Shown here: positions 1 to 64,000 of the stretch, piece by piece | How the letters are laid out: each line of letters starts with the position of its first letter | Position numbering within the stretch: the first letter of the stretch is position 1 | Assembly (NCBI GenBank): GCA_039621445.1 | Contig: CP154954.1 | Location: 6,769,425-6,833,424 of the forward strand | DNA: 64,000 nucleotides | From: Euglena gracilis | Lineage: Eukaryota | Direction of reading: 5' to 3' | Position numbers and translations under genes: made by a program | The notes under the pieces: model-generated | Told to the model about the DNA's origin: nothing | Seen by the model: the letters and a program-made list of their open reading frames with translations, nothing else | Databases searched by the model: none

Positions 1-72
1 CACTTCTGGGTCGGAACACACATGCCTCAATGCAGGTACGTGCTCGAGTGCTTGACTAACTGTCCTGGAAGC

Positions 73-3000
73 ACTTGGCTTCCGTTCCACAGGTCCCTTC
101 GTCATTATGATCAAGGAAATGCTGGAGTATGAGCTGGCCTGGGAGATATTGTAGCACACCGTTTATGTGGGGCCTGGGCGAGATGGTGTTCCGACCTCCC
201 CCACCTGCCGTTTTGTCGCACCCGGGTGGTGTTCTCACAGTTTTGGATATGACAAACAGCATCAACCAATTTGCCCCACTCAAAACCCCTAGGAATTCCA
301 ACCCATGGGAGACCAGCCTAAACTAAACAAAAAATTTGCAAGTGGATTGGTTTTAAGCATGACCTCAAAATCGAATTTGACAATTGGGCTTTAAAACGAC
401 AAACTGTTGAGTATTTGGAGGTTTTTTAATTTTGAGGTGGGATCATTTTCAGGGAATTTTCACGAAATGCCTCGGTTATGAAGGGGCGGACCCCTGGTTT
501 GTTGGATCATCTATACTGGATCGTGGGGCCCCCTCAGCTATCCCCCCCGAGCTATTCCTGGGTTTTATTTGCATTAAGAAACACGATCAACGACGTCCAA
601 CGTTTGGACAATCATTTGCATTTATTCTGAAGCAGCATGGACACACAGTTGTTTGAAAGAAAAAATACACACACACAAATCTGGGTCTGGGGATGTCCAC
701 GGCCCTCAGGCTTCAGGCGGATTGGTCCAACACTGCTATCCCCCAGTCACCGTTTGGACCACTCATTGTTGCCACCAGTCTCAACCCTCTGATTCTCACC
801 TCCCTGTGGGGGGGGCGTTCAACCCCACTCAATCCTCTGGGCCTTTCCCTCTCCCAAGCCAGAGGCAGACATCCGGCGCTTCCTGTCGGTGTACTTTGCG
901 GTGCTGCTTGGCTTCGCGATGTCACTGTATATGCTGACCGAGAACCTCCGGTGACAATGCCCGGCAAGTTCAGACAAATTGAAACCATCCCAACAATGCC
1001 CGCCCGCTCCTGGCTATTCCGGGCAAATCCGGACCATCCGACGATTCGCGACAGCAGCACCGAATGTCGCTTGCCCGGAGGGGCTCGGGGGCGACATACA
1101 GCCAGGACGAGCACGGGCCCGACGCGTTCCTGAAGCACCTCTGCCCAGGGCCCAGGGTCTATGGGGCTGGCAGTGGCCATTGCTTCACAGGGCACCACTT
1201 GAGCCTCTTTTCTGACCCAAAAAAACCCACCACAGGGCACAACGGAGCGTTTGGGCCGGTAAAGGATCAGCAGCCCCATCCCTCACCAGGGAACAGTTGC
1301 ACTCCAGTGTATCCCCTGCAAAGGTACACAACATATTATTCCGAAGTGAAGGAAACGCTAGGTTTTTGGTATGCCACTGATGCCAACAGCTTTTTGATGC
1401 TAAACGCTCTTTGAATGGGATAAACCTCCCTCCTCAAATAAGGCCAACCAAAAAATGAAACAACCCCAAAAACAAACCCCCCCAGTCGATTTTCACCCAA
1501 AATCCATAATTGGACCGAGGATATTCACAGGAAAACCCAAGAATGGACTCCAGTAAAGCTGAGCCAATTTTTGTTGATGGAGAAGGATCCAGCTTTATGG
1601 ACCTCCTATTTTGAGCCTTACCACAGAGTTAATTTTAACCAACGCCCTCAGCAATAACCAAAAGTGGCTCCCTAAAGTTGAAGATAGAGTTGAATTTGAA
1701 GATCCCTTTTGAGATTTTCAGCAACGGGACCAAAATGTAGCCCAAGATCTTATGTTTTTGGGGGGTTGGTCGGAGGAAGGGGTCTTGAGTGCATACCAAC
1801 AATCGCTGTTGTGTGTTGTCGCTGTCGATGCTGTTGTGCCATTGGAAAGCAGAGAAAGATCACCCAAAAACATAAATGTGTCCCGTCAGAAGGGGGATTC
1901 TTATCACAAGGGGGGATAAATATCCACATTTTTTCTTCAATTTCCGCAATTTCCACAATTTCTGCAATTCGGTGCAATTTTCTTGCAATTTCTGCAGTTT
2001 TCCCACAAATTTCCCACAATTTTCCTGCAATTTTTTTCTTTTCCGCAATTCTTCCGAATGAACCTGAAATGCAAGGTAAAATGAGTTCTGGATGGTTACC
2101 GCCACACACATATGCATGTGCGTGCATCGAAACCCGGGTGTCCCTGGCCCACTTTGACCCCTCTCCCCTCCCCCCTCCGCCCTGCTGGCGGCAGTTTGTG
2201 CTGCTTGGGCTGGTCGGCGACTTCCCGTTCGAGGAGTACAGCGAGCGCTTCAGTGGGGCCCGGATGCTACTGCTGGACCTGCTGGTCATGTCGCCCGGGC
2301 TGGGGCCGCCGGTGTCCCCCCCCCCCTGTCGGAGGACAACTTTTCAGGGTGTGACGAGTCTGGGGAAGCTTTTTTTTTTGGACTAAAAAATCCTCCCTTC
2401 GAAAGTCAGAGATTCCGGTTCGTTGGACACACATAGATATTGTAAAAGGTTGGATCCCCCAAAAGCCTCAGTGGGGTGGATGTTGGGCGATGCTGGGGTA
2501 TGGGGGCTGTAGGGGGCGTCAGGGGGCGTCGGGGGGTGTCGGGGTGTTTCAGGGGGTGTGGGAGTTGAAGGGGGTGGGGGTGGGGGGGTGGGGGGATGGG
2601 GGGTGGGGTAATTTTTCCCGAAATTTTTTCTTTTGTATTTTCGGAAGTGCTGGGATCACTCTGGTTACTTGGAGTCAAAAAAAACGCCCCCCCCCCAGTT
2701 TCATTACAGGACGACTGATTTCAGGACGACTTTTCAGGGGGGGAAACATCCATCCTAAAATGAAATTCAAACAACGGGGAAGGGGGAGGCAGGGTTTTTT
2801 GGGGAGGATTCTGGGATGGCGCATCCCCACCCCAGGCACAGGCACATTCTTGCCATCTCCCTTGGAAAAAAATTGCACCCCCATGCACCAGCCAGTGGGG
2901 AGAGGTGTGGTGTGGGGCGAAATTGCTACGTACACCCCCCTCCCCCCGGGAAACTGTCATACCCGAGAAACTGTCAGGTCCCACCCAGGAAACTGCCAGG

Positions 3001-5944
3001 GTCCTTGGTTCCGGCCGACCTGTCAGTATGGGTGATTCGTCAGGTTCCCTGGTACGGGCCGGCCTGTCAGGTGACAGTTTCCCAGGGGGGGGGGGTAGTT
3101 GGGGCCCTTGTTTTTTTTTGTGCAAAATTATTGGAAAGTTTAAGTTTTTGGGTAAAATGGTGGTATATGTTTTTGAGTTGTGATTGGTTATATTCAATTT
3201 GATCAAATTCTTGCAAAAAATGGTCAGAAACAAACTTCTTGTGGTGCATTGGTGTTTTTTTTTGTAAATTTTATTTTCAAAATAAATCTGAAGGACTGAC
3301 AACATTACACAACCCCAGCCTTTTGAACCCCCCCCCCCAAACTTTTCAGAGTCCCACCCGGGAACCTTTCAGAGTCCCCAGCCAACCTATCAGTATTGGA
3401 AGCTTTCAGGGTTTGGTTGCTGTTACGAGCCAAACTGTCAGGTGATAGGTGGGGGGGAGCTATATGAAATTTGATAACCCCCGAGAGTTAGAGGGTTAGA
3501 GGGTGTAGGAAAGGTACACTGTGAAAAAATTACGCGAAAAAACCATGGTATCCCATACTTCTTGTCTCCTGTATTTTTGTCTGGACTGTATCCCGTTATT
3601 TTTGGGGAAGAGGTGCAGACCACCTGACCCATTCCCTCATGGTCAGTGGGATGGGTGATTGGTCAGGTGGGCGATGGTGGTGTGCCTTGTCGGCCCCCGG
3701 CCTGCCGCCGTACATCATCCTGGTGGTCATCCTGCTGCTCAACCTGCTCATCGCCATGATGGGCAACACGTATGCTTGCGTGCAGGAGCAGGCCGAGAAG
3801 CGCTGGTACCTGGAGCGGGCCAACCTCATGGCCAGGGCGACTGGGAGGTTGAAACGCCCCCTGGGAGTAGGGCAACAGCCCAAATCCCTGAATTGATCTT
3901 GACCCTCCACAGTCTTTCCTGTACGTCTCATCTGTGCCAGCCAGATCAAAGTACCACACGTTTCTCCTGTCTTCCTTGTTTCAGTGCGACACTTGTTTCA
4001 TCCTCACCCGGTCCGTCTCCCCCCTTTTCACTGCAGTGCCCACGTGTCATCATTTATCTATTTCCTTCCCCATGATTGCCTCTGTTTAAAGCACCTTTTG
4101 ATTTAAATTCTGTTTGACATGACATGTATAAATTTTACCCCCCCCCCCTATGTCCAACGACCCCCCTATGTCCAATGACCACCCCCCCCGGTCAGAGGAC
4201 ACCTTTTCGGAGGTTTGACCAAATTTTTGGTCCAGGCATGAAGCGCCGGGACGAAAAATTTTGCCCAAAAATTGGCCAAAAATTTGGCCAAAGTGCCATT
4301 TTTGATACTTTTTGGACAAAAATTTGTCAAAATTGCCCAAAATTTTTGGCGCAAAGCGCCGGAAGGGAAAATTTGGGCATTTTTGGGTGGTCAGGGACCC
4401 GGGTACCCACCAACTTTCTTTTGACCCCATGTCCAACGGCCACCCCCCCGGTCAGAGGAGACCTTTTTGGTCACTACCCTATGTCCAACGACCCCCCCCC
4501 CCCCCGGTCAGAGGACAGAGGTTACCGGTCATTGGACATAGGGGGGGGGTAGTCAATGGTCACATCCAAGTTTGCAAAGTTTTTCTCCTGGCAGGAATCT
4601 AGTCCCCACCTGCTGTCTACGCCTACCTTCTGGGCCAGCCGTCATTCTTTCCTGTTCTCTTGGCTAGCACAACTGTTTAGCATAAAAAGGTCGTGGTTGA
4701 TTGTCCCCTGCTGTTGCGCACCCACGTCAGGTCAGCAGCGGTGGCAACGGTGGCTGGCAGAGTGACGATTGGATCCCGCCCCCCTGCAGCGGGCGGCGTA
4801 CGAGTCCGAGCACAGCATGGACGAGATGCAGGAAATCCGGAAGGAATATGCCACCCCGTTCAACCCAGGCTGCTGTGCATCTCCATTGTGGCAGTGTGTG
4901 GAACAGGTGCTATACCATTGATTCCACTCGAGAATACACATGCTGTCACCATATTATTCCACAATTTTTTTTCTCACAGAGCAAGTAGTGCATGGAAAGC
5001 AGATACCAAATTCGGTGTTCCAGACCACCCACCCAGGTTTTTAGGTTTTTTTGATTGGTAAGTTCCCACGGGGTATAAAACCGCACAGCTACACGCACGC
5101 GCGCGCGCGCACACACACACACACACAAACGGGAAGCGGGTCTGGTGGGGAACGTGGTTATTTGTCACATGTGACCAGTGTGATGCATGCAATGTGACAC
5201 ATCACCTGCTCTAAGATCTTTCCGGTCCAAAAAAAACAGACAAGTTAGGTACCACGGATGACAATACCTGAGGGATACCCACTCAGGGGGCGTGGAGTGG
5301 GGGGTGAGACATTCGACACGGGCCGTGGGATTCAGGGCAGGGTTTGATATAAGGAGGGCGTACATGGTTTAGGTGGGGGGTGTCCCCCCCACCCCCCCTC
5401 CTGACCCGCAGGGGGGGGGGTCCGGACCCCCCCCCCCCACCTGCCAGGGGGGTCCGGACCGACCCTGGGGGGTACCCAGGACCCCCCCAAAGGGGTCATT
5501 TTTTTCCTCCGGCGCTTTGCGCCATTTTTTTTTTTGCATTTTTGGCACATTTTTTTGCCCAAAAAGTGCCCAAAATGGCACTTTGGTCGTTTTTTGGGGG
5601 GATCAAAAATTTTCGGCCCGGCGCTTCGTGCCGGGCCGGGAATCGGTCACCCGGACCGCCACTGTTTAGGTGGGGGGGGGGTCCCCCCCACCCCCCCTCC
5701 TGGCCTGCAGGGGGGGGGGGTCCGGACCCCCCCACCTGTCCTTGTATCGAACCCTGATTGAGGGTTGCCTTCCGCCCGCCCGGCCCGCCCAGCGGCGTGC
5801 CGCCGCCAGGCGGACTCCGTGACGAAGCACCTCGAGTTCTGCCTCACCACCACGTCGTGCTCCGAGTCGTGGAAGTTCCGCCGGCCGTCCGCGCAGCGCC
5901 GCCTCAGCGCCGTGCCGCAGTTCTCGATGCTGACCACCCCGTGA
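73..5944 (+). CDS. TRPV-like cation channel, paralog A, 3' part (S4-S5 linker, S5, pore, S6, TRP box, C-terminus); 5' part lies upstream of window
   Basis: Exons ~73-130 ([19 protein letters not shown]), 868-~945 ([24 protein letters not shown]), ~1082-1142 ([12 protein letters not shown]), 2190-2292 ([17 protein letters not shown]), 3710-3829 ([40 protein letters not shown]), 4792-4862, 5805-5944 (ends TTP-TGA). TRPV S5/S6/TRP-box motifs; colinear with paralog B. Confidence 0.9.
2190..2292 (+). CDS. Gene A exon: pore helix and selectivity filter region
   Basis: [31 protein letters not shown]; paralog at 37845-37947. Confidence 0.88.
3710..3829 (+). CDS. Gene A exon: S6 helix and TRP box
   Basis: [39 protein letters not shown]; nearly identical peptide at 39208-39327. 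Confidence 0.93.
4138..4549. mobile_element. TA-TSD MITE (family A, Tc1/mariner-like)
   Basis: TIR (C)nTATGTCCAA / TTGGACATA(G)n flanked by TA; near-identical copies elsewhere in window. Confidence 0.88.
5338..5756. mobile_element. hAT-like MITE (family C)
   Basis: TIR CAGGGTTTGATATAAGGA / TCCTTGTATCGAACCCTG; 8-bp TSD ATTCAGGG/ATTGAGGG; second copy at 19799-20189. Confidence 0.88.
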
Positions 5945-7224
5945 CCCGCGTGACCTGTGGGGATTTGGGACCCAGGGCCCGTTGCCGCTCGCGAGCCATC
6001 GCCAGTGACTATGGCCTCCGGGGGCACGGCCCGCTCATGATTTGTGCCGTTGCTTAGTGGGTGATGACCCAGTGTTTAACGCATGCGAGTCCTGGGGGCT
6101 GATTGACTGGTTTGACTGACCCCCAAAGCATTGGGGGTCAATCAAACCCCCAATCCCTCTCTCGGGGGGATTTGGGAGCAGCCAGAAATACCATAAGTGG
6201 CTCCAAGTCCATTGCTGTTTGGCCATTTAGTCCGTTTGGGGGGTCCGAACTGACCGACTGGTTTTCAAAAAAGTGGCAAATTGTTGTTGTTATTTTTTGG
6301 ACAGTGGAATGCGACCCCATTGGGGTGGGGAAGCCATGGTACAATTGTGACCATTCTCCCGTCACCAGCGTCGTTCTCGTCACTCGCCTCTCTCAAAGTT
6401 CTTCCCCCTTTCTCACTCACATTTCTTTCCTTTCCCCGCTAAGCCGGGCCCCCCTGGGCCAGCTCATGCCCAGGGATCAGCATCCATTGGGCTTCTGCTT
6501 CAGTACGTCTACCACACTTGCAGCCGACGGAACTGTATTCCTGCCAGAAGACAGTGGTATTGCTGACCCCCCTGACCCCCCCCCCCCCCAGCGGGGAGGG
6601 GGGTGGGTGGGTGGGTGGGTCCGGGCCGGACCCCCCCCGGGGGGGGGGGTCCCACGCCGGAGGCGCTGGGTATACCTTTTCGGCGCGAAGCGCCGAAATT
6701 TTTTGAAAATTGCCTTTAACGGCCCCGATTTTGGGGGGGTCCCCACCCCCCCCGGGGGGGGTCCTGCACCACCCTGGGTGGGTGGGGGGGACCCCCCCTC
6801 CCCCCCGGGGTCTTAAAAAGAAGCCTGCCCCTGAAAGGAAATCCTTGTCCTCAGGGCTGAATGGGAATCTGGGACAAGGGTTTTCTTAAGTCGGAGGGGA
6901 CCACACCCCCTGGGGGAGCCAGATCCTTTTTCCAGAAAGCAGCTTCCAGCCCGGGTGCGGACCTCCAACACCTTTTTCCTTCCGTCCCCCGAGGTTGTTT
7001 TCTTTTTTAGAAAACCCCCGATTGGGGACCCTAAGGGTGGTGGGTGTAATGGGTTGTCTTCGTAGCTTCCCACCAAATGAAGCATTTCCCTCCTCCCCCA
7101 GAATTTCAATGTGCAGGGCAGGGCTTCTATTAGGTGCAGCTATGAGCTTCGGGGGTATTTCAGGCTGTTTTCCTCCCATGGGGGTCCAACATTCGGCTCT
7201 CCGACTTGCAATTTTGTCAAAGTG

Positions 7225-7472
7225 CACCCCCCCCCCCTGGGAAACTAAACCTGACCCCCCACTTATAACCCCCCATCTTATAACCCCCCCACTTATAACC
7301 CCCCCCTCGGGCCCAACCACTAAACCGTGACTTATAACCCCCCCCCCCGGGAAGATTTGAGAAACCAAAGAGAACCGCCAAGGCTGTAACCCCCCCATTT
7401 ATACCCCCCCCCCTCGGGGCCATCCACTAAACAGGATCTTATAACCCCCGGGGGGTTATAAGTGAGGGGGGA
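7225..7472. mobile_element. TTATAACCCCC-repeat element fragment (family F)
   Basis: Reverse-complement copy at ~41290-41510. Confidence 0.65.
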
Positions 7473-9187
7473 TTTACCACGCCCGAGAACCTGTCAGGGT
7501 CCCGCCCGGGAAACAGTCAGGGTCCGGCCAACCTGTCAGTATAGGAAGTTGTCAGGGTCCCCGGCACCGGCCAACCTGTCAGGGTCATTTTTCATTGACT
7601 TTCCCTGAATTGACCAACCTGGGAAACTGTCAGAGGGTCTTTGATGCGGGCCAACCTGTCATGATAAGAAGTTGTCAGGGTCCCCGGTACCGGCAGACCT
7701 GTCAGTGACAGTTCCCCAGGGGGGGGGTAATGGTATTCCTATCGTGCTTCTATCCCAGGCGGTTTCTAAGTAAAATACTGGCAGAGGGCTTCGGGGAAAG
7801 GCCAAAATGGCCGCCTCGCAGCTCACGAGACCACATCTACCACATCTATGTCTATATATCATAGCACATATCTACCATATCTATGTCTAAAAAAAAAATC
7901 ATAGCACATGTGTTGCGTGTCGCAGCGTTTGCTGTGTGTGTTTTTGTCTGCACGGGGGAGGACGGCGGTTGTGACCCTCACCTCCCAGAATCCAGTGAAC
8001 GTGGGACATGCATTGGTGGCAAGCAGACAGGAGTCTCTTGTGGTGAATGCTTTGTGATTCTTTGGGTGGGGCGGGAGGGTGCAAATGGTTTAGTAAACAC
8101 CAGCGGTCTTTCAGCCGAACGGAAGCCAAAGCCTGCCGACGGATGTAGACAGGTGGGGTATGGCACGCTTCCCAGCGCCCCACGTCTCCGCAAACTGCAC
8201 ATCATCCTTCTGTTGCTCCCCAGCAACACTGTGAAGGCGCTCACCCATACCCCCTTCCTGCGTTTTTTGAAGGTTCCTGCTGCTTTGCCATGGTATTTGG
8301 ATGCCCCAATTTCGTCTGTTTGCACACGCTCCTTTTGTCCAAGCACACCCCAGGAAGTTCACCTGCAACGATGGTGCGTTCCTCATCCTTTCAGAGTCTC
8401 TGATTGTGATTTGTCAAGAGGAACACATTTCATCAATTTAATATAATTTAATTTTATTTAATTTTGAATTTAATAATTTATTTTATATTTTTTTTAAATT
8501 TATTTCATTTTGTTTTTTTTCTCTTTCAATTTCCCTGTTGCGCAACAGGAAGTCTCAAAGAAAATGAACAGTGGTGGCAGTTTAACGGCAAACATCATCG
8601 TGTTTTGCTGGCCACCTGCCATTTCCCCTGAATCTCTTCCTCCCCAGGGTTCAAGGTTCTGGTGTCAGCTCTTGGTTGTTAATTACATTAGTAAGTTTTA
8701 CTGTAACAATTCCGAAAAAAGCATCCCCACGGAGGCGACACTTCCAGTTTTTGATCTCCGTTGCCAGTCAAGCCCCCTGATACGGGAGGGCCTGGTGGGG
8801 GTGGGTCGACCCCCCCCCACCATAGGGTTTAGGGGATTCCTACCCGCCCCGACTGGACACAACGACACTGTCTAAATACGCTGGTCTGAGAATACTTTTC
8901 AAGTAATATGTTGCTTTGCATTTGTGCTCAACATTTTTCTTTCGACTGGGAGAAGCTGAATTAGTCGACCTTGTTCAGATTTTCACTTCAGGGGCTGTTG
9001 ACAAAGAGATGCCAACTGACGAAGATGACCCCCCGCCGGTCCCGTGGTCCGGGCCTCATCTCCCCCCCCCCCCCCGGAAACCTGCTGTGAAAATCCGGGA
9101 AAAATATCCCCGCTGGCTGGGAGGTGCGCGTTATGTTCGAAGACCCCTGGACTGCCCCTGGGGGGTGGTCCCGGGCCGGGGGGGTTA

Positions 9188-9896
9188 CCGTAGGAGGAGG
9201 TTCGATCTCGAACGTTCGAGCTCGAACCTCCTCGAACGTTTCTAAGCCCCCCCTTCAAGGGGGGGCTTAAAAATGTTCGAGGACCCTCGAACGACCTCGA
9301 ACAACATTCGAGGAAGGTCTCGAACCTCCTTGAACGACCTCGAACGTCGTTCGAGGAGGGTCTCAAACCTCTCGAATGACCTCGAATGACGTTCGAGGAG
9401 GGTCTAGAACCTCTCGAACGTCGTCGAACGACACTCGAGGAGGGACCTCAAACCTCCTCGAACGACCTCGAACTACATCTCGACCCTCCTCCTACGTACA
9501 TGCATACAGCTTTCAACACCAACATTCCCGTAATCCTTTTAGGTTTAGAAAAATATTTTTCCTTACGCAGTAATGCACTCATTCAAAAGTATTTTATTCA
9601 AAAATATTCCCATACCAAGAGAATTTCTGAGGTTATTAGAAAGAATAGGGTTAGAGTTAAGATTTCATCCCCAATGGTTTGCAACCATCCTGCTCATCGT
9701 TGCTCATTTCCCTCTACAGGGTACACAGCGAACCCAAAGAGTCGCCCATGGGGGGACCCGAGCGAGGCGCCGAAGGCGCCGAGGGGAGGGTCTCGAACGT
9801 CCTCGAACGACCTCGAACGACATTCGAGGAGGGTCTCGAACCTTCTTGAATGTCGTTCGAGGAGGTTCGAGGAGGTTCGAGACCCTCCTCCTACGG
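9188..9896. mobile_element. TCGA-rich TIR element (family E): palindromic arms around an AT-rich core
   Basis: CCGTAGGAGGAGG ... CCTCCTCCTACGG after TA; homologous composite at 39623-40647. Confidence 0.7.
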
Positions 9897-9907
9897 ACCC
9901 TCCCACT

Positions 9908-10325
9908 CCCCCCCCCCCCCCGTATGTCCAATGACCCGCCTATGTCCAATGACCACCCCCCCGGTCAGAGGACACCTTTTCGGAGGTTTGACCAAATTTT
10001 TGGTCCCGGCGAGAAGCGACGGGACGAAAAACTTTGCTCAAGAATTAGCCAAAAATTTGGCCAAAAGGCCATTTTTGGCACTTTCTGGACAAAAATTTGT
10101 CAAAATTGCCCAAAATTTTCGGCGCGAAGCTCCGGAAGGGAAAATCTGGGCATTTTTGGGTGGGTAGGGACCCGGGTACCCACCAACTTTCTTTTGACCC
10201 CATGTCCAACGACCACCCCCCCCCCCCGGCCAGAGGACACCTTTTTGGTCACTACCCTATGTCCAACGACCACCCCCCCGGCCAGAGGACAGAGGTTACC
10301 GGTCATTGGACATAGGGGGGGGGGG
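9908..10325. mobile_element. TA-TSD MITE (family A)
   Basis: Same TIRs and interior as 4138-4549. Confidence 0.85.
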
Positions 10326-10544
10326 TACTGTAACCCTCCCGTCCCGGGCCGGAGGCCCCGGTATGGGTTCCGCACGATGCGCCGAAAAACTTTTTTTTAG
10401 GAAATGCCCTCAGACGGGGAGGGGGGTCCCGCGTCGGGCTGGGAGGGGGGACCCCCCCTCTCCCCCGGAGGCCGTAAAAAGAAGCTTGGGCGGCCCAGGG
10501 CGGCGCGCCAGCGATCTGGGGCTTCGGCCACCCCCGGCCCGGAG

Positions 10545-10613
10545 GCCGTCCGTCGTTCCCCTCACAGGCCTCAGCCCCGCAGCCGTGTGCCCCGCCCCTG
10601 GACTTCTCCCCGC
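10545..10613 (+). promoter_or_regulatory. Candidate spliced-leader trans-splice acceptor (CAG ending 10567) and 5' UTR of gene B
   Basis: Pyrimidine-rich run then CAG ~46 nt before the ATG; shares CAGCCCCG and GCATGGC with the gene C upstream region. Inference. Confidence 0.45.
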
Positions 10614-10661
10614 ATGGCAGACTGTGGCTTGGGGGACGACCCCCCAGGGCCGCTAGCCCCA
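10614..10661 (+). CDS. Gene B probable first coding exon
   Basis: MADCGLGDDPPGPLAP joins in phase 0 to EVEAWLG at 11341; aligns with gene [22 protein letters not shown]. Confidence 0.7.
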
Positions 10662-13600
10662 GAGCAGGGCTTCTTTTTAGGGGGGGGGGCTTCCAGGAGA
10701 GGAATTACCCACAGCCAACTTGTGGGTAATTTGAACCTCTCTCTGATGACATCCAATGATCAGTACCCCCGCCTGGATGGTGGGTTGAAACGCTCCATTT
10801 GACTTGGCCATTACCATCTTCACCTTGTAGCTTTCTACTTAAAAATGCCACAGGGTGTAATTCTTTTGCTGCGTTATGCTGGCTTAAAACACCATCTACA
10901 GCATAATCGCTGTTATCCACTTCTAGCACAAAGGTGATCGCCCAGACGCCCGAAAAAGAAAGACTCCTATTTTTTGGGGTTCACACAAAGGCCGCCTTTC
11001 TTGCCAGTTGGTGCGGAGTCTCAGCCACTTCATTGATTTGCCTATGTTTTTTCCCCCCATGCAACGAGCAAGGTTTTGCCCCAAGCGTGGGCCTAACGGC
11101 CCCTCCCGCAGCTGAGGTGGGGAGGGAGGACATTTCATCCTTGGCTGCACTCCTTCCAACGTGACCGCAGGGTGGGGGGTCTCGGTCAATGACCCAGGTA
11201 TTGATTTTGGAGCCCAGTGCCGAAAATATTTGCCCCCATGGCACCCTGGCTGGGTGGCTGGGTGGATGGGCGGACCCCCTGCCTTCTTGTAAGGAGCCTG
11301 CCTGGGGGGTGGGGGGGTTGAAGAAAGAGGCCCTGCTGCGGAGGTCGAGGCGTGGCTCGGCTCGTGCCTTGCCGGGCTGGTCTCGCACCTCGCCCTCTGC
11401 CTTGCCGAAACCGGGGCGGAGGTGGACGGGTTTGGAGAGCCGCCCAAGCCGCCCGGGCTGTTCTTCTAAGTGGCGGTGGCAGTTCCCCATCCCAAGGTCC
11501 AAAGACCACTGAATGACTGATGTGTAGTTATTTTGTTTAAACCTGGTGCCCCACAGGGGGGGGAAGGTGGCTGGCTACCCCTCCCCCAGGGATGAGGTTG
11601 GGCCAGGTTACCTCCTCGGAGGGGAGTGTTTCGCTTTTTTCTTTGGACCCAAAATTGACCCCCAACAGGGTTCCACCAAGCCCCCCCCCCCCCCATGTGG
11701 GGCCTCTAGGGGGTGGGTGGGTGAGCCGACCTCCCCTCCCCCCAGGGCCTAAGAAACCCCAGTCAGGGAACGATATTTTTTAGACTCTCCCCCTGCCTGG
11801 GAAGCTGTGGAAATCCCTGGTGAGAGCGTCTGATTCATTTTTTTTAAAAAAAAAGTGTGTTCATGTGAAGATTCCTACGTCGTGGGTGTTTTACACATGT
11901 CATTTGTCTCGGATCAAACACTTCGAAAATCAAGAGGCTGGGACCCCACCTCCATTGTTCAAATCCCGACAAATCCCGACAAATCCCGACAAATCCCGAC
12001 AAATCCCGAAAAATCCCGGACAAGCAAAAGACACCGGGTCAGCAAAAAGTTAACATTTTCAATGCTTGTGTAAGGTGTCAGAGAAGAATATTGTTGCGGA
12101 AACTGTGGTGTCGGCCTTTACTGGGCCCCTCCCGGGGGGGGGGGGGTAGCAGTTGCAGTAGTTACTCGGGAGGTCCACCTTCTTAAACGAAAGCCGATGG
12201 GGTCTCAACGACACCTTTTCAGTGTTCTCCGTTGTTTTTTTGGGGCAGGGTTAGGGTTACAGCTATCGTTCCAAAGGGGATCCGGGTTAGGGTTAGGCCA
12301 AAAGTTAGGGAGTTAGGCCGAAATCAGGCCGTAATTCCTGCCTAAATTGGCCTAATTTGGCTGCCCAATTGATCAAATTTAGGCCAAGAGGCCTAAATCC
12401 TAACCCTAACCCTAACCCAAACCCTAACCCTAACCCTATCCCTTTCAATAAACCCAAACCCGGAAGCCTGGGAACAATAGTAGGCCTTCCTTACTGCGCA
12501 TTTGTCTGGGACATCTCCGGCGGGGAGGGCAAAAACACAGGCGGATGGGGGGGTCTATCTTCTTAACCGTGGGAGGTCCGAACCCCCCCCCCTGTTTAAC
12601 TGCTGCCCCGCCCCAGTGGGAGGCCAGCAGGAAAGGCTGCAATTGTGGAAAACACAGCCATTTATACTAGCCTGTCATGTAAATTCCTTCAGGGGTCGGC
12701 ATGAATGGATCCGTATGTCCATTTTAAGGTCCCAAAAACATTCAGTCACAGTTTTATTTGTCTCTTTTTTCTGCACCCCTGCAAACACTGTCTGGGTCTC
12801 ATCAAAGAAGTCTTCTATTTGCGCATATTTTCAGAATTGGAAAATGTGCCAAATCCTGACCCCTCCCTTTATACCCACCCCTCATTTTCACCAACCTCCC
12901 TTCGGAAATAACCCAGCGGACAATCCAAGTTCCAACTGAGTCAGAGGCCGCATTGAAAAGGAAGGCAAAGCCTGAAGAACCCGGAGACTGACAAACAGGA
13001 GCTTTCAGGCTCCAGCCCTACCGTTGAAATCCCTGAAGCTGTGCCTGGGGGGTCCAAAGCAAAAAAACGAGGCGAAAACGGTAAGTTTGCAGACTAACCT
13101 AAGGCCATGGTGCAGTTTGTGGCTGTGGCGGTGCGGCCCCCCCGCAGGGCGGCCCGCCGGGGGACGGACCTCCCCGCGCAGCTGCGGCGGCTGGCCGCCG
13201 TGGTCCGCGCGGCGGAGGCGCGGCTGCGGCGGCTGGCGGCGGTGGCGGAGGCCCCGCCGGGGGGACCCCTGCGGCAGCACCGGCGCAAGGGGCCGCCCCA
13301 ACCCCTGCTGATGGGGCCACGGACAACTTTTTTTTTGCTGTGTCCGTTTCCACTCGGTACCTCCAAACAGGGCGTCGGGAGCACACCCAAGTGACGTCAC
13401 ATTTTCTTTTCGGCGTTGGCAAGGCTCCCTCGCCTCCGGCGGCGCTTTGGCTGCGCCAACCACGTTGCGGACGGAGTCGGCTTGCCACGTTGGCCATCCA
13501 GGGCTGCTGGGCTTTCCCAAACCACCGAGAGGAACGTACGGATGGGACGGCTGTGGTTGTTATTGCCAAACGCTGGTCTATTAAGCCCTCTCCCTACCTA

Positions 13601-16600
13601 CCCCCCCCCCCCGGGAAACTGTCATGCCCGAGAACCTGTCAGGGTCCCGCCCGGGAAACTGTCAGGGTCCCCGGTACCGGCCAACCTGTCAGTACAGGAA
13701 GTTGTCAGGATCCCCGGTGCCAGCCAACCTGTCAGGGTCATTTTTCATTGACTTTCCCTTGAAATGCCCTACCCGGGAAACTGTCAGGGTCCCGCCCGGG
13801 AAACTGTCAGGGTCCCCGGTACCGGCCAACCTGTCAGTATAGGAAGCTGTCAGGGTCCCCGGCACTGGCCAACCTGTCAGGTGACAGTTTCCTGGGGGGG
13901 GGTAGGTATCCCCCCCACAGGAAACTTCCTCTACCCTCTCTACCACTGCCAACTTGTACAGTTTTTTTTTTGCATTTTTTTTGCTCGGATATTTTTTTCG
14001 GCTTGAAAAAATTCCACATGTCATTATTATGTCATTTTTGACTTTTTGGTCAACAAATTCCATAATTTTGGAATCATGTTGTTCCAAAAATCTAGTCAAA
14101 ATACATCAAAGTACAGTTGTATGACGGAAACGTTTACCCGGAGAAGTTGAAAACTTTTCAAATTATTCTCCAACAGAAATCTGTACATCCCGAAGGAGCA
14201 CTTGAAGGAGTTTCCATGCATCGAGCATTTTTGTGATTTTTTTTCTGTCTCATTTTCCGAGGGTCTGTGCTGTGCTGCCCCCCTTCCCTGTTAAGAAGTG
14301 GAACACCGACCGCTGGCATTTTTTCCCCTCCCAAAATAAACGCAACGTTTGCACCCGAAATACAATGATCAGTTCGGCCTCTCAGCTTGTGAATTCATCC
14401 CAAGTTGAGTTCCCAGTGCGGCTGGAAATAACAAACGACCGACGTTGGCAAAGGAATGTGTGCACTGCAGGAGAATTTCCACCCAATCGGATTTCGATTG
14501 TGGATGTTTAGATCAAAATCCAACACTAATCGCAATTCCGAAAACGGAATTATCCCCCAATGATACACTTGGTTGTAGCCCGCAATGCGCGGAGATACAC
14601 CGAGTACTCCAACGCGGATTAGCCTCGTTGTTTGGAAACGCGAAAAGCGTCATTCCTAATCACAATCGCAATTACACTTGGTACGGATTTGATGCGGAAT
14701 GGGGAAAACCCCAACCTGTCCAAACTCCCTTGGGATTAACCCTTGAGGTGGTGGAAGACAGCCCGCATGTTTGTGGATCCATTCATTGTGTTTCTTCACT
14801 CCAACCCGGAAATCGGGTGCATGAATACGCGAACGCGTATGGAATGCTTTCAATTTTGGTCAATGTCGCATTTTGGAACGATGGTTTTCCAAAATCGCGT
14901 CATTGGCTGATTCCTTTGATTTGGCATTGGAAATCGATGTCTTTTCATCGAAAGCGCATGCCCGTTTGCCACGTCATTGGTCACACCACTCCAACGCATT
15001 TGATAAATTTTGGGGTGATACGGTGTTATGGGCACAACTGTGGCATGATTATTTTTTCCACGTTTTTTTATCCGTCGGTTTTTGACGCCAAGTTGGATTT
15101 GGAATGCCTTTCTGGAATTATGTGCTGACATTTTTATCTCTTGAGGCATTGCAGCTTGGGCAATTTCCATAGACCCCTGTCCCCACGATCAGCATCCTGA
15201 TCCACAGCCCAGCACCGCGGGCAGGCCAGACGATGCCCATCCTGTTGCATATTGGGTGCGGGGGGGGGGGGCGGGCTGTCCAAAACCTCATGTGTGTAAG
15301 TGGCGAGTGTGGGATGGGGGGTCCGACGACCATATTCCCATTTATACAGGTCGCTTTTTCAAACCAGATTTTTTCCTTCAGATTGCCATTTTGTGTGTGG
15401 GGGGGGGGGGGCTTCTCCTCATTCAGCCCTGGGTATCAAATGGTTTAGGGCCTCAGAAGGTGTGGATGTGTTGAATACCCGAGAAATTAGAGATGATTGG
15501 ATGTTGGAATGGACGATGCCGCCAGTTTGGAATGGGTCAACTACCTCCATGTTTTCAGTAGTGGTTTCCAATCACATTCCATCGCCCCGGCCTGAAATCA
15601 ACAGTGCAGAACATCCCCCTGCCAGACACCCCGCTCTCCCGGCCAGTCTGTGACTGGAGAGTCTCCCCTCCACTTGGGTTTCATGGCCTGTCATTTCTTC
15701 TGCACACCATGTGTCGCCCCCATATAGCGAGGTGAGCACCACCTGGCATGTGGTTCACATCATACCATTGCCTGTGTGTGTCCGACCCCCCAAACTAATT
15801 TGTTTTTCTGGCTCTGTCCCAACCGCAAAACAATTTTTTGTTGTTTTCCACCTTCATTGATTCATTTAACACCTTTGGGGTATGCCGCATGTCAGATGTT
15901 GGCCTTACCGAAGGCCGAGCCAGGAATTTTTTTCAAGGGGTTTCGGCCGATTTTGGCTGGATTCTGGGTGGGTGGGTGTTTGGTGGGTGTGGTTGACCCG
16001 GGGGGTGGGGTATTTCAAAAACTTGGCTGGGTTGGTATGGGCCCGGGAAAAGTGCCCCCCAGGGGGTTCCTTTTTTTGGCAGGGGTCGCACTGTCGCAAA
16101 GTGAATCCATGCTTTGGACTACCTACCCCCCCCCCCCGCGGGAAACTGTCATGCCCGAGAAACTGTCAGGGTCCCCGGTACCGGCCAACCTGTTAGTATA
16201 GGCAGTTGTCAGGGTCCCCGGTATTTTTCATTGACTTTCCCTTGAAATGCCCTACCCGGGAAACTGTCAGGGTCCCGCCCGGGAAACTGTCAGGGTCCCC
16301 GGTACCGGCCAACCTGTCAGTATAGGCAGTTGTCAGGGTCCCCGGTATTTTCCATTGACTTTCCCTTGAAATGCCCTACCCGGGAAACTGTCAGGGTCCC
16401 GCCCGGGAAACTGTCAGGGTCCCCGGTACCGGCCAACCTGTCAGTATAGGCAGTTGTCAGGGTCCCCGGTATTTTTCATTGACTTTCCCTTGAAATGCCC
16501 TACCCGGGAAACTGTCAGGGTCCCGCCCCGGAAACTGTCAGGGTCCCCGGTACCGGCCAACCTGTTAGTATAGGCAGTTGTCAGGGTCCCCAGTATTTTT

Positions 16601-19600
16601 CATTGACTTTCCCTTGAAATGCCCTACCCGGGAAACTGTCAGGGTCCCGCCCGGGAAACTGTCAGGGTCCCCGGTACCGGCCAACCTGTCAGTATAGGCA
16701 GTTGTCAGGGTCCCCGGTATTTTTCATTGACTTTCCCTTGAAATGCCCTACCCGAGAACCTGTCAGGGTCCCGCCCCGGAAACCGTCAGGGTCCCCGGTA
16801 CCGGCCAACCTGTTAGTATAGGCAGTTGTCAGGGTCCCCGGTATTTCCCATTGACTTTCCCTTGAAATGCCCTACCCGGGAAACTGTCAGGGTCCCGCCC
16901 GGGAAACTGTCAGGGTCCTCGGTACCGGCCAACCTGTCAGGTGACAGTTTCCCGGGGGGGGGGTAGGTACGCACCCCCGTTTTCCTTGTTTCGCCTGGCG
17001 GGACGGCCTTCCTTCATGATGGGGGTTGGTGGGAGGGAGTTTGGAACCCTGGGGAAGGGGGGGCGTTCAGATGGGTGCGCCGTCCGGTGGGTCGGGGGCT
17101 GCCGGCCTCCCCGGCGGTCGCACGCGCCGCCGCTGACGCCGCTGGGCGGGGCCGCCGCGCCGCCCCCCTTCCCCGGCCGGTGCGGTGCGGCGCGTCCCGG
17201 TTGGCGGCGTGCCGGGCGAGGGACCACACCAATAATGCGCGGGCCCCATGCTTGCCACCTGTTTGACCAACTCCTGCTTCCCAATTCTAAATAGGGAGAT
17301 AAGGTAAGCCCCCCCCCCCTTCCATGCCGCCGGGGACACTGTCACCAGACACGTTGGCCAGCACCGCGAGCACAGACAGCTTCCCGTGGCCTGATAGTCT
17401 CAAATTGGTTAGCGAGCTTGGGAAGGGGGGCGTCCTTGATGGGGGAGAAAACCGACTGGAGGGGAAGCCATTTTGGTTGTTGAGGCAGGTGTTTGGGGGG
17501 GGGTCCTGACCCCCCCCTCCGGGTAAGGTGGTACCACTGGTGGGGCGGTCCGAAACCCCTCTAGACGTTGGCAGAGGCCTGAGAGGGAGTCCGGACACCT
17601 CCCCCTTGGCAGGCTCCAAATTCACTGAGAAGTATTTGGGGAATCTGCATGCTGGGAAGTTCAAAATGTTTTTTTTCCTTCCTTTTGGTCACAATGCACA
17701 GTTTTTCATGTTTCGGTGTTTTCCACATTAATTTAAAATCAACAAAATCGAAACAATTTTTGTATTTATTTTCAAAAAAAACAGTATTTCCACATTTTTT
17801 TGGCTTGGCATCAGGCCATATGAAGATTTTCTAGGTCCCTGACGGGTTTGACACCCCACCCCCACTTTTGGGGATTCCCATACATCCCTGAACACCCAGA
17901 ATCCTAAGTAGAATGGTGTTCTGGTACCCCCCCCCAGGAAACTGTCATGCCCGAGAACCTGTCAGGGTCCCGTCTGGGAAACTGTCAGGGTCCCCGGTAC
18001 CAGCCAACCTGTCAGTATAGGAAGCTGTCAGGGTCCCCGGTACCAGCCAACCTGTCAGTATAGGCAGTTGTCAGGGTCCCCAGTACCGGCCAACCTGTCA
18101 GGGTCATTTTTCATTGACTTTCCCTTGAAATGCCCTACCCGGGAAACTGTCAGGGTCCCCGGTACTGGCCAACCTGTCAGTATAGGAAGCTGTCAGGGTC
18201 CCCGGTACTGGCCAACCTGTCAGGTGACAGTTTCCTGGGGGGGGGGGGGGCAGGTAAGGAGTAGCCTGGTGCAAGGGCTGCAGGGTTTTTTTTTCAGCCT
18301 TGGACCCCTGGGGGGGGGCCAGCCGGGCCCCCCCCCCCCCCCCGGGTCTACTCTACTTAGTGGGATCAACTTTTTCGGCTCCAAAGGCGCCGAAAAAGTT
18401 TTTTGAAAAGGTGCTAATTTTTTACATTTTCGCGATTTTTGGCCTTTTTTGGGGAAAAGTGGGTTGGGTCCCCCGGGACCCTCCCTCCCGCAGGGGGCCC
18501 CCCAGGGGGTGGGTGGGGGGGACCCCCCTCCCCCCGGTCTTAAAAATATACCCTGAAGGGCTGCCACAATTATCGATCATTTTTCTTATATCGCGTACCC
18601 AGCAAAATGGTTCTCCAAAGATGAGCAAGTAAAAAATGATTTCCAAAACTTCAGTGTATCTGCCTACTCTAACAAGGCTGTGGCAAAGAGGCTTTTTTTC
18701 TGCATCTCTGTGCGCGTGTGTGTGCGCGCGTGCGCCCGCACACGTGTGCGTCTGCGAGCATGTGTCTTTCTGTAACTGTGTATGCGTCGTTTCCTCACCG
18801 CACCCTGCTCAGCTTTGCCGAGGTTACCTGCCCGGACAACCCACAGGCAGGCGGGCAATCGCTGGATGCCATCGCTGAGCACAGGCTTCCGTTTCATTTG
18901 CTTTTTTCCACCATTGTTGGTATTGGTTTTTTCCCTGCAAGTCTATCGCTTCGCTGCTCCGATGGTTCAACATCGAGATTTCCTCAAGCCGGACGGTATC
19001 ATGCCACTCCTGGGGACCCTCGACTCACCCAACAGTGTTCGGGAACACCTGTTGGGCGTCCACTCCGCCCTCCAGATTTCCATTTGTGCTTTTTTCCATT
19101 GCGGCACCGACGGAAGCGTAACTGGGGCACGGTGCGACGGTCTCGCCAAGCCCCTGGAGCTGACCAACGGCTCAGACTTGGTTCCCGGCTCAGTCCCACG
19201 CCCGCCGTGCACCGGCAAGGTTGCCGGGGAGACGGCGGGGGCCACACAAACGAGCGGCCTGTGGGGGCCGCGGAGTTTTTGTGCCTGCAGGGCCGTGGGG
19301 TCTTTAGAAGCTGATTTGATACATGGAAAAAACCAGCCTTCGCATGGAGGAGGTAACTGGTGGTCGAAATCCTCAGAGGCGTTGGGCACAACTGTTTGAA
19401 AGTATCCCTAGGCTCTGTTTACCTGGCATTTCATGTGATACAGTGCCGGTGTAAAAAATGTATTGATGTATATTAATGCATATAACATATTATGTACTTA
19501 TTCCAAAGGCATCATGTCAGAACCATCCATCATCATCAACGTCCTCCTCCTTATCAGCACAGCCATCCTCAACATCACTGCTGCTCCACTCTTATTAGCA

Positions 19601-22600
19601 TGCTAGTGGTAGCGCAGTGTCAACGTCTTTGTCGTTGTTGTGATTGTTCGTTGCTTTACTGCAAGGATGCATTTTTGGGCCAAAGCCAAAGGATTTCCTT
19701 GTATTTTTTTCTAACGCTATTTTTGTACGAAACATGTGGGAAACATCTCTATACACAACCCAGGTTTTTTTTTCCAGGGAGGTTGCACCACCCATCCGCA
19801 GGGTTTGATATAAGGAGGGCGTACATGGTTTAGGTGGGGGGGTGTCCCCCCCCACCCCCCCACCTGGGGGGGTCCGGACCACTCCCCCCCACCTGCCAGG
19901 GGGATCCGGACCGACCTTGGGGGGGGTATCCGGGACCCCCCCCAAAAGGGTCAATTTTTTCCTCCGGCGCTTTGCGCCGAAAATTTTTTGCATTTTTGGC
20001 ACATTCTTGCCCAAAAAAAATGCCCAAAATGGCACTTTTGGTCGTTTTGGGGGGGGGGTCAAAAATTTTCGGTCACCCAGACCGCGCCACTGTTTAGGTG
20101 GGGGGGGTGTCCCCCCCCCCCCCCCCCCCCCGTCCTGGCCCGCAAGGGGGGGGGTCCGGACCCCCCACCTGTCCTTATATCGAACCCTGCCCATCCGACG
20201 CTTCCAACCCTTATATAATTTGCTCCTTGCGAGTCAGTTGCGGAGAGCTGCCTCCACAGTCGCCGAACCGGCCGTGCAAAGTCCCAACCATTCCTTGTCG
20301 GTCGTCGGGGCAGAGAGGAAGGTTCCGACTAGGATGGGATTCGCGGTGATGTCCCTAATGTGATCGAGCTTTTGGGGATGGACACCCATCGTTCATCCGG
20401 GATCCGTTAAAAGAAACATTTGTGCCGCAGTTTCAAGATTAAATGCCCAACGATGTCAACAATGAAGACAAATCAGAAGGTTTTGATTGCACCCTTTTTC
20501 TTTGTGCTGAAAGGCATCACAATTTGTGGGGGTTTCAGGATTTCATACAAACCAAGAACACCAGTGTGCAGACCAGGGTGCTGTTTCATCGTTCTCGATC
20601 TAAAGGAACAACTTCGGAATAAGTATGAGTTTACTTAAACTAATTTTACTTAATAATTATTAAAACTAATTTTTTTTCTAGTTTTAATTTAATCTTTATT
20701 ATTTTTTTCCACGTTGCAATTCCAATCAATTGCAATTATTTTTTCACAAAAAAAATGAATAATTTTCCACAATTTCATTTTGTAATATAGTTTACATGTT
20801 TCCGTAGTTTGGTGTTGTATGGAAACAGCTTCATTTTTTGGGGGGAAAAAACGGTCACCTGCTTCCTGTATATTTTTTTTGCAACGACAACACAGTGGCG
20901 CTCACATCCTGGGACCGGCGACGGGCTCTCTGTCGCGCCGCCGCCCTGGGGCCCTGCGGCCCGGCCCAAACTTTCCCTCCAATCGAATCGTTTCGCCCCC
21001 AGACCCACATCCTTTTTCAGACAACGGGGCACGAGAGTTGGGCGGCCCTCATCCCTGGTCCCTGGGCTGGGGGTGGGCGGGGTGGGTTTGGCCCCCTCCC
21101 CGCGGAGCAGTGCTCTGGGATGCAGGGCGCAGGAAGAAAGGGGAAGAAACAGTTTTTTTGGTAACATTTTCAAAGGTATTTTGAGTTGTTCCTTTTTCAT
21201 TTTTCCACGACTTTGAATGGCTTTTTTTCTGCGACCTGAAAAATGGACCCTCATGTATTCTAACCCTTTGAACGTGCTCAATCGTTCATTACCACTCCTC
21301 AGCAGGGGCTTTCCAAATGTTAGGTGTTAGTAACGCAAACCAGTTTAAATTTTTTAAACAGCTATTGCCGGATTGTTATCCGGTTTCAGGCCTAGCTCCA
21401 GCCCATGGGACCGCTATGGGGATGGGAGGGGGGGGTCAGCCAGCGGCTTTTTCCCAGACACCCAGCCACTGAGCCTGGGGGGTGGGTGGCAGGGGTCTTT
21501 AAGTGACGTCCCAGTGGACCTTTTTTGTTTTCTTACGGAGTTCTTGCCCACCCTCCGACCATCCAGCACCATCAGGGGCTGAATTCCCAGGGTTGTTGGG
21601 TTGCGGTGAATGCCGGGGGACACAACGCGATGCATGTCCGTGGACGGATCAGGGGGAAGTCTGCCTCCGCCCCTTCCCGGCCGACGCTCTTGACGGTTGT
21701 TGTACCGCATGGATTGTACGGATGTGGTCCGTTTTCAAGCGGTGGTTCGGTTTTGAATGGCTGGATGGGCTGGTTTGACTGGCACTGTGGCTGTATTATG
21801 TGTACCCCATGGTTATGATGATTACCATAACCAGGTGCATGAGAAGCTGTCAGAATCCTTGTTCCGCCAGCAAAAGAACTGATTGTGAGGCTTTTTTCGA
21901 CGCATTTTTCTGTTTGTGTGCAGATTGGGTTTCAAAAAAGAGGAAGAAGGAATCGAGTTTTAGAGTGACTGACTGGTTTTGGCCCAGACCCTCTCCCGGG
22001 GGGGGGGGGGTTCAGCAAAATGAGCCAGTGCCGAACGCGCCAGAAATTCCATTGGATTCCAGAGTGGCCAACCCCGGGTGGGAGGGGTAGTGACTGACTG
22101 GTTTTCCCCCCCAAAAAAAGAAGTGAGTGACTTGCTTTTGGAAGAGTGGAGCTTCTGGCGCTTTGCGCCGAAAATTTTGGGCAATTTTGACAAATTTTTG
22201 TCCAAAAAGGGTCAAAAATGGCATTTTGGCCAAATTTTTGGCCAATTTTGGGGCAAACTTTTTCGTCCCGCCGCTTCGCGCCGGGACCAAAAATTTGGTC
22301 AAACCTCCGAAAAGGTGTCCTCTGACCGGGGGGGGGGGTGGTCATTGGACATAGGGGGGTCGTTGGACATAGGGAGGTCGTTGGACATAGGGGGGGGGGT
22401 AATTTGAGAAATGATTATTTTGGCAGAAAGTCCCAACGCTTTTGATGTAAAAGCCCGAGATGCTCAGCTAAGCTCAGCAAAGCTCAGAACCTATCACCAG
22501 GACAGATGATCGAACCACTCCAGCCTTCCAGTCCCCAGGGTTCCCCTCATACATTTTTGGGTGGGTAGGGACTCGGGTACCCACCAACTTTCTTTTGACC

Positions 22601-25600
22601 CCATGTCCAACGACCCCCCCCCCCCGGTCAGAGGACAGAGGTTACCGGTCATTGGACATAGGGGGGGGGGTAAGGGAACCTCCCTAGGCTGTGGAGAAAG
22701 TAGTGATAAATCACAGTTTTCAAACGAGGTTTTCCGTAAAGCCAGCTTTCCCTTCCTTAAAGGCGTTCCAGGGACGGGCTTGAACCCGGGGACTTGTTCA
22801 GTGATAGCCTTGCTTGGGGGGGGGGCGTGGTTTGCCTCGTGCCGTGCAATATGCAATGCATTCTTTTTTTGGGTGTTAACATGAAAATGATGCATTTTCA
22901 CCCGGCATAGTTCGTATCACCCAATCTTTTGCGTGGTATGTGTGTCTCCACAAGTGCCATGTGTATCACAACAATATTTATCACATGTGTTATCGCCCAA
23001 ATTATTTTCGTGTAATTTAGCATCTGTGCCACCAAAGCAAAATTATTGTATTTGGTTCGTTCTCTTTTGCATTCGCGGCCGCGTCCCCAGCCCAGCCCCA
23101 CTCACCCTCCGCCGGCGGTCCGAGTCGATGCTGGAGATGTCCCCCCGCCAGGGCTCGCTCCGCGCCCAGAGCGACCAGCAGCGGATGCACCAGGCCCAGG
23201 CCGCTGCCCGGCGGTGGGCTCTTGCCTGAGGCTGTTGGCCCAGGGCCAGGCTTCTTTTTAAGTCAGAAGACCCCGGGGGGGGGGGGGGGGGGGGGGGGGG
23301 GTCCGGGGCCGGACAGCCAGGAGGGGGTCCCGGGCCGGAGGCCTGGGAATGGGTCTGTCGCGGAGCGCGGAAAATTTTTCGGAAATGCCCTCAGACGGCT
23401 CGATGTTTTGCGGTCCCCCCCGGGGGGTCCTGCGCCGGGCTGGGTGGTTGGGGGATCCCCCCTCCCCCCCGGGGTCTTAAAAGGATGCCTGCCCAGGGGG
23501 ACCAGGGGAGATGGGTTCCAGCCAGGGGTTTTCTTAAGCTGGAGGGGACACTGCACCCAGCTAGCACCCTTTTTCAAGCCAGTCCCAGCTGAGCTGCACT
23601 CCTCCCCCTTCCAGGGGGTCTGCTGAAATAAAGGTGAGGCCAGCTGGCACGAAATTCATTTCCCTGGCGAACTCCGCATTTTTTCCCACCCCCCCCTCCC
23701 CCGGGAAACGGTCCTGCCTTGGAAACTGTCCTCTAATCCCGCACCCGCTTATCTCCCCTCATCTGTCCTCATCTGTCCTCATCTGTCCTCAACTGTCCTC
23801 ATAGAAATGTCTCCTAGCCTTGTACCTGCTGACCTGTCAACTAGTAAATTTTTGCAAATGTTCACACGTTTTAGTGTAAAAGGCAAACATTTTCCAAGTT
23901 GAAAAATTTGCCAACTTTGTTTTCAAGTGATTACAAATTTGTGGGAAAACCCCGCATTTTGGATTTTTGTGTAAAAAGTTGTCAATTTTTTCTGCACTGT
24001 GCGGGACCCGCCCGGGAAACTGTCTCCTGTCTTCGTACCCGCTGACCTGTCTTTATGGGGACCTGTCTCCTACCTCTGTGCCTGCTGACTTGTCTAGAGA
24101 CAGTTTCCCAGGAGGGGTAGGTACCCGCGCCCCCCTGGGCAATTGACGCCCCCGGGCAATTGACGCCCCCGGGCAATTGCCGCCCCCGGGCAATTTTCAC
24201 CCCTAGCTGTGCTGGCCAATTTGTCACCCCGGGAAATTGTCACCCCCCTCCGTGCTGGCCAATCTGCCACCCCCCGTTTGCAGTATTGCACTGTGAACTT
24301 TCTTTTCGCCGACATGACTCGATCGATCTTCTATTTCGCTACAACGTGCTGAGAACATACCATACCAAACGCTCTGCACTTAATCACGACCATGGCTGCA
24401 TTTTTCTTGCATTCACTTGTGTTTAAGATGGTGTTCTTGGTCATTTGGTCCAAATGTGGCTTACATGGGTGGGCAATTGACGCCCCCAGGCAATTGTCAC
24501 CCCCCTCTGTGTCGGCCAAATTGTCACCCCGGGAAATTGTCACCCCTCCGTGCTGCCCAATTTGGCACGCGACAATTGCCCAGGGGGGGCGAGTATGATG
24601 AGAAACAATTTGGAAGAGGCTTGTGCCCCTCTCCATGCCCAATGGAAAAAAAATGCCCAATGAACAGAACCCAAATTTGACATATTTACCAATTGCCATT
24701 TACACAGTTACCATACACCTGTCATACAATATTAGCGAACCCCCATGTCCAATGATCGTCCCCGTCCACACCATCTGGGTTGTCACCTTCAGTGCCTCAC
24801 CCCACCTTACCCCACCACACGACACCCACCGGGGGGTCATGCATGGGCGGGCTTTCAAAACACAGTGGGTGAGTGTTTTTTGGGGTTTGGGGCCCGGCGA
24901 AGTGCCCGCCCCCTCCGGATGACCTGTGGTCAGAATTGCAATGCGGAGAGCCTTCCCCACAGGCCTCTCCCGCGGCAGCCGTCTGCCTGGGAGGGCATCT
25001 TCTGGGCGGTCAAGGAGGGGCTGCGGGACCGGGTGCGCCAGTTGGTGGCCGAGGACCCCGCCGTGCTGACCCAGCCCGTCCAGGCACTGCTGGCTGGTGG
25101 GGAGGGGTCCGGTGCCTGTTTGGGTCGCTTTTCTTTGGAACCTTGTGGCTGGCCGAGTGTTTTATGCATTGTGTGGCATATTTTTTTGAAGAATATTGGC
25201 GGGAGAAAGGCAGGTGCAGATATCTGTGTCTCCCGTCTGGTGGTGTTGACTGACACTAGACTGTCGGTTTGGCCGGCGCTGTATCTGTGGATGCCAGGAA
25301 TATCGCCGTTTTTAAGACTGCGGATTTCATAATGTTTCTGTATTGACTTCCATGTCAAAATAGTGCAAATGGGAACTCCTCTTGCGGAATTTAGGGCAAC
25401 TGGGCTGGGACGTTCTTGCCAGAACCGCATGCAGGCTGACGCAGTGGGGGCCAGCCCGATCCACGTCGCGTTCCTGTACTGGCAGACAGAGATTGGCAAA
25501 GCCCTCGTGGAGGAGTTTCCGAAGCTGGCACCCAGGAAGACCCGCCACAGTGCAACGAGAAGAAACTAAACACGCCCCTTGCCATTTCAAGCATTGGCTT

Positions 25601-28600
25601 CCCATATCCAACCAAGGTGGCTCCATTATTTAAAGAGAATTGTTTGTTTTTGGGTGAAGCCACAGGATTATGAGACAACTGCATGGGGGAGATGACGTTT
25701 TTTTTTTTGAGTTGATCCCCTGCTTTTAAATGGAAAGTGTGATGCCATCTTCACTGCATCATCAATGTCAATGCTTTGTATATCTTGAAAAAAAAAATAC
25801 TCCTGACAAACCGCTCGTCAAATGCAGGTTTGTGTTGCTTTACAAGGGATGCATACCTTTCCTCCAATTAAAAAGAAACCTGCCTCATCACATACATTCA
25901 AAGCTATTTTCCACAGCTCAGTAACGTTATTATTAACGGGTGTTCAAAAAAGGGTTGTGCAGTACCTGCCACAAATGTGAGAACAATACGTGCCAGTAAA
26001 CCCAACCGTTCAATGAGACCCCCCCCCAAGGTTTCCCTGCTCCCGACGTCGGTGTATGGGGAGGGGGAGTACAGCGGGGAGAGTGTCCTGCACATCGCCA
26101 TCATCCACCAGGACGTGGAGCTGGTGCAGTGGCTGCTGGACCGACACCCGGAGCTGCTCAACGCGGAGACCACCGGCTCGTTCTTCGCCCCAAGCGGGGA
26201 CGTGTACTTTGGGGACCCAGGGAGTGTCTGGGGTGTTTGTTTTCTGACGAAAACAGAGCAGGGTCCAAAAAATTTATTTATTCCACGTGACTTTAAATTT
26301 TTCAGGAAAGTCCATGCGACGTCCCAGAAGTTGTCAATGGAGCACAATTACGAAACCCTATGGGTGGTGGGTGGGGGATCGACCCCCATCCACCTCCGGC
26401 GTGGGGGCTTCAACTCCCCCCCCAAACCTGGCCATCCAGTGCTTCCGGTGGCGCAGAATTTTTCCTCCGGTGTCAGAATCTTGTCTTGCGAATTACCATT
26501 GTTGGTGGGGTCGACCCTCTCGTAGCAAGCTTTCCCAGCTTCCCCGCCCATGAATTTTTTAGCCGGAGTTCGCCATGCCCTGCGAGCCGGCTTCCGCTGC
26601 TGTTCGCAGTGTCCAGCAATCAGGTCGACATCTTGCGGTGCATCCTTGCCACCCGCATCGCGGATGATCCACGCGATGACCTGAAGAACCAAAACAGAGA
26701 AACCAAAATGGACCATTTCCCCCAGGCACGATGTCACAGGTTCTGTGGGCTCTGGATTGGGGCGTTCTTTCAAAATAATAAGAATTGGAACAAAATTGTT
26801 TTGAATGTTTTTTTTTTTGGAACCTTGGGTACCTTTTCCTCCAGAATCATTTTCTCCGAAGCCCAAATGCTTCAGGTTTTCCTCCAGGAAGGAACCGGAA
26901 CCTCTTCGCGGTGCCGGAATCCCATTTTTCCATTTCTTGCCAAAGTGGTCCCCCCTTTGCATTGACAAGGGCCCGACATCCCCAAGAACTTTTCCAACCG
27001 AAGCACCTCCCTCCCTCCCCCCTCCAGAGAATCATGTTGTCCCCTGCCCGGCCGGGATGTCTGGCCTTTCATTGCTGCCCCCCCCCCCAACCATTCCAGT
27101 CTTATGTCCCTCTGATGCCGATCACTGTGGCGGACCGCTTTGGCAACTCAGCCCTCCACATGGCGGTCATCCAAAGCCAGGGGCTTCCTCCCCCGGGCAC
27201 CACGTCGGGGTGGTTGGCGGTGTCCTCTTTTTCCTGGTTCTTTTCATTCCGGGGGTGTGATGCCCTGAAAGTTTTTTGACTTTTTTTGACGGGTCTCCCC
27301 CCTCAGATACCCCGGAAAAAGCTTGCTAAAAATACCATTGGCAGTCTGGTTTTCCTCCAACTACAGCATTATTAATAATGTATTCTGTGGCTCCGGTTAT
27401 TGCAAGCGCTGGCAGAGTTATTGGAAGTTATTGGGCGCGTTATTCTGGTGTCTGTTGTGCAAGGGTGTCGGAGGTAGGCCCTGCGGCCGACCTGCCGGAC
27501 ATGTATGCCCAACTGTCTCTGGTGGCCGTGCCCCACGCTGTGGAACATCGTGTTGCACTCCTGTGCAGATGCTGCGTATTTTTGGGCCTGGAGGGATGTT
27601 TATCAAGGAGGAATCCCCTTACAAGGGGACTGTCCTCTATTTTTGGTGGCAAGCACCCAAAAAAAGACCCCCAAAGTGGGTCCCACAAGCCCTCCCCCCC
27701 TTGGTGGGCCAGGGGTGTGTTTTAGGTAGGTAACGTCCCAAATATAACCCCCAGGGTATTTTTTTTGCCTGATGTCCAGGGTGGGTATATTTGGGGGGGG
27801 TTCCAGCTTAGATCTTGAAGCCGGACTCCAGGGGGGTTGCATTGCAGGTGCGTCTTAAAATAAAACATCTCTTTGCGGGTAATATGTGTGGCCTTGTGGC
27901 GGTTGGCGGTGTGTTGTTCGTGCACTGCTGTGCTGTACGATCCTTCGTTTGTTGAGTTCTTTTTGTTTGTGTCCCGTGCGGAGGCAGTTGCCCCCCGACC
28001 TGGTGGTGGAGGAGATGCTCCGCGACGGCTTGTCGGCGGCGGAAGTCCGGCGGCTGCTCAACGCGGAGGGGCTGACCCCCCTCGCCCTCGCTGCCGCCAT
28101 GGGGCAGGACCGCATGTTCCGCCCGGCCGGCAGAGGTTTACTCCTGCCGCCTGTCTCCTCCCACCCTGAACGTCATTTTTTCCCTCCAGCGCTTCGTGCC
28201 AGAAAGCCTTTTCCGGCATTTCCGAACTTTGCCCCGTATTTAATTTTTATTTTATAATTTCATATTATTTTATTTATATAATTATAATATATTATATAAA
28301 TATACGTATTATTGTATGTACATATATATGTATATATATGTGTATACGTGTATATATATACACATATACAAATATATGTATATGTATATATTGTATATAC
28401 ATATATTATATATTATTATATTTTATAATTTTAATTTTTTTTGCATTCTTTTTGTCTGTTAGTTTATCAAAGTGGGTCATCTTGACCATTACAATGTTGA
28501 GGGGGGAAGGGCTTAGACGGCCAACCTCGCATTTAAGTTTTTTTTTGGTGTGCGCAAATGCCCGCATGTTGGGGGTTTTGACTGTTGCGCCAGTGTGACA

Positions 28601-31600
28601 AGAGCGATGGGCGAAATGTGGCTGAAATGCACTTTTTGGCCCTGGCAGCGGGGATGTGTCCCGCGAAATTGTGTTGCATTGCGACCAGAGAGGTGATCAC
28701 ACAACTGGGGAACGATTCATTACACCCATGGTTTGGACAAAAAAGGTCGATGTGCGCATTTTCGCACATCAGCTACTCCAGGGTTCCCCCGAACAACGGC
28801 CAATGAATACCCCAGAATTCACACTGCTGAAAATGGTGTGCCGAATGGAACCTTCGTGTTACACAAATTTATGAAGTGGGTGTGAGTTTGCGTATTTGCG
28901 CACATCGACCACCTATGTAATTGTGTCAATGGTTGGTCTGCGCATTCGCACAAATCGACATGTGTTTCATCTGGAATGTTTATATCGTGGTCAGTGTGCG
29001 CAAATGCGCATGTCGTCGTGGTGTGCGCATTTTGCACTCCGACGACGTGCATCTTTACGCACGTGTTTGGTGTGTGCAAGTGTGCACACCGACCACGTGC
29101 AAATTTGCGCAAATCGGCTTTTTATTCCAATGTGTTATTTGACACAAGTTTTTTTTTCAATTTATGTCTGTTTTCAGATTGAGACTACCCCCCCCCCCCT
29201 ATGTCCAACGACCCCCCTATGTCCAATGACCACCCCCCCGGTCAGAGGACACCTTTTCGGAGGTTTGACCAAATTTTTGGTCCCGGCGTGAAGCGCCGGG
29301 ACGAAAAATTTTGCCCAAAAATTGGCCAAAAATTTGGCCAAGATGCCATTTTTGACACTTTTTGGACAAAAATTTGTCAAAATTGCCCAAAATTTTCGGC
29401 GTAAAGCGCCGGAAGGAAAATTTGGGCATTTTGGGTGGGTAGGGACCCGGGTACCCACCAACTTTCTTTTGACCCCATGTCCAACGACCACCCCCCCGGT
29501 CAGAGGACACCTTTTTGGTCACTACCCTATGTCCAACGACCACCCCCCCGGTCAGAGGACAGATGTTACCGGTCATTGGACATAGGGGGGGGGGTACGTC
29601 GTTGGAAGCCCTCCCAGTTATTGTTGTTTAAAAGGCTCAGGCGAGCGAGGTCTGTTCATATGCTGTGATACTTGATCGCATTCCTTTGCACAAATGTGTA
29701 CATGAGGTAGGTTTGTGTGCAAATGCGAACACATTGATGGTTTGCGCATTTTCGCATTTGCGCAAACCGACCTCATCTTCTGTCCCCGATAAACCCTGGT
29801 CATGAAAAGAGACAGTGTTCTGGGAAGTTCTGTCATGCCATAATGATTGAACTCCAATTCCATCGTCCAAGGTGGTGGCATCACTCGGCATCAAACCGGG
29901 ATGCAACACCCAGCAAGTACAGGTAGCACGTACACGCCAATACCCATATGCGCAACAGCATAATTACTTAGAAACCTTCGTGTTTCCTAACTCGCATCGC
30001 CAGGTGTGCAAGTAACAAAATTTTGTGTTCTCTGGTGCAATCGGGTTCAGGGGTTTTTGTGACAAAAAAAATTGCGCATTTGTCCGCATCAACAAAGAAA
30101 ATAGCTTAAGCGCGAGTTTGGCCGCCTAAGAGGGGGTGGTCACCCCCTTCTTTCTCCCTCCTTGACCACTGGTGGGGGGGGACCATCCAGTCCTCACCCC
30201 ATCCCGTGTTATTGTTGCGTCGCTGTCGCTCCTCACCCACTCACTCTGATAGCTTTACGGCTATCGTGGGGGCTCTGCAGTAACATTCCACGTTGCCCAC
30301 AAACCGGCACTTTAAATGCTTCCCTGGCTGAGCGTCGTAATTTGCCTCCACCGGCCGTCTTCAGCACATCCTTGCAAAGTCCTCCGTTATTGCATGGGAC
30401 TACGGTCCTGCACAGGCGCTGCTGGACCCAAGTTAGACCTCCCCAATCGATTTTAAGAGCTCATATTTCCCTCCTTCCAGTGGCCATTTTCTTCGTTTCC
30501 GTTTCCATTTATATTTTCATTTTTTTTGGGGTTTATTTAGCTTCCAAAATATGAATGTGCTTCCCCAGAATTGCTTTTTTTACAGGTTCTTTGTGTTGTT
30601 AAAGCGCTTTCATCACTTGTTGTGAAAACAGTTGTATTCTTTGTACACCTACAATTGGGGTATTTTCGAACCTGGATTGCTGTTTGGGAACCCAGCAAAT
30701 CGAAGGAAGTGTTGTCTGAAGAGTCCAAACACGCTCTCATCTTTTGACTCCTTTTTTTAAGCTTCAAAATGGCCACCACCTTTGAATTGCCGGTAAGTCC
30801 ACCTGTTCTACGTTATTATTATTGTATGTTTATTATTTTGTGTATTTCTATGCATACGTTGTATGATATTTATTATTTATTTTATTTTTTTTCCTTCGAA
30901 TTTGTAGTTGTCCAAATTCCTTCTTGTTTTACAGGATGAATGTTTGCCGAATCTGGCATATGGCCGAAGAATTGAGGTTTGGCACACGTCAGGGTGCCTC
31001 CCCCAACCCACGCCTGGCCCCATCACCTGCAAGCTGTTCCCCCTCGGCGGCCTGGAACAGCCGTTCCTCCACCCGGAGTCGCAGGACCCCATCCGCACCG
31101 CGATCGGCTGCCTGTGTGCCGGGGCCCAAAGCCCTGTCCAGGCGGGGTATGCCCCGGGGGCTGGGGTGTGGTGTGGTGTGGCTGCCGCTGTTCTAATTCA
31201 GCGAACCTCCCCGCCCCCGCCTGCCCCGTCACGCAGTGCCTCAAAATGGTGGACAGCCGCATCCCCCGCCCCGTGCAGCAAGCGCCGTGGCCCTGGCTGG
31301 GATCCTGCCGCCATCTTCCGGAAAGCAGATTGATGGGAATGCCGATCAGGATAGTTGCAGGCGGTCGGGGAAGGGGTGTTCTGGCAGATGACTGGAGGGT
31401 ACCAAAGGATTCCCATGGTGCCTGCCTCGGGTTTTTCTCCACTGGTATTTTCGGCGGTTCAAGGCCATGCCAGCCAACCCCCCCCCAAAGTGAATGAAAT
31501 GTTATCCAGCAATTTGTTCGAGATGGTGGGAGAGGTGCGACGCGGCATTTTATCTGAATATAAAAAAATATTCCTGATCCCAACCAGGCTTGTGACGACT

Positions 31601-34600
31601 GAGAGGGGAAGAAGCTTGTGGCTGGCTAAAAACGGCCAACAATGGATGAATTCGGGCAAATGTGAACTAAAGTGGCCAAAAGTGGCCAAGAGCGGGCGAA
31701 AGTGGGCAAAAGTGGGCAAAAGTGGGCAAATGGTCAAAAGTGAACAAAATTGGACAAAAGTGTAGGGAGTGGATGCAGGTGAGGTTGTGGACGGAGTGGA
31801 TGCAGTTTTTCAGGGAATGCAGGTATTGAAGGTACACCACTAAAGGACTTCAAAGGCGATGCTGTGCGATGCTGAAAGATGCCGGGCGATGCTGGGCCCA
31901 AGGGCATGGTAGACCTAAGCTGCTCGATCGCCAGGAACCTGCCGACAGTACAGTATGTGCCTGGCCCGCTGCACGCCCACCCTCCTGGTGTCTCTCATGC
32001 AGTCCGATTGCGTCGGAGATGCCTAATTTTCAACGCCCAGTCAAACCACGATGAGGGCCACCCGGGCCACGCGCCGCGGCTGGACCTCATCGTCAGCGCG
32101 GAGGTGCGGCAGGTGCTGGACAAGAAGTGGGACGCGTTCGGGCAGCGGATGTTCTACCGGAAGCTGGCGGTGGCCCTCGGCACCGTGCTGGCCTGGACCG
32201 CCACAAACATTGTGCCCGCCCAAGAATAGCCCACAATTCTTCGTTCGCTCACTCAGGGTTCGCTCACTCAGGGGCTTTAGGCGTGCCATTCCTGACGTTT
32301 GTCAGTTTAACTTGAGTGTTCTGTTTATTTTTTCATTGTGTCAGTGTTGTTGTTTTTTATGTAACAAACAGACATCTAACCCCCGATTACGTCTTACATT
32401 TTTGCACGAGGGTGGCATTGGTTGTTATCTCAAATATGTATCCTGGAGGATGGGACATTTTCACCATCGTCGTTCGTCCCATTCATGAAGTCGCCCACCA
32501 AGAGGGCTGCTCTGTCCCCCAACCATTACGGCTGTGTGGGCTACTGGGAGGCGGAGCACCCAGTCCAGGCCATTCCTTAACGATTTGAAGTACCCCCTGG
32601 GGGGTGGCTCGATTGCAGCTGGTTCAAATTCGGCTGAAATCCCAGTGGACCCCTCCCCCCCAGGGCGGGGATCCGCTGGGCCAGCTGCTGGAATTTTTTT
32701 TCTGGACCCCAAAACTTGCCAGAAATGCCCATTTTTTTGGGTTTTTTTTTGAACAAGATCACCCAGAAAAAATAAACTGAAAACCATTTCCACCTCGGCG
32801 CGCAACACCAGAAGAAATTTTTTTTTCAGTAGGGGGAACCCCCCGCCGGTGTGGTCTACCTGCTTTTTCCGGTGTCCAGCAAAATGGCTAGCAGACCCCG
32901 GGGGGGGGGGGGCTGCTTTAGCAATGGCCTGACCCGATCGCCCACGCCGCCATCCAGGCGCTGGAGGTGGCGGTGCTGCTGTCCACCGGCTTGCGCGGCA
33001 TCGGGACAATGTGGAACGCCTGCCTGCCTTCGAACCGCAGCGTTGGCCAGGAATGGGATGGGATGGTGGCATGCGGGGGTGCCCCGGCCCTTGGCCAACA
33101 ACTTGTCCACCGACCATCCCCCCAGTCAAATGCGATCTTTTTTGAATCTTTGATTTGGGTGAATTTTTGCTTTTTTTGGGATTGCATTTTTTTTTCTAAA
33201 GTAGTTGTTTTCGTTAATTGTTCTGGATGACCACCAAACAGGTTGAAAATGCCAAAACTGGCATAAAAAAGGCCAACAGTCCCCAAAATTGCCAAGGGTG
33301 TGTCCAAAAGCCACAAACAGTTGGCTTCAAATAGCCAAAAATGTTCATATAAACCCATACATGGCCATTTTTTCCACCTGAACTGCCCCCTGCCCCCCCC
33401 CCCCCCCCCTCTTTCCACCCTTTGGTCAGAGACAAATATTAGTGGTCATTGGGCGACGGGGGGGGGGGGGTTGATAAGCAGCTCCAGACTGATTTGTATA
33501 TGCTCAATTTGACCGACATTCTTTCCAGTCTTCGGGTGGGATGTCCTGCAAATGCACTCGACAATTATTCACAAAACCCTTCAATTTTTTTTGGATCTTC
33601 CCCTGCATTTTTTTCTGTTACTATCTCCATTGTCATCAGGTGTGTCCTCTGTGCTGTGTCCATTTAAGGTTAGGTCAAGGTTAGGATTAGGGTTATGGTC
33701 AGGGTTACCTCAATCTTTTGATGGTTTCTTCTGCGGTGCTTGCGACTGAAAACCCAGCCGCCCCAACCCCTTCCTGCGCTCGAGATTCACGGCGCTGCTT
33801 TGTTCGAGGTGACCCTTGGCAATGTGTTCTGTGGGCTCTACCTCATGTCGCTCGTCTTCCACCCAGGGCAACGTGCTGGGATTTTCCCCCATTCCCGACT
33901 TATTTGAATATTTTCTTTTTGGAGAGTTTTGTGTACTTTTGTGTAGTTTTGTTTGTTTGTTGGTGTATTTTTGTGTAGTTTTGTGCTCAGGCTGACATAC
34001 CCGTTCGCTTGGGAAGATGCTTATCCCAAGAAATGTTCATGCCAGAAGGACTGTCAGGCCCAGCCATGTGCTCATTCAAACCTTGTGTGACCCTCCCGGG
34101 AAGAATTGGTGGGGGTCTTTCTGACAGTCTTTTTGCCGGCTGGGTTTGGCCCGGTGTGCCCCTGGTGGGGTTGAGGTGCGTTTGGCCCATCCGGTGGCCA
34201 ATTTAATCAAAACTATTTTTCAACGGCTTTTGGGATTTTCTTGGTTCTTAGACTGAGCCCCCTGTTCCAGGGGGCTTTTATTGAACCTGCAGCTTCCCTA
34301 GAACACAACTCAAAGGGTAAAGAAACGTTTGTATTTCCCCGGTCCCAGGCACCGCAGGTATTGTCTGGGTTTCTGACCCGTCAGGTCACAAGCAGTCATG
34401 CCTCCCTCCAACCCCACCCCCCCCCTTCTCTCAGAGGTTTCCCTGTCCTCTGACTCTCCGAACTGCCGGGGTTGGTCGATGTCACCGCTGCCTTTGGTGC
34501 CCTCACTGGGTGGCTCCACGTGTTCTTCTTCTTACACAGGGCAGCCCCATCCAACTGTTGTCTGCACCTCTCCCTTGGGTTTGTTTTCACACTGCAGGGA

Positions 34601-37600
34601 CGCCTTTCTACCCGTTTCTTACGGGTCGAAAATATGTAAATATTTTCCTGGAGACACACACCCCGAAGCACTAATGACACATTTCCCCTAAATATGCAGC
34701 ATTCATGGACGACGTGGGCAGGCATGATCCAATAGACAATTAGAATTTCATCTCCTGTTGCCTCCTGGTGAGTGACACTGCATGACCAAAATTGCGAATT
34801 GTGAAGGCCGCTCTGATCTCACTTGGTTTCCGGTCCACGGGGCCATTCGTCATCATGATCAAGGAAATGCTGCAGTATGAGCTGACTTGTGCAGAGACTG
34901 AACTCAAAGGGAACAAGTGCTGTTTTTTCGGCTTACGAGGAGCTTGTGCCCCCCCCCCCCCCCCCGCGCGCCAAATGCACAACTGCCAGTATCCCCCCCC
35001 TTGTCCAACGACCACTAAATATTTCTACTGACGGAGGGGTGGTTGTTAGACAAGACCAGGGTCAAAATCACAAATGTCTGGGAAAAAAGATCTGCTGGTA
35101 AAATATTGCTACTGACCGGGGGCGGGGATCGTTGAACAAGGCCGGTCGTTGGACAAAGGGGGGGGGGTTGCTTCGTCCCACCGGCCAATCAGCCACCCTG
35201 GGAGTGAGGAAAAAAAATACCCAAAACAACCCCATGCCAATTCTGCTCCCAATCCTGAAGGGAAGTGTTGTTGGATGTTGGTTTTGGAGACGCAATCGGG
35301 GAAGCTTGAGCACTGTTCTCCTTCAGGCCGGTGAAGTGGTAAATCAAAGTAACGGAATCGAACCGTTTCGGTGAATTTCACCGCATCCACTGTAAGGCAG
35401 GAGCAAAGTTTCTCCCACCCCCCTTGCCCAATGACCAGGCTTGTCCAATAACCACCCCCTCCCTCCGGTTGCGATGTTGGTTCAATAATTGTGGGAAGAA
35501 TTGTATGATTGAATTTTGCATTTGCATTTGGTGGTTTCAGAGTTTTTTTTTCCTGTATTTTGTTTGGATGATTTTGTAAATTTGGCTGAAAATGCCCAAA
35601 AATGGCACCAGAAGAGCTTCCTGCGGCAAGGGCGCATGTACGTGCTGCGGGTGTGTTGACCCCGAGTGAGTGTGTTGTGGTCGCGGTGGGGGCAAATTTA
35701 GCGGTGTTTGAATTGAGTCCGAATTCCTTGCAAAGCAACCTCTGTAAAATCGAAGTCTCAGACAGAAAAACCAATCACTCCAAAAAAAATGTTTCCAAAT
35801 TACCCAGAATAAAAATTGATGCCAGTATGTGATTGCAACACATGGCAAAAAAAATACGTTGAAAGTTGGCAAAAAAAAGCCAAAAATGGTCACAAGTGAC
35901 CAAAACTGGCCAAAAATGGCCAAAAATATCCCAACATTGGTTAATTTTTTGCGGACCTGGGTTCCACCCCCCTTATCCTACGAACCCCCCCTCCCTGGTT
36001 CGGAAAAACATTGGCTGTTTTAGCGACCGCCCCCCCCCCCCCGGTCGGAGACGGGGGGGGTAGCTGGGATAACCCCCGGGGTGTGATGGGTGGTGGGTCC
36101 GCAATTGGTGCTCGCTGAGCTGTAATTTGTGGACACCGATGATTTTGTGGTGATGATTTTTTGATTTTTTGTGGTTCTGGATTTTTGCAATTTTGGTAAT
36201 TTTTTTGCCACCCCAAATGCAGCCTGTTCCTCCTTGGGCTAGAGGTCTGCGGCGTGGGCCAGCGGCGGACGTGCGACGGTTCCTCTCCGTCATCGTCGCC
36301 CTGCTGCTGGGCTTCACCGTGGCCCTCTACCGGCTGACAGTCAGCCCGGAGCAGTGTGGCTTGGAGGCCTTCGCCGACCGGCTGTGGCCAGGGTGCCTGG
36401 AGGGCATGGATTTGGGACCCTCGCGAGTCCCTGGACAAAAGCACAATGCCACAAAAGTCGTCCCTGCGTGTTGAACGTAGGAGTATGCTTGCTGGGTGTT
36501 GAAAAATGCTTTTTTAAGACGTCACGTGAGGGGAGGACTTTTGACGCTTGTGGATGCGCACACAAGTTGCGCACACAAGGCGCACACGACACAAAGGAAT
36601 TGATAAATTTTGATATTACACACCACATGTAAGCATCATACATCTGTGTAATTTGGAAGGAATGATCGGCTCAAGCATGTTTTCGGAAAACCCTAAAGAT
36701 GGTTTTATAAACATTTTCTCATTTGTAATGACAGACATGGGCTCTCTTGTTGCCTGGGGCCTGGAAGCGGAATGGCAAACCACGAGCCGATCCCCACTCG
36801 CCTGAGGGAATTCCAGGTAACCTTAAGCAGCTGCCAAAGGCAGCAGTTGTTAACGGTGGATTTTTTTTCAGCTTGGGTGGGCAAGTCCCTCGTGTCTCAC
36901 TTCAGCTCTCTCCCACAGTCGGCTATAATTTGAATCCTAAACCGAGACACATCCTAAAAAAAAGCCGAATTTTTCAGTCCAGTGATTCCGTGGATATTTC
37001 AAAAGTGTTGCCTGTGAAATCTCCTGATAATTTTTGGAACCCATTGACAAATTGAAATTAAGACGAGAAAAAATTACCGATTTTGAAAGTGGTAAAAAAT
37101 TCTGGATGATGGTTAAATATTTTTCGCAGTTGTCAGCGACGTCCCTCGGCAGCAGCTTCTCTGGATGATGCTTGCTCTGTTGAATTCCAATTGCTCCTTT
37201 TATCAACAGATTTCCCCCCCAACTGCAGCACACAGCAACCGATGTATTTCTGATGACGTACTCTACACTCCACAGTTTTATATTCTGGACAATTCAGCCT
37301 TCTTTGCAGAGCTCTTCAACTTTAGTTCTGCAAGTTCTGCAAGATGTGCTGTTCGCTGTATTGCTGGGTCAAAAGGGCCATCACCCCAACTTCACGGGGG
37401 AGAGCCAAGGTCCGGGTCAGGAATAAGAGGGGAGCAGCACTTATTTACAGGAACCCGTGGAGAAGTTCATCTTTTAGGCTTTTCATCAACTTGTTTTGAA
37501 CATGTTTTTCGGAAAACCGTAAACGTCCCCCATTGTGCGACCTTTTTATCAGGCCCCCAATCGTTCACAGGAACCCGTGAACTGCCAACAGGGCAATATT

Positions 37601-40600
37601 ATTCCAGAATTATTCCAGAACACCCTGGGACTTGGTAACACCCTGGGACACGAAAATGAAAGAAATCGACCCAAATGGGGCAGCTTTCTGAGTGGGCAGA
37701 CAGTGCAGGCTGGGTCGCTGCTCGCAAGCATTGTTCTCCTGTATTTCTCCGGGCAGTCAATCGCCGAATTTTTTTTCGAAAAATGATGGAAACCTTTTTG
37801 GCCTTTCAAGCGCGGTGTGTCGGTCCCTCCGGCGCCCTGCCAGGGGCAGCTGGTGCTGCTGGGGCTCGTGGGGGACTTCCCATTCCGGGAATATCACGAG
37901 CACTTCAGCGGAGGCCGCATGATGCTCATCGGGCTGCTCTTTACATTGCCCAGGTCCACCGACAGCCGGATTTCCACAGCAACAGTCCGCGGAAAGTTGG
38001 CTGCGTAGTGTGGCACGGAGGTGAGTTTCTTGATATGCTCACCCTACGGGGGAGGTTGGATTTCAAGGTCTTGCTGACAGGTCACGGGGGGGATGGCTGT
38101 GCCGTTTGCGGAGTTGCACTCCACAGAGTGAATTCTGTTTCCACCCCCACCCCAAACAGGGTCCCCAAACAGGGTCTTACTGGGGGTGTCGCTTAAGCCT
38201 TATGGTATCCCATCCCCCGGGGGTTGGTCCAGCCAGCCAGCACCCTATTTCCCAGCCTCAGACCCCCTCCCCCATCGACGTTTTATTTTTTCCCCGGCCG
38301 CTCAAAGGGCTGCCGGATGGTGATGGTTTTTTTTTGGCTTCCAAAGAGGTGCAAAATGGGCCAAAAAAGCAAAAATGGTCAGAAAAGAGCTGCAGGGCAA
38401 ATTTGGGTGTTTTCTTTCATAATTGACAGTTTTTTTGGGGGGTAGCATTTCTGCCGTTTCGGTTGTTTTTTTGGTATTTGGTTTGACCCCCAGTCACGCT
38501 GACGTTCCAGCTGGAGAACCTGTGGGTCTATCAGCCTCTCGGCCCCTGTGCTGTGGCCCGAAGAGAGCCATACCTTTTTCCTCCGTCACGGTGGCGTTGG
38601 CTGTTCTTAGGGGGCGGTATCAAGCCAGGTGGGGGTTGACACGGGTCCCCGGGTGAAGGAGGGGGGACTGCGCTATCTGCGTGAGGGTGGCGCGCACAGA
38701 GCATCTAGGTATCTCCTCCACCACTGTCAACCCGTAGGGCCCGACAGAGGGCCTAGTGATGAATTTTTCAACCAGCTTGGGTCATGCTTTGCATGCTTTT
38801 TGAACTGAGAGAGCTGAGTAATCCACCACCCGAATTTAAGACCCCCCTAAGCGCACTGGGTGGAAAATTTTCCTGGTGTTTCATTTCGTATCCAGATTTT
38901 AGGCACATATTGATAAAATCGAGATATTTTGAATTTTTGAGACCAAAAAACCTATGAATCTTCACACCGATTTGCACTTTGATGCAATAAAGGATTTTAA
39001 TTACTCTTGTGAAACCAAAAAAGCATCATGGTTTTTTAGGTCAGTTTTAATCATGCAAAAACAAAATCACACCCGCCGAAGTTAGACCCCTGGATGTTTC
39101 TAGCAAATTTGGGCTTCTTTTAGGGGAGGGTATAGTGGCATGGAAAGGGGGTCACTTTTCTCAGCACTGCTGTATATGTGTACACATCCCCCTTTGGGCC
39201 TGCTGCCATACATTATTCTGGTTGTCATCCTGCTCCTCAACCTGCTCATCGCCATGATGGGCAACACGTACGCTGCGGTGCAAGAGCAGGCCGAGAAGCG
39301 GTGGTACCTCGAGCGGGCCAACCTCATGCCCAGGCGGCCTTTCCTGCCTCAAATCATACACGCACACGTGGACACACAACCGTGGAAAAAGGATGCTGTG
39401 TTAACATCTGAGGTTGGGGTGCAATAAAATTCATATTTTTTTGTTAGCCAGAAGAAGGCGAATTGTTCTCCCCAAGGTTGACCAATGGGTGCTGCTGGAG
39501 CACAGGGTTTAACAGGAATCTGGAAGCCATGGTGATGGCTTGTGGTGTACATTTATGCAGTTATGGGACGGGAAGGTCGGTGCCCCCCCCCCCAAGAGGG
39601 AGGGGCGTCCGAGGGTGGGTTACCGTAGGAGGAGGTTCCAGCTCGAACGTTCGAGCTCGAACCTCCTCGAACGTTTTTGACCCTCCCCCTTCGAGGGGGG
39701 GGGCTTAAAATCCTCCTTGAACGACATTCAAGGAGGATATCGATCCTCCTCGAACGACCTCGAACGACCTTCGAGGAGGATCTCGATCCTCGTCGAACGA
39801 CCTTAAACGAAATCTGGATCCTCCTCCTATGTATATTCATTCAGGTATCAGTTGCAAGTCTTTTTTTGGAGTTTGTTACCATGGTTCATTGTTCTTGATT
39901 CTGCTTGTTTGTTTGCTTTTTTCTTACACAGGAATGCACTCATTCATAAATATTTTATTCAAAAAATATTCCCATGCCGAGGGAATTTCTGGGGTTATTA
40001 GAAGGAATAGGGGTAGGGTTAAGATTTCATCCCCAATGGTTGCAACCATCCTGCTCATCGTTGCTATATTTCCCTCTACAGGGTACACGGCGAACCCAGA
40101 GAGTCGCCCAACTAGGGTTAAAAGCATGGGGGGACCCGAGCGAGGCGCCGAAGGTGCTGAGCGACGGTCCCCCCATGTGTATTAACCCTAGTTTGGCGAC
40201 TCTTCGGGGTAGCTGGTACCCAGTAGGGGGAAATTTTCCACGCGTTTTAAAAGAAACATATTTTTTCTTATGCAGGAATGCCTTCATTCATATATATTTT
40301 TATTCAAAAATATTCCCATACCGAGAGAATTTCTGAGGTTATTAGAAGGAGAAGGGTTAGGGTTAAGATTTCATCGCGAATGGTTGCAACCATCCCGCTC
40401 ATCGTTGCTATATTTCCCTCTACAGGGCACACAGCGAACCCAAAGAGTCGCCCAACTAGGGTTAATGGGGGGGTAAAAGTAGGAGGAGGTTCGAGCTCGA
40501 ACGTTCGAGTTCGAACCTCCTCGAACGTTTTTGAACCCCCCCATTCGAGGGGGGGCTTAAAATCCTCCTCGAACGACCTCGAACGACCTTCGAGGAGGAG

Positions 40601-41209
40601 CTCGAACCACTTCGAACAACCTTCGAGGAGGATCGAGATCCTCCTACTACTGTCCATCCCACTACCATAACCCTCCCGGGCGTCCGGGACCATCCTGCTG
40701 CCCCCCTCACTGGATGCCCTGGGGCGGAACCGTCCTCTGCCCCGGGCGGCGTACGAGGCGGAGCACACGGTGGAGGCGATGCAGGAGCTGCGGAAGGCGT
40801 ACGCCACGCCGTTCGGCCAGCCCGACGCCGCTGTGACGCCGGACACCGAGTTCTGCCTGACCACCACCCTGCCGCAGGCCGTTGCTTTCCCCCCTCCGGC
40901 GAGTGGAAAGAAAGCCTCCCCGCTCACACTCAGGGAAAAACATACACGACATGACACGCACAACAGAACGCAATGCACACAAATGTTTTATTTGATAGAA
41001 TGGGCCCCGGAATGACTACTGACCATGGGTTTCTTGACGAATGCGAACACTGGCAAACACCTGCATGTTCACTGGGGGGTCAATGAGAGGAGACGACGGG
41101 GTTTGGGTCGCCTGCCCCCGGGATGAGAGGTGGCCTGTCCCCGCGCTCCGAGGAATGGAAGACACCGCGGCGACCCTCTTTGTTCTCGTCTGACCGCTTC
41201 AGCTGTTGA
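10614..41209 (+). CDS. TRPV-like ankyrin-repeat six-TM cation channel, paralog B, apparently complete multi-exon gene
   Basis: Mapped exons: 10614-10661, 11341-11450, ~13161-13316, ~17091-17190, (further low-complexity exons likely 18800-21700, unmapped), ~23100-23205, 24988-25077, 25438-25529, 26045-26214, 26589-26691, 27120-27174, 27489-27506, 27997-28120, 30363-30409, 31022-31135, 31228-31284, 32077-32217, 32521-32562, 32937-33044, 33782-33860, 34452-34533, 34821-34878, 36268-36385, 37845-37947, 39208-39327, 40745-40871, 41144-41209 (TGA). Joins from 24988 on stay in frame and give ankyrin repeats, WDYGP, pre-S1 LDKKW, S1-S6, [13 protein letters not shown] and a TRP box. Confidence 0.9.
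10816..10929 (-). pseudogene. Ty3/gypsy LTR-retrotransposon RNase H fragment
   Basis: LEVDNSDYAVDGVLSQ...LHPVAFLSRKL resembles the D(A)SD..G.VLSQ...PVAF.SRKL gypsy RNase H motif; isolated relic inside gene B intron 1. Confidence 0.75.
11341..11450 (+). CDS. Gene B N-terminal exon 2
   Basis: EVEAWLGSCLAGLVSHLALCLAETGAE, similar to gene [29 protein letters not shown]. Confidence 0.7.
11961..12020. repeat. 10-bp minisatellite (AAATCCCGAC)n
   Basis: About six tandem copies visible. Confidence 0.85.
12248..12438. repeat. Interstitial telomere-like repeats in inverted arrangement
   Basis: GGGTTAGGGTTA patches 12248-12317 facing (CCTAAC)n 12399-12438; degenerate tract also ~33666-33707. Confidence 0.7.
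13161..13316 (+). CDS. Gene B N-terminal helical (coiled-coil-like) exon
   Basis: DLPAQLRRLAAVVRAAEARLRRL...RQHRRKGP vs gene [24 protein letters not shown]...RRHRRKGP (44188-44373). Confidence 0.75.
13597..13906. mobile_element. TA-TSD MITE (family B, GGAAACTGTCAGGGTCCC subrepeats)
   Basis: TIR CCTA(C)nGGGAAACTGTCA / TGACAGTTTCCT(G)nTAGG, TA both sides; other copies ~2932-3097, ~7481-7727, 17927-18254, ~23689-24121. Confidence 0.85.
16122..16967. mobile_element. Family B MITE with internal 124-bp tandem amplification
   Basis: TA-CCTA(C)n ... (G)nTAGG-TA; units start at 16258, 16382, 16506, 16630, 16754, 16878. Confidence 0.9.
17927..18254. mobile_element. Family B MITE
   Basis: Same TIRs and subrepeats as 13597-13906. 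Confidence 0.8.
18281..18555. mobile_element. hAT-like MITE
   Basis: CAGGGTTTTTTTTT ... AAAAATATACCCTG; perfect 8-bp TSD AAGGGCTG. Confidence 0.9.
19799..20189. mobile_element. hAT-like MITE (family C)
   Basis: TIR CAGGGTTTGATATAAGGA / TCCTTATATCGAACCCTG; perfect 8-bp TSD CCCATCCG. Confidence 0.92.
22152..22670. mobile_element. Rearranged family A MITE (inverted left half 22152-22399, right half 22551-22670)
   Basis: Reverse-complement and forward matches to 4138-4549. Confidence 0.7.
23247..23491. mobile_element. hAT-like MITE (family D)
   Basis: TIR CAGGCTTCTTTTTAAG / CTTAAAAGGATGCCTG; TSD CCCAGGGC/CCCAGGGG; related right ends at ~6826 and ~10489. Confidence 0.87.
24124..24593. mobile_element. 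TA-flanked MITE with GGGCAATTG subrepeats
   Basis: TA-CCCGCGCCCCCCTGGGCAATTG ... CAATTGCCCAGGGGGGGCGAG-TA. Confidence 0.7.
26045..26214 (+). CDS. Gene B exon: ankyrin repeat and TRPV finger 3
   Basis: [23 protein letters not shown]...TTGSFF...VYFG, the TRPV ankyrin-domain G.FF...YFG motif. Confidence 0.93.
27489..27506 (+). CDS. Gene B 18-nt micro-exon (DLPDMY)
   Basis: Flanked by CTG-N5 upstream and N3-CAA downstream; paralogous ELPDIY at 63393-63410; completes LH.AV....MY ankyrin motif. Confidence 0.85.
27997..28120 (+). CDS. Gene B exon: last ankyrin repeat
   Basis: LLNAEGLTPLALAAAMGQDRMF (TRPV N..GLTPL.LAA..G...F). Confidence 0.92.
28280..28430. repeat. AT-rich (TA/TG) low-complexity microsatellite
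   Basis: Direct reading. Confidence 0.8.
28512..30130. mobile_element. ~1.6-kb TIR element with 4-bp TSD
   Basis: TIR CTTAGACGGCCAACCTCGCATTTAAG / CTTAAGCGCGAGTTTGGCCGCCTAAG; AGGG on both sides; no intact ORF; superfamily not assigned. Confidence 0.7.
29188..29594. mobile_element. TA-TSD MITE (family A), nested in a larger TIR element
   Basis: TA on both sides; same TIRs and interior as 4138-4549. Confidence 0.9.
30363..30409 (+). CDS. Gene B exon: linker with W.YGP motif
   Basis: (Q)HILAKSSVIAWDYGP, read by hand and absent from the ORF track; in frame with both neighbours. Confidence 0.88.
32077..32217 (+). CDS. Gene B exon: pre-S1 helix and S1
   Basis: RLDLIVSAEVRQVLDKKWDAFGQRMFYRKLAVALGTVLAWT (TRPV L..KW..FG...F). 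Confidence 0.9.
34452..34533 (+). CDS. Gene B exon: S4
   Basis: LSELPGLVDVTAAFGALTGWLHVFFFL joining in frame to [16 protein letters not shown] at 34821. Confidence 0.85.
36268..36385 (+). CDS. Gene B exon: S5 and turret
   Basis: DVRRFLSVIVALLLGFTVALYRL...AFADRL. Confidence 0.9.
39208..39327 (+). CDS. Gene B exon: S6 and TRP box
   Basis: [39 protein letters not shown]. Confidence 0.93.
39623..40647. mobile_element. TCGA-rich TIR element (family E) with duplicated core
   Basis: Starts TA-CCGTAGGAGGAGG; core copies ~39928-40120 and ~40272-40462 match 9567-9748. Confidence 0.7.
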
Positions 41210-41289
41210 ATAGGTTGCAAACAGTAGACGATGCCCAACAGTGAATGTGTCTGCAGTGAGTTTGCCAAAATGACTCTTTAGAACTTTAT

Positions 41290-41510
41290 TTATAACCCTG
41301 TATATTATAGGATCCTGTTTAGTGGTTGGCTCCGAGGGGGGGGGATTATAAGTGGGGGGGGTTACAGCCTTGGCGGTTCTCTTTGCCTTCTCATGTCTTC
41401 CCGGGGGGGGGGGGGGGGGTTATAAGTCACGGTTTAGTGGTTGGGCCCGAGGGGGGGGGGGGGGTTATAAGTGGGGGGGTTATAGGATGGGGGGGGTTAA
41501 AAGTGGGGGG
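41290..41510. mobile_element. Family F fragment just downstream of the gene B stop
   Basis: Reverse complement of 7255-7445. Confidence 0.65.
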
Positions 41511-42739
41511 TCGGGTTTACAGTCCACGGCCCAGTGGTGTGGTGGGGGGTCGGGTCCGTTGGGGGGGGGGTCGGGGCGAAGGGGTCTCTAAAGCCAACTT
41601 CAATTTTGACCCAGATCTGCAGGCAAGAAATTTTAGCGGGTTTATGCAGCAGCGCCTCAGCTTGGATCACCAGTTCACATGGCACTTCTTGGGACATATC
41701 CAACAAACAATGTGGCTCGACGGGTAATTCAGCTTCAGATTTTCAGGACGTTTGCATTGCGAGGTGCTGAATGTGTGGTATTTTTGAAGTGTTTTCCTAA
41801 GGTTTGCCTTTGATAAGCGATTTGATTTTCGATAAAAATTAATACTTTTTGTGAGCTGAATGATTTTCAGTTTTTGAAAAAAATTTTGCAGTTGCAGTTG
41901 CAGTTGCCCAGTTTTACCATACCCAGGCAGGTATGTCCCGCACAGGACGTATGTTGCATCATCGGAACCTAGGGTATCTACATAAATATGTGTGTGTGGG
42001 GGTGAGCTCAGGCAGGAAAGTCGGAATTCTGACAGTTGTCTGGAGTCTGGATTGGCATTCTTCGTTTCCCACACCAGCCAATCATGTTTTGCCACGACTT
42101 TTGGAAAGTGGGTTCCACCACCACTTCCTGGGAAATACAGCGGCAACACAACCAAGGTGCCAAAACAGTGTGGAACTTGGTACTCCCTTGGGCTTGGTTT
42201 GTTCACATCAAATCCTGAATGGCAAACCCCTGCAGATTTGGGTTCAGTTTGCCTCGCCCTCGGCCCAAGTGCTGAGCCACTGCCCGTAAGTCCATCCTGT
42301 CTCCCCCCATCCAAGCGCTTATCCTTACTCGGCTTCTGAGCCCCGATACCAACCGTTGCTGCACTGCCCGGATGCACAGTGGCTGGGTCCAACCTCACTC
42401 ACCCCGACATGCCACTGGCTCCCCTTTGGGCGCTCCTGATAGCCCTCCCCACCAAAGCTGTGTAGATATCCGCTGGCCTCCGCGTAGCTACTTCTTCTGA
42501 CCACTCCGACATGTTTTAGGTTACCACCAATCTCTACCACGCAGTGCATGCAGTGCCACACGCGCTGCGAAACACACACGGGGTTCCGAAGTATTCCCAG
42601 TACTGGCCAATGTGAGCACCAAAATGCATTTATTTTTCTAAACACCCAACACTGGTGGTCCTGTCAGGCGTCAGTTTCCGGAGTCGGTAGGTGCGCATGG
42701 TTTCTACCTTTTCATAATACACATTGTGTGTTTTAAATA

Positions 42740-42814
42740 TCATCTCTATTATCCCTTCTTTTGCAGGTGCGCAGCCCCGACCTCCACGGTGCAGCCACTT
42801 TGCGGGTCTGTTGC
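42740..42814 (+). promoter_or_regulatory. Candidate spliced-leader trans-splice acceptor (CAG ending 42766) and 5' UTR of gene C
   Basis: TCTCTATTATCCCTTCTTTTGCAG polypyrimidine tract plus AG, ~48 nt before ATG 42815. Confidence 0.55.
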
Positions 42815-45672
42815 ATGGCCAACCAGGTCAGAGAGGGCAAAGTTTGGCTCTCCCCAGGGGGGGGGGGGGTTGATATTTTTCCGCAATTTTTCCGCAATTT
42901 CCGCAATTTTCCGTTTCCGCAATTTTCCGCAATTTTCCCGCTATTTCTGCAGTTTTTTCCGATGACACCATTCTTTGAATTTGTGCGGCTCACCGTCTCG
43001 CAATTCTGTCGCTGGCACCTGCATTTCATGTGAATGCCATGCTGACCTGTGAACATTTCTACAAACGTTCCCAAATCCAGTTGCCACTGGTCACAGGATT
43101 GGGTGCGTCCTACCTGTGCATAGAACTTCAAGCGTGTTGATTTGTGCTCGCCTGCATCGACGTGGGTGTTGCGGTGTTCTGAACCTCACAATTGAAAAAT
43201 TTCTAAGTCCCCTCAAGCAGAAATGTGTATATTCCCGATATCAATTTTCCGCAATTTTTCCCGCAATTTCCGCAATTTTTCCGCAATTTTTCCGCAATTT
43301 TTCCGAAGGCTTCCGATATCAATCCCCCCTTGCTCTCCCCTAGTATGTTATTTTGGCTACATTTGCTTATTTTGAGCCATATGAGGCATGTTATGTAGGT
43401 TTTGTGGGTGGGTGGGTGGGTGGGTGTATTACCTGTGTGCCTGCTTGTCTTGGTGTTCATGTGGCGTGTCTGCTTGCGCGCGAGCGTGCGTGTGTGCGTG
43501 TGTGTGTGTGTGTGTGCGTGTGTGTGCGTGTGTGTGCGCGCGCACGCGTGTGTGTGCATACTTGAGTGTGTTTTCTTGTGTACCGGAAAACACAATTTCC
43601 ACCGACATTCGCCGACAATTTCACCCCAACGGCCTGGGTGGTCCAGTTTGGCAGGCAATGTGCTTCCCACAGCCCAATAGGGAGCCAATGTGCCAAGGAG
43701 GGGTGCGGGGGGTCCATCGTCCGGGGTCCACTGATGTCCTCCGCGCCCTGTGGCCGACCCCCCCGAGGGGGACCCCCGCCCGGCCCTCGCCCGGCGGGCC
43801 GAGGCGGTGCTGCACGGCGCCCGCCTCGCGGCCCTCACCGCGCAGCTCGCCCGCTGCCTCGCCCGCACCGCGGCCGGCGAGGCGCCCGGCGCCCCGGAGC
43901 CGTCCCTGCCCGGGCCCCCACCGAGCACGGTTTGCTGTGTCGGCGTCGGCGCCAGCCACAACCTGTCAACGCCGCGGAGTTGCCGCGTTCCCCGCGACAG
44001 CTTTTTGAGGACTCGGAGGTTTCTTTGGACATAATTTTCATACTTGGCAAAAAGAAATGCCCCAAATTCTCTCCAAGGCACTCTTCAACCTTCAAGGAAT
44101 TTGAACTTTTTGGCACAAAATGTGTACTATTATGCACCCCCCCCCCCCGGAATGACGGCCAAGAGTGTGGAGTGTCGGCCCGCGCCGCCCCCCGTGGCGG
44201 ACCTCGGGGAGCAGCTGCGGGGGCTGGCGGCGCTGCTGCGGACGGCGGAAGTGCGTCTTAAGCAGTTGCCGGCGCTCTGTGCGCGGCTGGCGGCGGCGGA
44301 GATGGAGGCGGAGGACCTCCGGGGCCAGCTGGAAGTCGCCCTGCGGCGGCACCGGCGCAAGGGGCCGCTGCCCCTCGGGCCCCGGATGGGCGATTTGTGG
44401 CAGTCCGGAGTTGTTCGCCCTGGCAAACTTTCTTGTTGTGATGTGTTCTTTCAATAGTACCTTTTGTATTTTCTGTTTTCATTTTTTCAAGTATTTTTTT
44501 TGTTTCAAACAAAGTGTGTGCACGTCATACATCTCTCTAAGGTTTTGCGACCCCCCCCCCCCGAGGGGGCGGCTGCAGCCAGCCCCGATTTGGGCCCAGC
44601 CCAGCCGCAGCAGCACCCCCCCCCCTGGGCTGGCTAGCCCAGCTAGCCAGCCCCTTTTTTGTGGGTCCAGCCCAAAATTTTTCGGCGCAATTTTTTTGAA
44701 TTTTTTTGAAAAACTGTGTTCAAAAGTGGCCAAAAATGGGGTTTGGGGGGCGTTTGGGGCATTTTTGGGGGTTTCAGATGCATCATTTTTTCAAAACTGT
44801 GTTTTGCAGGTCATTTTTGGGCATTTTTCCGATTTCAGTCCAGTTTCCATTTTTTCCGATTCCAGTCCCCGGTTCGGGTCCAGCCGGGGTCCACCCCCCC
44901 CCCCCGGCGGGCGGGCTAGCCAGCCCAAATTTCTAGCCAGCCCAAATTTCTAGCCCTAGCCCAGCAACCCCCCCGGGGTCCTTAAAGAGATGTATGGTGT
45001 GCGTGTGCGCGCGTGTTTCTGTGTATGTGTGTGCGCGAGTGTGTGTGTGGGAAAGTGCCAAGGGTGTCAAGCCTGTGCCGTGCTTGTTGCCACGCTCCTT
45101 CCCCTTTGTTTTAATGCCGGTTTCTCCCTCGCAGCCCTCTTGGCCCTGGCTCTCACCCTTGCCCTCGCCACCACCCGTGAACTGGCTGACCGCCCTGACC
45201 GCGCAACTGCTTGCACCTGTTTTTCCGCCCCTATCCCCCAAGCCCAGATTGCCAAATACATTTCTCCGCCAGGAATTTCGAATATTTTTTTTTTTTTTGC
45301 TGATTTTTGATGTCAAGATTGTCGGTACCGGGTTTATGACCACCATACAGCGTCGAAGAAATAGTCGGAATGGTTTGTGTTGAGGAGGCCGTTGCCCAGC
45401 CCGGACCTCTTCCCCGGCCGCCCCCTGCATCCCGTCCCCGCAGCCGCCAACGGCTGCCGGTCCCTCCTGGCGGGGCGGCCACACTGCAACGGCGTCAGCC
45501 CCTGCGTTGTGGTCTCAGCAGCACCGCCAGTGCCGTCGCCACCGGACCACGCACTGCGCCGCCCCCTCCATACAGGGTTCCGTGAGAACGGCCTGCGCAT
45601 CGCATTTGTTCGCCAGCAGTTGGGGCAGAGGGTGGGGTTGTCATTGCTTTTCTTGATTGAGGATTTTTGCTC

Positions 45673-45717
<45 letters not shown>

Positions 45718-48700
45718 CAATGCCCTCAAGTTATCCCTTTGAAAGAATTTCGGATTTCGGACACGAGCCGAAGACAGCTTTCCGACATGACCAATGATGC
45801 CAACTGGCCTTGTAGAAACAAAATTCTGACAAGCACCGCCGGGCTGAAATTTTTTGTTCCGAAAATCTGCCAAAATGCCATTCCTGGCATTTTTCGAGCG
45901 AAAATTTTCCAAAATTGCCCAAAATTTGACCGTTTTTTTTTCCAGCAGGTTCCCAGTTGCCATCGGACGTTTTTAGACCCGTTGTCTAACGACCACCCCC
46001 GCCCCGTCAGAGAACACCCTTTGTTGGTCACAAACCACTGTCCAGCCACTCCCCACCCCCCGTGGAGGATAGGGTTTCCGGACGTTGGACACAGGGGGTA
46101 CAATATGTATGCCGAAGGAATGTGTCTGTGCTAATGTGCCTGTTCCAGAACAACTTTGGAGACACCTTCAGATGGCCAGGGTCTGCCCCCCCCCCCCGGG
46201 TCCCGTGCTGGACTGGGTGTTCCTTTTGGGAACCCCCACCCTCAGAAAACCTTGACCATACGGCGTCTTGTGTTCTTATGTGCAGATATAATATTTGTAA
46301 AATATTTATTATATGTTATTTATATTTACAAGGTGTATGTCTGTAGTCCCCTCTCCCCACATTGTCCCTCCCCTCTATGCCAGCCAAGTTATCAAACCGT
46401 ATTTATGCAATTGACTCACGGCAGAAATGCCAAGAAAGCCCATAATGGAGTTTCTCAACCCCCCCCCCCCAATAGAAGCACAAGGCCTCTACAAGCACAG
46501 GGTGCAAATAGAGGCACACCCCCCATTTTGATGGGATTTCTAAAGGAAATAAACAAAAATACGCGCAGGTAGGGTCCAAATAGAAGCACACCTCCCGCCG
46601 CCGGAGGCGGCGGTCCGCTGTAAGCGCACCCGTGCTTCTATTAGGGGGGGGGGTTTACGGGTAGTTTTGCCATACAAATGGTGCCCCGGCATTTATTTCT
46701 GCTTAAATGGAGTGGAATTTGAAATGGACGCCCTTTTTTCCAAGCACGCATGTAACCCGATTCATCAACTCACCAGCTCGCCACACTTGCACAATGTTTT
46801 GAGTTCTTATGTGACCCCTGACCCTAGCCGCTGCATTCCCTTTCCAACGTCCAGGCGATGATCTCACCCGAGGTTGGGCCTGCCTGCCAGCTCCCCGTGA
46901 TTAATCTTGAACTGTTGTTTTGTTTTCGGTTTTATGCCGCGCCGGCTTAATGCATTTTCCAAAAGAAGACTCCCAAAAATCAGAGACAGGACCCCCACAC
47001 CAAAAAAAAAAGAATACCCAATTTCCCCAGCAAAAATGCCAAAAAATAATTGTTGCTCCAGTGGGAAATCTTTTCGGTTTGCTTTTTGCTGACCGACTGA
47101 GGAAATGGCCCCAAGCTGGGTGGACAAATCAAGGTAAATAATAAAAATATCAAAGTAATAATAATGTTTCATTAATTATCTTTAGTTTCATTAATCATTT
47201 TTTGGTAGAATTTGGTATTCAACCGACTCTTCAGCCTTCAGCGGCTATTTCCCCCCCGCTTTTAATTGAGAAAACTGAACGAAATCAGATTATTATGTCT
47301 CCAACGTTTATGCAGTCCCTCCCCCCCCATTCTTTAGTCATTTTAAACTGTTTTCCAGCCGTTTTTGACCATTTTGGGCCCAGGCTTCATATAAAAGGGT
47401 GTTGGAAATAATTACAGCCCAAAATTTATGGCAAAATATTATCTGACCCACAAAGCAACAAAATGAAAATACAAGTCTTCTTTTTGGGTTTGCTTGCAGA
47501 AGATGACAATTTTGGAGGTCTTATTTGGGGGCATTCACAGGGTGGACAGAAATCACAGCAGAAAAAAATTGTTGGTGAACTGCCAAACATTTACCAAAGC
47601 GAATGTATTCATTTAATATACATCTGACCCCATACCCCCAGGGGTTGGGTGAGTGAGTGGGTGGGTTTTCGAGAGTGGCTGGGTGTGACTCTGGGCCCCC
47701 CGGGGGGTGGGAGGTGCCATATGGGTCAGATTTTGGCATTACTGAATGCCTGGCCAGAAATCTTTTTCGGTGTTCTCGGCCAATTTTGACTGGGTTTTGG
47801 GTGGGTGGGTGGGTGGGTGGGTGGTTCACCCACCCACCCACCGCAGGGGGGGGGGTGTTTTTTTTTGGGACAGCTTCAGGGGGTCCACCCATTGGTTACT
47901 TGGCCAGAACTCCTGCCTCCACTCTATTTGTGCTCCCCCTCGACCAGAATCCTCCCCTTTTGAAGGTTTTATCTATCCATCTGTTAACTGGTGTTGGCCT
48001 GCTCATCGGATTCCCGATCCTTCCTCTTGGCATCCGATCGGGGAGGAGTGGGATGTTTGTACTGCAAACACTCGGGCCGAGGAAACGCCCAGCGGTCCCA
48101 CCCACCTCGCCCCTGAGAAAAGATGCCGCAATTCAAACGTCGCTACCAGCCTCTCCCCAAGTGAAGTGGTCTTTTTTGAACAGAGCGCAGGAATGCAGTA
48201 TGCATTTTTGAGATTGTACCCCTCCTACTCGAGTTTGTTCTTGCTTTTCTAATTTGTTTTTTTTCCCTGCCCATTGCTTGATATGTTCCCTGAGGAGGCT
48301 GACTTTTTGGAGTTGGCTCCCCTAAAATTAAGTGACAGAATTTTGTAAAGTGGAAAACGTCTGGTTTCTGGGTGTCCTGACACCTTTCCCGGCCATTGGA
48401 AACTGTCCTCTACCATCCCACTCATGGGAATTTTTGTGTCTGCTGACCTGTTTCCTAACATTATTTGATGTAGTTGAAAACTATTTGAGAACTTTCCTCA
48501 AGAACGTTGAAATGAAACATTGAGTTGAAAAACATGTTTTTAGGCTTGTTATCACGAATGTGTGCACAGAAAATCTTTACTTTATTTTATTTTTTTGTGT
48601 CATTTAGATTTCTGTGTCAGCCCTTCATCCTTCGACACCTTCCAGCAGCCTGAGAGGTCAGTACCCCACAGCAAAGCACCGCACCATCCTTCCCCAAACG

Positions 48701-49592
48701 GTCCCTCCGCTAGCCAATGATGGACGCCGGTGGAATGGAAATTGTGGATTTATTTTGCCCAGCAGTTTTTCTCGTGCACATCTGCCGTTGCAGACCCGCA
48801 CTAACGCACGTCAGGCTGGGGGGGATGGCATTTGGGCCTCTCTGATCTGTACCCCCAAGACTTCTCACTGCTGTTGCCCAGAGACGGTTTCCCAGGCGGG
48901 GAAGGGGGAGGCGGTTTTTTTTTGTTGAAGCCTGTCCATCGTCCATGGCGGTGTGGAGAGGCCATCAGTGTAAGCAGCGAAAACGGCGTACCGTCCCTTT
49001 CTCAATGGTGTGGGGCTGCCGCCCTCCCCGGTGGTCGTACACGCCACCGGTACAGTCTGTGGATCCGGCAGATACGGTCGAAGCGCCACCCGCCGGGAGC
49101 TGTGCTTGCCCCCCCCCCCCCTGGGACTGTCTCATGTGTGTGTGTGCCAGATATATGCTTTGACTTAAATGAAAATGTGATCTGATGTATTTTTTGGCAA
49201 GGAACAGATGGAGAGCTTTCTTTTCAGTGTCTGATCACACCCATCTGCTATGATGGAGTCCTTCTGGTCTATTGTTTTTCTGCACAAAGGCGATGTTTGT
49301 GCAGATTTTAATTTGTCTTTCACCCGACCCCTCTGAAGAACTCTCTCCTGCCTCCATCTTTTACGATCGGTCGTCTTGGAACCTTTGTCCTCCCTTTTAG
49401 CCAAAGTCTCCAAACAAGTATGGCTGCCACCCACCAACGACCACCCTGTGGTCCCCACAGGGGACCTACTAAACCAAGCCGTTGTCGTCACAGAGAACAG
49501 GCTGCTGTGCATTGCTGGGAACAGAGGTGGGGCAATGTGGGGGGAGAACGAGGAGCGCCTGTGAGAGAAGCAGAGGGAGTGTGTGCACCTGC

Positions 49593-49670
<78 letters not shown>

Positions 49671-52600
49671 CGTGCGTGCGCGAGCGTGAGTGTCTGTGTG
49701 TGCACGCGCATGCGTGTGTGTTCGTGAGTGTGAGTGCCTGCGTGCGTGTGACTGTCCGTGCATGTGCATGTGTGTGCGTGTGCATGTGTTTGTTTTTCCC
49801 CATCTGTGGGCATGTCCTTATTTCCGAATGTGCGCATGCGCGCGTGTGTGGCACTGGCCGACCAAACTCCCGTGCAGCAGTCTGAGAGGGCCCCAGATCG
49901 TACAGCCGCCCGCGGAGCCTGAGGCCCAGCCGGTGTGTCTGCCGGAGAACAGGGCTGCGGTGCATGTGGTGGCCCTGAGGGACAGCCATGAGCTGCCTGG
50001 GCCACCGGGAGAGGTAAGGTCGAGGGCGACGCCGGCCGGGGCGGGGGATACGGTGGTACCGCGGTTGGCCCTTGGCTGTCTTTGTCACTGGCGCTGAAAG
50101 ACATGTGGCTGTCGGCAAGGCTTATTGTTTTATCCATACGTCAATATTTCATAGGCCATATGTTGTTTGTTTTATTCTTTTTTTAAATTCAGGTAAATTG
50201 ATTTTCGAATTGAATTATGTATATAATTTAATTATGCCAATGGCGTATTTGTTTATATTTCCCCTTATGTATTTTTAATTTGATATTCCTGTAACTTTTT
50301 CACCGTGGTGATTTAGGAGCTAGTTCTCGGAGGAGCTTGAAACGTTGTCATGAATTGAGGAAGTGGTGATTCACATTGAGGTCCAAATTATTGGTCGTTG
50401 GTTGTTGGTTGTTTCCAAAGGCAGCTCAGCAGCCAGGGACATCAAGGTGGGCAGGCTTTTTTTTTTTACCATTTGGCCCACACTCCAAAGTCTGGTATCA
50501 TTGATCGCCTTCCCTATTTGCTACCCTGCGAAAAAAGCACTGCTTAAAGCTATGTATCTCCCGTTGCCAAACACATGTGAAACGATTGGGCGTGATTGGC
50601 CGTGGGTGGACGTGAGTGGGCGTGTTTGGGCATGTCTGGGATTGAGGACCCTGAAAGGTATTGTGCCAGGGTCAAAACCCCAAAAGGTTTTATGGCTCCG
50701 GACAGTATTATGACTGGGCATGACTGCTCATGGTTGGGTGATCGGCTATTTGAGCATATCATCGTCCCAGGTCCAAGGTCCTTACATATGTAGTTACAAA
50801 ACCCAGAGGCTACCACAATATTCATCCTTGTCCAGAGAGGTGTGACTGGATAATTTTTGCACTTTTGGCCTTTTTTTTAGCCATTCTTGGCACTTTTTTT
50901 GGCATTCTTCTTCATTTTTATATATTTTCCCCTCCATTGATTATTTTTGCCAATTTTTTAAACCCACATTTGCCCATTTTTGGTCACGTTTTATTGTGCC
51001 CGACTGCTTTTGTCCATTCTTGTCACTTTTTTTGTCTGTTTTTGTCCAGTTTGACCATTTTTGGCTGCTTTTTGGAGACTTTTAGGCCATTTTTAAGGTC
51101 CTTTTTGTCAACCTTTGTACCATTTTGGGCAACTTTTGACCACTTTTTGCTATTTTTGAAATTGAAAGCAGCAAAATACGGCCAAAAGCAGTCAGAAGCA
51201 GCAAAAAGCGGCCAAAAGCAGTCAAAAGCAGCAAAGAGTCTCCAAAGGCAGTACAAAGTGGCCAACAGCAGTCAAACCATGCGAAAATGGCCAAAAGCAG
51301 TCAAAAGCAACAAGAAGTTGTCAAAGCATTCAAAAGCATGACAGGGGGGGGGTCGTTGGAAACAGTGGGATGCAAAGATTTGCAACAGGCAAGCACCCAT
51401 GGTCATCCAGAGCGACCGATCCCCCGGGTAGGACACCTCTTTGTTCTGAACCCAACAATCACCCCTGATTGGAGGATTGATATTACCGATCATTGGTCGT
51501 AGTTGAATGCCATTCTTCATTTGTATATGGGATCTCAAATGCTGACAGATTACACATACTGCCCCATTCTCAACGAAAGAGATGGGGGATGGGGACGTTT
51601 TGTGATTTTCGTCCCACCCTCATTTGTGGTGTTTTTGTGGCTTTCTATGTGTTTTTTTTGTCATCATGAAAGTGCAAAAGCAGCAGAGAATCTCTACCAG
51701 CCTCTGAAAGCACTTGGGGAAAATGAAGAGTATAGGACCCAGCTTTGAAAATCAAGAAACCAAAATGTGAGTAGAGACATATCCCCCGCCTTCCAAATAA
51801 ACTACCCCCCCCCTATGTCCAACGACCCCCCCCGGTCAAAGGCCACCTTTTCGGAGGTTTGATGTTTTTTTTTTGCAGGAGTGCGAAAACCGGAGGTTTG
51901 CCAGCCCTGAAAGGCTTTTTGTCCGTCCTTGTCCTCTACCCCGCAGCCCATTGTCCATTAAAATGTTCCCTCCAGGGAGTTTTGTGCATTATCTGAACGC
52001 TCCACCGGGGAGATAGTGCCTGCCGTTGTTGAAGGATTTTCACCACACTCCCAACATTCCACCGTGACATTTTCAGGTGTTTCCTAGGTTGTATGATGGA
52101 GTGAAGATGGTTTGCACTTTCCTTGCATGTTCTCTTGACGGATCTCCTCAACGAAATCGTCCAAGGTTGCCAGTTTTGGGTGCTATTTGAGTAAATATTT
52201 GTTGACAGGGCTGGAAATGAGGGCGCGAAGCGCCGGAAGGAAAATTTTGACCTGTTTGGGGGGTTTTGGCAATTTTTTTTCCCCCGACCCCCTGTCCAAC
52301 GACCTCCCCCCCCCCCGGTCAGAGGACAGAGGTTACTGGTCGTTGGACATAGGGGGGGGGGGGGCGGGGGACCATGGCCGTGCCTGAGAACCTTTCAGCT
52401 TGCCCTGTTGAGAAACTGTCAAGGTCCCCAGCACTGGCCAATTTTTTGTGGGGACAGCTACCCAACCTCCGAAATTCGCCGAGGGGTACATTGAGCCCAG
52501 ACAAAGGGGCCTGGCTGGGCCCAACCTGGACCTGGCGGAGGCGATGTTTGGCTCTCTGCTTGTCAGCAGCCTCGCCCAGAGGGTGGAGGGGGGCCCTGTG

Positions 52601-55600
52601 TTGGCGGTTGCACCCCCCCCCCCCAAGCAGCCAATGAGGGGGCTGTTTGTCCAACGACCGGGCCTGTCCAACTACCAGCGCCCAACGACAGCAGTCAGAT
52701 GTGATCGTTTTGTCCACGATGTTCAATAATTGCAGAATTGGGTGATTTACTCTGGATTTTTTTTCCTTTCTATTTTTCTGATAAGCTTCCTGACAAACAT
52801 AGCATGAAAACAGTCCAATGCCTCCCGAAGATGATCTCGTATTATCCAAATTGACTAAATTGATATTGCCAAAGTTTGGCAAAAAAAAGCCAAAAATGGT
52901 CAAAAATGGTCAAACAGTGACAAAAAATGCCCCCCCAAAATTGCCCCACAACGCAATGGCCATGTGGCCCCATCTGGGGCCATTTTTTGCAGACCCGCTT
53001 GTCCCCAACCCCCTTTGGTCGGAGGCGAACTCAGCTGTTTTGGCGACCCCTCCCACGGTCAGAGACAAATTGTTGATGGTTTTTGGACAAGGAGGGGAGG
53101 GAAATACTTTGCCCCCTCCCTCTGAGGACATATCGTCGGAGGACTCCCTGGTGGCAACCCCAATGACTGCAACCGCGTCGGCGGACGACTGTGACGGGGA
53201 CCGGCGGGGGAGCGGCGGGGACCCCGCGGCGCTGTGGCACGGGGAGGGCGGCAGTGGGCTACCCCCCTTCGGGCGCCCGCGGTCTGCCGGGGCGGAGACG
53301 GTCAGCCGGCCCCGGTCTGCCGGCACGGAGGCGGCCGAGGAGGCGTTGGCCGGGACATGGCTGGCACTGCCGCTTGGCAACCCTAAGAATGATGCCAAGA
53401 AAATAGGGAATCAGGTTGTATTTTAGGTGTTTCCTCCAAAAAATTGATGAAAATGAATTGTATATTGAAGTAACTGGCAGTAATTTCTTTTTGATGAGCC
53501 TTTGCCCGAAAAAGAGACAAAATTCATGTGCAAACTCCCCTTAATAGAGGCACAGGAGCGCTTGTAACGGGCCGCCGCCTTCGGCGGCGGGGGCGAAGGC
53601 GGCGGGGGCTGCGCTTCTATTTCCCTTCCTGCGCAATTTTTGTTGATTTCCTTTCGAACTCCCATCAGGGGGGGGGGTGCGATTGTGGCGGACTGCCGCC
53701 TTTTGGCGCTTTTTTTTTGGACCCTGTGCTTGTAGCGACTCTGCGCTTCTATTAGGGGAGTTTTCACAGAGGCGGCTGACTCCCCATGAGGCAAAGTTGC
53801 CCAGCATGCCCCAGTTCATCACCTTTATGAGCCAATTCGCCTTGTTCGGAAAAGCACAGCCCCGAAGTGGGCTGATCGGTGTATTTGAAAAAGTCGAAAA
53901 CGTTTCTGTCCAAATTTGTGGTGATGGCAACTGAAATCAAGAACCCAATCAACTTGATTGACAGGCAGGAGAGGCGTGGACGGGAACAGACAGAGGTTCA
54001 CCTTTTTGTTGGCCGCGTCCCGTTCAGGGCTGCCATGGAAGGCGCTGCGTCCAGTAATGGCCGCGTGTCTCTCTGGAGGATGCGGCAGATCATGGCGCAG
54101 GGGGAGAACGGCGGCCCAAGCTCCCCCACAGGCAAACATGGAAATGCTTTTGTGTGCGGCGCCGTTTGCAGCGCTCAACCGAGGCCCGAGTTGCGGTGCA
54201 TCGGGGCTCTGGTTGAGTGCTCTGGTCGCCCGGCTGCGTGTCCACTGCCGAATCCCCCCCTGTGCCTGCCAACCTATCGGGGTCAACTCCATTTGAATTC
54301 TTCAGTAAATTCCCCACACCCAGGAAGCTGGACCCCCGGTTCTGGCCAACCTTGCTGGTAACGTTTTCCCCCACCAGGCTCATTTTACAGCCGGTGCACC
54401 TACCTATGCACCAAACCCAGCACCCCACCGCGGGAAGGGTCGGGTGGGTCGGGTGCATAGATTCATTTAACACCTGTGTGACCCCCCGGGGGGTTTTGAG
54501 AGTGGGTTGGTGGGTTGGGCCTGAACCCCCCCCCCCCAGGGGGGTGGGGTGCGCTATGGGTCAGGGTTTTTCACAGCTGAATGACGCCCAGAAAAAATTT
54601 TCAGCTTTTTGTCGACCTTGGCTGGATTTTGGGTGGGTGGGTGGGTGGGGTTTAGGCCTGGGAAAAAGTGCCCCCCCCGGGGGTCACAAAAGTGAATCTA
54701 TGGCTGACCCCTGTATGGGGGAGTATTACTGGGGAAGGTTGCCCCCACAGTTGCGAGCCGCCAGACAGCGTGTGGGATATCCCCCTCGTCACTCCGATGA
54801 TCACCCGCCTGTTCTCCCATCGGTTCCTGGACGGGCAGTGACTTGTATCGAGGTGCCCACCAGGGCAGACCGGGAATCGGCCAAACAGCCAAGGTGTTTG
54901 GTGGGCCGACCACCCCCCACCTCTTCCAGTATTTCTGGTGCACTAATTTTTGACCCCTAAGAAAAATTTATGTGAAAATGCTGTGGTGGGTGGGGAGGGG
55001 GTCGACGATCCTCCCCCACCAGGCCATCCCGTTCTGCCCTGTTTCCCACCTATTGTCAGAGCTAAGCACGCCCGGTCACTCCCAGTCACGCCCAGTCATG
55101 TCGTAAGTGTTTGAAAATGTTTGAGGACTGGTGCCTCAGCTTGACACAGGCCAGGGGACCTATCCCCCGGTAAAAGAAGGGGTGAAAGAGATGACCCCTC
55201 CCATCTGAACAGTGGGTTCTGTGACTGGGCTTTAGGACCCCTAAAGACTGATTTGGGTCATCCTCTTTTTTTTCCCTCTTTCTTTGCCAAAAGTGTCCAT
55301 TCCCGAGGACCAGGGGAAGTAGTTGCTGCCCCCGCTTTCCCTCCCAAGGACAATGAGCTGCAGTTTTTTGAGTGAACGCAGGAACTGCAGTGATACAGGA
55401 AGTGGATTTAACGGGGAGGATGCAGGTAATTGGATGGACGTCATGGATGCTGGTATGTGAATGGATGACCGTAAAAGGGATGCAGCATTGAATGGATGGT
55501 GGCTCGACGGTCGACGCAGACTGGAGTGGATGCAGGTATTGAAGGTACACCACTGGCTTCAAAAGGCGATGCTGGGCAATCATGCTGGACAAGGACAACG

Positions 55601-58600
55601 CTGGGGAATAGGAGACCAGAGGTGGCCAGAGGTGCTTGATCGGTTTTGTCAATGAAGGGGGGGTTAAGTCAAGGAATTGTTGGTGAAAATGCAACTGCCA
55701 AAATGACCCCAAAACCCAAAATGGGAAATTTGGTCTCAAAAATGACCTCTTTTTTTTGACGATGGTCTGTCTCAAAAAATTGCCCCCAAAAAAACTCAGC
55801 TTTTAGGAGGTTTGCGGCTGAAAAAACCGTTCCCGGCAGATTTCATTTTTCTTCCCAGGGGGGTTAGCATGACTGGACGTGACTCGGCGTGATTGGGTGT
55901 GACTGGATTTGGGATTCTGGACGACCATAGGTGCTTGAAGTCCCCCCCCCCCCGCAATTCATTTGCTCGGTGACTACTGTTTTTCTTCTTAAACTTGGTT
56001 TTTTTCCACAAAGTTTGTTTCAAAAATAATCTGATGATTGATTTGATAAGATATTATTCCTGGCCCAGCACCATTGCTCAATTGAACGGATCATATTCAC
56101 TTGCAGGGTTCGAGACCCCCTTCCTTGACCAACACTGAGGGATCTTCCAGACCAGCCCGGGGGTATTTGAACTCCCAAAAGGTCAACTGTTTACACCGAA
56201 AATTATCAACATTTTTTCCAGTTTTTTTTCCAAAAATGTTCTAAAAAAACCTGCATTTTGGGTCGTGTTTGGGGTGCGAAAAATTTCGCCATTCTGTGCC
56301 AAGCCGAAAATTTTTTGTCAATGCCATAACTCAGGGGGGTGGTCCACCCCCTGTGTTGATGATAGGTGATGTCACAAAAATGAAGTCATTAGACGCATGG
56401 GCCTTTGTAGCTATCATCAAATTCCTTTGACTTCGCACCCCTTTCTTCCCTTGCAACGCCACCGTTTGTTCGACAGCACAACTGATTGCTGGCAGCGAGC
56501 GTGGTTCGGCCCCCGCCCCCTGATGGTCAGACAAGAGGTGGGTTTGATACGTATTTCAATTCCGGAGTGATTTCGATGATGCCATTCTTAAGGTGTGGCC
56601 GACCCCCCCCCCCCCGTCAGGGGTGATTGATTGTTTTTCAGAGTGCCTGGTTGTTGTTTTTTTTTTTTTGGCTCCAGACCCGCCCGGGGGTTGGAAATTG
56701 CCAACCATGCAGATAGTTTATTTTGGATCTTTGGACAAAACCCTTTGATTTTTGGTTATTTTTGGCCGAGTGGAAAGATTGACTGACCCCCTGTGGGGAG
56801 GGTGGAAAGTGATGTTTGGAAAGTGACCATGGGGGGGGGGGGTCGGTAAGTTAGGGCATGTTTCCAACCGTGTGTTGTGTGGCATTTTCATGGTGCCTTG
56901 AACAATTTGGCGGATATGCTCGTTTCTTTTGCCAATCCACCCACTTCGTGGGTGTGTGATTTCAAGGACAAACACACAATTCGCAGTTTTTTATTTTTGA
57001 TGTATAAAAGTGAGCCTTATGGAGAAGTCGCGTGCTTCGGTGGTGGATGTCTCTGCCCGTTCCTGTCCACTCTACGCCGACGGTCCCATTCACACCAGAT
57101 GCTTAGTGGGGCATTTCCTCAGCGCAGAGACACGGTTTCTTTTCGGAGGGTGTGGGTGTTTTGGCCTCCTCACTCTGTCCCCAATCTCATTCGTCTGGCA
57201 GATATGGCCAAAAAAAGTGGGTTGTTTTGGAATAGCTTTTGTTTTGGAATAGCGTTAAGAAATATCGGGGAGCACTCAAAACAGCAGATTCTGAGTTTTT
57301 TGGGGGGTAGTGGCTGTAGTGAGCCCATTCCCCAGGCGGTCGATAAGCAATGGAATGGGCCCACTCTTTTCTGCAAATCCCAACACGCCAGGGGCTCCGC
57401 TCCCAGAGTGACCAGCAGCGAATGCACCAGACCCAGACCACTGCCGCCCGGTTCGAGTTCAAGGCTAATGTGAAACTTTTGGCGATTAGTGAAATTATTG
57501 CGAAGAATTTTCCATGCACAGCATACGCGGGTTTGAATTTGGGATGAAGTGTCACATGGTGTCGTCCAGTAATATGCCCTTCTGTGGCATGTCAAGCTTT
57601 TGCCGCTTATTTCACCACTGCCGACCACATGAGAAAAGTGAATGTTTTTACCCCACCAGAAAGCCAGTTTCTTCTTTCTTTGGGAGAAGTTGATGTCTCT
57701 TTCATTTCAAAAAGGTTAATGGTTGTGGTTGTGTGGTTGTGTGTGTGCGTTTTGGATTAGAAAGCAACCCCTCCACCCCCCTCTGGGCCGCAGGCCAGGA
57801 TAAGGGTAAGTGTAAGGGTAAGTCAATATTCTCCAAATGAACAGTAAATCCATTTGTCAGAATGTATCTTTCTGCTTTGCATGATGTCTTTTCTTGCTTC
57901 CTGTTTTTTTTTGTGTGTGTTTTTCCGTGTATTAATCAAAGCGAAGTAATCGTCACCTCTCTTAGGGTTCAGAGAGGAGGGAAATTTTGACTGCAAAAGT
58001 GACACGGCATTTCGTGCAGAAAGTAAAAGGTTCCCCTTATTTTCAGAAGTCAACTGTTGAACTCGCAAGCATTTGGATGCAAAAACCAACAATATTTCAC
58101 CAAATCAGACTTTCAGAAGTTTCTAAAATACCGAATTTTTGAGAAATTTCTCTGAAAATTTCTCTTAACACATGCAAAATCAGCCTCCCAGAGAAGATGA
58201 GCTTTAAAAAGGGAGGTGTCTGTGGTTGCGTTCAGTAAATGTATTTTGGATATGTCGTGCCACGTTCTAAACTCTATTCAATGAACGTTCTGCTCCAATG
58301 ACCCCAAAAATGACCCCCTGTTGCCTGTCCAACAAAAGTTCTTTGAAAAAAAAAACGGTAGACAACTTTTTTGCTCGGGCCATATCTCCGGCCTGGCGCG
58401 GAGTTGCGGGCAAATTGAGGGCTCTGGACAAACTAGGGACCGTCTCCTAACCTATAGGCTATTAACATTTCGGGTCCGGAAATCCAATCACATCGATAAT
58501 CCTCGGGTGTCTTTGATTACTGAGGAGGGGGGGGGATGGGGGGGGGGGGGTCAGGGGGGGGTTTCGGGGGGGGTGGTAAGCTTCGCTCTTACTCTAAAGA

Positions 58601-61600
58601 GATAAGAGCTCAGCGACCAGGGTGTGACGTAGAGCTGAGCTCTTTGGGGGCGAAAAACGCTCATTTTCAGCTCAAAAACATGTTTTCCGGGTCCAGGAGG
58701 CTCAAAAACATGGTTTTGGCCGAAAAATTTTTTTCGATATTTTTTGACTTCTTTGACCCGGTTTTGACCCAAAGTCAATGGGTTGGCGAACCAAAACGGG
58801 GCGCTGGCGGGTCGAAAAACGCTCATTTTCAGCTCAAAAACGCTTTTTCCGGGTCCGGGAGGCCAAAAAACATGGTTTTGGGCGAAAAAAAAAGTTTCGA
58901 TTTTTTTCGACTTTTTGACCCGGTTTTGACCCAAAGTCAATGGGTTGGCGAACCAAAATGGGGCGCTGGCGGGTCGAAAAACGCTCATTTTCAGCTCAAA
59001 AACACTTTTTCCGGGTCCGGGAGGCCAAAAAACATGGTTTTGGGCGAAAAAATTTTTTTGAATTTTTTTGAATTTTTTTGACTTTTTTGACCCAAAAATG
59101 GCTAAGTCCATCGGCCAGGGGGGGGGGGGGCATTCAGGGGGGGGGCATGGGGGGGGGGGCGGGTCGGAAAAATTTTTTTCGCTCAAAAACACTTTTTTTG
59201 ATGTTCTGAAGTGAAAAAAAGTGTTTTTGAGCGAAAAAATTTTTTTCAAAATTTTGGGTCCCGACCTGCCACCCGACCCCCCCTCGCCCAGCCGCCCTGA
59301 CGGCGCGTGATGGGGTCCCCGAACACCCAAAACTGGCCAAAATCGCACAACCAGACCCCGGGAACCCCAAAAAACGGTCAAACCCCCCCCCCTAAACGTA
59401 ATGTTTGACCCCCAGTTTGGGTCCCAACTCCCCGTCTAGCCCGAGATACGGCCAATTTACGGTTTCGGGCCCTGAACAGGCCAAAACTGGCAAAACGGGC
59501 CCAAAACCCCTAAAACGGCCGTATCTCGGGCTAGGCAAGGAGTTGTCCTAAACCGCGCATACCGATCGATAGGGCGTTCCAAGGTCGTCAAATAAGGTCG
59601 CCATCACTTTTCCTCAACTCCGCAGCGTTTTCGAGATATTTTGAAATTTTCGATTTTTGGAGACCCACAAATGTGGGAATGGACAAAGTTGGTAACGTCT
59701 GAGCTTTTTCGCTGTCCGCGAAAAATCAACGTTGTTGTCTAGGCTTCCTTGTTTTATATTACACCTTGGTCATTGCAGTAAAAGCCTCCTGACCCTACAG
59801 CGCAGCATTAACCCTCAAATTTCAGCCGACTCAAATTGATTGTCATAAATTCGGGTGCCAGCTAGGAATTTTTTCAAGGTTGCACCCCTAGGGTGCAGGG
59901 TGGGTGGTCCTGCCGGACCCCCTTCTCCCTCAAGGGGGTAGCTTCAAGGTCTTTGTCCCGCCGGAGGCCTGGTTTTGGCCATTTTTGGCCCTTTTTTTTT
60001 CGCGGTGAAGTGCCGAAACTTTTTTGACCCCAAAATTATCACCCCCAAAAATGGGTCCCCACCAGTGGCCGGAAATTTTTTGACCCCAGAACCTGTATTT
60101 TTTGGACAAAATCGACGAGAAAATATGTCAAAATCTCCGTTTCCACCCCCCTTTTCCCCCGGTTGGGTTGGGGAAAACCTGGACCCCCCCCCCACCCCTG
60201 GGAGAGGGGAGTCCAGCCAGTGGGTGTGTCCAGTGACCGATAAAGTCCCAAGCTCCCCGGGGTCTTACCGGCAAAATCCGGGTTTGGGCTGGATGGTCCC
60301 CCAGCGCGCAGCCGCCTGCCAGCGAGGGCATCTACTGGGCCATCAAGGAGGGCCGCCGGGACGCCGTGCGGCGGCTGGCGCAGCAGGACCCCTCCGTGCT
60401 GACCCGCCCCGCCCAGGCGGCGAGGGCCATGCGGTGCGCTCCGTTTTAGCCTCCAGCACACGTTTCCTCTTCAGCAAGTGTGGCTGCTGCCCGTGGTATG
60501 GTGGGCATTGCCACCCCGCAATGGCTGCCTGGAAGTTCGGCCCCTGAATTTCGCTGTGCGTGTTGGGCATGCGGCCTGCCTGGGACGCGGTGGGGGCCAA
60601 CCCGATCCACATCGCCTTCCTGTACCGGCAGACGGAGATCGGCAAGATGCTCGTCGAGGAGTACCCCCAACTGGCACCCAGAGCTGCAGTCCAGTTCCCG
60701 CCACTCGCCATCCACCCGTCCGTCTTGACACCCTCTGCTCTGGAAGGCTGCGAAATGCAGCAGCCAATTGAAGTGATTTCCACCTGGTTCGCCCCCCACC
60801 CAGGAGAAATTGTCATGCTCAGCAAGCTGGGTCCTCCAGGAAATTGCCAGTCAGCATTGCTCTCTGCTCTTGTATGGCTGTTGAAGACAGAGATGTTCCC
60901 CCCCAAAGTTGGTGTCTTGGTGGAGGGGGGTTCAGGAAGTTGTTTCCCAGGTCCAAAAAAGCAACCTCGTTTGTTTTGCGATAAGAGAGTCTGTAACAAG
61001 AGGTCTTCAAGCATCTGTGCCCAGAATAGTTCCCCAAATAGAAGCATTACCCGCTTTTGCCCTTTGGCCACAGTAACCCCCCCCCCCGAGAATTGAAACC
61101 CCGGTGCATGGGTTGAATGTGCATGTGCGTGCGACACCTCCCTCCCGGATTGTCGCCCTGGAATTGACGTCGGTGTACGGGGAGGGGGAATACAGCGGGG
61201 AGAACATCCTGCACATTGCCATTATCCACCAGGACGTGGAGCTGGTGCGCTGGCTGCTGAATCGCGGCCATATCATTGCCGAAAGTCGCCCCCTTTCTCC
61301 CGTTCGATGATACCTGGTGCGTGTTTGCTTTAGAATTGACCCAGGAACCGATGGCATATAACTAGCAGACCCCACTCTGGTGAGAATGGAGTGAATGAAA
61401 TCGGACAGAAAACGAACCTGAATTCTGGGAGATTTTTTTTTGCTTTTGGAAGTGAAAATGGAGAATGACCTGGACCCTTCGGCAATAGCATGCGTGTGAC
61501 CCGGAGCTGCTTAATGCGGAGACCACCGGCTCGTTCTTTGCCCCAAGTGGGGACGTGTACTTTGGGGGGCCAGGGAGTGACTTCTGGGCACACTTTTCAC

Positions 61601-63410
61601 CGTGCTGTATGTAGAATAGTTTGCTCGTCCGTTGATGTTTCACAAATGAGGAAGTTGTCGCTGCAAAAGACTTCATATGTAAGCGGGGCAAAATCTACCG
61701 GGAGGCCGTCCAAAGTGAAAAATATGTGGCTGCTTGTTAATGTGATTGGCAAAGCAGCCATCGAACATATACTCTTTGCAATGGGGATACCTGCAACAAT
61801 CACAAGGGGCCATCCCCCAAATATTCCGAGACACATATTGATCCCCTGGGTGTTTTTCTTTGTTGTATTTGTCTTCCTTGGTTTGTGGCCAGCTGCAGCC
61901 AGCAGGGACGAGACGCTTTTCTATCACCAACAGATGGTGAAGCCGGTCATATGGCCACAAGCAAAGGAGATGATCAGAAATTGATCAGGTTTTTTGAATA
62001 CATGGGGTTTGGGTTTGGTTTCAAAATGCTGCTGAAATAATGAAGCCGAACATTACCACATTGCACAGACCCCACACTACACACTGTATACAACGACAGC
62101 GAGCCACGACAAGGTTCAAAATATGCGGGGGTTGAGTGGGGTACCCAGCAGGTGGGGTATCCATTGCGAAGCTTGGAGACCTTCATCTACGGGTGGGCAG
62201 TTGCCACCCTTTGTGCTGTCCTCCTTGCCATACGCCAGGGTTGGTCCCAAGAGAACAGTCTGTTTTGCAACTCAGTGTTCCAGTATCGACTCTCTGCGTG
62301 ATGGGCAAACTGGTGTCCGACCCAAGCCTGTACCAGGTTCAATGGTGGAATTTTGGATTGAACTCGGGCTTTCTGTGGGAGAGAAGAAAGAGGCCAAGAA
62401 GCACACTCCCTGACTCCCGGTACCCGCTCCTCTTCGCGGCCGCCAGCAACCAGGTGGACATCGTGCGGTGCATCCTTGCCACCCGGCGCACGACGCGCCG
62501 CCGCAAACAACACCACGTCAAGAATGAAACCAGGGTGACGGATCAACCACAGCAGAAACTCCTCTGTGCTGTGCTGTGTCAGAAAGCACCCACCTTTTCA
62601 TTGAATTCTCTTCTGGGCCAGTGCTCCAGATTTTTAAGGCATTTCTTTCCAAGGGCGGTCCAAGTGCCATCCCTACATCGGACTAGGCTCAAACCCAAAA
62701 AAATAGAAAATTAGATATTTTTTTCCGAAATTGGATGCATTGACATTGTTCCAGCGATTCCATTCCAAATTATTTTTTTCCTGCAGTTTTCCAGATTTGG
62801 CCGAGATTCAGCGACTTCATTTTTGCTAGGTTTTCAAACAATTTGCTGGAGTGTTTTTTAAAAGGTCATTACCATTTTTTTTATTGCATGAAAAAAAAAA
62901 ACAACAACGGCATGGAACCAACCTCGGCGGGATGCAAGATTCAACAAGGGGCAGCAGGTTGTTGGTGTTGGTGAATTTTTGGTGGCGGGCCCATCTTCCC
63001 TCTGACGATCGATCACCACTGTGGACCGCTTTGGCAACACCGCCCTCCACCTCGCAGTTATCCACGGCCAGGGACTCTCTTTGTTTGTCTGGTGTGCGCC
63101 ACAAACATACAGTCACTCAATCACGAACCGAAAACTCTTTCGGGGGGTTTGTTTTTTACCGAACCCCCCCCCCCCGGTTTTGGCACCGGAAACTATTTCA
63201 GGCAAAAAATTGTTATGCAGGCCCATTGTGAACCCGTGGACCACGTGTGACCACGTGTGACCATGTGTGACCCACCAAACCCACTGCAAAATTAACTGCT
63301 GGGATCGAGACCTCCCGATTCACACGCTGCCCCACCCACCCACGCAAACACTGACTTTTCTCATTTGCTGCTTGGGTGCTGTCCCTGCGGCTGAGCTGCC
63401 GGACATCTAC
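42815..63410 (+). CDS. TRPV-like channel, paralog C, 5' part (N-terminus and ankyrin repeats); continues beyond the window
   Basis: Exons 42815-42820 (MA), 43756-~43909, ~44188-44373, ~45397-45569, 48941-~49090, probable GC-rich exons ~49890-50060, ~53120-53375, ~54020-54125, ~57069-57092, ~57380-57445, 60321-60410, 60584-60675, 61166-61265, 61498-61567, 62419-62527, 63011-63065, 63393-63410. Exon-by-exon paralogy to gene B (e.g. [14 protein letters not shown] vs [34 protein letters not shown]). Confidence 0.87.
42855..43331. mobile_element. hAT-like MITE with TTCCGCAATT subterminal arrays
   Basis: CAG(G)nTTGATAT / ATATCAAT(C)nTT; perfect 8-bp TSD GCTCTCCC; related fragment ~1910-2050. Confidence 0.85.
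44526..44996. mobile_element. hAT-like MITE with CAT...ATG termini
   Basis: TIR CATACATCTCTCTAAGG / CCTTAAAGAGATGTATG; degenerate TSD GTGCACGT/GTGTGCGT. Confidence 0.75.
46458..46653. mobile_element. Short MITE (C)nAATAGAAGCAC ... GTGCTTCTATTA(G)n
   Basis: Inverted ends; related copy ~53533-53763. Confidence 0.65.
49594..49790. repeat. (GT)n microsatellite; similar tracts at 43485-43557 and 45675-45712
   Basis: Direct reading; source of the CVCV/HTHT ORFs. Confidence 0.9.
51805..52343. mobile_element. Divergent family A MITE
   Basis: TA(C)nTATGTCCAACGA ... TCGTTGGACATA(G)n ends with a different interior. Confidence 0.65.
58611..59774. mobile_element. TIR element with internal 162-bp tandem repeats
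   Basis: CAGCGACCAGGGTGTGACGTA / TATATTACACCTTGGTCATTG imperfect inverted ends; repeat units start at 58651, 58813, 58975; no clear TSD. Confidence 0.55.
61166..61265 (+). CDS. Gene C ankyrin exon
   Basis: [33 protein letters not shown]; continues at 61498 [14 protein letters not shown]. Confidence 0.92.
63393..63410 (+). CDS. Gene C 18-nt micro-exon (ELPDIY)
   Basis: CTG-N5 acceptor, N3-CAG donor; paralog of 27489-27506. Confidence 0.85.
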
Positions 63411-64000
63411 ACCCAGCCGCCTCCCCTGCCCCTGTCTTCATGCATTGTTCTTCTTTGGATGTCTAGAGGCCAGAGTTTTGTGGTGAAGCGTTGCACAGCC
63501 CTAACCAAGGAACTACTCAAGCGTCGTTTTCAATGCACCTGAAAGAAGACTCCATTTGGCCCTGGACCTTTCATATTTTTCACCGAATATGTCGATCCGT
63601 CAGCTGTTGGAGGGACTGATGCTGTCGCTCCCCCGAGATGTGGGGGGGATGCTCTGCTTCTCAGCATCCATTGGGAGTCAGGTGGGGCGGTTGCCCCCGA
63701 CTTCGTACTGGAGGAAATGTACCGTTCAGGTTGTCTTTGCCAACAGCATTATTACCCAGCTGAGAAGGGTTGAAAGGTGTTCTATGGTTTTTGTTTTCTT
63801 CGTCGTCTTCGTCATTTTTCTTCGTCGTTTTTGGGTCTTCAGGTCCCAAGCTTTATCACTTCCCTGCTGCTTTGTTTTCCGTTTTGGGACCCCAACACGC
63901 GCGGTAGTATGTTGAATGCTTTACCTCCATGGCAAGGCACACGTTGAACCATCCGGGCATATGTTTAGGGCGTTGTTTGATGAGTTATGATTAACTTCCA

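Follow-up and report, generated by a model that had tools for sequence, protein, structure and literature searches.

How euglenid nonconventional introns arose and how they are removed has been an open question since the 1990s. A general transposon origin has been suggested before, as the first-pass annotation of this DNA noted: a MITE origin, CAG/CTG as TIRs and TSD-like repeats are in print (available text of PMC3935182 and PMC11282704). The present locus raises a narrower question, namely whether MITEs with CAG...CTG ends and 8-bp TSDs share the geometry by which these introns are cut out, and whether such elements are a source of introns. A link of 8-bp TSDs or hAT ends to the 3+5 spacers of the introns was not found in the literature searched.

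Genes and nonconventional introns of the window

The window (the whole stretch of 64,000 nucleotides that was analysed) is Euglena-type nuclear DNA and carries three genes for TRP-like channels (A, B and C) in tandem. The genes and the introns referred to below are as follows.

Gene A, 1..5941, + strand: TRP-like channel, 3' part; exons 100% identical to P0001 (EukProt EG_transcript_25325)
Gene A exons, + strand: 862-935/939, 1093/1097-1142, 2190-2292, 3710-3829/3833, 4792/4796-4862, 5805-5941
Gene B, 23104..40919, + strand: TRP-like channel, at least 19 exons, with ankyrin repeats and an ion-transport part; homology to P0002, P0007 and P0003
Gene C, 44302..63065, + strand: TRP-like channel, 5' two thirds, at least 18 exons, most of them 100% identical to P0007 (EukProt EG_transcript_3144)
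Intron A5, 4863..5804, + strand: nonconventional, 942 nt, ACC-CAG...GTG-CCGCC followed by G; hosts M1
Intron B1, 23194..24990, + strand: GCC-CAG...CTG-CCTGG followed by G; mapped by homology; hosts M4 about 50 nt inside
Intron C1, 44355..45147, + strand: gene C, 793 nt, GCG-CAA...TTG-GCCCT followed by G; hosts M6
Intron C6, 49495..49889, + strand: positions +4..+18 are CAGGCTGCTGTGCAT

In genes A and C, 19 of the 22 junctions were fixed through exact continuity with transcript-derived proteins, and none of these 19 transcript-verified junctions was of the GT/GC-AG type. Complementary triplets were found at positions +4..+6 and -8..-6 (spacers of 3 and 5 nt, 3/5) in 13 of the 19 and with 3/6 spacing in 2. 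Further, introns A3 (CGG..CTG, wobble) and A5 (CAG..GTG, one mismatch) were judged by eye to lie at 3/5 also, and introns C2 and C5 were outside the code. For gene B, whose junctions were placed through homology and selected with the splice code itself, 10 of 16 junctions showed 3/5 and 2 showed 3/6. When the three genes were combined, 25 of 35 junctions followed N3-CAG...CTG-N5, including two for which a wobble pair or a single mismatch had to be allowed, and 4 followed N3/N6. The first-pass annotation, which had the introns starting 3 nt before a CAG-type triplet and mostly ending 5 nt past a CTG-type triplet, was thus borne out.

The 3/5 rule itself has already been published and was shown by experiment (PNAS 2025). 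Knock-in experiments found the 3-nt donor spacer to be strict and the 5-nt acceptor spacer to be optimal, a 6-nt acceptor spacer to be functional as well, and fully synthetic introns that follow the splice code to be spliced (available text of PMC12501133). Note that where the acceptor spacer is 6 nt, as in four local introns, the sum is 3+6 = 9, not 8.

Six MITEs with inverted-repeat ends and 8-bp TSDs

Six MITEs with inverted-repeat ends and 8-bp TSDs, three of them perfect, had been proposed for the window, and all six were located at the coordinates given for them.

M1, 5338-5756, + strand: MITE, 419 bp, ends CAGGGTTTGATATAAG...CGAACCCTG (CAGGG...CCCTG); TSD copies ATTCAGGG (5330-5337) and ATTGAGGG (5757-5764), identity 7/8
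M2, 18281-18555, + strand: MITE, 275 bp, CAG...CTG ends (CAGGG...CCCTG); TSD AAGGGCTG at 18273-18280 and 18556-18563, 8/8
M3, 19799-20189, + strand: MITE, 391 bp, CAG...CTG ends, M1 family; TSD CCCATCCG at 19791-19798 and 20190-20197, 8/8
M4, 23247-23491, + strand: MITE, 245 bp, CAG...CTG ends (CAGGC...GCCTG); TSD copies CCCAGGGC (23239-23246) and CCCAGGGG (23492-23499), identity 7/8
M5, 42855-43331, + strand: MITE, 477 bp, CAG...CTT ends (CAGGGG...CCCCTT), between genes B and C; TSD GCTCTCCC at 42847-42854 and 43332-43339, 8/8
M6, 44526-44996, + strand: MITE, 471 bp, CAT...ATG ends (CATACATC...GATGTATG); TSD copies GTGCACGT (44518-44525) and GTGTGCGT (44997-45004), identity 6/8

The ends are CAG...CTG in four of the six elements. 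M1 and M3 belong to the same family (79.6% identity across an alignment of 437 columns) but carry different TSDs; they are therefore independent insertions. Truncated relatives of M4 lie at 6592-6827 and 10341-10488, and a one-ended fragment related to M5 lies inside intron A2 (approximately 1900-2060). The end shared by M1 and M3 had no match in a metagenome scan.

In an unbiased scan of the window, 4,764 inverted-repeat pairs were found, of which 6 had perfect 8-bp flanking repeats; two offset decoys yielded 1 and 0 such cases. The scan recovered M1-M4, the sole matches starting with CAG among its results, and the remaining matches lay within internally repetitive or palindromic arrays. M5 was missed owing to the low-complexity filter and M6 owing to two TSD mismatches. 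We conclude that the TSDs and TIRs are beyond chance and that M1-M6 are genuine MITEs, flanked by 8-bp TSDs and having ends that are mostly CAG...CTG.

Fit of the MITEs to the splice code

The likeness of the MITEs to the introns reaches past the CAG triplet: 21 of 29 introns have G as the fourth base of the inner end (CAGG...CCTG), as do five of the six MITEs. Further, the MITE TIRs were expected to supply the terminal stem, and their pairing is at least equal to that of the real introns (12-16 versus 9-15 of the first 16 positions). M1-M4 combine CAG/CTG triplets with 13-16 of 16 paired positions, M1 reaching 16/16 and M2 13/16. M5 ends in CAG/CTT, so its outermost pair is broken, and the CAT/ATG triplets of M6 are complementary, yet not CDG.

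The 3+5=8 arithmetic on which the first-pass annotation built is correct, since cuts placed 3 nt ahead of CAG and 5 nt beyond CTG would remove the element and exactly one copy of the TSD. In the model that we propose, M1-M6 would be non-autonomous DNA transposons of an E. gracilis-type nuclear genome that integrate through an 8-bp staggered cut and whose inverted repeats start with CAG(G) and finish with (C)CTG. The RNA of an exonic insertion would read t1-t8 / CAG...CTG / t1-t8, where t1-t8 are the bases of the TSD. The non-spliceosomal pathway of Euglena makes one cut 3 nt before a CAG and the other 5 nt past its paired CTG. In such an RNA both cuts would fall between t5 and t6, one in each TSD copy; t1-t5 would be joined to t6-t8, the element and one TSD would leave, and the original message would return without a change of base, provided that t6 is a purine.

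This proviso matters to the claim that an exonic insertion would be an instant, harmless intron. We applied the code N3-CDG...CH'G-N5-6 followed by R, plus a stem; in its published form the code favours a purine as the first base of the exon, and in a MITE insertion this base is TSD position 6. The base after N5 is G in M1 and M4 and C in M2, M3, M5 and M6. The geometric part of the claim is exact, and the rest is conditional on a purine at TSD position 6, present in two of the six MITEs. M1, with G after N5, conforms to the full published cis code. A purine at this place is a property of the insertion site, not of the element.

The cut sites of the introns were also compared with each other. 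Within the intron, 28 of 29 cases have a purine at +1 and 23 of 29 have C at +3; the downstream exon again has a purine at +1 in 28 of 29 and C at +3 in 19 of 29. The published purine counts (51/55 and 55/55; available text of PMC4770533) agree with these local cut sites. Intron and exon cut sites thus mirror each other, which is what duplicated t6-t8 would leave. A mirrored consensus could equally come from one enzyme that recognises both cut sites.

Search for traces of descent within the window and competing explanations

The MITEs could be ordinary passengers with 8-bp TSDs that build up in introns as harmless sites; nonconventional introns would then arise in other ways, the shape of an RNA-cutting enzyme would dictate the 3/5 ruler, and the match between the two would be accidental. 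Such a coincidence agrees with several observations. None of M1-M6 is itself an intron, and M1, M4 and M6 are nested in the larger nonconventional introns A5, B1 and C1. A second family of MITEs, with TA duplications, occupies these same introns, and intronic position is therefore uninformative on origin. Four of the six TSDs have a pyrimidine instead of the preferred purine at position 6, and the spacer sum is not confined to 8, given that a 6-nt acceptor spacer works too (available text of PMC12501133).

The two traces of descent that the first-pass annotation had named were not seen here. When the 19 introns from genes A and C were used as queries, none of them matched a MITE end to end. 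Further, when the 8 nt before CAG were compared with the 8 nt after CTG, the 29 local introns showed no excess of identity (81/232 versus 75.9 +/- 6.1 in permuted pairs, p=0.22), and the highest identity in any of the 29 was at most 5/8. The result was similar for the 17 transcript-verified introns only (43/136 versus 47.8 expected, p=0.88). The paralog-specific introns A1, A5 and C15, considered as possible young introns, gave 4/8, 3/8 and 3/8 with no 8-nt repeat. Note that A5 has a single boundary compatible with the protein and is absent from paralog B, in which 40746-40919 is one unbroken match. Intron C2 carries a 9-nt repeat (8/9) outside the splice code.

The absence of a TSD trace agrees with coincidence, but the local introns are old, because paralogous introns no longer align; the octamer test is weak for this reason, and loss of the trace is expected under the MITE-origin and coincidence views alike. 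Intron families are hinted at by the 15 nt at positions +4..+18 of C6, which are identical in the non-homologous intron A5; the string occurs exactly twice in the window, each time at intron position +4. The global alignment of A5 and C6 was not significant (score 9 versus -13.8 +/- 12.6 for shuffles, maximum 20), only the ends being common.

The strongest support for a link between MITEs and introns comes from the literature. Intron 4 of gapC in E. agilis ACOI 323, the only documented recently gained, strain-specific nonconventional intron, carries direct repeats of eight nucleotides at the junctions (available text of PMC4770533). This young intron speaks against coincidence, and so does the convergence of three independent features, namely ends of the form CAG(G)...(C)CTG, strong pairing in the terminal stem and a TSD as long as the two spacers together. 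We consider coincidence possible and, on balance, rather unlikely. Capture of foreign or filler DNA at staggered breaks, which would make both introns and junction repeats and render the MITEs irrelevant, is how the authors themselves read the gapC repeats (available text of PMC4770533) and would suit intron C2 with its 9-nt repeat and lack of a proper code, but it is improbable, as it leaves CAG...CTG inverted ends at an exact distance unexplained in a genome that demonstrably carries mobile elements with such ends and 8-bp TSDs. Overall, the MITE-intron link is partly supported, and the support for it from within the window is weak.

Superfamily of the MITEs

M1-M6 were compared with the DNA transposon superfamilies that make 8-bp duplications. 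The terminal motif of hAT elements is YARNG, which fits M1, M2, M3 and M5 (CAGGG) and not M4 (CAGGC) or M6 (CATAC). The Ac group of hAT elements has a weak target consensus, nTnnnnAn; none of the six TSDs has T at position 2 together with A at position 7, a comparison that concerns a weak feature of one group. P-like elements are presumably another candidate superfamily. No transposase was recognised among the 10 long ORFs of the window, none of which matched any Pfam family, and no report of hAT in Euglena was found in the literature searched. Short TIRs and an 8-bp TSD define hAT (PMC3942097), and both are found here: the TSDs are 8 bp long (three 8/8, two 7/8, one 6/8), and the TIRs are in the short range (10-25 bp), with 12-16 of 16 terminal positions pairing in all six elements. 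M1-M6 are thus candidate hAT elements, an assignment whose whole basis is TSD length and short TIRs.

Merlin was considered and rejected. The draft genome of E. gracilis has been described as containing two Merlin families with 8-bp TSDs (PMC8101967); like M1-M6, these are DNA transposons, and they share species and TSD length with them. Every Merlin TIR opens with GG, next to a TSD of 8-9 bp (PMC8101967), whereas the first triplet of M1-M6 is CAG or CAT. In TSD length the elements thus agree with Merlin, but their ends break the GG rule, since perfect TSDs place the start of M2, M3 and M5 at CAG.

Membership in a superfamily other than hAT that makes 8-bp duplications is less probable than not, in our judgement, and deserves some weight. 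Merlin is the only superfamily with 8-bp TSDs that we found reported in E. gracilis in the literature searched, where hAT is missing for Euglena; M4 and M6 depart from YARNG, and the target consensus is matched by no TSD. These points are set against the CAG starts of M2, M3 and M5 and the agreement of the short TIRs and 8-bp TSDs with the hAT definition.

Proposed mechanism and its reach

We propose, with moderate confidence, that M1-M6 are MITEs pre-adapted as introners for the nonconventional pathway and that some nonconventional introns, at least, probably stem from them. Within the window they are passengers only, lying in older nonconventional introns or between genes. A hAT-like transposase would mobilise them in trans, an exonic insertion would be spliced, and some share of the introns would have been born in this way. 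We doubt, and put forward only tentatively, the wider claim that most euglenid nonconventional introns stem from CAG...CTG transposons that duplicate 8 bp, the 3/5 asymmetry being an RNA image of the staggered cut. The first-pass annotation suggested that the splice code may be a fossil of hAT end geometry; the reverse direction, in which the elements happen to fit an existing RNA ruler, is equally possible.

If the TSD of the MITEs is the spacer sum, one mechanism would cover the junction repeats, the mirrored pyrimidine/purine junctions, the 8-nt repeats of gapC and the strict 3-nt and 5-nt spacers. Direct repeats at the junctions occur in 84.4% of E. agilis introns, and nonconventional introns make up approximately 72% of all introns of that species (available text of PMC12501133). 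If the reading of transposon descent is true, the intron released as a circle would consist of the element and one TSD copy, and the excision machinery may have co-evolved with, or been derived from, a transposon system. A TSD equal to the spacer sum would also explain how massive intron gain was tolerated by a gene-rich genome, and it would extend the introner principle, in which the element and one TSD are removed, to a non-spliceosomal pathway.

Comparison with known systems

The closest known system is that of the euglenid nonconventional introns in print (PMC3935182, PMC4770533, PMC11282704, PMC12501133), which have CAG/CTG at +4..+6 and -8..-6 and a terminal stem in common with the introns and elements described here. 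The available text of these papers further gives "TSD-like" junction repeats, a proposed MITE origin and 3-nt/5-nt spacers proven by knock-in. In contrast to the present analysis, that text (Milanowski et al. 2014, 2016; PMC11282704; PMC12501133) names no actual Euglena MITE families and no TSD length, and it contains neither a mention of hAT nor a remark that 3+5 equals the TSD.

The introners of Micromonas, stramenopiles, dinoflagellates and Fritillaria are MITE-like elements with TIRs and TSDs that become introns upon insertion, and they are similar in that a TSD is co-opted and the element is removed together with one TSD copy (available text of PMC11282704). Introners are, however, removed by the spliceosome, sometimes in altered form, whereas the Euglena pathway is non-spliceosomal and measures from the stem; introner TSDs are 3-5 nt where a length is stated (Micromonas, Amoebophrya), as compared with 8 bp here (available text of PMC11282704). 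The introner hallmark, many introns being copies of one mobile family, was not seen among the introns of genes A and C in this single window.

The maize element Ds, a hAT element, is reportedly spliced as a de novo intron, in work attributed to Giroux et al. in 1994. The likeness is that a non-autonomous hAT-type element in an exon is removed from RNA. Spliceosomal sites serve for the splicing of Ds, which is mostly imprecise, in contrast to the exact restoration that the Euglena geometry, as proposed here, would provide.

Gene models and intron geometry

The window (GC approximately 52%; plus strand T-rich across most of its length) contained a TRP-channel pore motif in two open frames. Protein searches matched EukProt EG_transcript_25325 (P0001), EG_transcript_820 (P0002) and EG_transcript_3144 (P0007), with the Pfam families ankyrin and ion-channel (channel part PF23317/ion-transport); we took the label "EG" to denote Euglena gracilis. 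Placement by tblastn of P0001, P0007 and a diverged third copy showed that the window carries three tandem TRP-like cation channel paralogs on the plus strand.

1-5941, plus strand: gene A; P0001 exons 862-5941 at 100% identity
23104-40919, plus strand: gene B; diverged third copy
44302-63065, plus strand: gene C; P0007, most exons at 100% identity

Of 22 junctions in genes A and C, 19 were fixed by exact continuity with the transcript-derived proteins; this procedure failed for introns C3, C7 and C11 (introns are numbered per gene). Thirteen of the 19 had a protein-compatible boundary with complementary triplets at +4 to +6 and -8 to -6, that is, 3 nt into the intron and 5 nt before its end (3/5), and two had a 3/6 geometry. 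By eye, A3 (CGG..CTG, G-U wobble) and A5 (CAG..GTG, one mismatch) were likewise at 3/5, and C2 and C5 lay outside both geometries. None of the 19 was a GT/GC-AG junction in any compatible register. In gene B, where the guide proteins were only paralogous and the splice code served as filter, so that the counts are not independent, 16 of 18 junctions were scored (one was skipped and one had no candidate); the best-scoring solutions were at 3/5 in 10, at 3/6 in 2 and at neither in 4. The rule given in the first-pass annotation, that introns begin 3 nt before a CAG-type triplet and mostly end 5 nt after a CTG-type triplet, held for most junctions.

Among 29 code-conforming introns, the triplets were CAG/CTG in 20 and the fourth base was G (CAGG...CCTG) in 21, as in 5 of the 6 MITEs described below. 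Intron C2 (207 nt; window 45192-45407) had no CAG/CTG-type pair at 3/5 distance, and the spacers of its CAA/TTG pair totaled 16; copies of a direct repeat of 9 nt, GCCCTGACC / GCCCGGACC (8/9 identical), lay on either side of it. The long intron C12 contained a 162-bp tandem repeat (58647-59077; 2.7 copies, 90% matches). A 124-bp tandem array at 16153-16940 (6.4 copies, 96% matches) was composed of a 43-bp unit, GGAAACTGTCAGGGTCCCCGG..., also present at 7.5-7.7 kb, 13.6-13.9 kb and 17.9-18.2 kb and in intron A3.

Six MITEs with 8-bp TSDs

All six MITEs of the first-pass annotation were confirmed, including their ends and the three perfect TSDs.

5338-5756: M1, CAG...CTG, TSD 7/8; with TSDs 5330-5764, within intron A5 (4863-5804)
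18281-18555: M2, CAG...CTG, TSD 8/8 (AAGGGCTG); upstream of the first gene B exon that could be recognised
19799-20189: M3, CAG...CTG, TSD 8/8 (CCCATCCG); likewise upstream of the first gene B exon that could be recognised
23247-23491: M4, CAG...CTG, TSD 7/8; approximately 50 nt into gene B intron 23194-24990
42855-43331: M5, CAG...CTT, TSD 8/8 (GCTCTCCC); between genes B and C
44526-44996: M6, CAT...ATG, TSD 6/8; within intron C1 (44355-45147)

A scan made without assuming CAG, covering 4,764 inverted-repeat pairs in the window, detected 6 perfect 8-bp flanks, compared with 1 in one offset decoy and 0 in the other, and 14 versus 3 and 6 when one mismatch was allowed. M1-M4 were recovered as the only hits starting with CAG; the other hits lay in internally repetitive or palindromic arrays. 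M5, which the low-complexity filter removed, and M6, whose TSD copies differ at two positions, were not recovered. Two previous TIR/TSD scans were too noisy and were excluded. Palindromic TCGAACG/CGTTCGA blocks (units of approximately 42 bp; 9213-9881 and 39650-40640) were a source of false TIR/TSD hits.

M1 and M3 were 79.6% identical over 437 aligned columns and their TSDs differed, so that they are two separate insertions of one family. Truncated relatives of M4 were present at 6592-6827 and 10341-10488. A second MITE family was also detected.

4138-4549, 29189-29593 and 9912-10323: copies of approximately 410 bp, 91-95% identical
22152-22377: partial inverted copy

Its inverted ends were poly-C/TATGTCCAA (poly-C/poly-G) and its flanking duplications TA, suggesting a Tc1/mariner or Stowaway-like family; the 8-bp geometry is therefore not general to MITEs of the E. 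gracilis genome. One copy sat inside an M4-like element. No transposase was detected in the window among 10 long ORFs, none of which matched Pfam.

MITE ends and the splice code

In the available text, the published code is written 5'-N3-CDG...CH'G-N5-6|R, and the sequences behind the two triplets pair with each other; it demands a donor spacer of exactly 3 nt, works best with an acceptor spacer of 5 nt and tolerates 6, and synthetic introns built to it are spliced (PMC12501133). The annotation's arithmetic, 3 + 5 = 8, is correct: splicing would cut between the fifth and sixth TSD bases in both copies, and an exonic hAT-like MITE would be removed together with exactly one TSD copy. Its claim of an "instant intron" stood in part. 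The ends and pairing suited the code (12-16 of the first 16 terminal positions paired in MITEs versus 9-15 in introns; outermost C and G paired in the minimum-energy fold of M1, M3 and M6 and of 6/15 folded introns), but the purine after N5, at TSD position 6, was present only in M1 and M4. Exonic insertion would thus yield an instant intron conditionally, depending on the target site.

None of the six MITEs in the window was itself an intron; intron A5, which contains M1, had only one possible boundary by continuity with the transcript-derived protein. An intron family matching the MITEs end to end, as the annotation envisaged, was not found among the introns of genes A and C.

Search for TSD traces in introns

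We compared the 8 nt before CAG with the 8 nt after CTG, using mismatched pairs as control. There was no excess in 15 introns (37/120 identities versus 2.86 per 8; p=0.91), in 29 introns (81/232 versus 75.9 +/- 6.1; p=0.22; maximum 5/8 per intron) or in 17 transcript-verified introns (43/136 versus 47.8; p=0.88). Three paralog-specific introns, all absent from gene B, scored as follows.

936-1092: intron A1, 4/8; uninterrupted gene B exon 36268-36408
4863-5804: intron A5, 3/8; uninterrupted gene B exon 40746-40919
61266-61497: intron C15, 3/8; uninterrupted gene B exon 26040-26213

The junction duplication predicted by the annotation was therefore not seen locally. Since paralogous introns can no longer be aligned, the local introns are old, which makes this a weak test that cannot refute an insertional origin.

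The bases next to the two cut sites mirrored each other: intron position +1 was a purine in 28/29 and +3 was C in 23/29, and in the downstream exon +1 was a purine in 28/29 and +3 was C in 19/29. Junction counts in the available text of an earlier study agree with this consensus (PMC4770533). It fits duplicated TSD bases 6-8 and equally fits one enzyme reading both sites.

Introns A5 and C6 had the same 15 nt, CAGGCTGCTGTGCAT, at their inner 5' ends (4866-4880 and 49498-49512, respectively), and their 3' ends were similar. They lie in different genes at non-homologous positions, and their full-length similarity was not significant; the common end may be a remnant of a shared mobile ancestor.

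Comparison with known systems

A MITE origin of nonconventional introns was put forward in 2014 (PMC3935182), and a 2024 review, in the text available, uses the term "TIR" for CAG/CTG and describes the repeats at the junctions as "TSD-like" (PMC11282704). Our full-text searches found no paper that tied an 8-bp TSD or hAT to the 3 + 5 spacers, and the PNAS paper of 2025 uses neither "hAT" nor "TSD" in its main text. According to the available text of a 2016 paper (PMC4770533), the sole strain-specific, recently gained nonconventional intron, gapC intron 4 of E. agilis ACOI 323, is bordered at its junctions by direct repeats of eight nucleotides, the longest among the introns analysed there, which the authors ascribed to double-strand-break repair. 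These repeats are what the annotation predicted for young introns, reported independently. The 3 + 5 = 8 idea joins several published facts. Of its parts, a MITE origin, TSD-like repeats and the 3/5 splice code were known before; what is new is that real MITE families have CAG(G)...(C)CTG ends and that their TSD length equals 3 + 5 exactly. Short TIRs and an 8-bp TSD define hAT elements (PMC3942097). E. gracilis also has Merlin elements with 8-bp TSDs (PMC8101967), which are alike in TSD length, but their TIRs start with GG, whereas the perfect TSDs here fix the MITE starts at CAG, and a Merlin identity was rejected.

Follow-up and report, generated by a model that had tools for sequence, protein, structure and literature searches.

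Can an intron that interrupts a gene directly after its second codon be traced back to the insertion of a transposable element? The question is raised by the stretch of DNA that we analysed here (the window, 64,000 nt), which is Euglena gracilis nuclear DNA with a tandem array of ankyrin/TRP-like channel genes. In one of these genes, gene A, intron 1 lies directly after codon 2 and contains a nested MITE as well as microsatellites. Our preferred reading, to which we give a probability of roughly 60%, is that intron 1 is a nonconventional intron that originated from a hAT-like insertion into gene A after genes A and B had split, and that the MITE nested in it later.

The locus and its transcript

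The transcript of gene A was found with exon 3 as query, which retrieved the eukprot entry EG_transcript_45420 at 97% identity; the naming is that of the E. gracilis transcriptome paper (PMC6366073). The protein derived from it, P0001, begins MADPPEG and matches exons 2 to 5 of gene A. It maps exactly at 133 of 135 residues, in four blocks between 43753 and 45433. The two exceptions are M1 and S30, where the window encodes T, and the transcript comes from a data set other than the window DNA. For a second transcript, EG_transcript_3144, 13 further junctions fit the gene A locus exactly. Another 5 of its 18 junctions had no exact solution (1–8 mismatches) and were excluded from the intron statistics. 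A search of metagenome contigs for an exact 24-nt piece of exon 2 gave no match.

A pyrimidine tract and a CAG (42764–42766) stand directly before position 42767 and are likely a spliced-leader acceptor or a 3' splice acceptor. Outron acceptors made of a C-rich tract and CAG have been described (PMC11170887). The 5' end of gene A at 42767 is itself a prediction from the sequence. The features of the locus are collected in Table 1.

Table 1. Coordinates of features in gene A, its first intron and the putative start of paralog B
Feature	Position	Strand	Remarks
Probable 5' UTR, gene A exon 1	42767..42814	+	read from sequence
ATG GCC, start codon and codon 2	42815..42820 (ATG 42815–42817, GCC 42818–42820)	+	sole coding bases of exon 1
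5' octamer copy TGGCCAAC	42816..42823	+	last 3 nt are intronic spacer; CAG 42824–42826 directly after
Nonconventional intron 1, 935 nt	42821..43755	+	3-nt spacer, CAG ... CTG, 5-nt spacer; P0001 requires its removal
Putative inserted element, CAG to CTG	42824..43750		ends are inverted repeats at 11/16 positions
Nested high-copy MITE in intron 1	42855..43331		8-bp flanking duplication GCTCTCCC
3' octamer copy TGGCCGAC	43751..43758	+	first 5 nt are intronic spacer; GAC is codon 3; CTG directly before
Exon 2, gene A	43756..43907, end slidable 43907–43911	+	P0001 residues 2–54 map to 43753–43911
Nonconventional intron 2	43908..44186	+	CGG...CCG; 6-bp stem 43911–43916 with 44177–82; spacers 3 + 4 nt
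Putative exon 1, paralog B (MADCGLG...)	10614..10661	+	uninterrupted after codon 2; model only
Putative CAG/CTG intron of paralog B	10662–11340		model on the same 3/5 code

Splicing of intron 1

The N-terminus of P0001 determines how intron 1 is removed. M1 cannot come from the reading frame of exon 2, because this frame has no ATG and reads GTG at 43750 and a stop at 43732. A protein that starts MADPPEG hence requires that ATG GCC is joined to GAC at 43756. Since residue 3 is D (GAC) and not N (AAC), the joint lies at or before 42820|43756, as the 3/5 code predicts. Splicing of intron 1 joins GCC to GAC and gives MADPPEG, which the transcript-derived P0001 demonstrates at the protein level. 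The preliminary description had placed the intron at these borders with the octamers flush against CAG and CTG, had predicted the junction ATG GCC|GAC and had left exon 1 with only 6 coding nucleotides. All of this stands.

According to the published code of Euglena nonconventional introns, a 3-nt spacer is followed by CAG, CTG is followed by 5 nt, and a purine starts the downstream exon (PMC12501133). In knock-in tests of the same study, splicing depended on the CAG/CTG motif and on a donor-side spacer of 3 nt, whereas the length of the acceptor-side spacer could change to some extent. In intron 1, the CAG at 42824–42826 follows AAC, the CTG at 43748–43750 precedes TGGCC, and the first base of exon 2 is a purine, G43756. 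The intron begins with AA and ends with CC, which is not GT/GC-AG. The two ends form a duplex of −31.8 kcal/mol, compared to −19.3 ± 5.2 kcal/mol for controls, a value reached by 1.25% of 2000 random 45-mers. When the whole intron is folded, 42804–42814 are paired with 43750–43760. Intron 1 thus fits every tested feature of the euglenid nonconventional code, that is borders, spacers, purine and paired ends.

One could also argue that this is an ordinary spliceosomal intron, with GT at 42827 and AG at 43766–43767 as its ends. The donor would read CAG|GTCAGA, a pyrimidine-rich tract ends in GAG|G, and the reading frame is kept across the join. The product, though, would start MANQGDPRP, and P0001 does not; its MADPPEG rules out the excision of 42827–43767. 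None of the 15 transcript-verified introns of gene A has GT/GC-AG ends either, and six of the 15 carry CAG and CTG in the exact 3/5 register. We give the spliceosomal reading hardly any credence.

Direct RNA evidence at the locus is sparse. Three raw-read runs with the same species label contain only 77, 77 and 86 reads there, and joints were listed from 3 reads upwards; at this threshold no joint was found in any of the three runs, and none that spans 42820|43756. A search for sequencing runs that contain the stretch listed no RNA run, and neither this nor the missing joint speaks for or against our reading. A single-copy bin of intron 1 (43538–43663) has a depth of 0 in 3/3 runs, and the bins of exon 2 reach a depth of up to 1.9 in two of the three, both of which are weak indications of removal.

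The missing joint reads would also be expected if the MADPPEG transcript came from an allele or another copy without the intron, the window copy being spliced otherwise or a pseudogene. At residue 30, P0001 and the window disagree. In addition, an exon 2 variant with four differences is carried by 3/3 reads of RNA run X21, which means that more than one version of the gene is expressed. Against a different source stands that the joint that P0001 requires is the very one predicted from the window DNA by the published code, and that this locus accounts exactly for the mapped blocks of P0001 and for the other 13 junctions taken from EG_transcript_3144. In run X1, both borders of intron 1 are covered by DNA contigs as they are in the window, and a DNA joint 42820/43756 is absent among the 15 joints listed (39 more exist). 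A transcript from elsewhere is very improbable to us.

The octamer repeat

The octamers at the two edges of intron 1, TGGCCAAC and TGGCCGAC, are identical at 7/8 positions. The single mismatch (A 42821 versus G 43756) sits in the 5' copy, within its 3 intronic spacer nucleotides. Owing to this direct repeat, the border of intron 1 can slide by 5 nt.

How much does a 7/8 repeat mean? The motif TGGCCRAC occurs 15 times on both strands of the window, where 7.9 ± 2.9 matches are expected (2/100 shuffles reach 15). Among 66,871 CAG..CTG pairs in the window with a spacing of 30–3000 nt, 56 (0.084%) are flanked by octamers that agree at 7/8 or better, and this is no excess over shifted registers (63–88 of 66,871). 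What exceeds chance is that such an octamer pair is placed exactly on a transcript-supported intron, for which the chance is about 1e-3 per intron.

A junction repeat of at least 7/8 is found in 2/15 verified introns of gene A; under the null this is expected for 0.7% of introns, and the probability of two or more among 15 is 0.005. The remaining 13 have no long junction repeat. Intron i18 (61266–61497) is absent from gene B too, yet its flanks are alike at only 3/8 positions.

Comparison with gene B

We infer that intron 1 is probably specific to gene A, in the sense that it appears to be absent from gene B as modelled. The modelled N-terminus of gene B aligns with that of gene A with a score of 93, compared to 22 ± 6 for shuffles (z = 11.6). 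Taken alone, the first 16 residues of gene B are not significantly similar to gene A, as 21% of shuffles score at least as high. At the DNA level, the surroundings of the two starts resemble each other no more than background: the local score is 23 (null 20 ± 13), and the score of a global alignment of the two UTRs is reached by 3.4% of pieces drawn at random and by 15.7% of shuffled ones. We also searched for a transcript of gene B. The exon at 13137–13295 had no match among longer proteins. A search with the ankyrin exon of gene B returned the gene A transcript (91%), a third paralog (86%), an environmental homologue and a fragment, and no gene B transcript among these matches. Paralog specificity, as first proposed from the uninterrupted MADCGLG of gene B (reading frame from 10614), finds some support in the alignment of the modelled N-termini, and none in the start DNA or the first 16 residues.

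It could be that the 7/8 repeat is a coincidence: the intron would be old, or the start of gene B not homologous, and the contexts ATGGCC and gTGGCC would merely resemble each other. Such configurations do arise by chance, 56 times in this window, and the case of intron 1 was chosen afterwards. TGGCC is also partly fixed by the start codon and a preferred alanine codon, ATGGCC being a common start context. The weak similarity of the A and B starts, in exon 1 and in the surrounding DNA, points in the same direction. With a per-intron chance of about 1e-3, however, the few dozen introns of the window would yield only about 0.03–0.05 chance hits. Long junction repeats are enriched among the verified introns, the sole mismatch falls on a neutral intronic position, and over its whole length the N-terminal model of gene B does align with gene A. 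On balance we consider coincidence improbable.

Origin of intron 1

If the repeat is not accidental, what produced it? Elements with the required geometry are present elsewhere in the window. The copies at 19799–20189 and 5338–5756 are 86% alike, their homology stops exactly at CAG and CTG, and they are flanked by 8-bp duplications of 8/8 and 7/8. The elements at 18281–18555 and 23247–23491 show the same CAG/CTG ends and 8-bp duplications, and those at 9177–10341 and 39612–40678 have CGG...CCG ends and perfect 8-bp duplications. Since transposon copies with such ends (CAG...CTG or CGG...CCG) and with perfect duplications of 8 bp exist in the window, a hAT-like source of intron 1 is plausible, although not proven, and we infer an origin by insertion.

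hAT elements have a terminal motif of the CAG type; 8-bp duplications are also made by other superfamilies. A transposase family is matched by none of the 82 window ORFs with at least 150 aa, so that the only grounds for the label "hAT" are the CAG ends and the length of 8 bp. With hAT-superfamily MITEs, for which an 8-bp target-site duplication has been described (PMC8721813), intron 1 shares flanks of the 8-bp type and CAG...CTG termini, and its ends may count as short, imperfect inverted repeats. It differs from them in its body, which is not a recognisable multi-copy element, and in that no hAT transposase was found among the window ORFs searched. An agreement of 11/16 or better between inverted ends has a background chance of 1.2%, and splicing itself also selects for such pairing.

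Outside the MITE, the body of intron 1 has no other copy in the window and only microsatellite and G-rich matches. The bin at 43538–43663, the one clean bin, has single-copy depth in DNA run X1 (42.7 versus about 50). With no second copy in the window and single-copy depth, the body does not belong to a recognisable repeat family. The nested MITE is a different matter. Its flanks at 42847–42855 and 43332–43340 are identical over 9 nt, and its inverted ends at 42863–42876 and 43316–43329 are 93% complementary. The ends consist of a G-run and TTGATAT inverted repeats, and there are subterminal repeats TTCCGCAATTT. Its summed DNA depth is 4e4 to 9e5, compared to about 50 at the single-copy flanks. 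The MITE noted in the preliminary description is therefore real. The hAT footprint that was claimed there has the right register, and window elements of the same geometry exist; the single-copy body and the 82 ORFs without a transposase do not bear it out.

We propose the following scenario. First, once A and B had diverged, an element would have entered gene A at the target TGGCCGAC. Second, the nonconventional splicing system recognises the paired CAG (42824) and CTG (43748), and its cuts fall 3 nt before CAG and 5 nt after CTG; this is the step that P0001 demonstrates. As 3 + 5 = 8, removal of the element and one duplicate at the RNA level would restore the original frame without a scar. 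Third, the mismatch between the octamers, lying in the intronic 3-nt spacer, would be neutral. Last, a second, high-copy MITE would have landed inside the intron.

A real and recent intron could also have formed without a transposase or mobile element, if a staggered double-strand break was filled in, which produced the repeat, and closed with filler DNA. This origin was proposed by Milanowski et al. 2016 for the 8-nt repeats of a strain-specific gapC intron in E. agilis (PMC4770533). That intron, intron 4 of strain ACOI 323, is absent from close relatives, and its repeats are longer than those of older introns (PMC4770533). It is strain-specific within a species and its repeat was read as a sign of break repair, whereas for intron 1 the comparison is between tandem paralogs; moreover, the repeat of intron 1 agrees at 7/8 and is flush with CAG and CTG in the register of the 3/5 code that was defined later. 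Break repair would account for a body that is single-copy, unlike other window sequence. It would equally account for intron i4 of gene A (about 45197–45403), which shows an 8/9 repeat and no CAG/CTG motif. Random filler, on the other hand, would need a CAG at its start and a CTG at its end, both flush against the repeat, and paired ends as well, and the transposon copies in the window supply just such ends and make 8-bp duplications. We think it unlikely that intron 1 arose from break repair.

Relation to known systems

Intron 1 shares with euglenid nonconventional introns the borders, CAG at +4 to +6, CTG at −8 to −6, the pairing of the ends and slidable repeats (PMC12501133, PMC3935182, PMC4770533). 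Nothing essential sets it apart from them; what distinguishes it is its place after codon 2, its length of 935 nt and an unusually long repeat. Another known trait of these introns is that they are excised as circular RNA, after the conventional introns (via PMC11282704). The closest parallel outside this class are Introner elements, in which a DNA element that inserts into an exon is likewise taken out of the transcript, its borders being set in part by the duplication (PMC11282704). For Introners removal is by the spliceosome at sites of the GT-AG type, whereas intron 1 uses the euglenid CAG/CTG system.

A MITE origin and "TSD-like" repeats of nonconventional introns are already in print (e.g., PMC12501133, PMC4770533, PMC11282704). 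For E. agilis, a nonconventional intron that was gained recently and is bordered by an 8-nt repeat has been published as well, and intron 1 adds an example and not the principle. Our literature search, supplements aside, did not turn up a paper in which Euglena element families with such ends are identified by name, or one that notes 3 + 5 = 8 as the duplication length.

Hence we raise, tentatively and at slightly less than even odds, a more general possibility. The 3/5 splicing code may be the exact RNA-level inverse of the insertion of a CAG...CTG or CGG...CCG transposon with an 8-bp duplication. Intron 1 would be a young example, and the MITEs of the window (19799–20189 with 5338–5756, and 9177–10341 with 39612–40678) would be of the seed type. 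If this is true, exonic insertions of this kind would all disappear from the RNA and leave no trace.

Most introns in Euglena are nonconventional (71.8% of those in E. agilis; PMC12501133), and the literature gives both their origin and the machinery that removes them as unknown. Intron 1 provides a concrete test case: an intron that appears to be paralog-specific and that keeps a 7/8 duplication in an experimentally defined register. Together with the transposon copies of the same geometry a few kilobases away, it brings a "MITE-like origin" within reach of genome-wide counts and of the published knock-in assay.

Transcript evidence for intron 1

Gene A, one of the paralogous ankyrin and TRP-like channel genes of the tandem array, is interrupted after its second codon by an intron of 935 nt (intron 1, 42821-43755), whose first bases are AA and whose last bases are CC. 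Euglena has nonconventional introns besides GT-AG introns, and their code has been defined by knock-in experiments: a 3-nt spacer before CAG at the donor, a 5-nt spacer behind CTG at the acceptor, a purine as the first base of the next exon, and pairing adjoining the motifs (PMC12501133). Intron 1 fits every element of this code. It reads AAC-CAG ... CTG-TGGCC, the next base is G, and its ends are paired. The end duplex has -31.8 kcal/mol compared with -19.3 ± 5.2 for 2000 random partners, 1.25% of which reach this value.

Searching proteins with exon 3 (44173-44397) as query gave one match, the eukprot entry EG_transcript_45420 (135 aa, 97% identity), whose first residues are MADPPEG; EG_transcript names belong to the Euglena gracilis transcriptome (PMC6366073). 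Its residues map exactly, in 133 of 135 cases, to four blocks of the window (43753-43911, 44191-44355, 45149-45199 and 45407-45433). The exceptions are M1 and S30, where the window has T. The exon 2 frame cannot supply M1: it has GTG at 43750 and a stop at 43732. Since this frame lacks an ATG, the methionine must derive from 42815, and D3, encoded by GAC and not AAC, limits the joint to 42820|43756 or earlier. The junction ATG GCC|GAC, proposed in the preliminary description, thus matches the protein both in the source of M1 and in the codon of D3. An in-frame intron from GT (42827) to AG (43767), giving MANQGD, was the first reading and is ruled out by D3. Hence, we consider intron 1 and its junction to be very probably correct.

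In three RNA runs (77, 77 and 86 reads; depth about 1-5), no RNA joint had the three reads required for listing. Depth was 0 in the single-copy intron bin 43538-43663 in all three runs, and reached 1.9 in exon 2 bins in two of them, a contrast that weakly supports splicing. In one RNA run (X21) all three exon 2 reads differ from the window at 43772, 43816, 43830 and 43837, one of these differences being the T30S change present in EG_transcript_45420. The reads of another RNA run (X22) and of a DNA run (X1) lack all four. The data sets thus include transcripts from at least two alleles or copies.

Gene A introns and their junction repeats

A second transcript protein, EG_transcript_3144 (854 aa), extends gene A through 63065. 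Fifteen introns could be fixed exactly, 13 from the 18 junctions of this protein (zero mismatch) and introns 1 and 2 from EG_transcript_45420; the other five junctions were dropped from the intron statistics. GT/GC-AG ends occur in none of the 15. Complementary triplets at +4 to +6 and -8 to -6 are present in 11, and in six the CAG/CTG motif sits exactly in the 3/5 register. Two more verified introns, i19 and i20, by our reading have CAG/CTG with 3/6 spacing. Intron 1 is thus typical of the set. For intron 2, a GT-AG model (43930-44172) looked plausible and is contradicted by EG_transcript_45420. Within the 3' part of gene B, a further intron of about 994 nt, whose removal joins 41246/41247 to 42241/42242, is indicated by loose read ends before 42241/42242 in two RNA runs (three and four reads), which match about 41220-41246. 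The ends of this intron are not GT-AG, and by sequence reading it shows CTG...CAG at 3/6 spacing.

Reading the sequence confirmed the coordinates first described for intron 1 and the octamers abutting its CAG and CTG. The single mismatch between the octamers is A at 42821 against G at 43756. By itself this pattern means little, because 56 of the 66,871 CAG..CTG pairs in the window are flanked by octamers alike at 7/8 or more, no larger a number than in shifted registers (63-88 of 66,871). Nor is the octamer word rare (15 matches vs 7.9 expected; 2 of 100 shuffles reach 15). Only at a real intron does the pattern carry weight. At any one CAG/CTG intron, flanks of at least 7/8 have a chance of about 1e-3. 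Two of the 15 verified introns carry such a repeat, intron 1 and i4 (45192-45200 vs 45399-45407, 8/9 positions alike), and the other 13 reach at most 6/8. Under a null of 0.7% for each pseudo-intron (0.2% if the 5' site is exonic), P(≥2 of 15) is 0.005. Long junction repeats are therefore enriched, in agreement with the literature: in E. agilis, 84.4% of introns are "slidable" (PMC12501133), and a review notes frequent "TSD-like" repeats (PMC11282704). That the octamer repeat of intron 1 arose by chance is quite improbable. The transcript-verified i4 (gene A intron 4, 45192-45407; 207 nt) has neither CAG/CTG nor a complementary triplet in the 3/5 register.

Paralogs and elements in the window

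The window holds a tandem array of ankyrin and ion-transport (TRP-like) genes with at least three paralogs on the plus strand. EG_transcript_820 (1152 aa) represents a third paralog that is expressed; the 3' exons to which it is closest lie at 74-5890 and 34822-40871. Protein searches with gene B exons found no transcript of gene B.

Coordinates of genes, intron 1 borders, introns and elements in the window
Feature	Position	Strand	Description
3' end of one array gene	74-5890	+	
Gene B	10614 to about 40871	+	
Gene A	42815 to beyond 63065	+	
Start codon and codon 2	42815-42820		ATG GCC, read from sequence
5' octamer	42816-42823		TGGCCAAC; directly abuts CAG 42824-42826
3' octamer	43751-43758		TGGCCGAC; directly after CTG 43748-43750
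Gene A intron 2	43908-44186		nonconventional, CGG...CCG; 43911-43916 and 44177-44182 form a perfect 6-bp stem; 4-nt slide; spacers 3 and 4 nt
Gene A i18	61266-61497		CAT...ATG; 3/5 spacers; strong inverted ends; validated by EG_transcript_3144 (...LLNR|DPELL...)
MITE family, two copies	19799-20189, 5338-5756		about 400 nt; 86% alike; ends CAGGGTTTGATAT...CTG
Short CAG...CTG elements	18281-18555, 23247-23491		275 nt, duplication 8/8; 245 nt, 7/8; inverted ends 13-14/16
1.1-kb element, two copies	9177-10341, 39612-40678		CGG...CCG inverted ends (CGGGnGGGTTAC...)

Gene B has its homologue of gene A exon 2 at 11335-11454, with 50% identity over 42 aa. In our model of gene B, exon 1 spans 10614-10661 and exon 2 starts at 11341, with a CAG/CTG intron between them that follows the 3/5 rule. 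The uninterrupted gene B start described previously holds up in that this modelled N-terminus aligns end to end with A (score 93 vs 22.3 ± 6.1; 0 of 1000 shuffles reach it), but not in the first 16 residues, whose alignment lacks significance (its score is reached by 21% of shuffles), nor in the DNA around the two starts, where similarity is at background level. Because the whole modelled N-terminus aligns, ATG GCA GAC in B is likely the uninterrupted counterpart of the intron 1 site. Introns do turn over between the paralogs: i18 is absent from gene B, which is continuous at 26139-26147. The flanks of i18 are alike at only 3/8; hence not every paralog-specific intron retains a duplication.

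In the MITE family, homology between the copies ends exactly at CAG and CTG, the duplications are 8/8 and 7/8, and the element geometry is the same as that of the nonconventional-intron code. A motif-blind scan of 7,772 perfect 8-mer repeat pairs retained 17 whose inverted ends agree at 12/16 at least. The clean cases among these comprise two CAG...CTG elements and both copies of the CGG...CCG element, the remainder being poly-C or palindromic repeats. The two 1.1-kb copies have different perfect 8-bp duplications, TCCCGGGC and GGCGTCCG, and CGG-CCG is the "derivative" motif shown to be spliceable (PMC12501133). The MITE reported within intron 1 (42855-43331) is real, with flanks identical at 9/9, ends 93% complementary and a very high copy number.

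Origin of intron 1

We propose that an insertion making an 8-bp duplication, into gene A after the A/B duplication, would have created intron 1 (probability about 0.55-0.6). The octamer repeat adjoins CAG and CTG with zero extra bases, as a target-site duplication adjoins element ends, and since 3 + 5 = 8, excising the element with one octamer copy restores the target. These points count for a transposon origin, as do the position of the sole mismatch in the intronic spacer, the genuine elements of the same geometry in the window and the MITE nested in intron 1. Against it count the single-copy depth of the intron body, where readable, and its lack of relatives in the window: outside the nested MITE its only matches there are microsatellite and low-complexity G-rich stretches. 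On the same side, the inverted ends of the intron agree at a modest 11/16 (background 1.2%), and splicing requires them anyway.

CAG-type ends are a hAT terminal consensus. No transposase family match was found among 82 window ORFs, so that "hAT" rests on these ends and on the 8-bp length, which is that of hAT target-site duplications (PMC8721813). The superfamily name is only a label of geometry. Of the hAT footprint suggested initially, the repeat in register stands.

A MITE-like origin of nonconventional introns was proposed in 2014 (PMC3935182) and repeated since (PMC12501133, PMC11282704). In E. agilis gapC, Milanowski et al. 2016 reported a nonconventional intron that is strain-specific and recently gained and has eight-nucleotide direct repeats; they suggested double-strand-break repair as the source of the repeats (PMC4770533). 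Break repair instead of a transposon could likewise have produced the repeat of intron 1, although we think this unlikely. Given the gapC precedent, intron 1 is a second, well-documented case of the same phenomenon, differing in species and in comparing paralogs, not strains. In the literature passages that the searches covered, we found no paper that names hAT as a link to nonconventional introns or describes Euglena element families with CAG...CTG or CGG...CCG ends. Nor did we find there that the two spacers sum to the duplication length. Published sliding-distance figures and intron tables may bear on these points. The main value of this locus is that the window yields a countable prediction of how the dominant intron class of Euglena arose.
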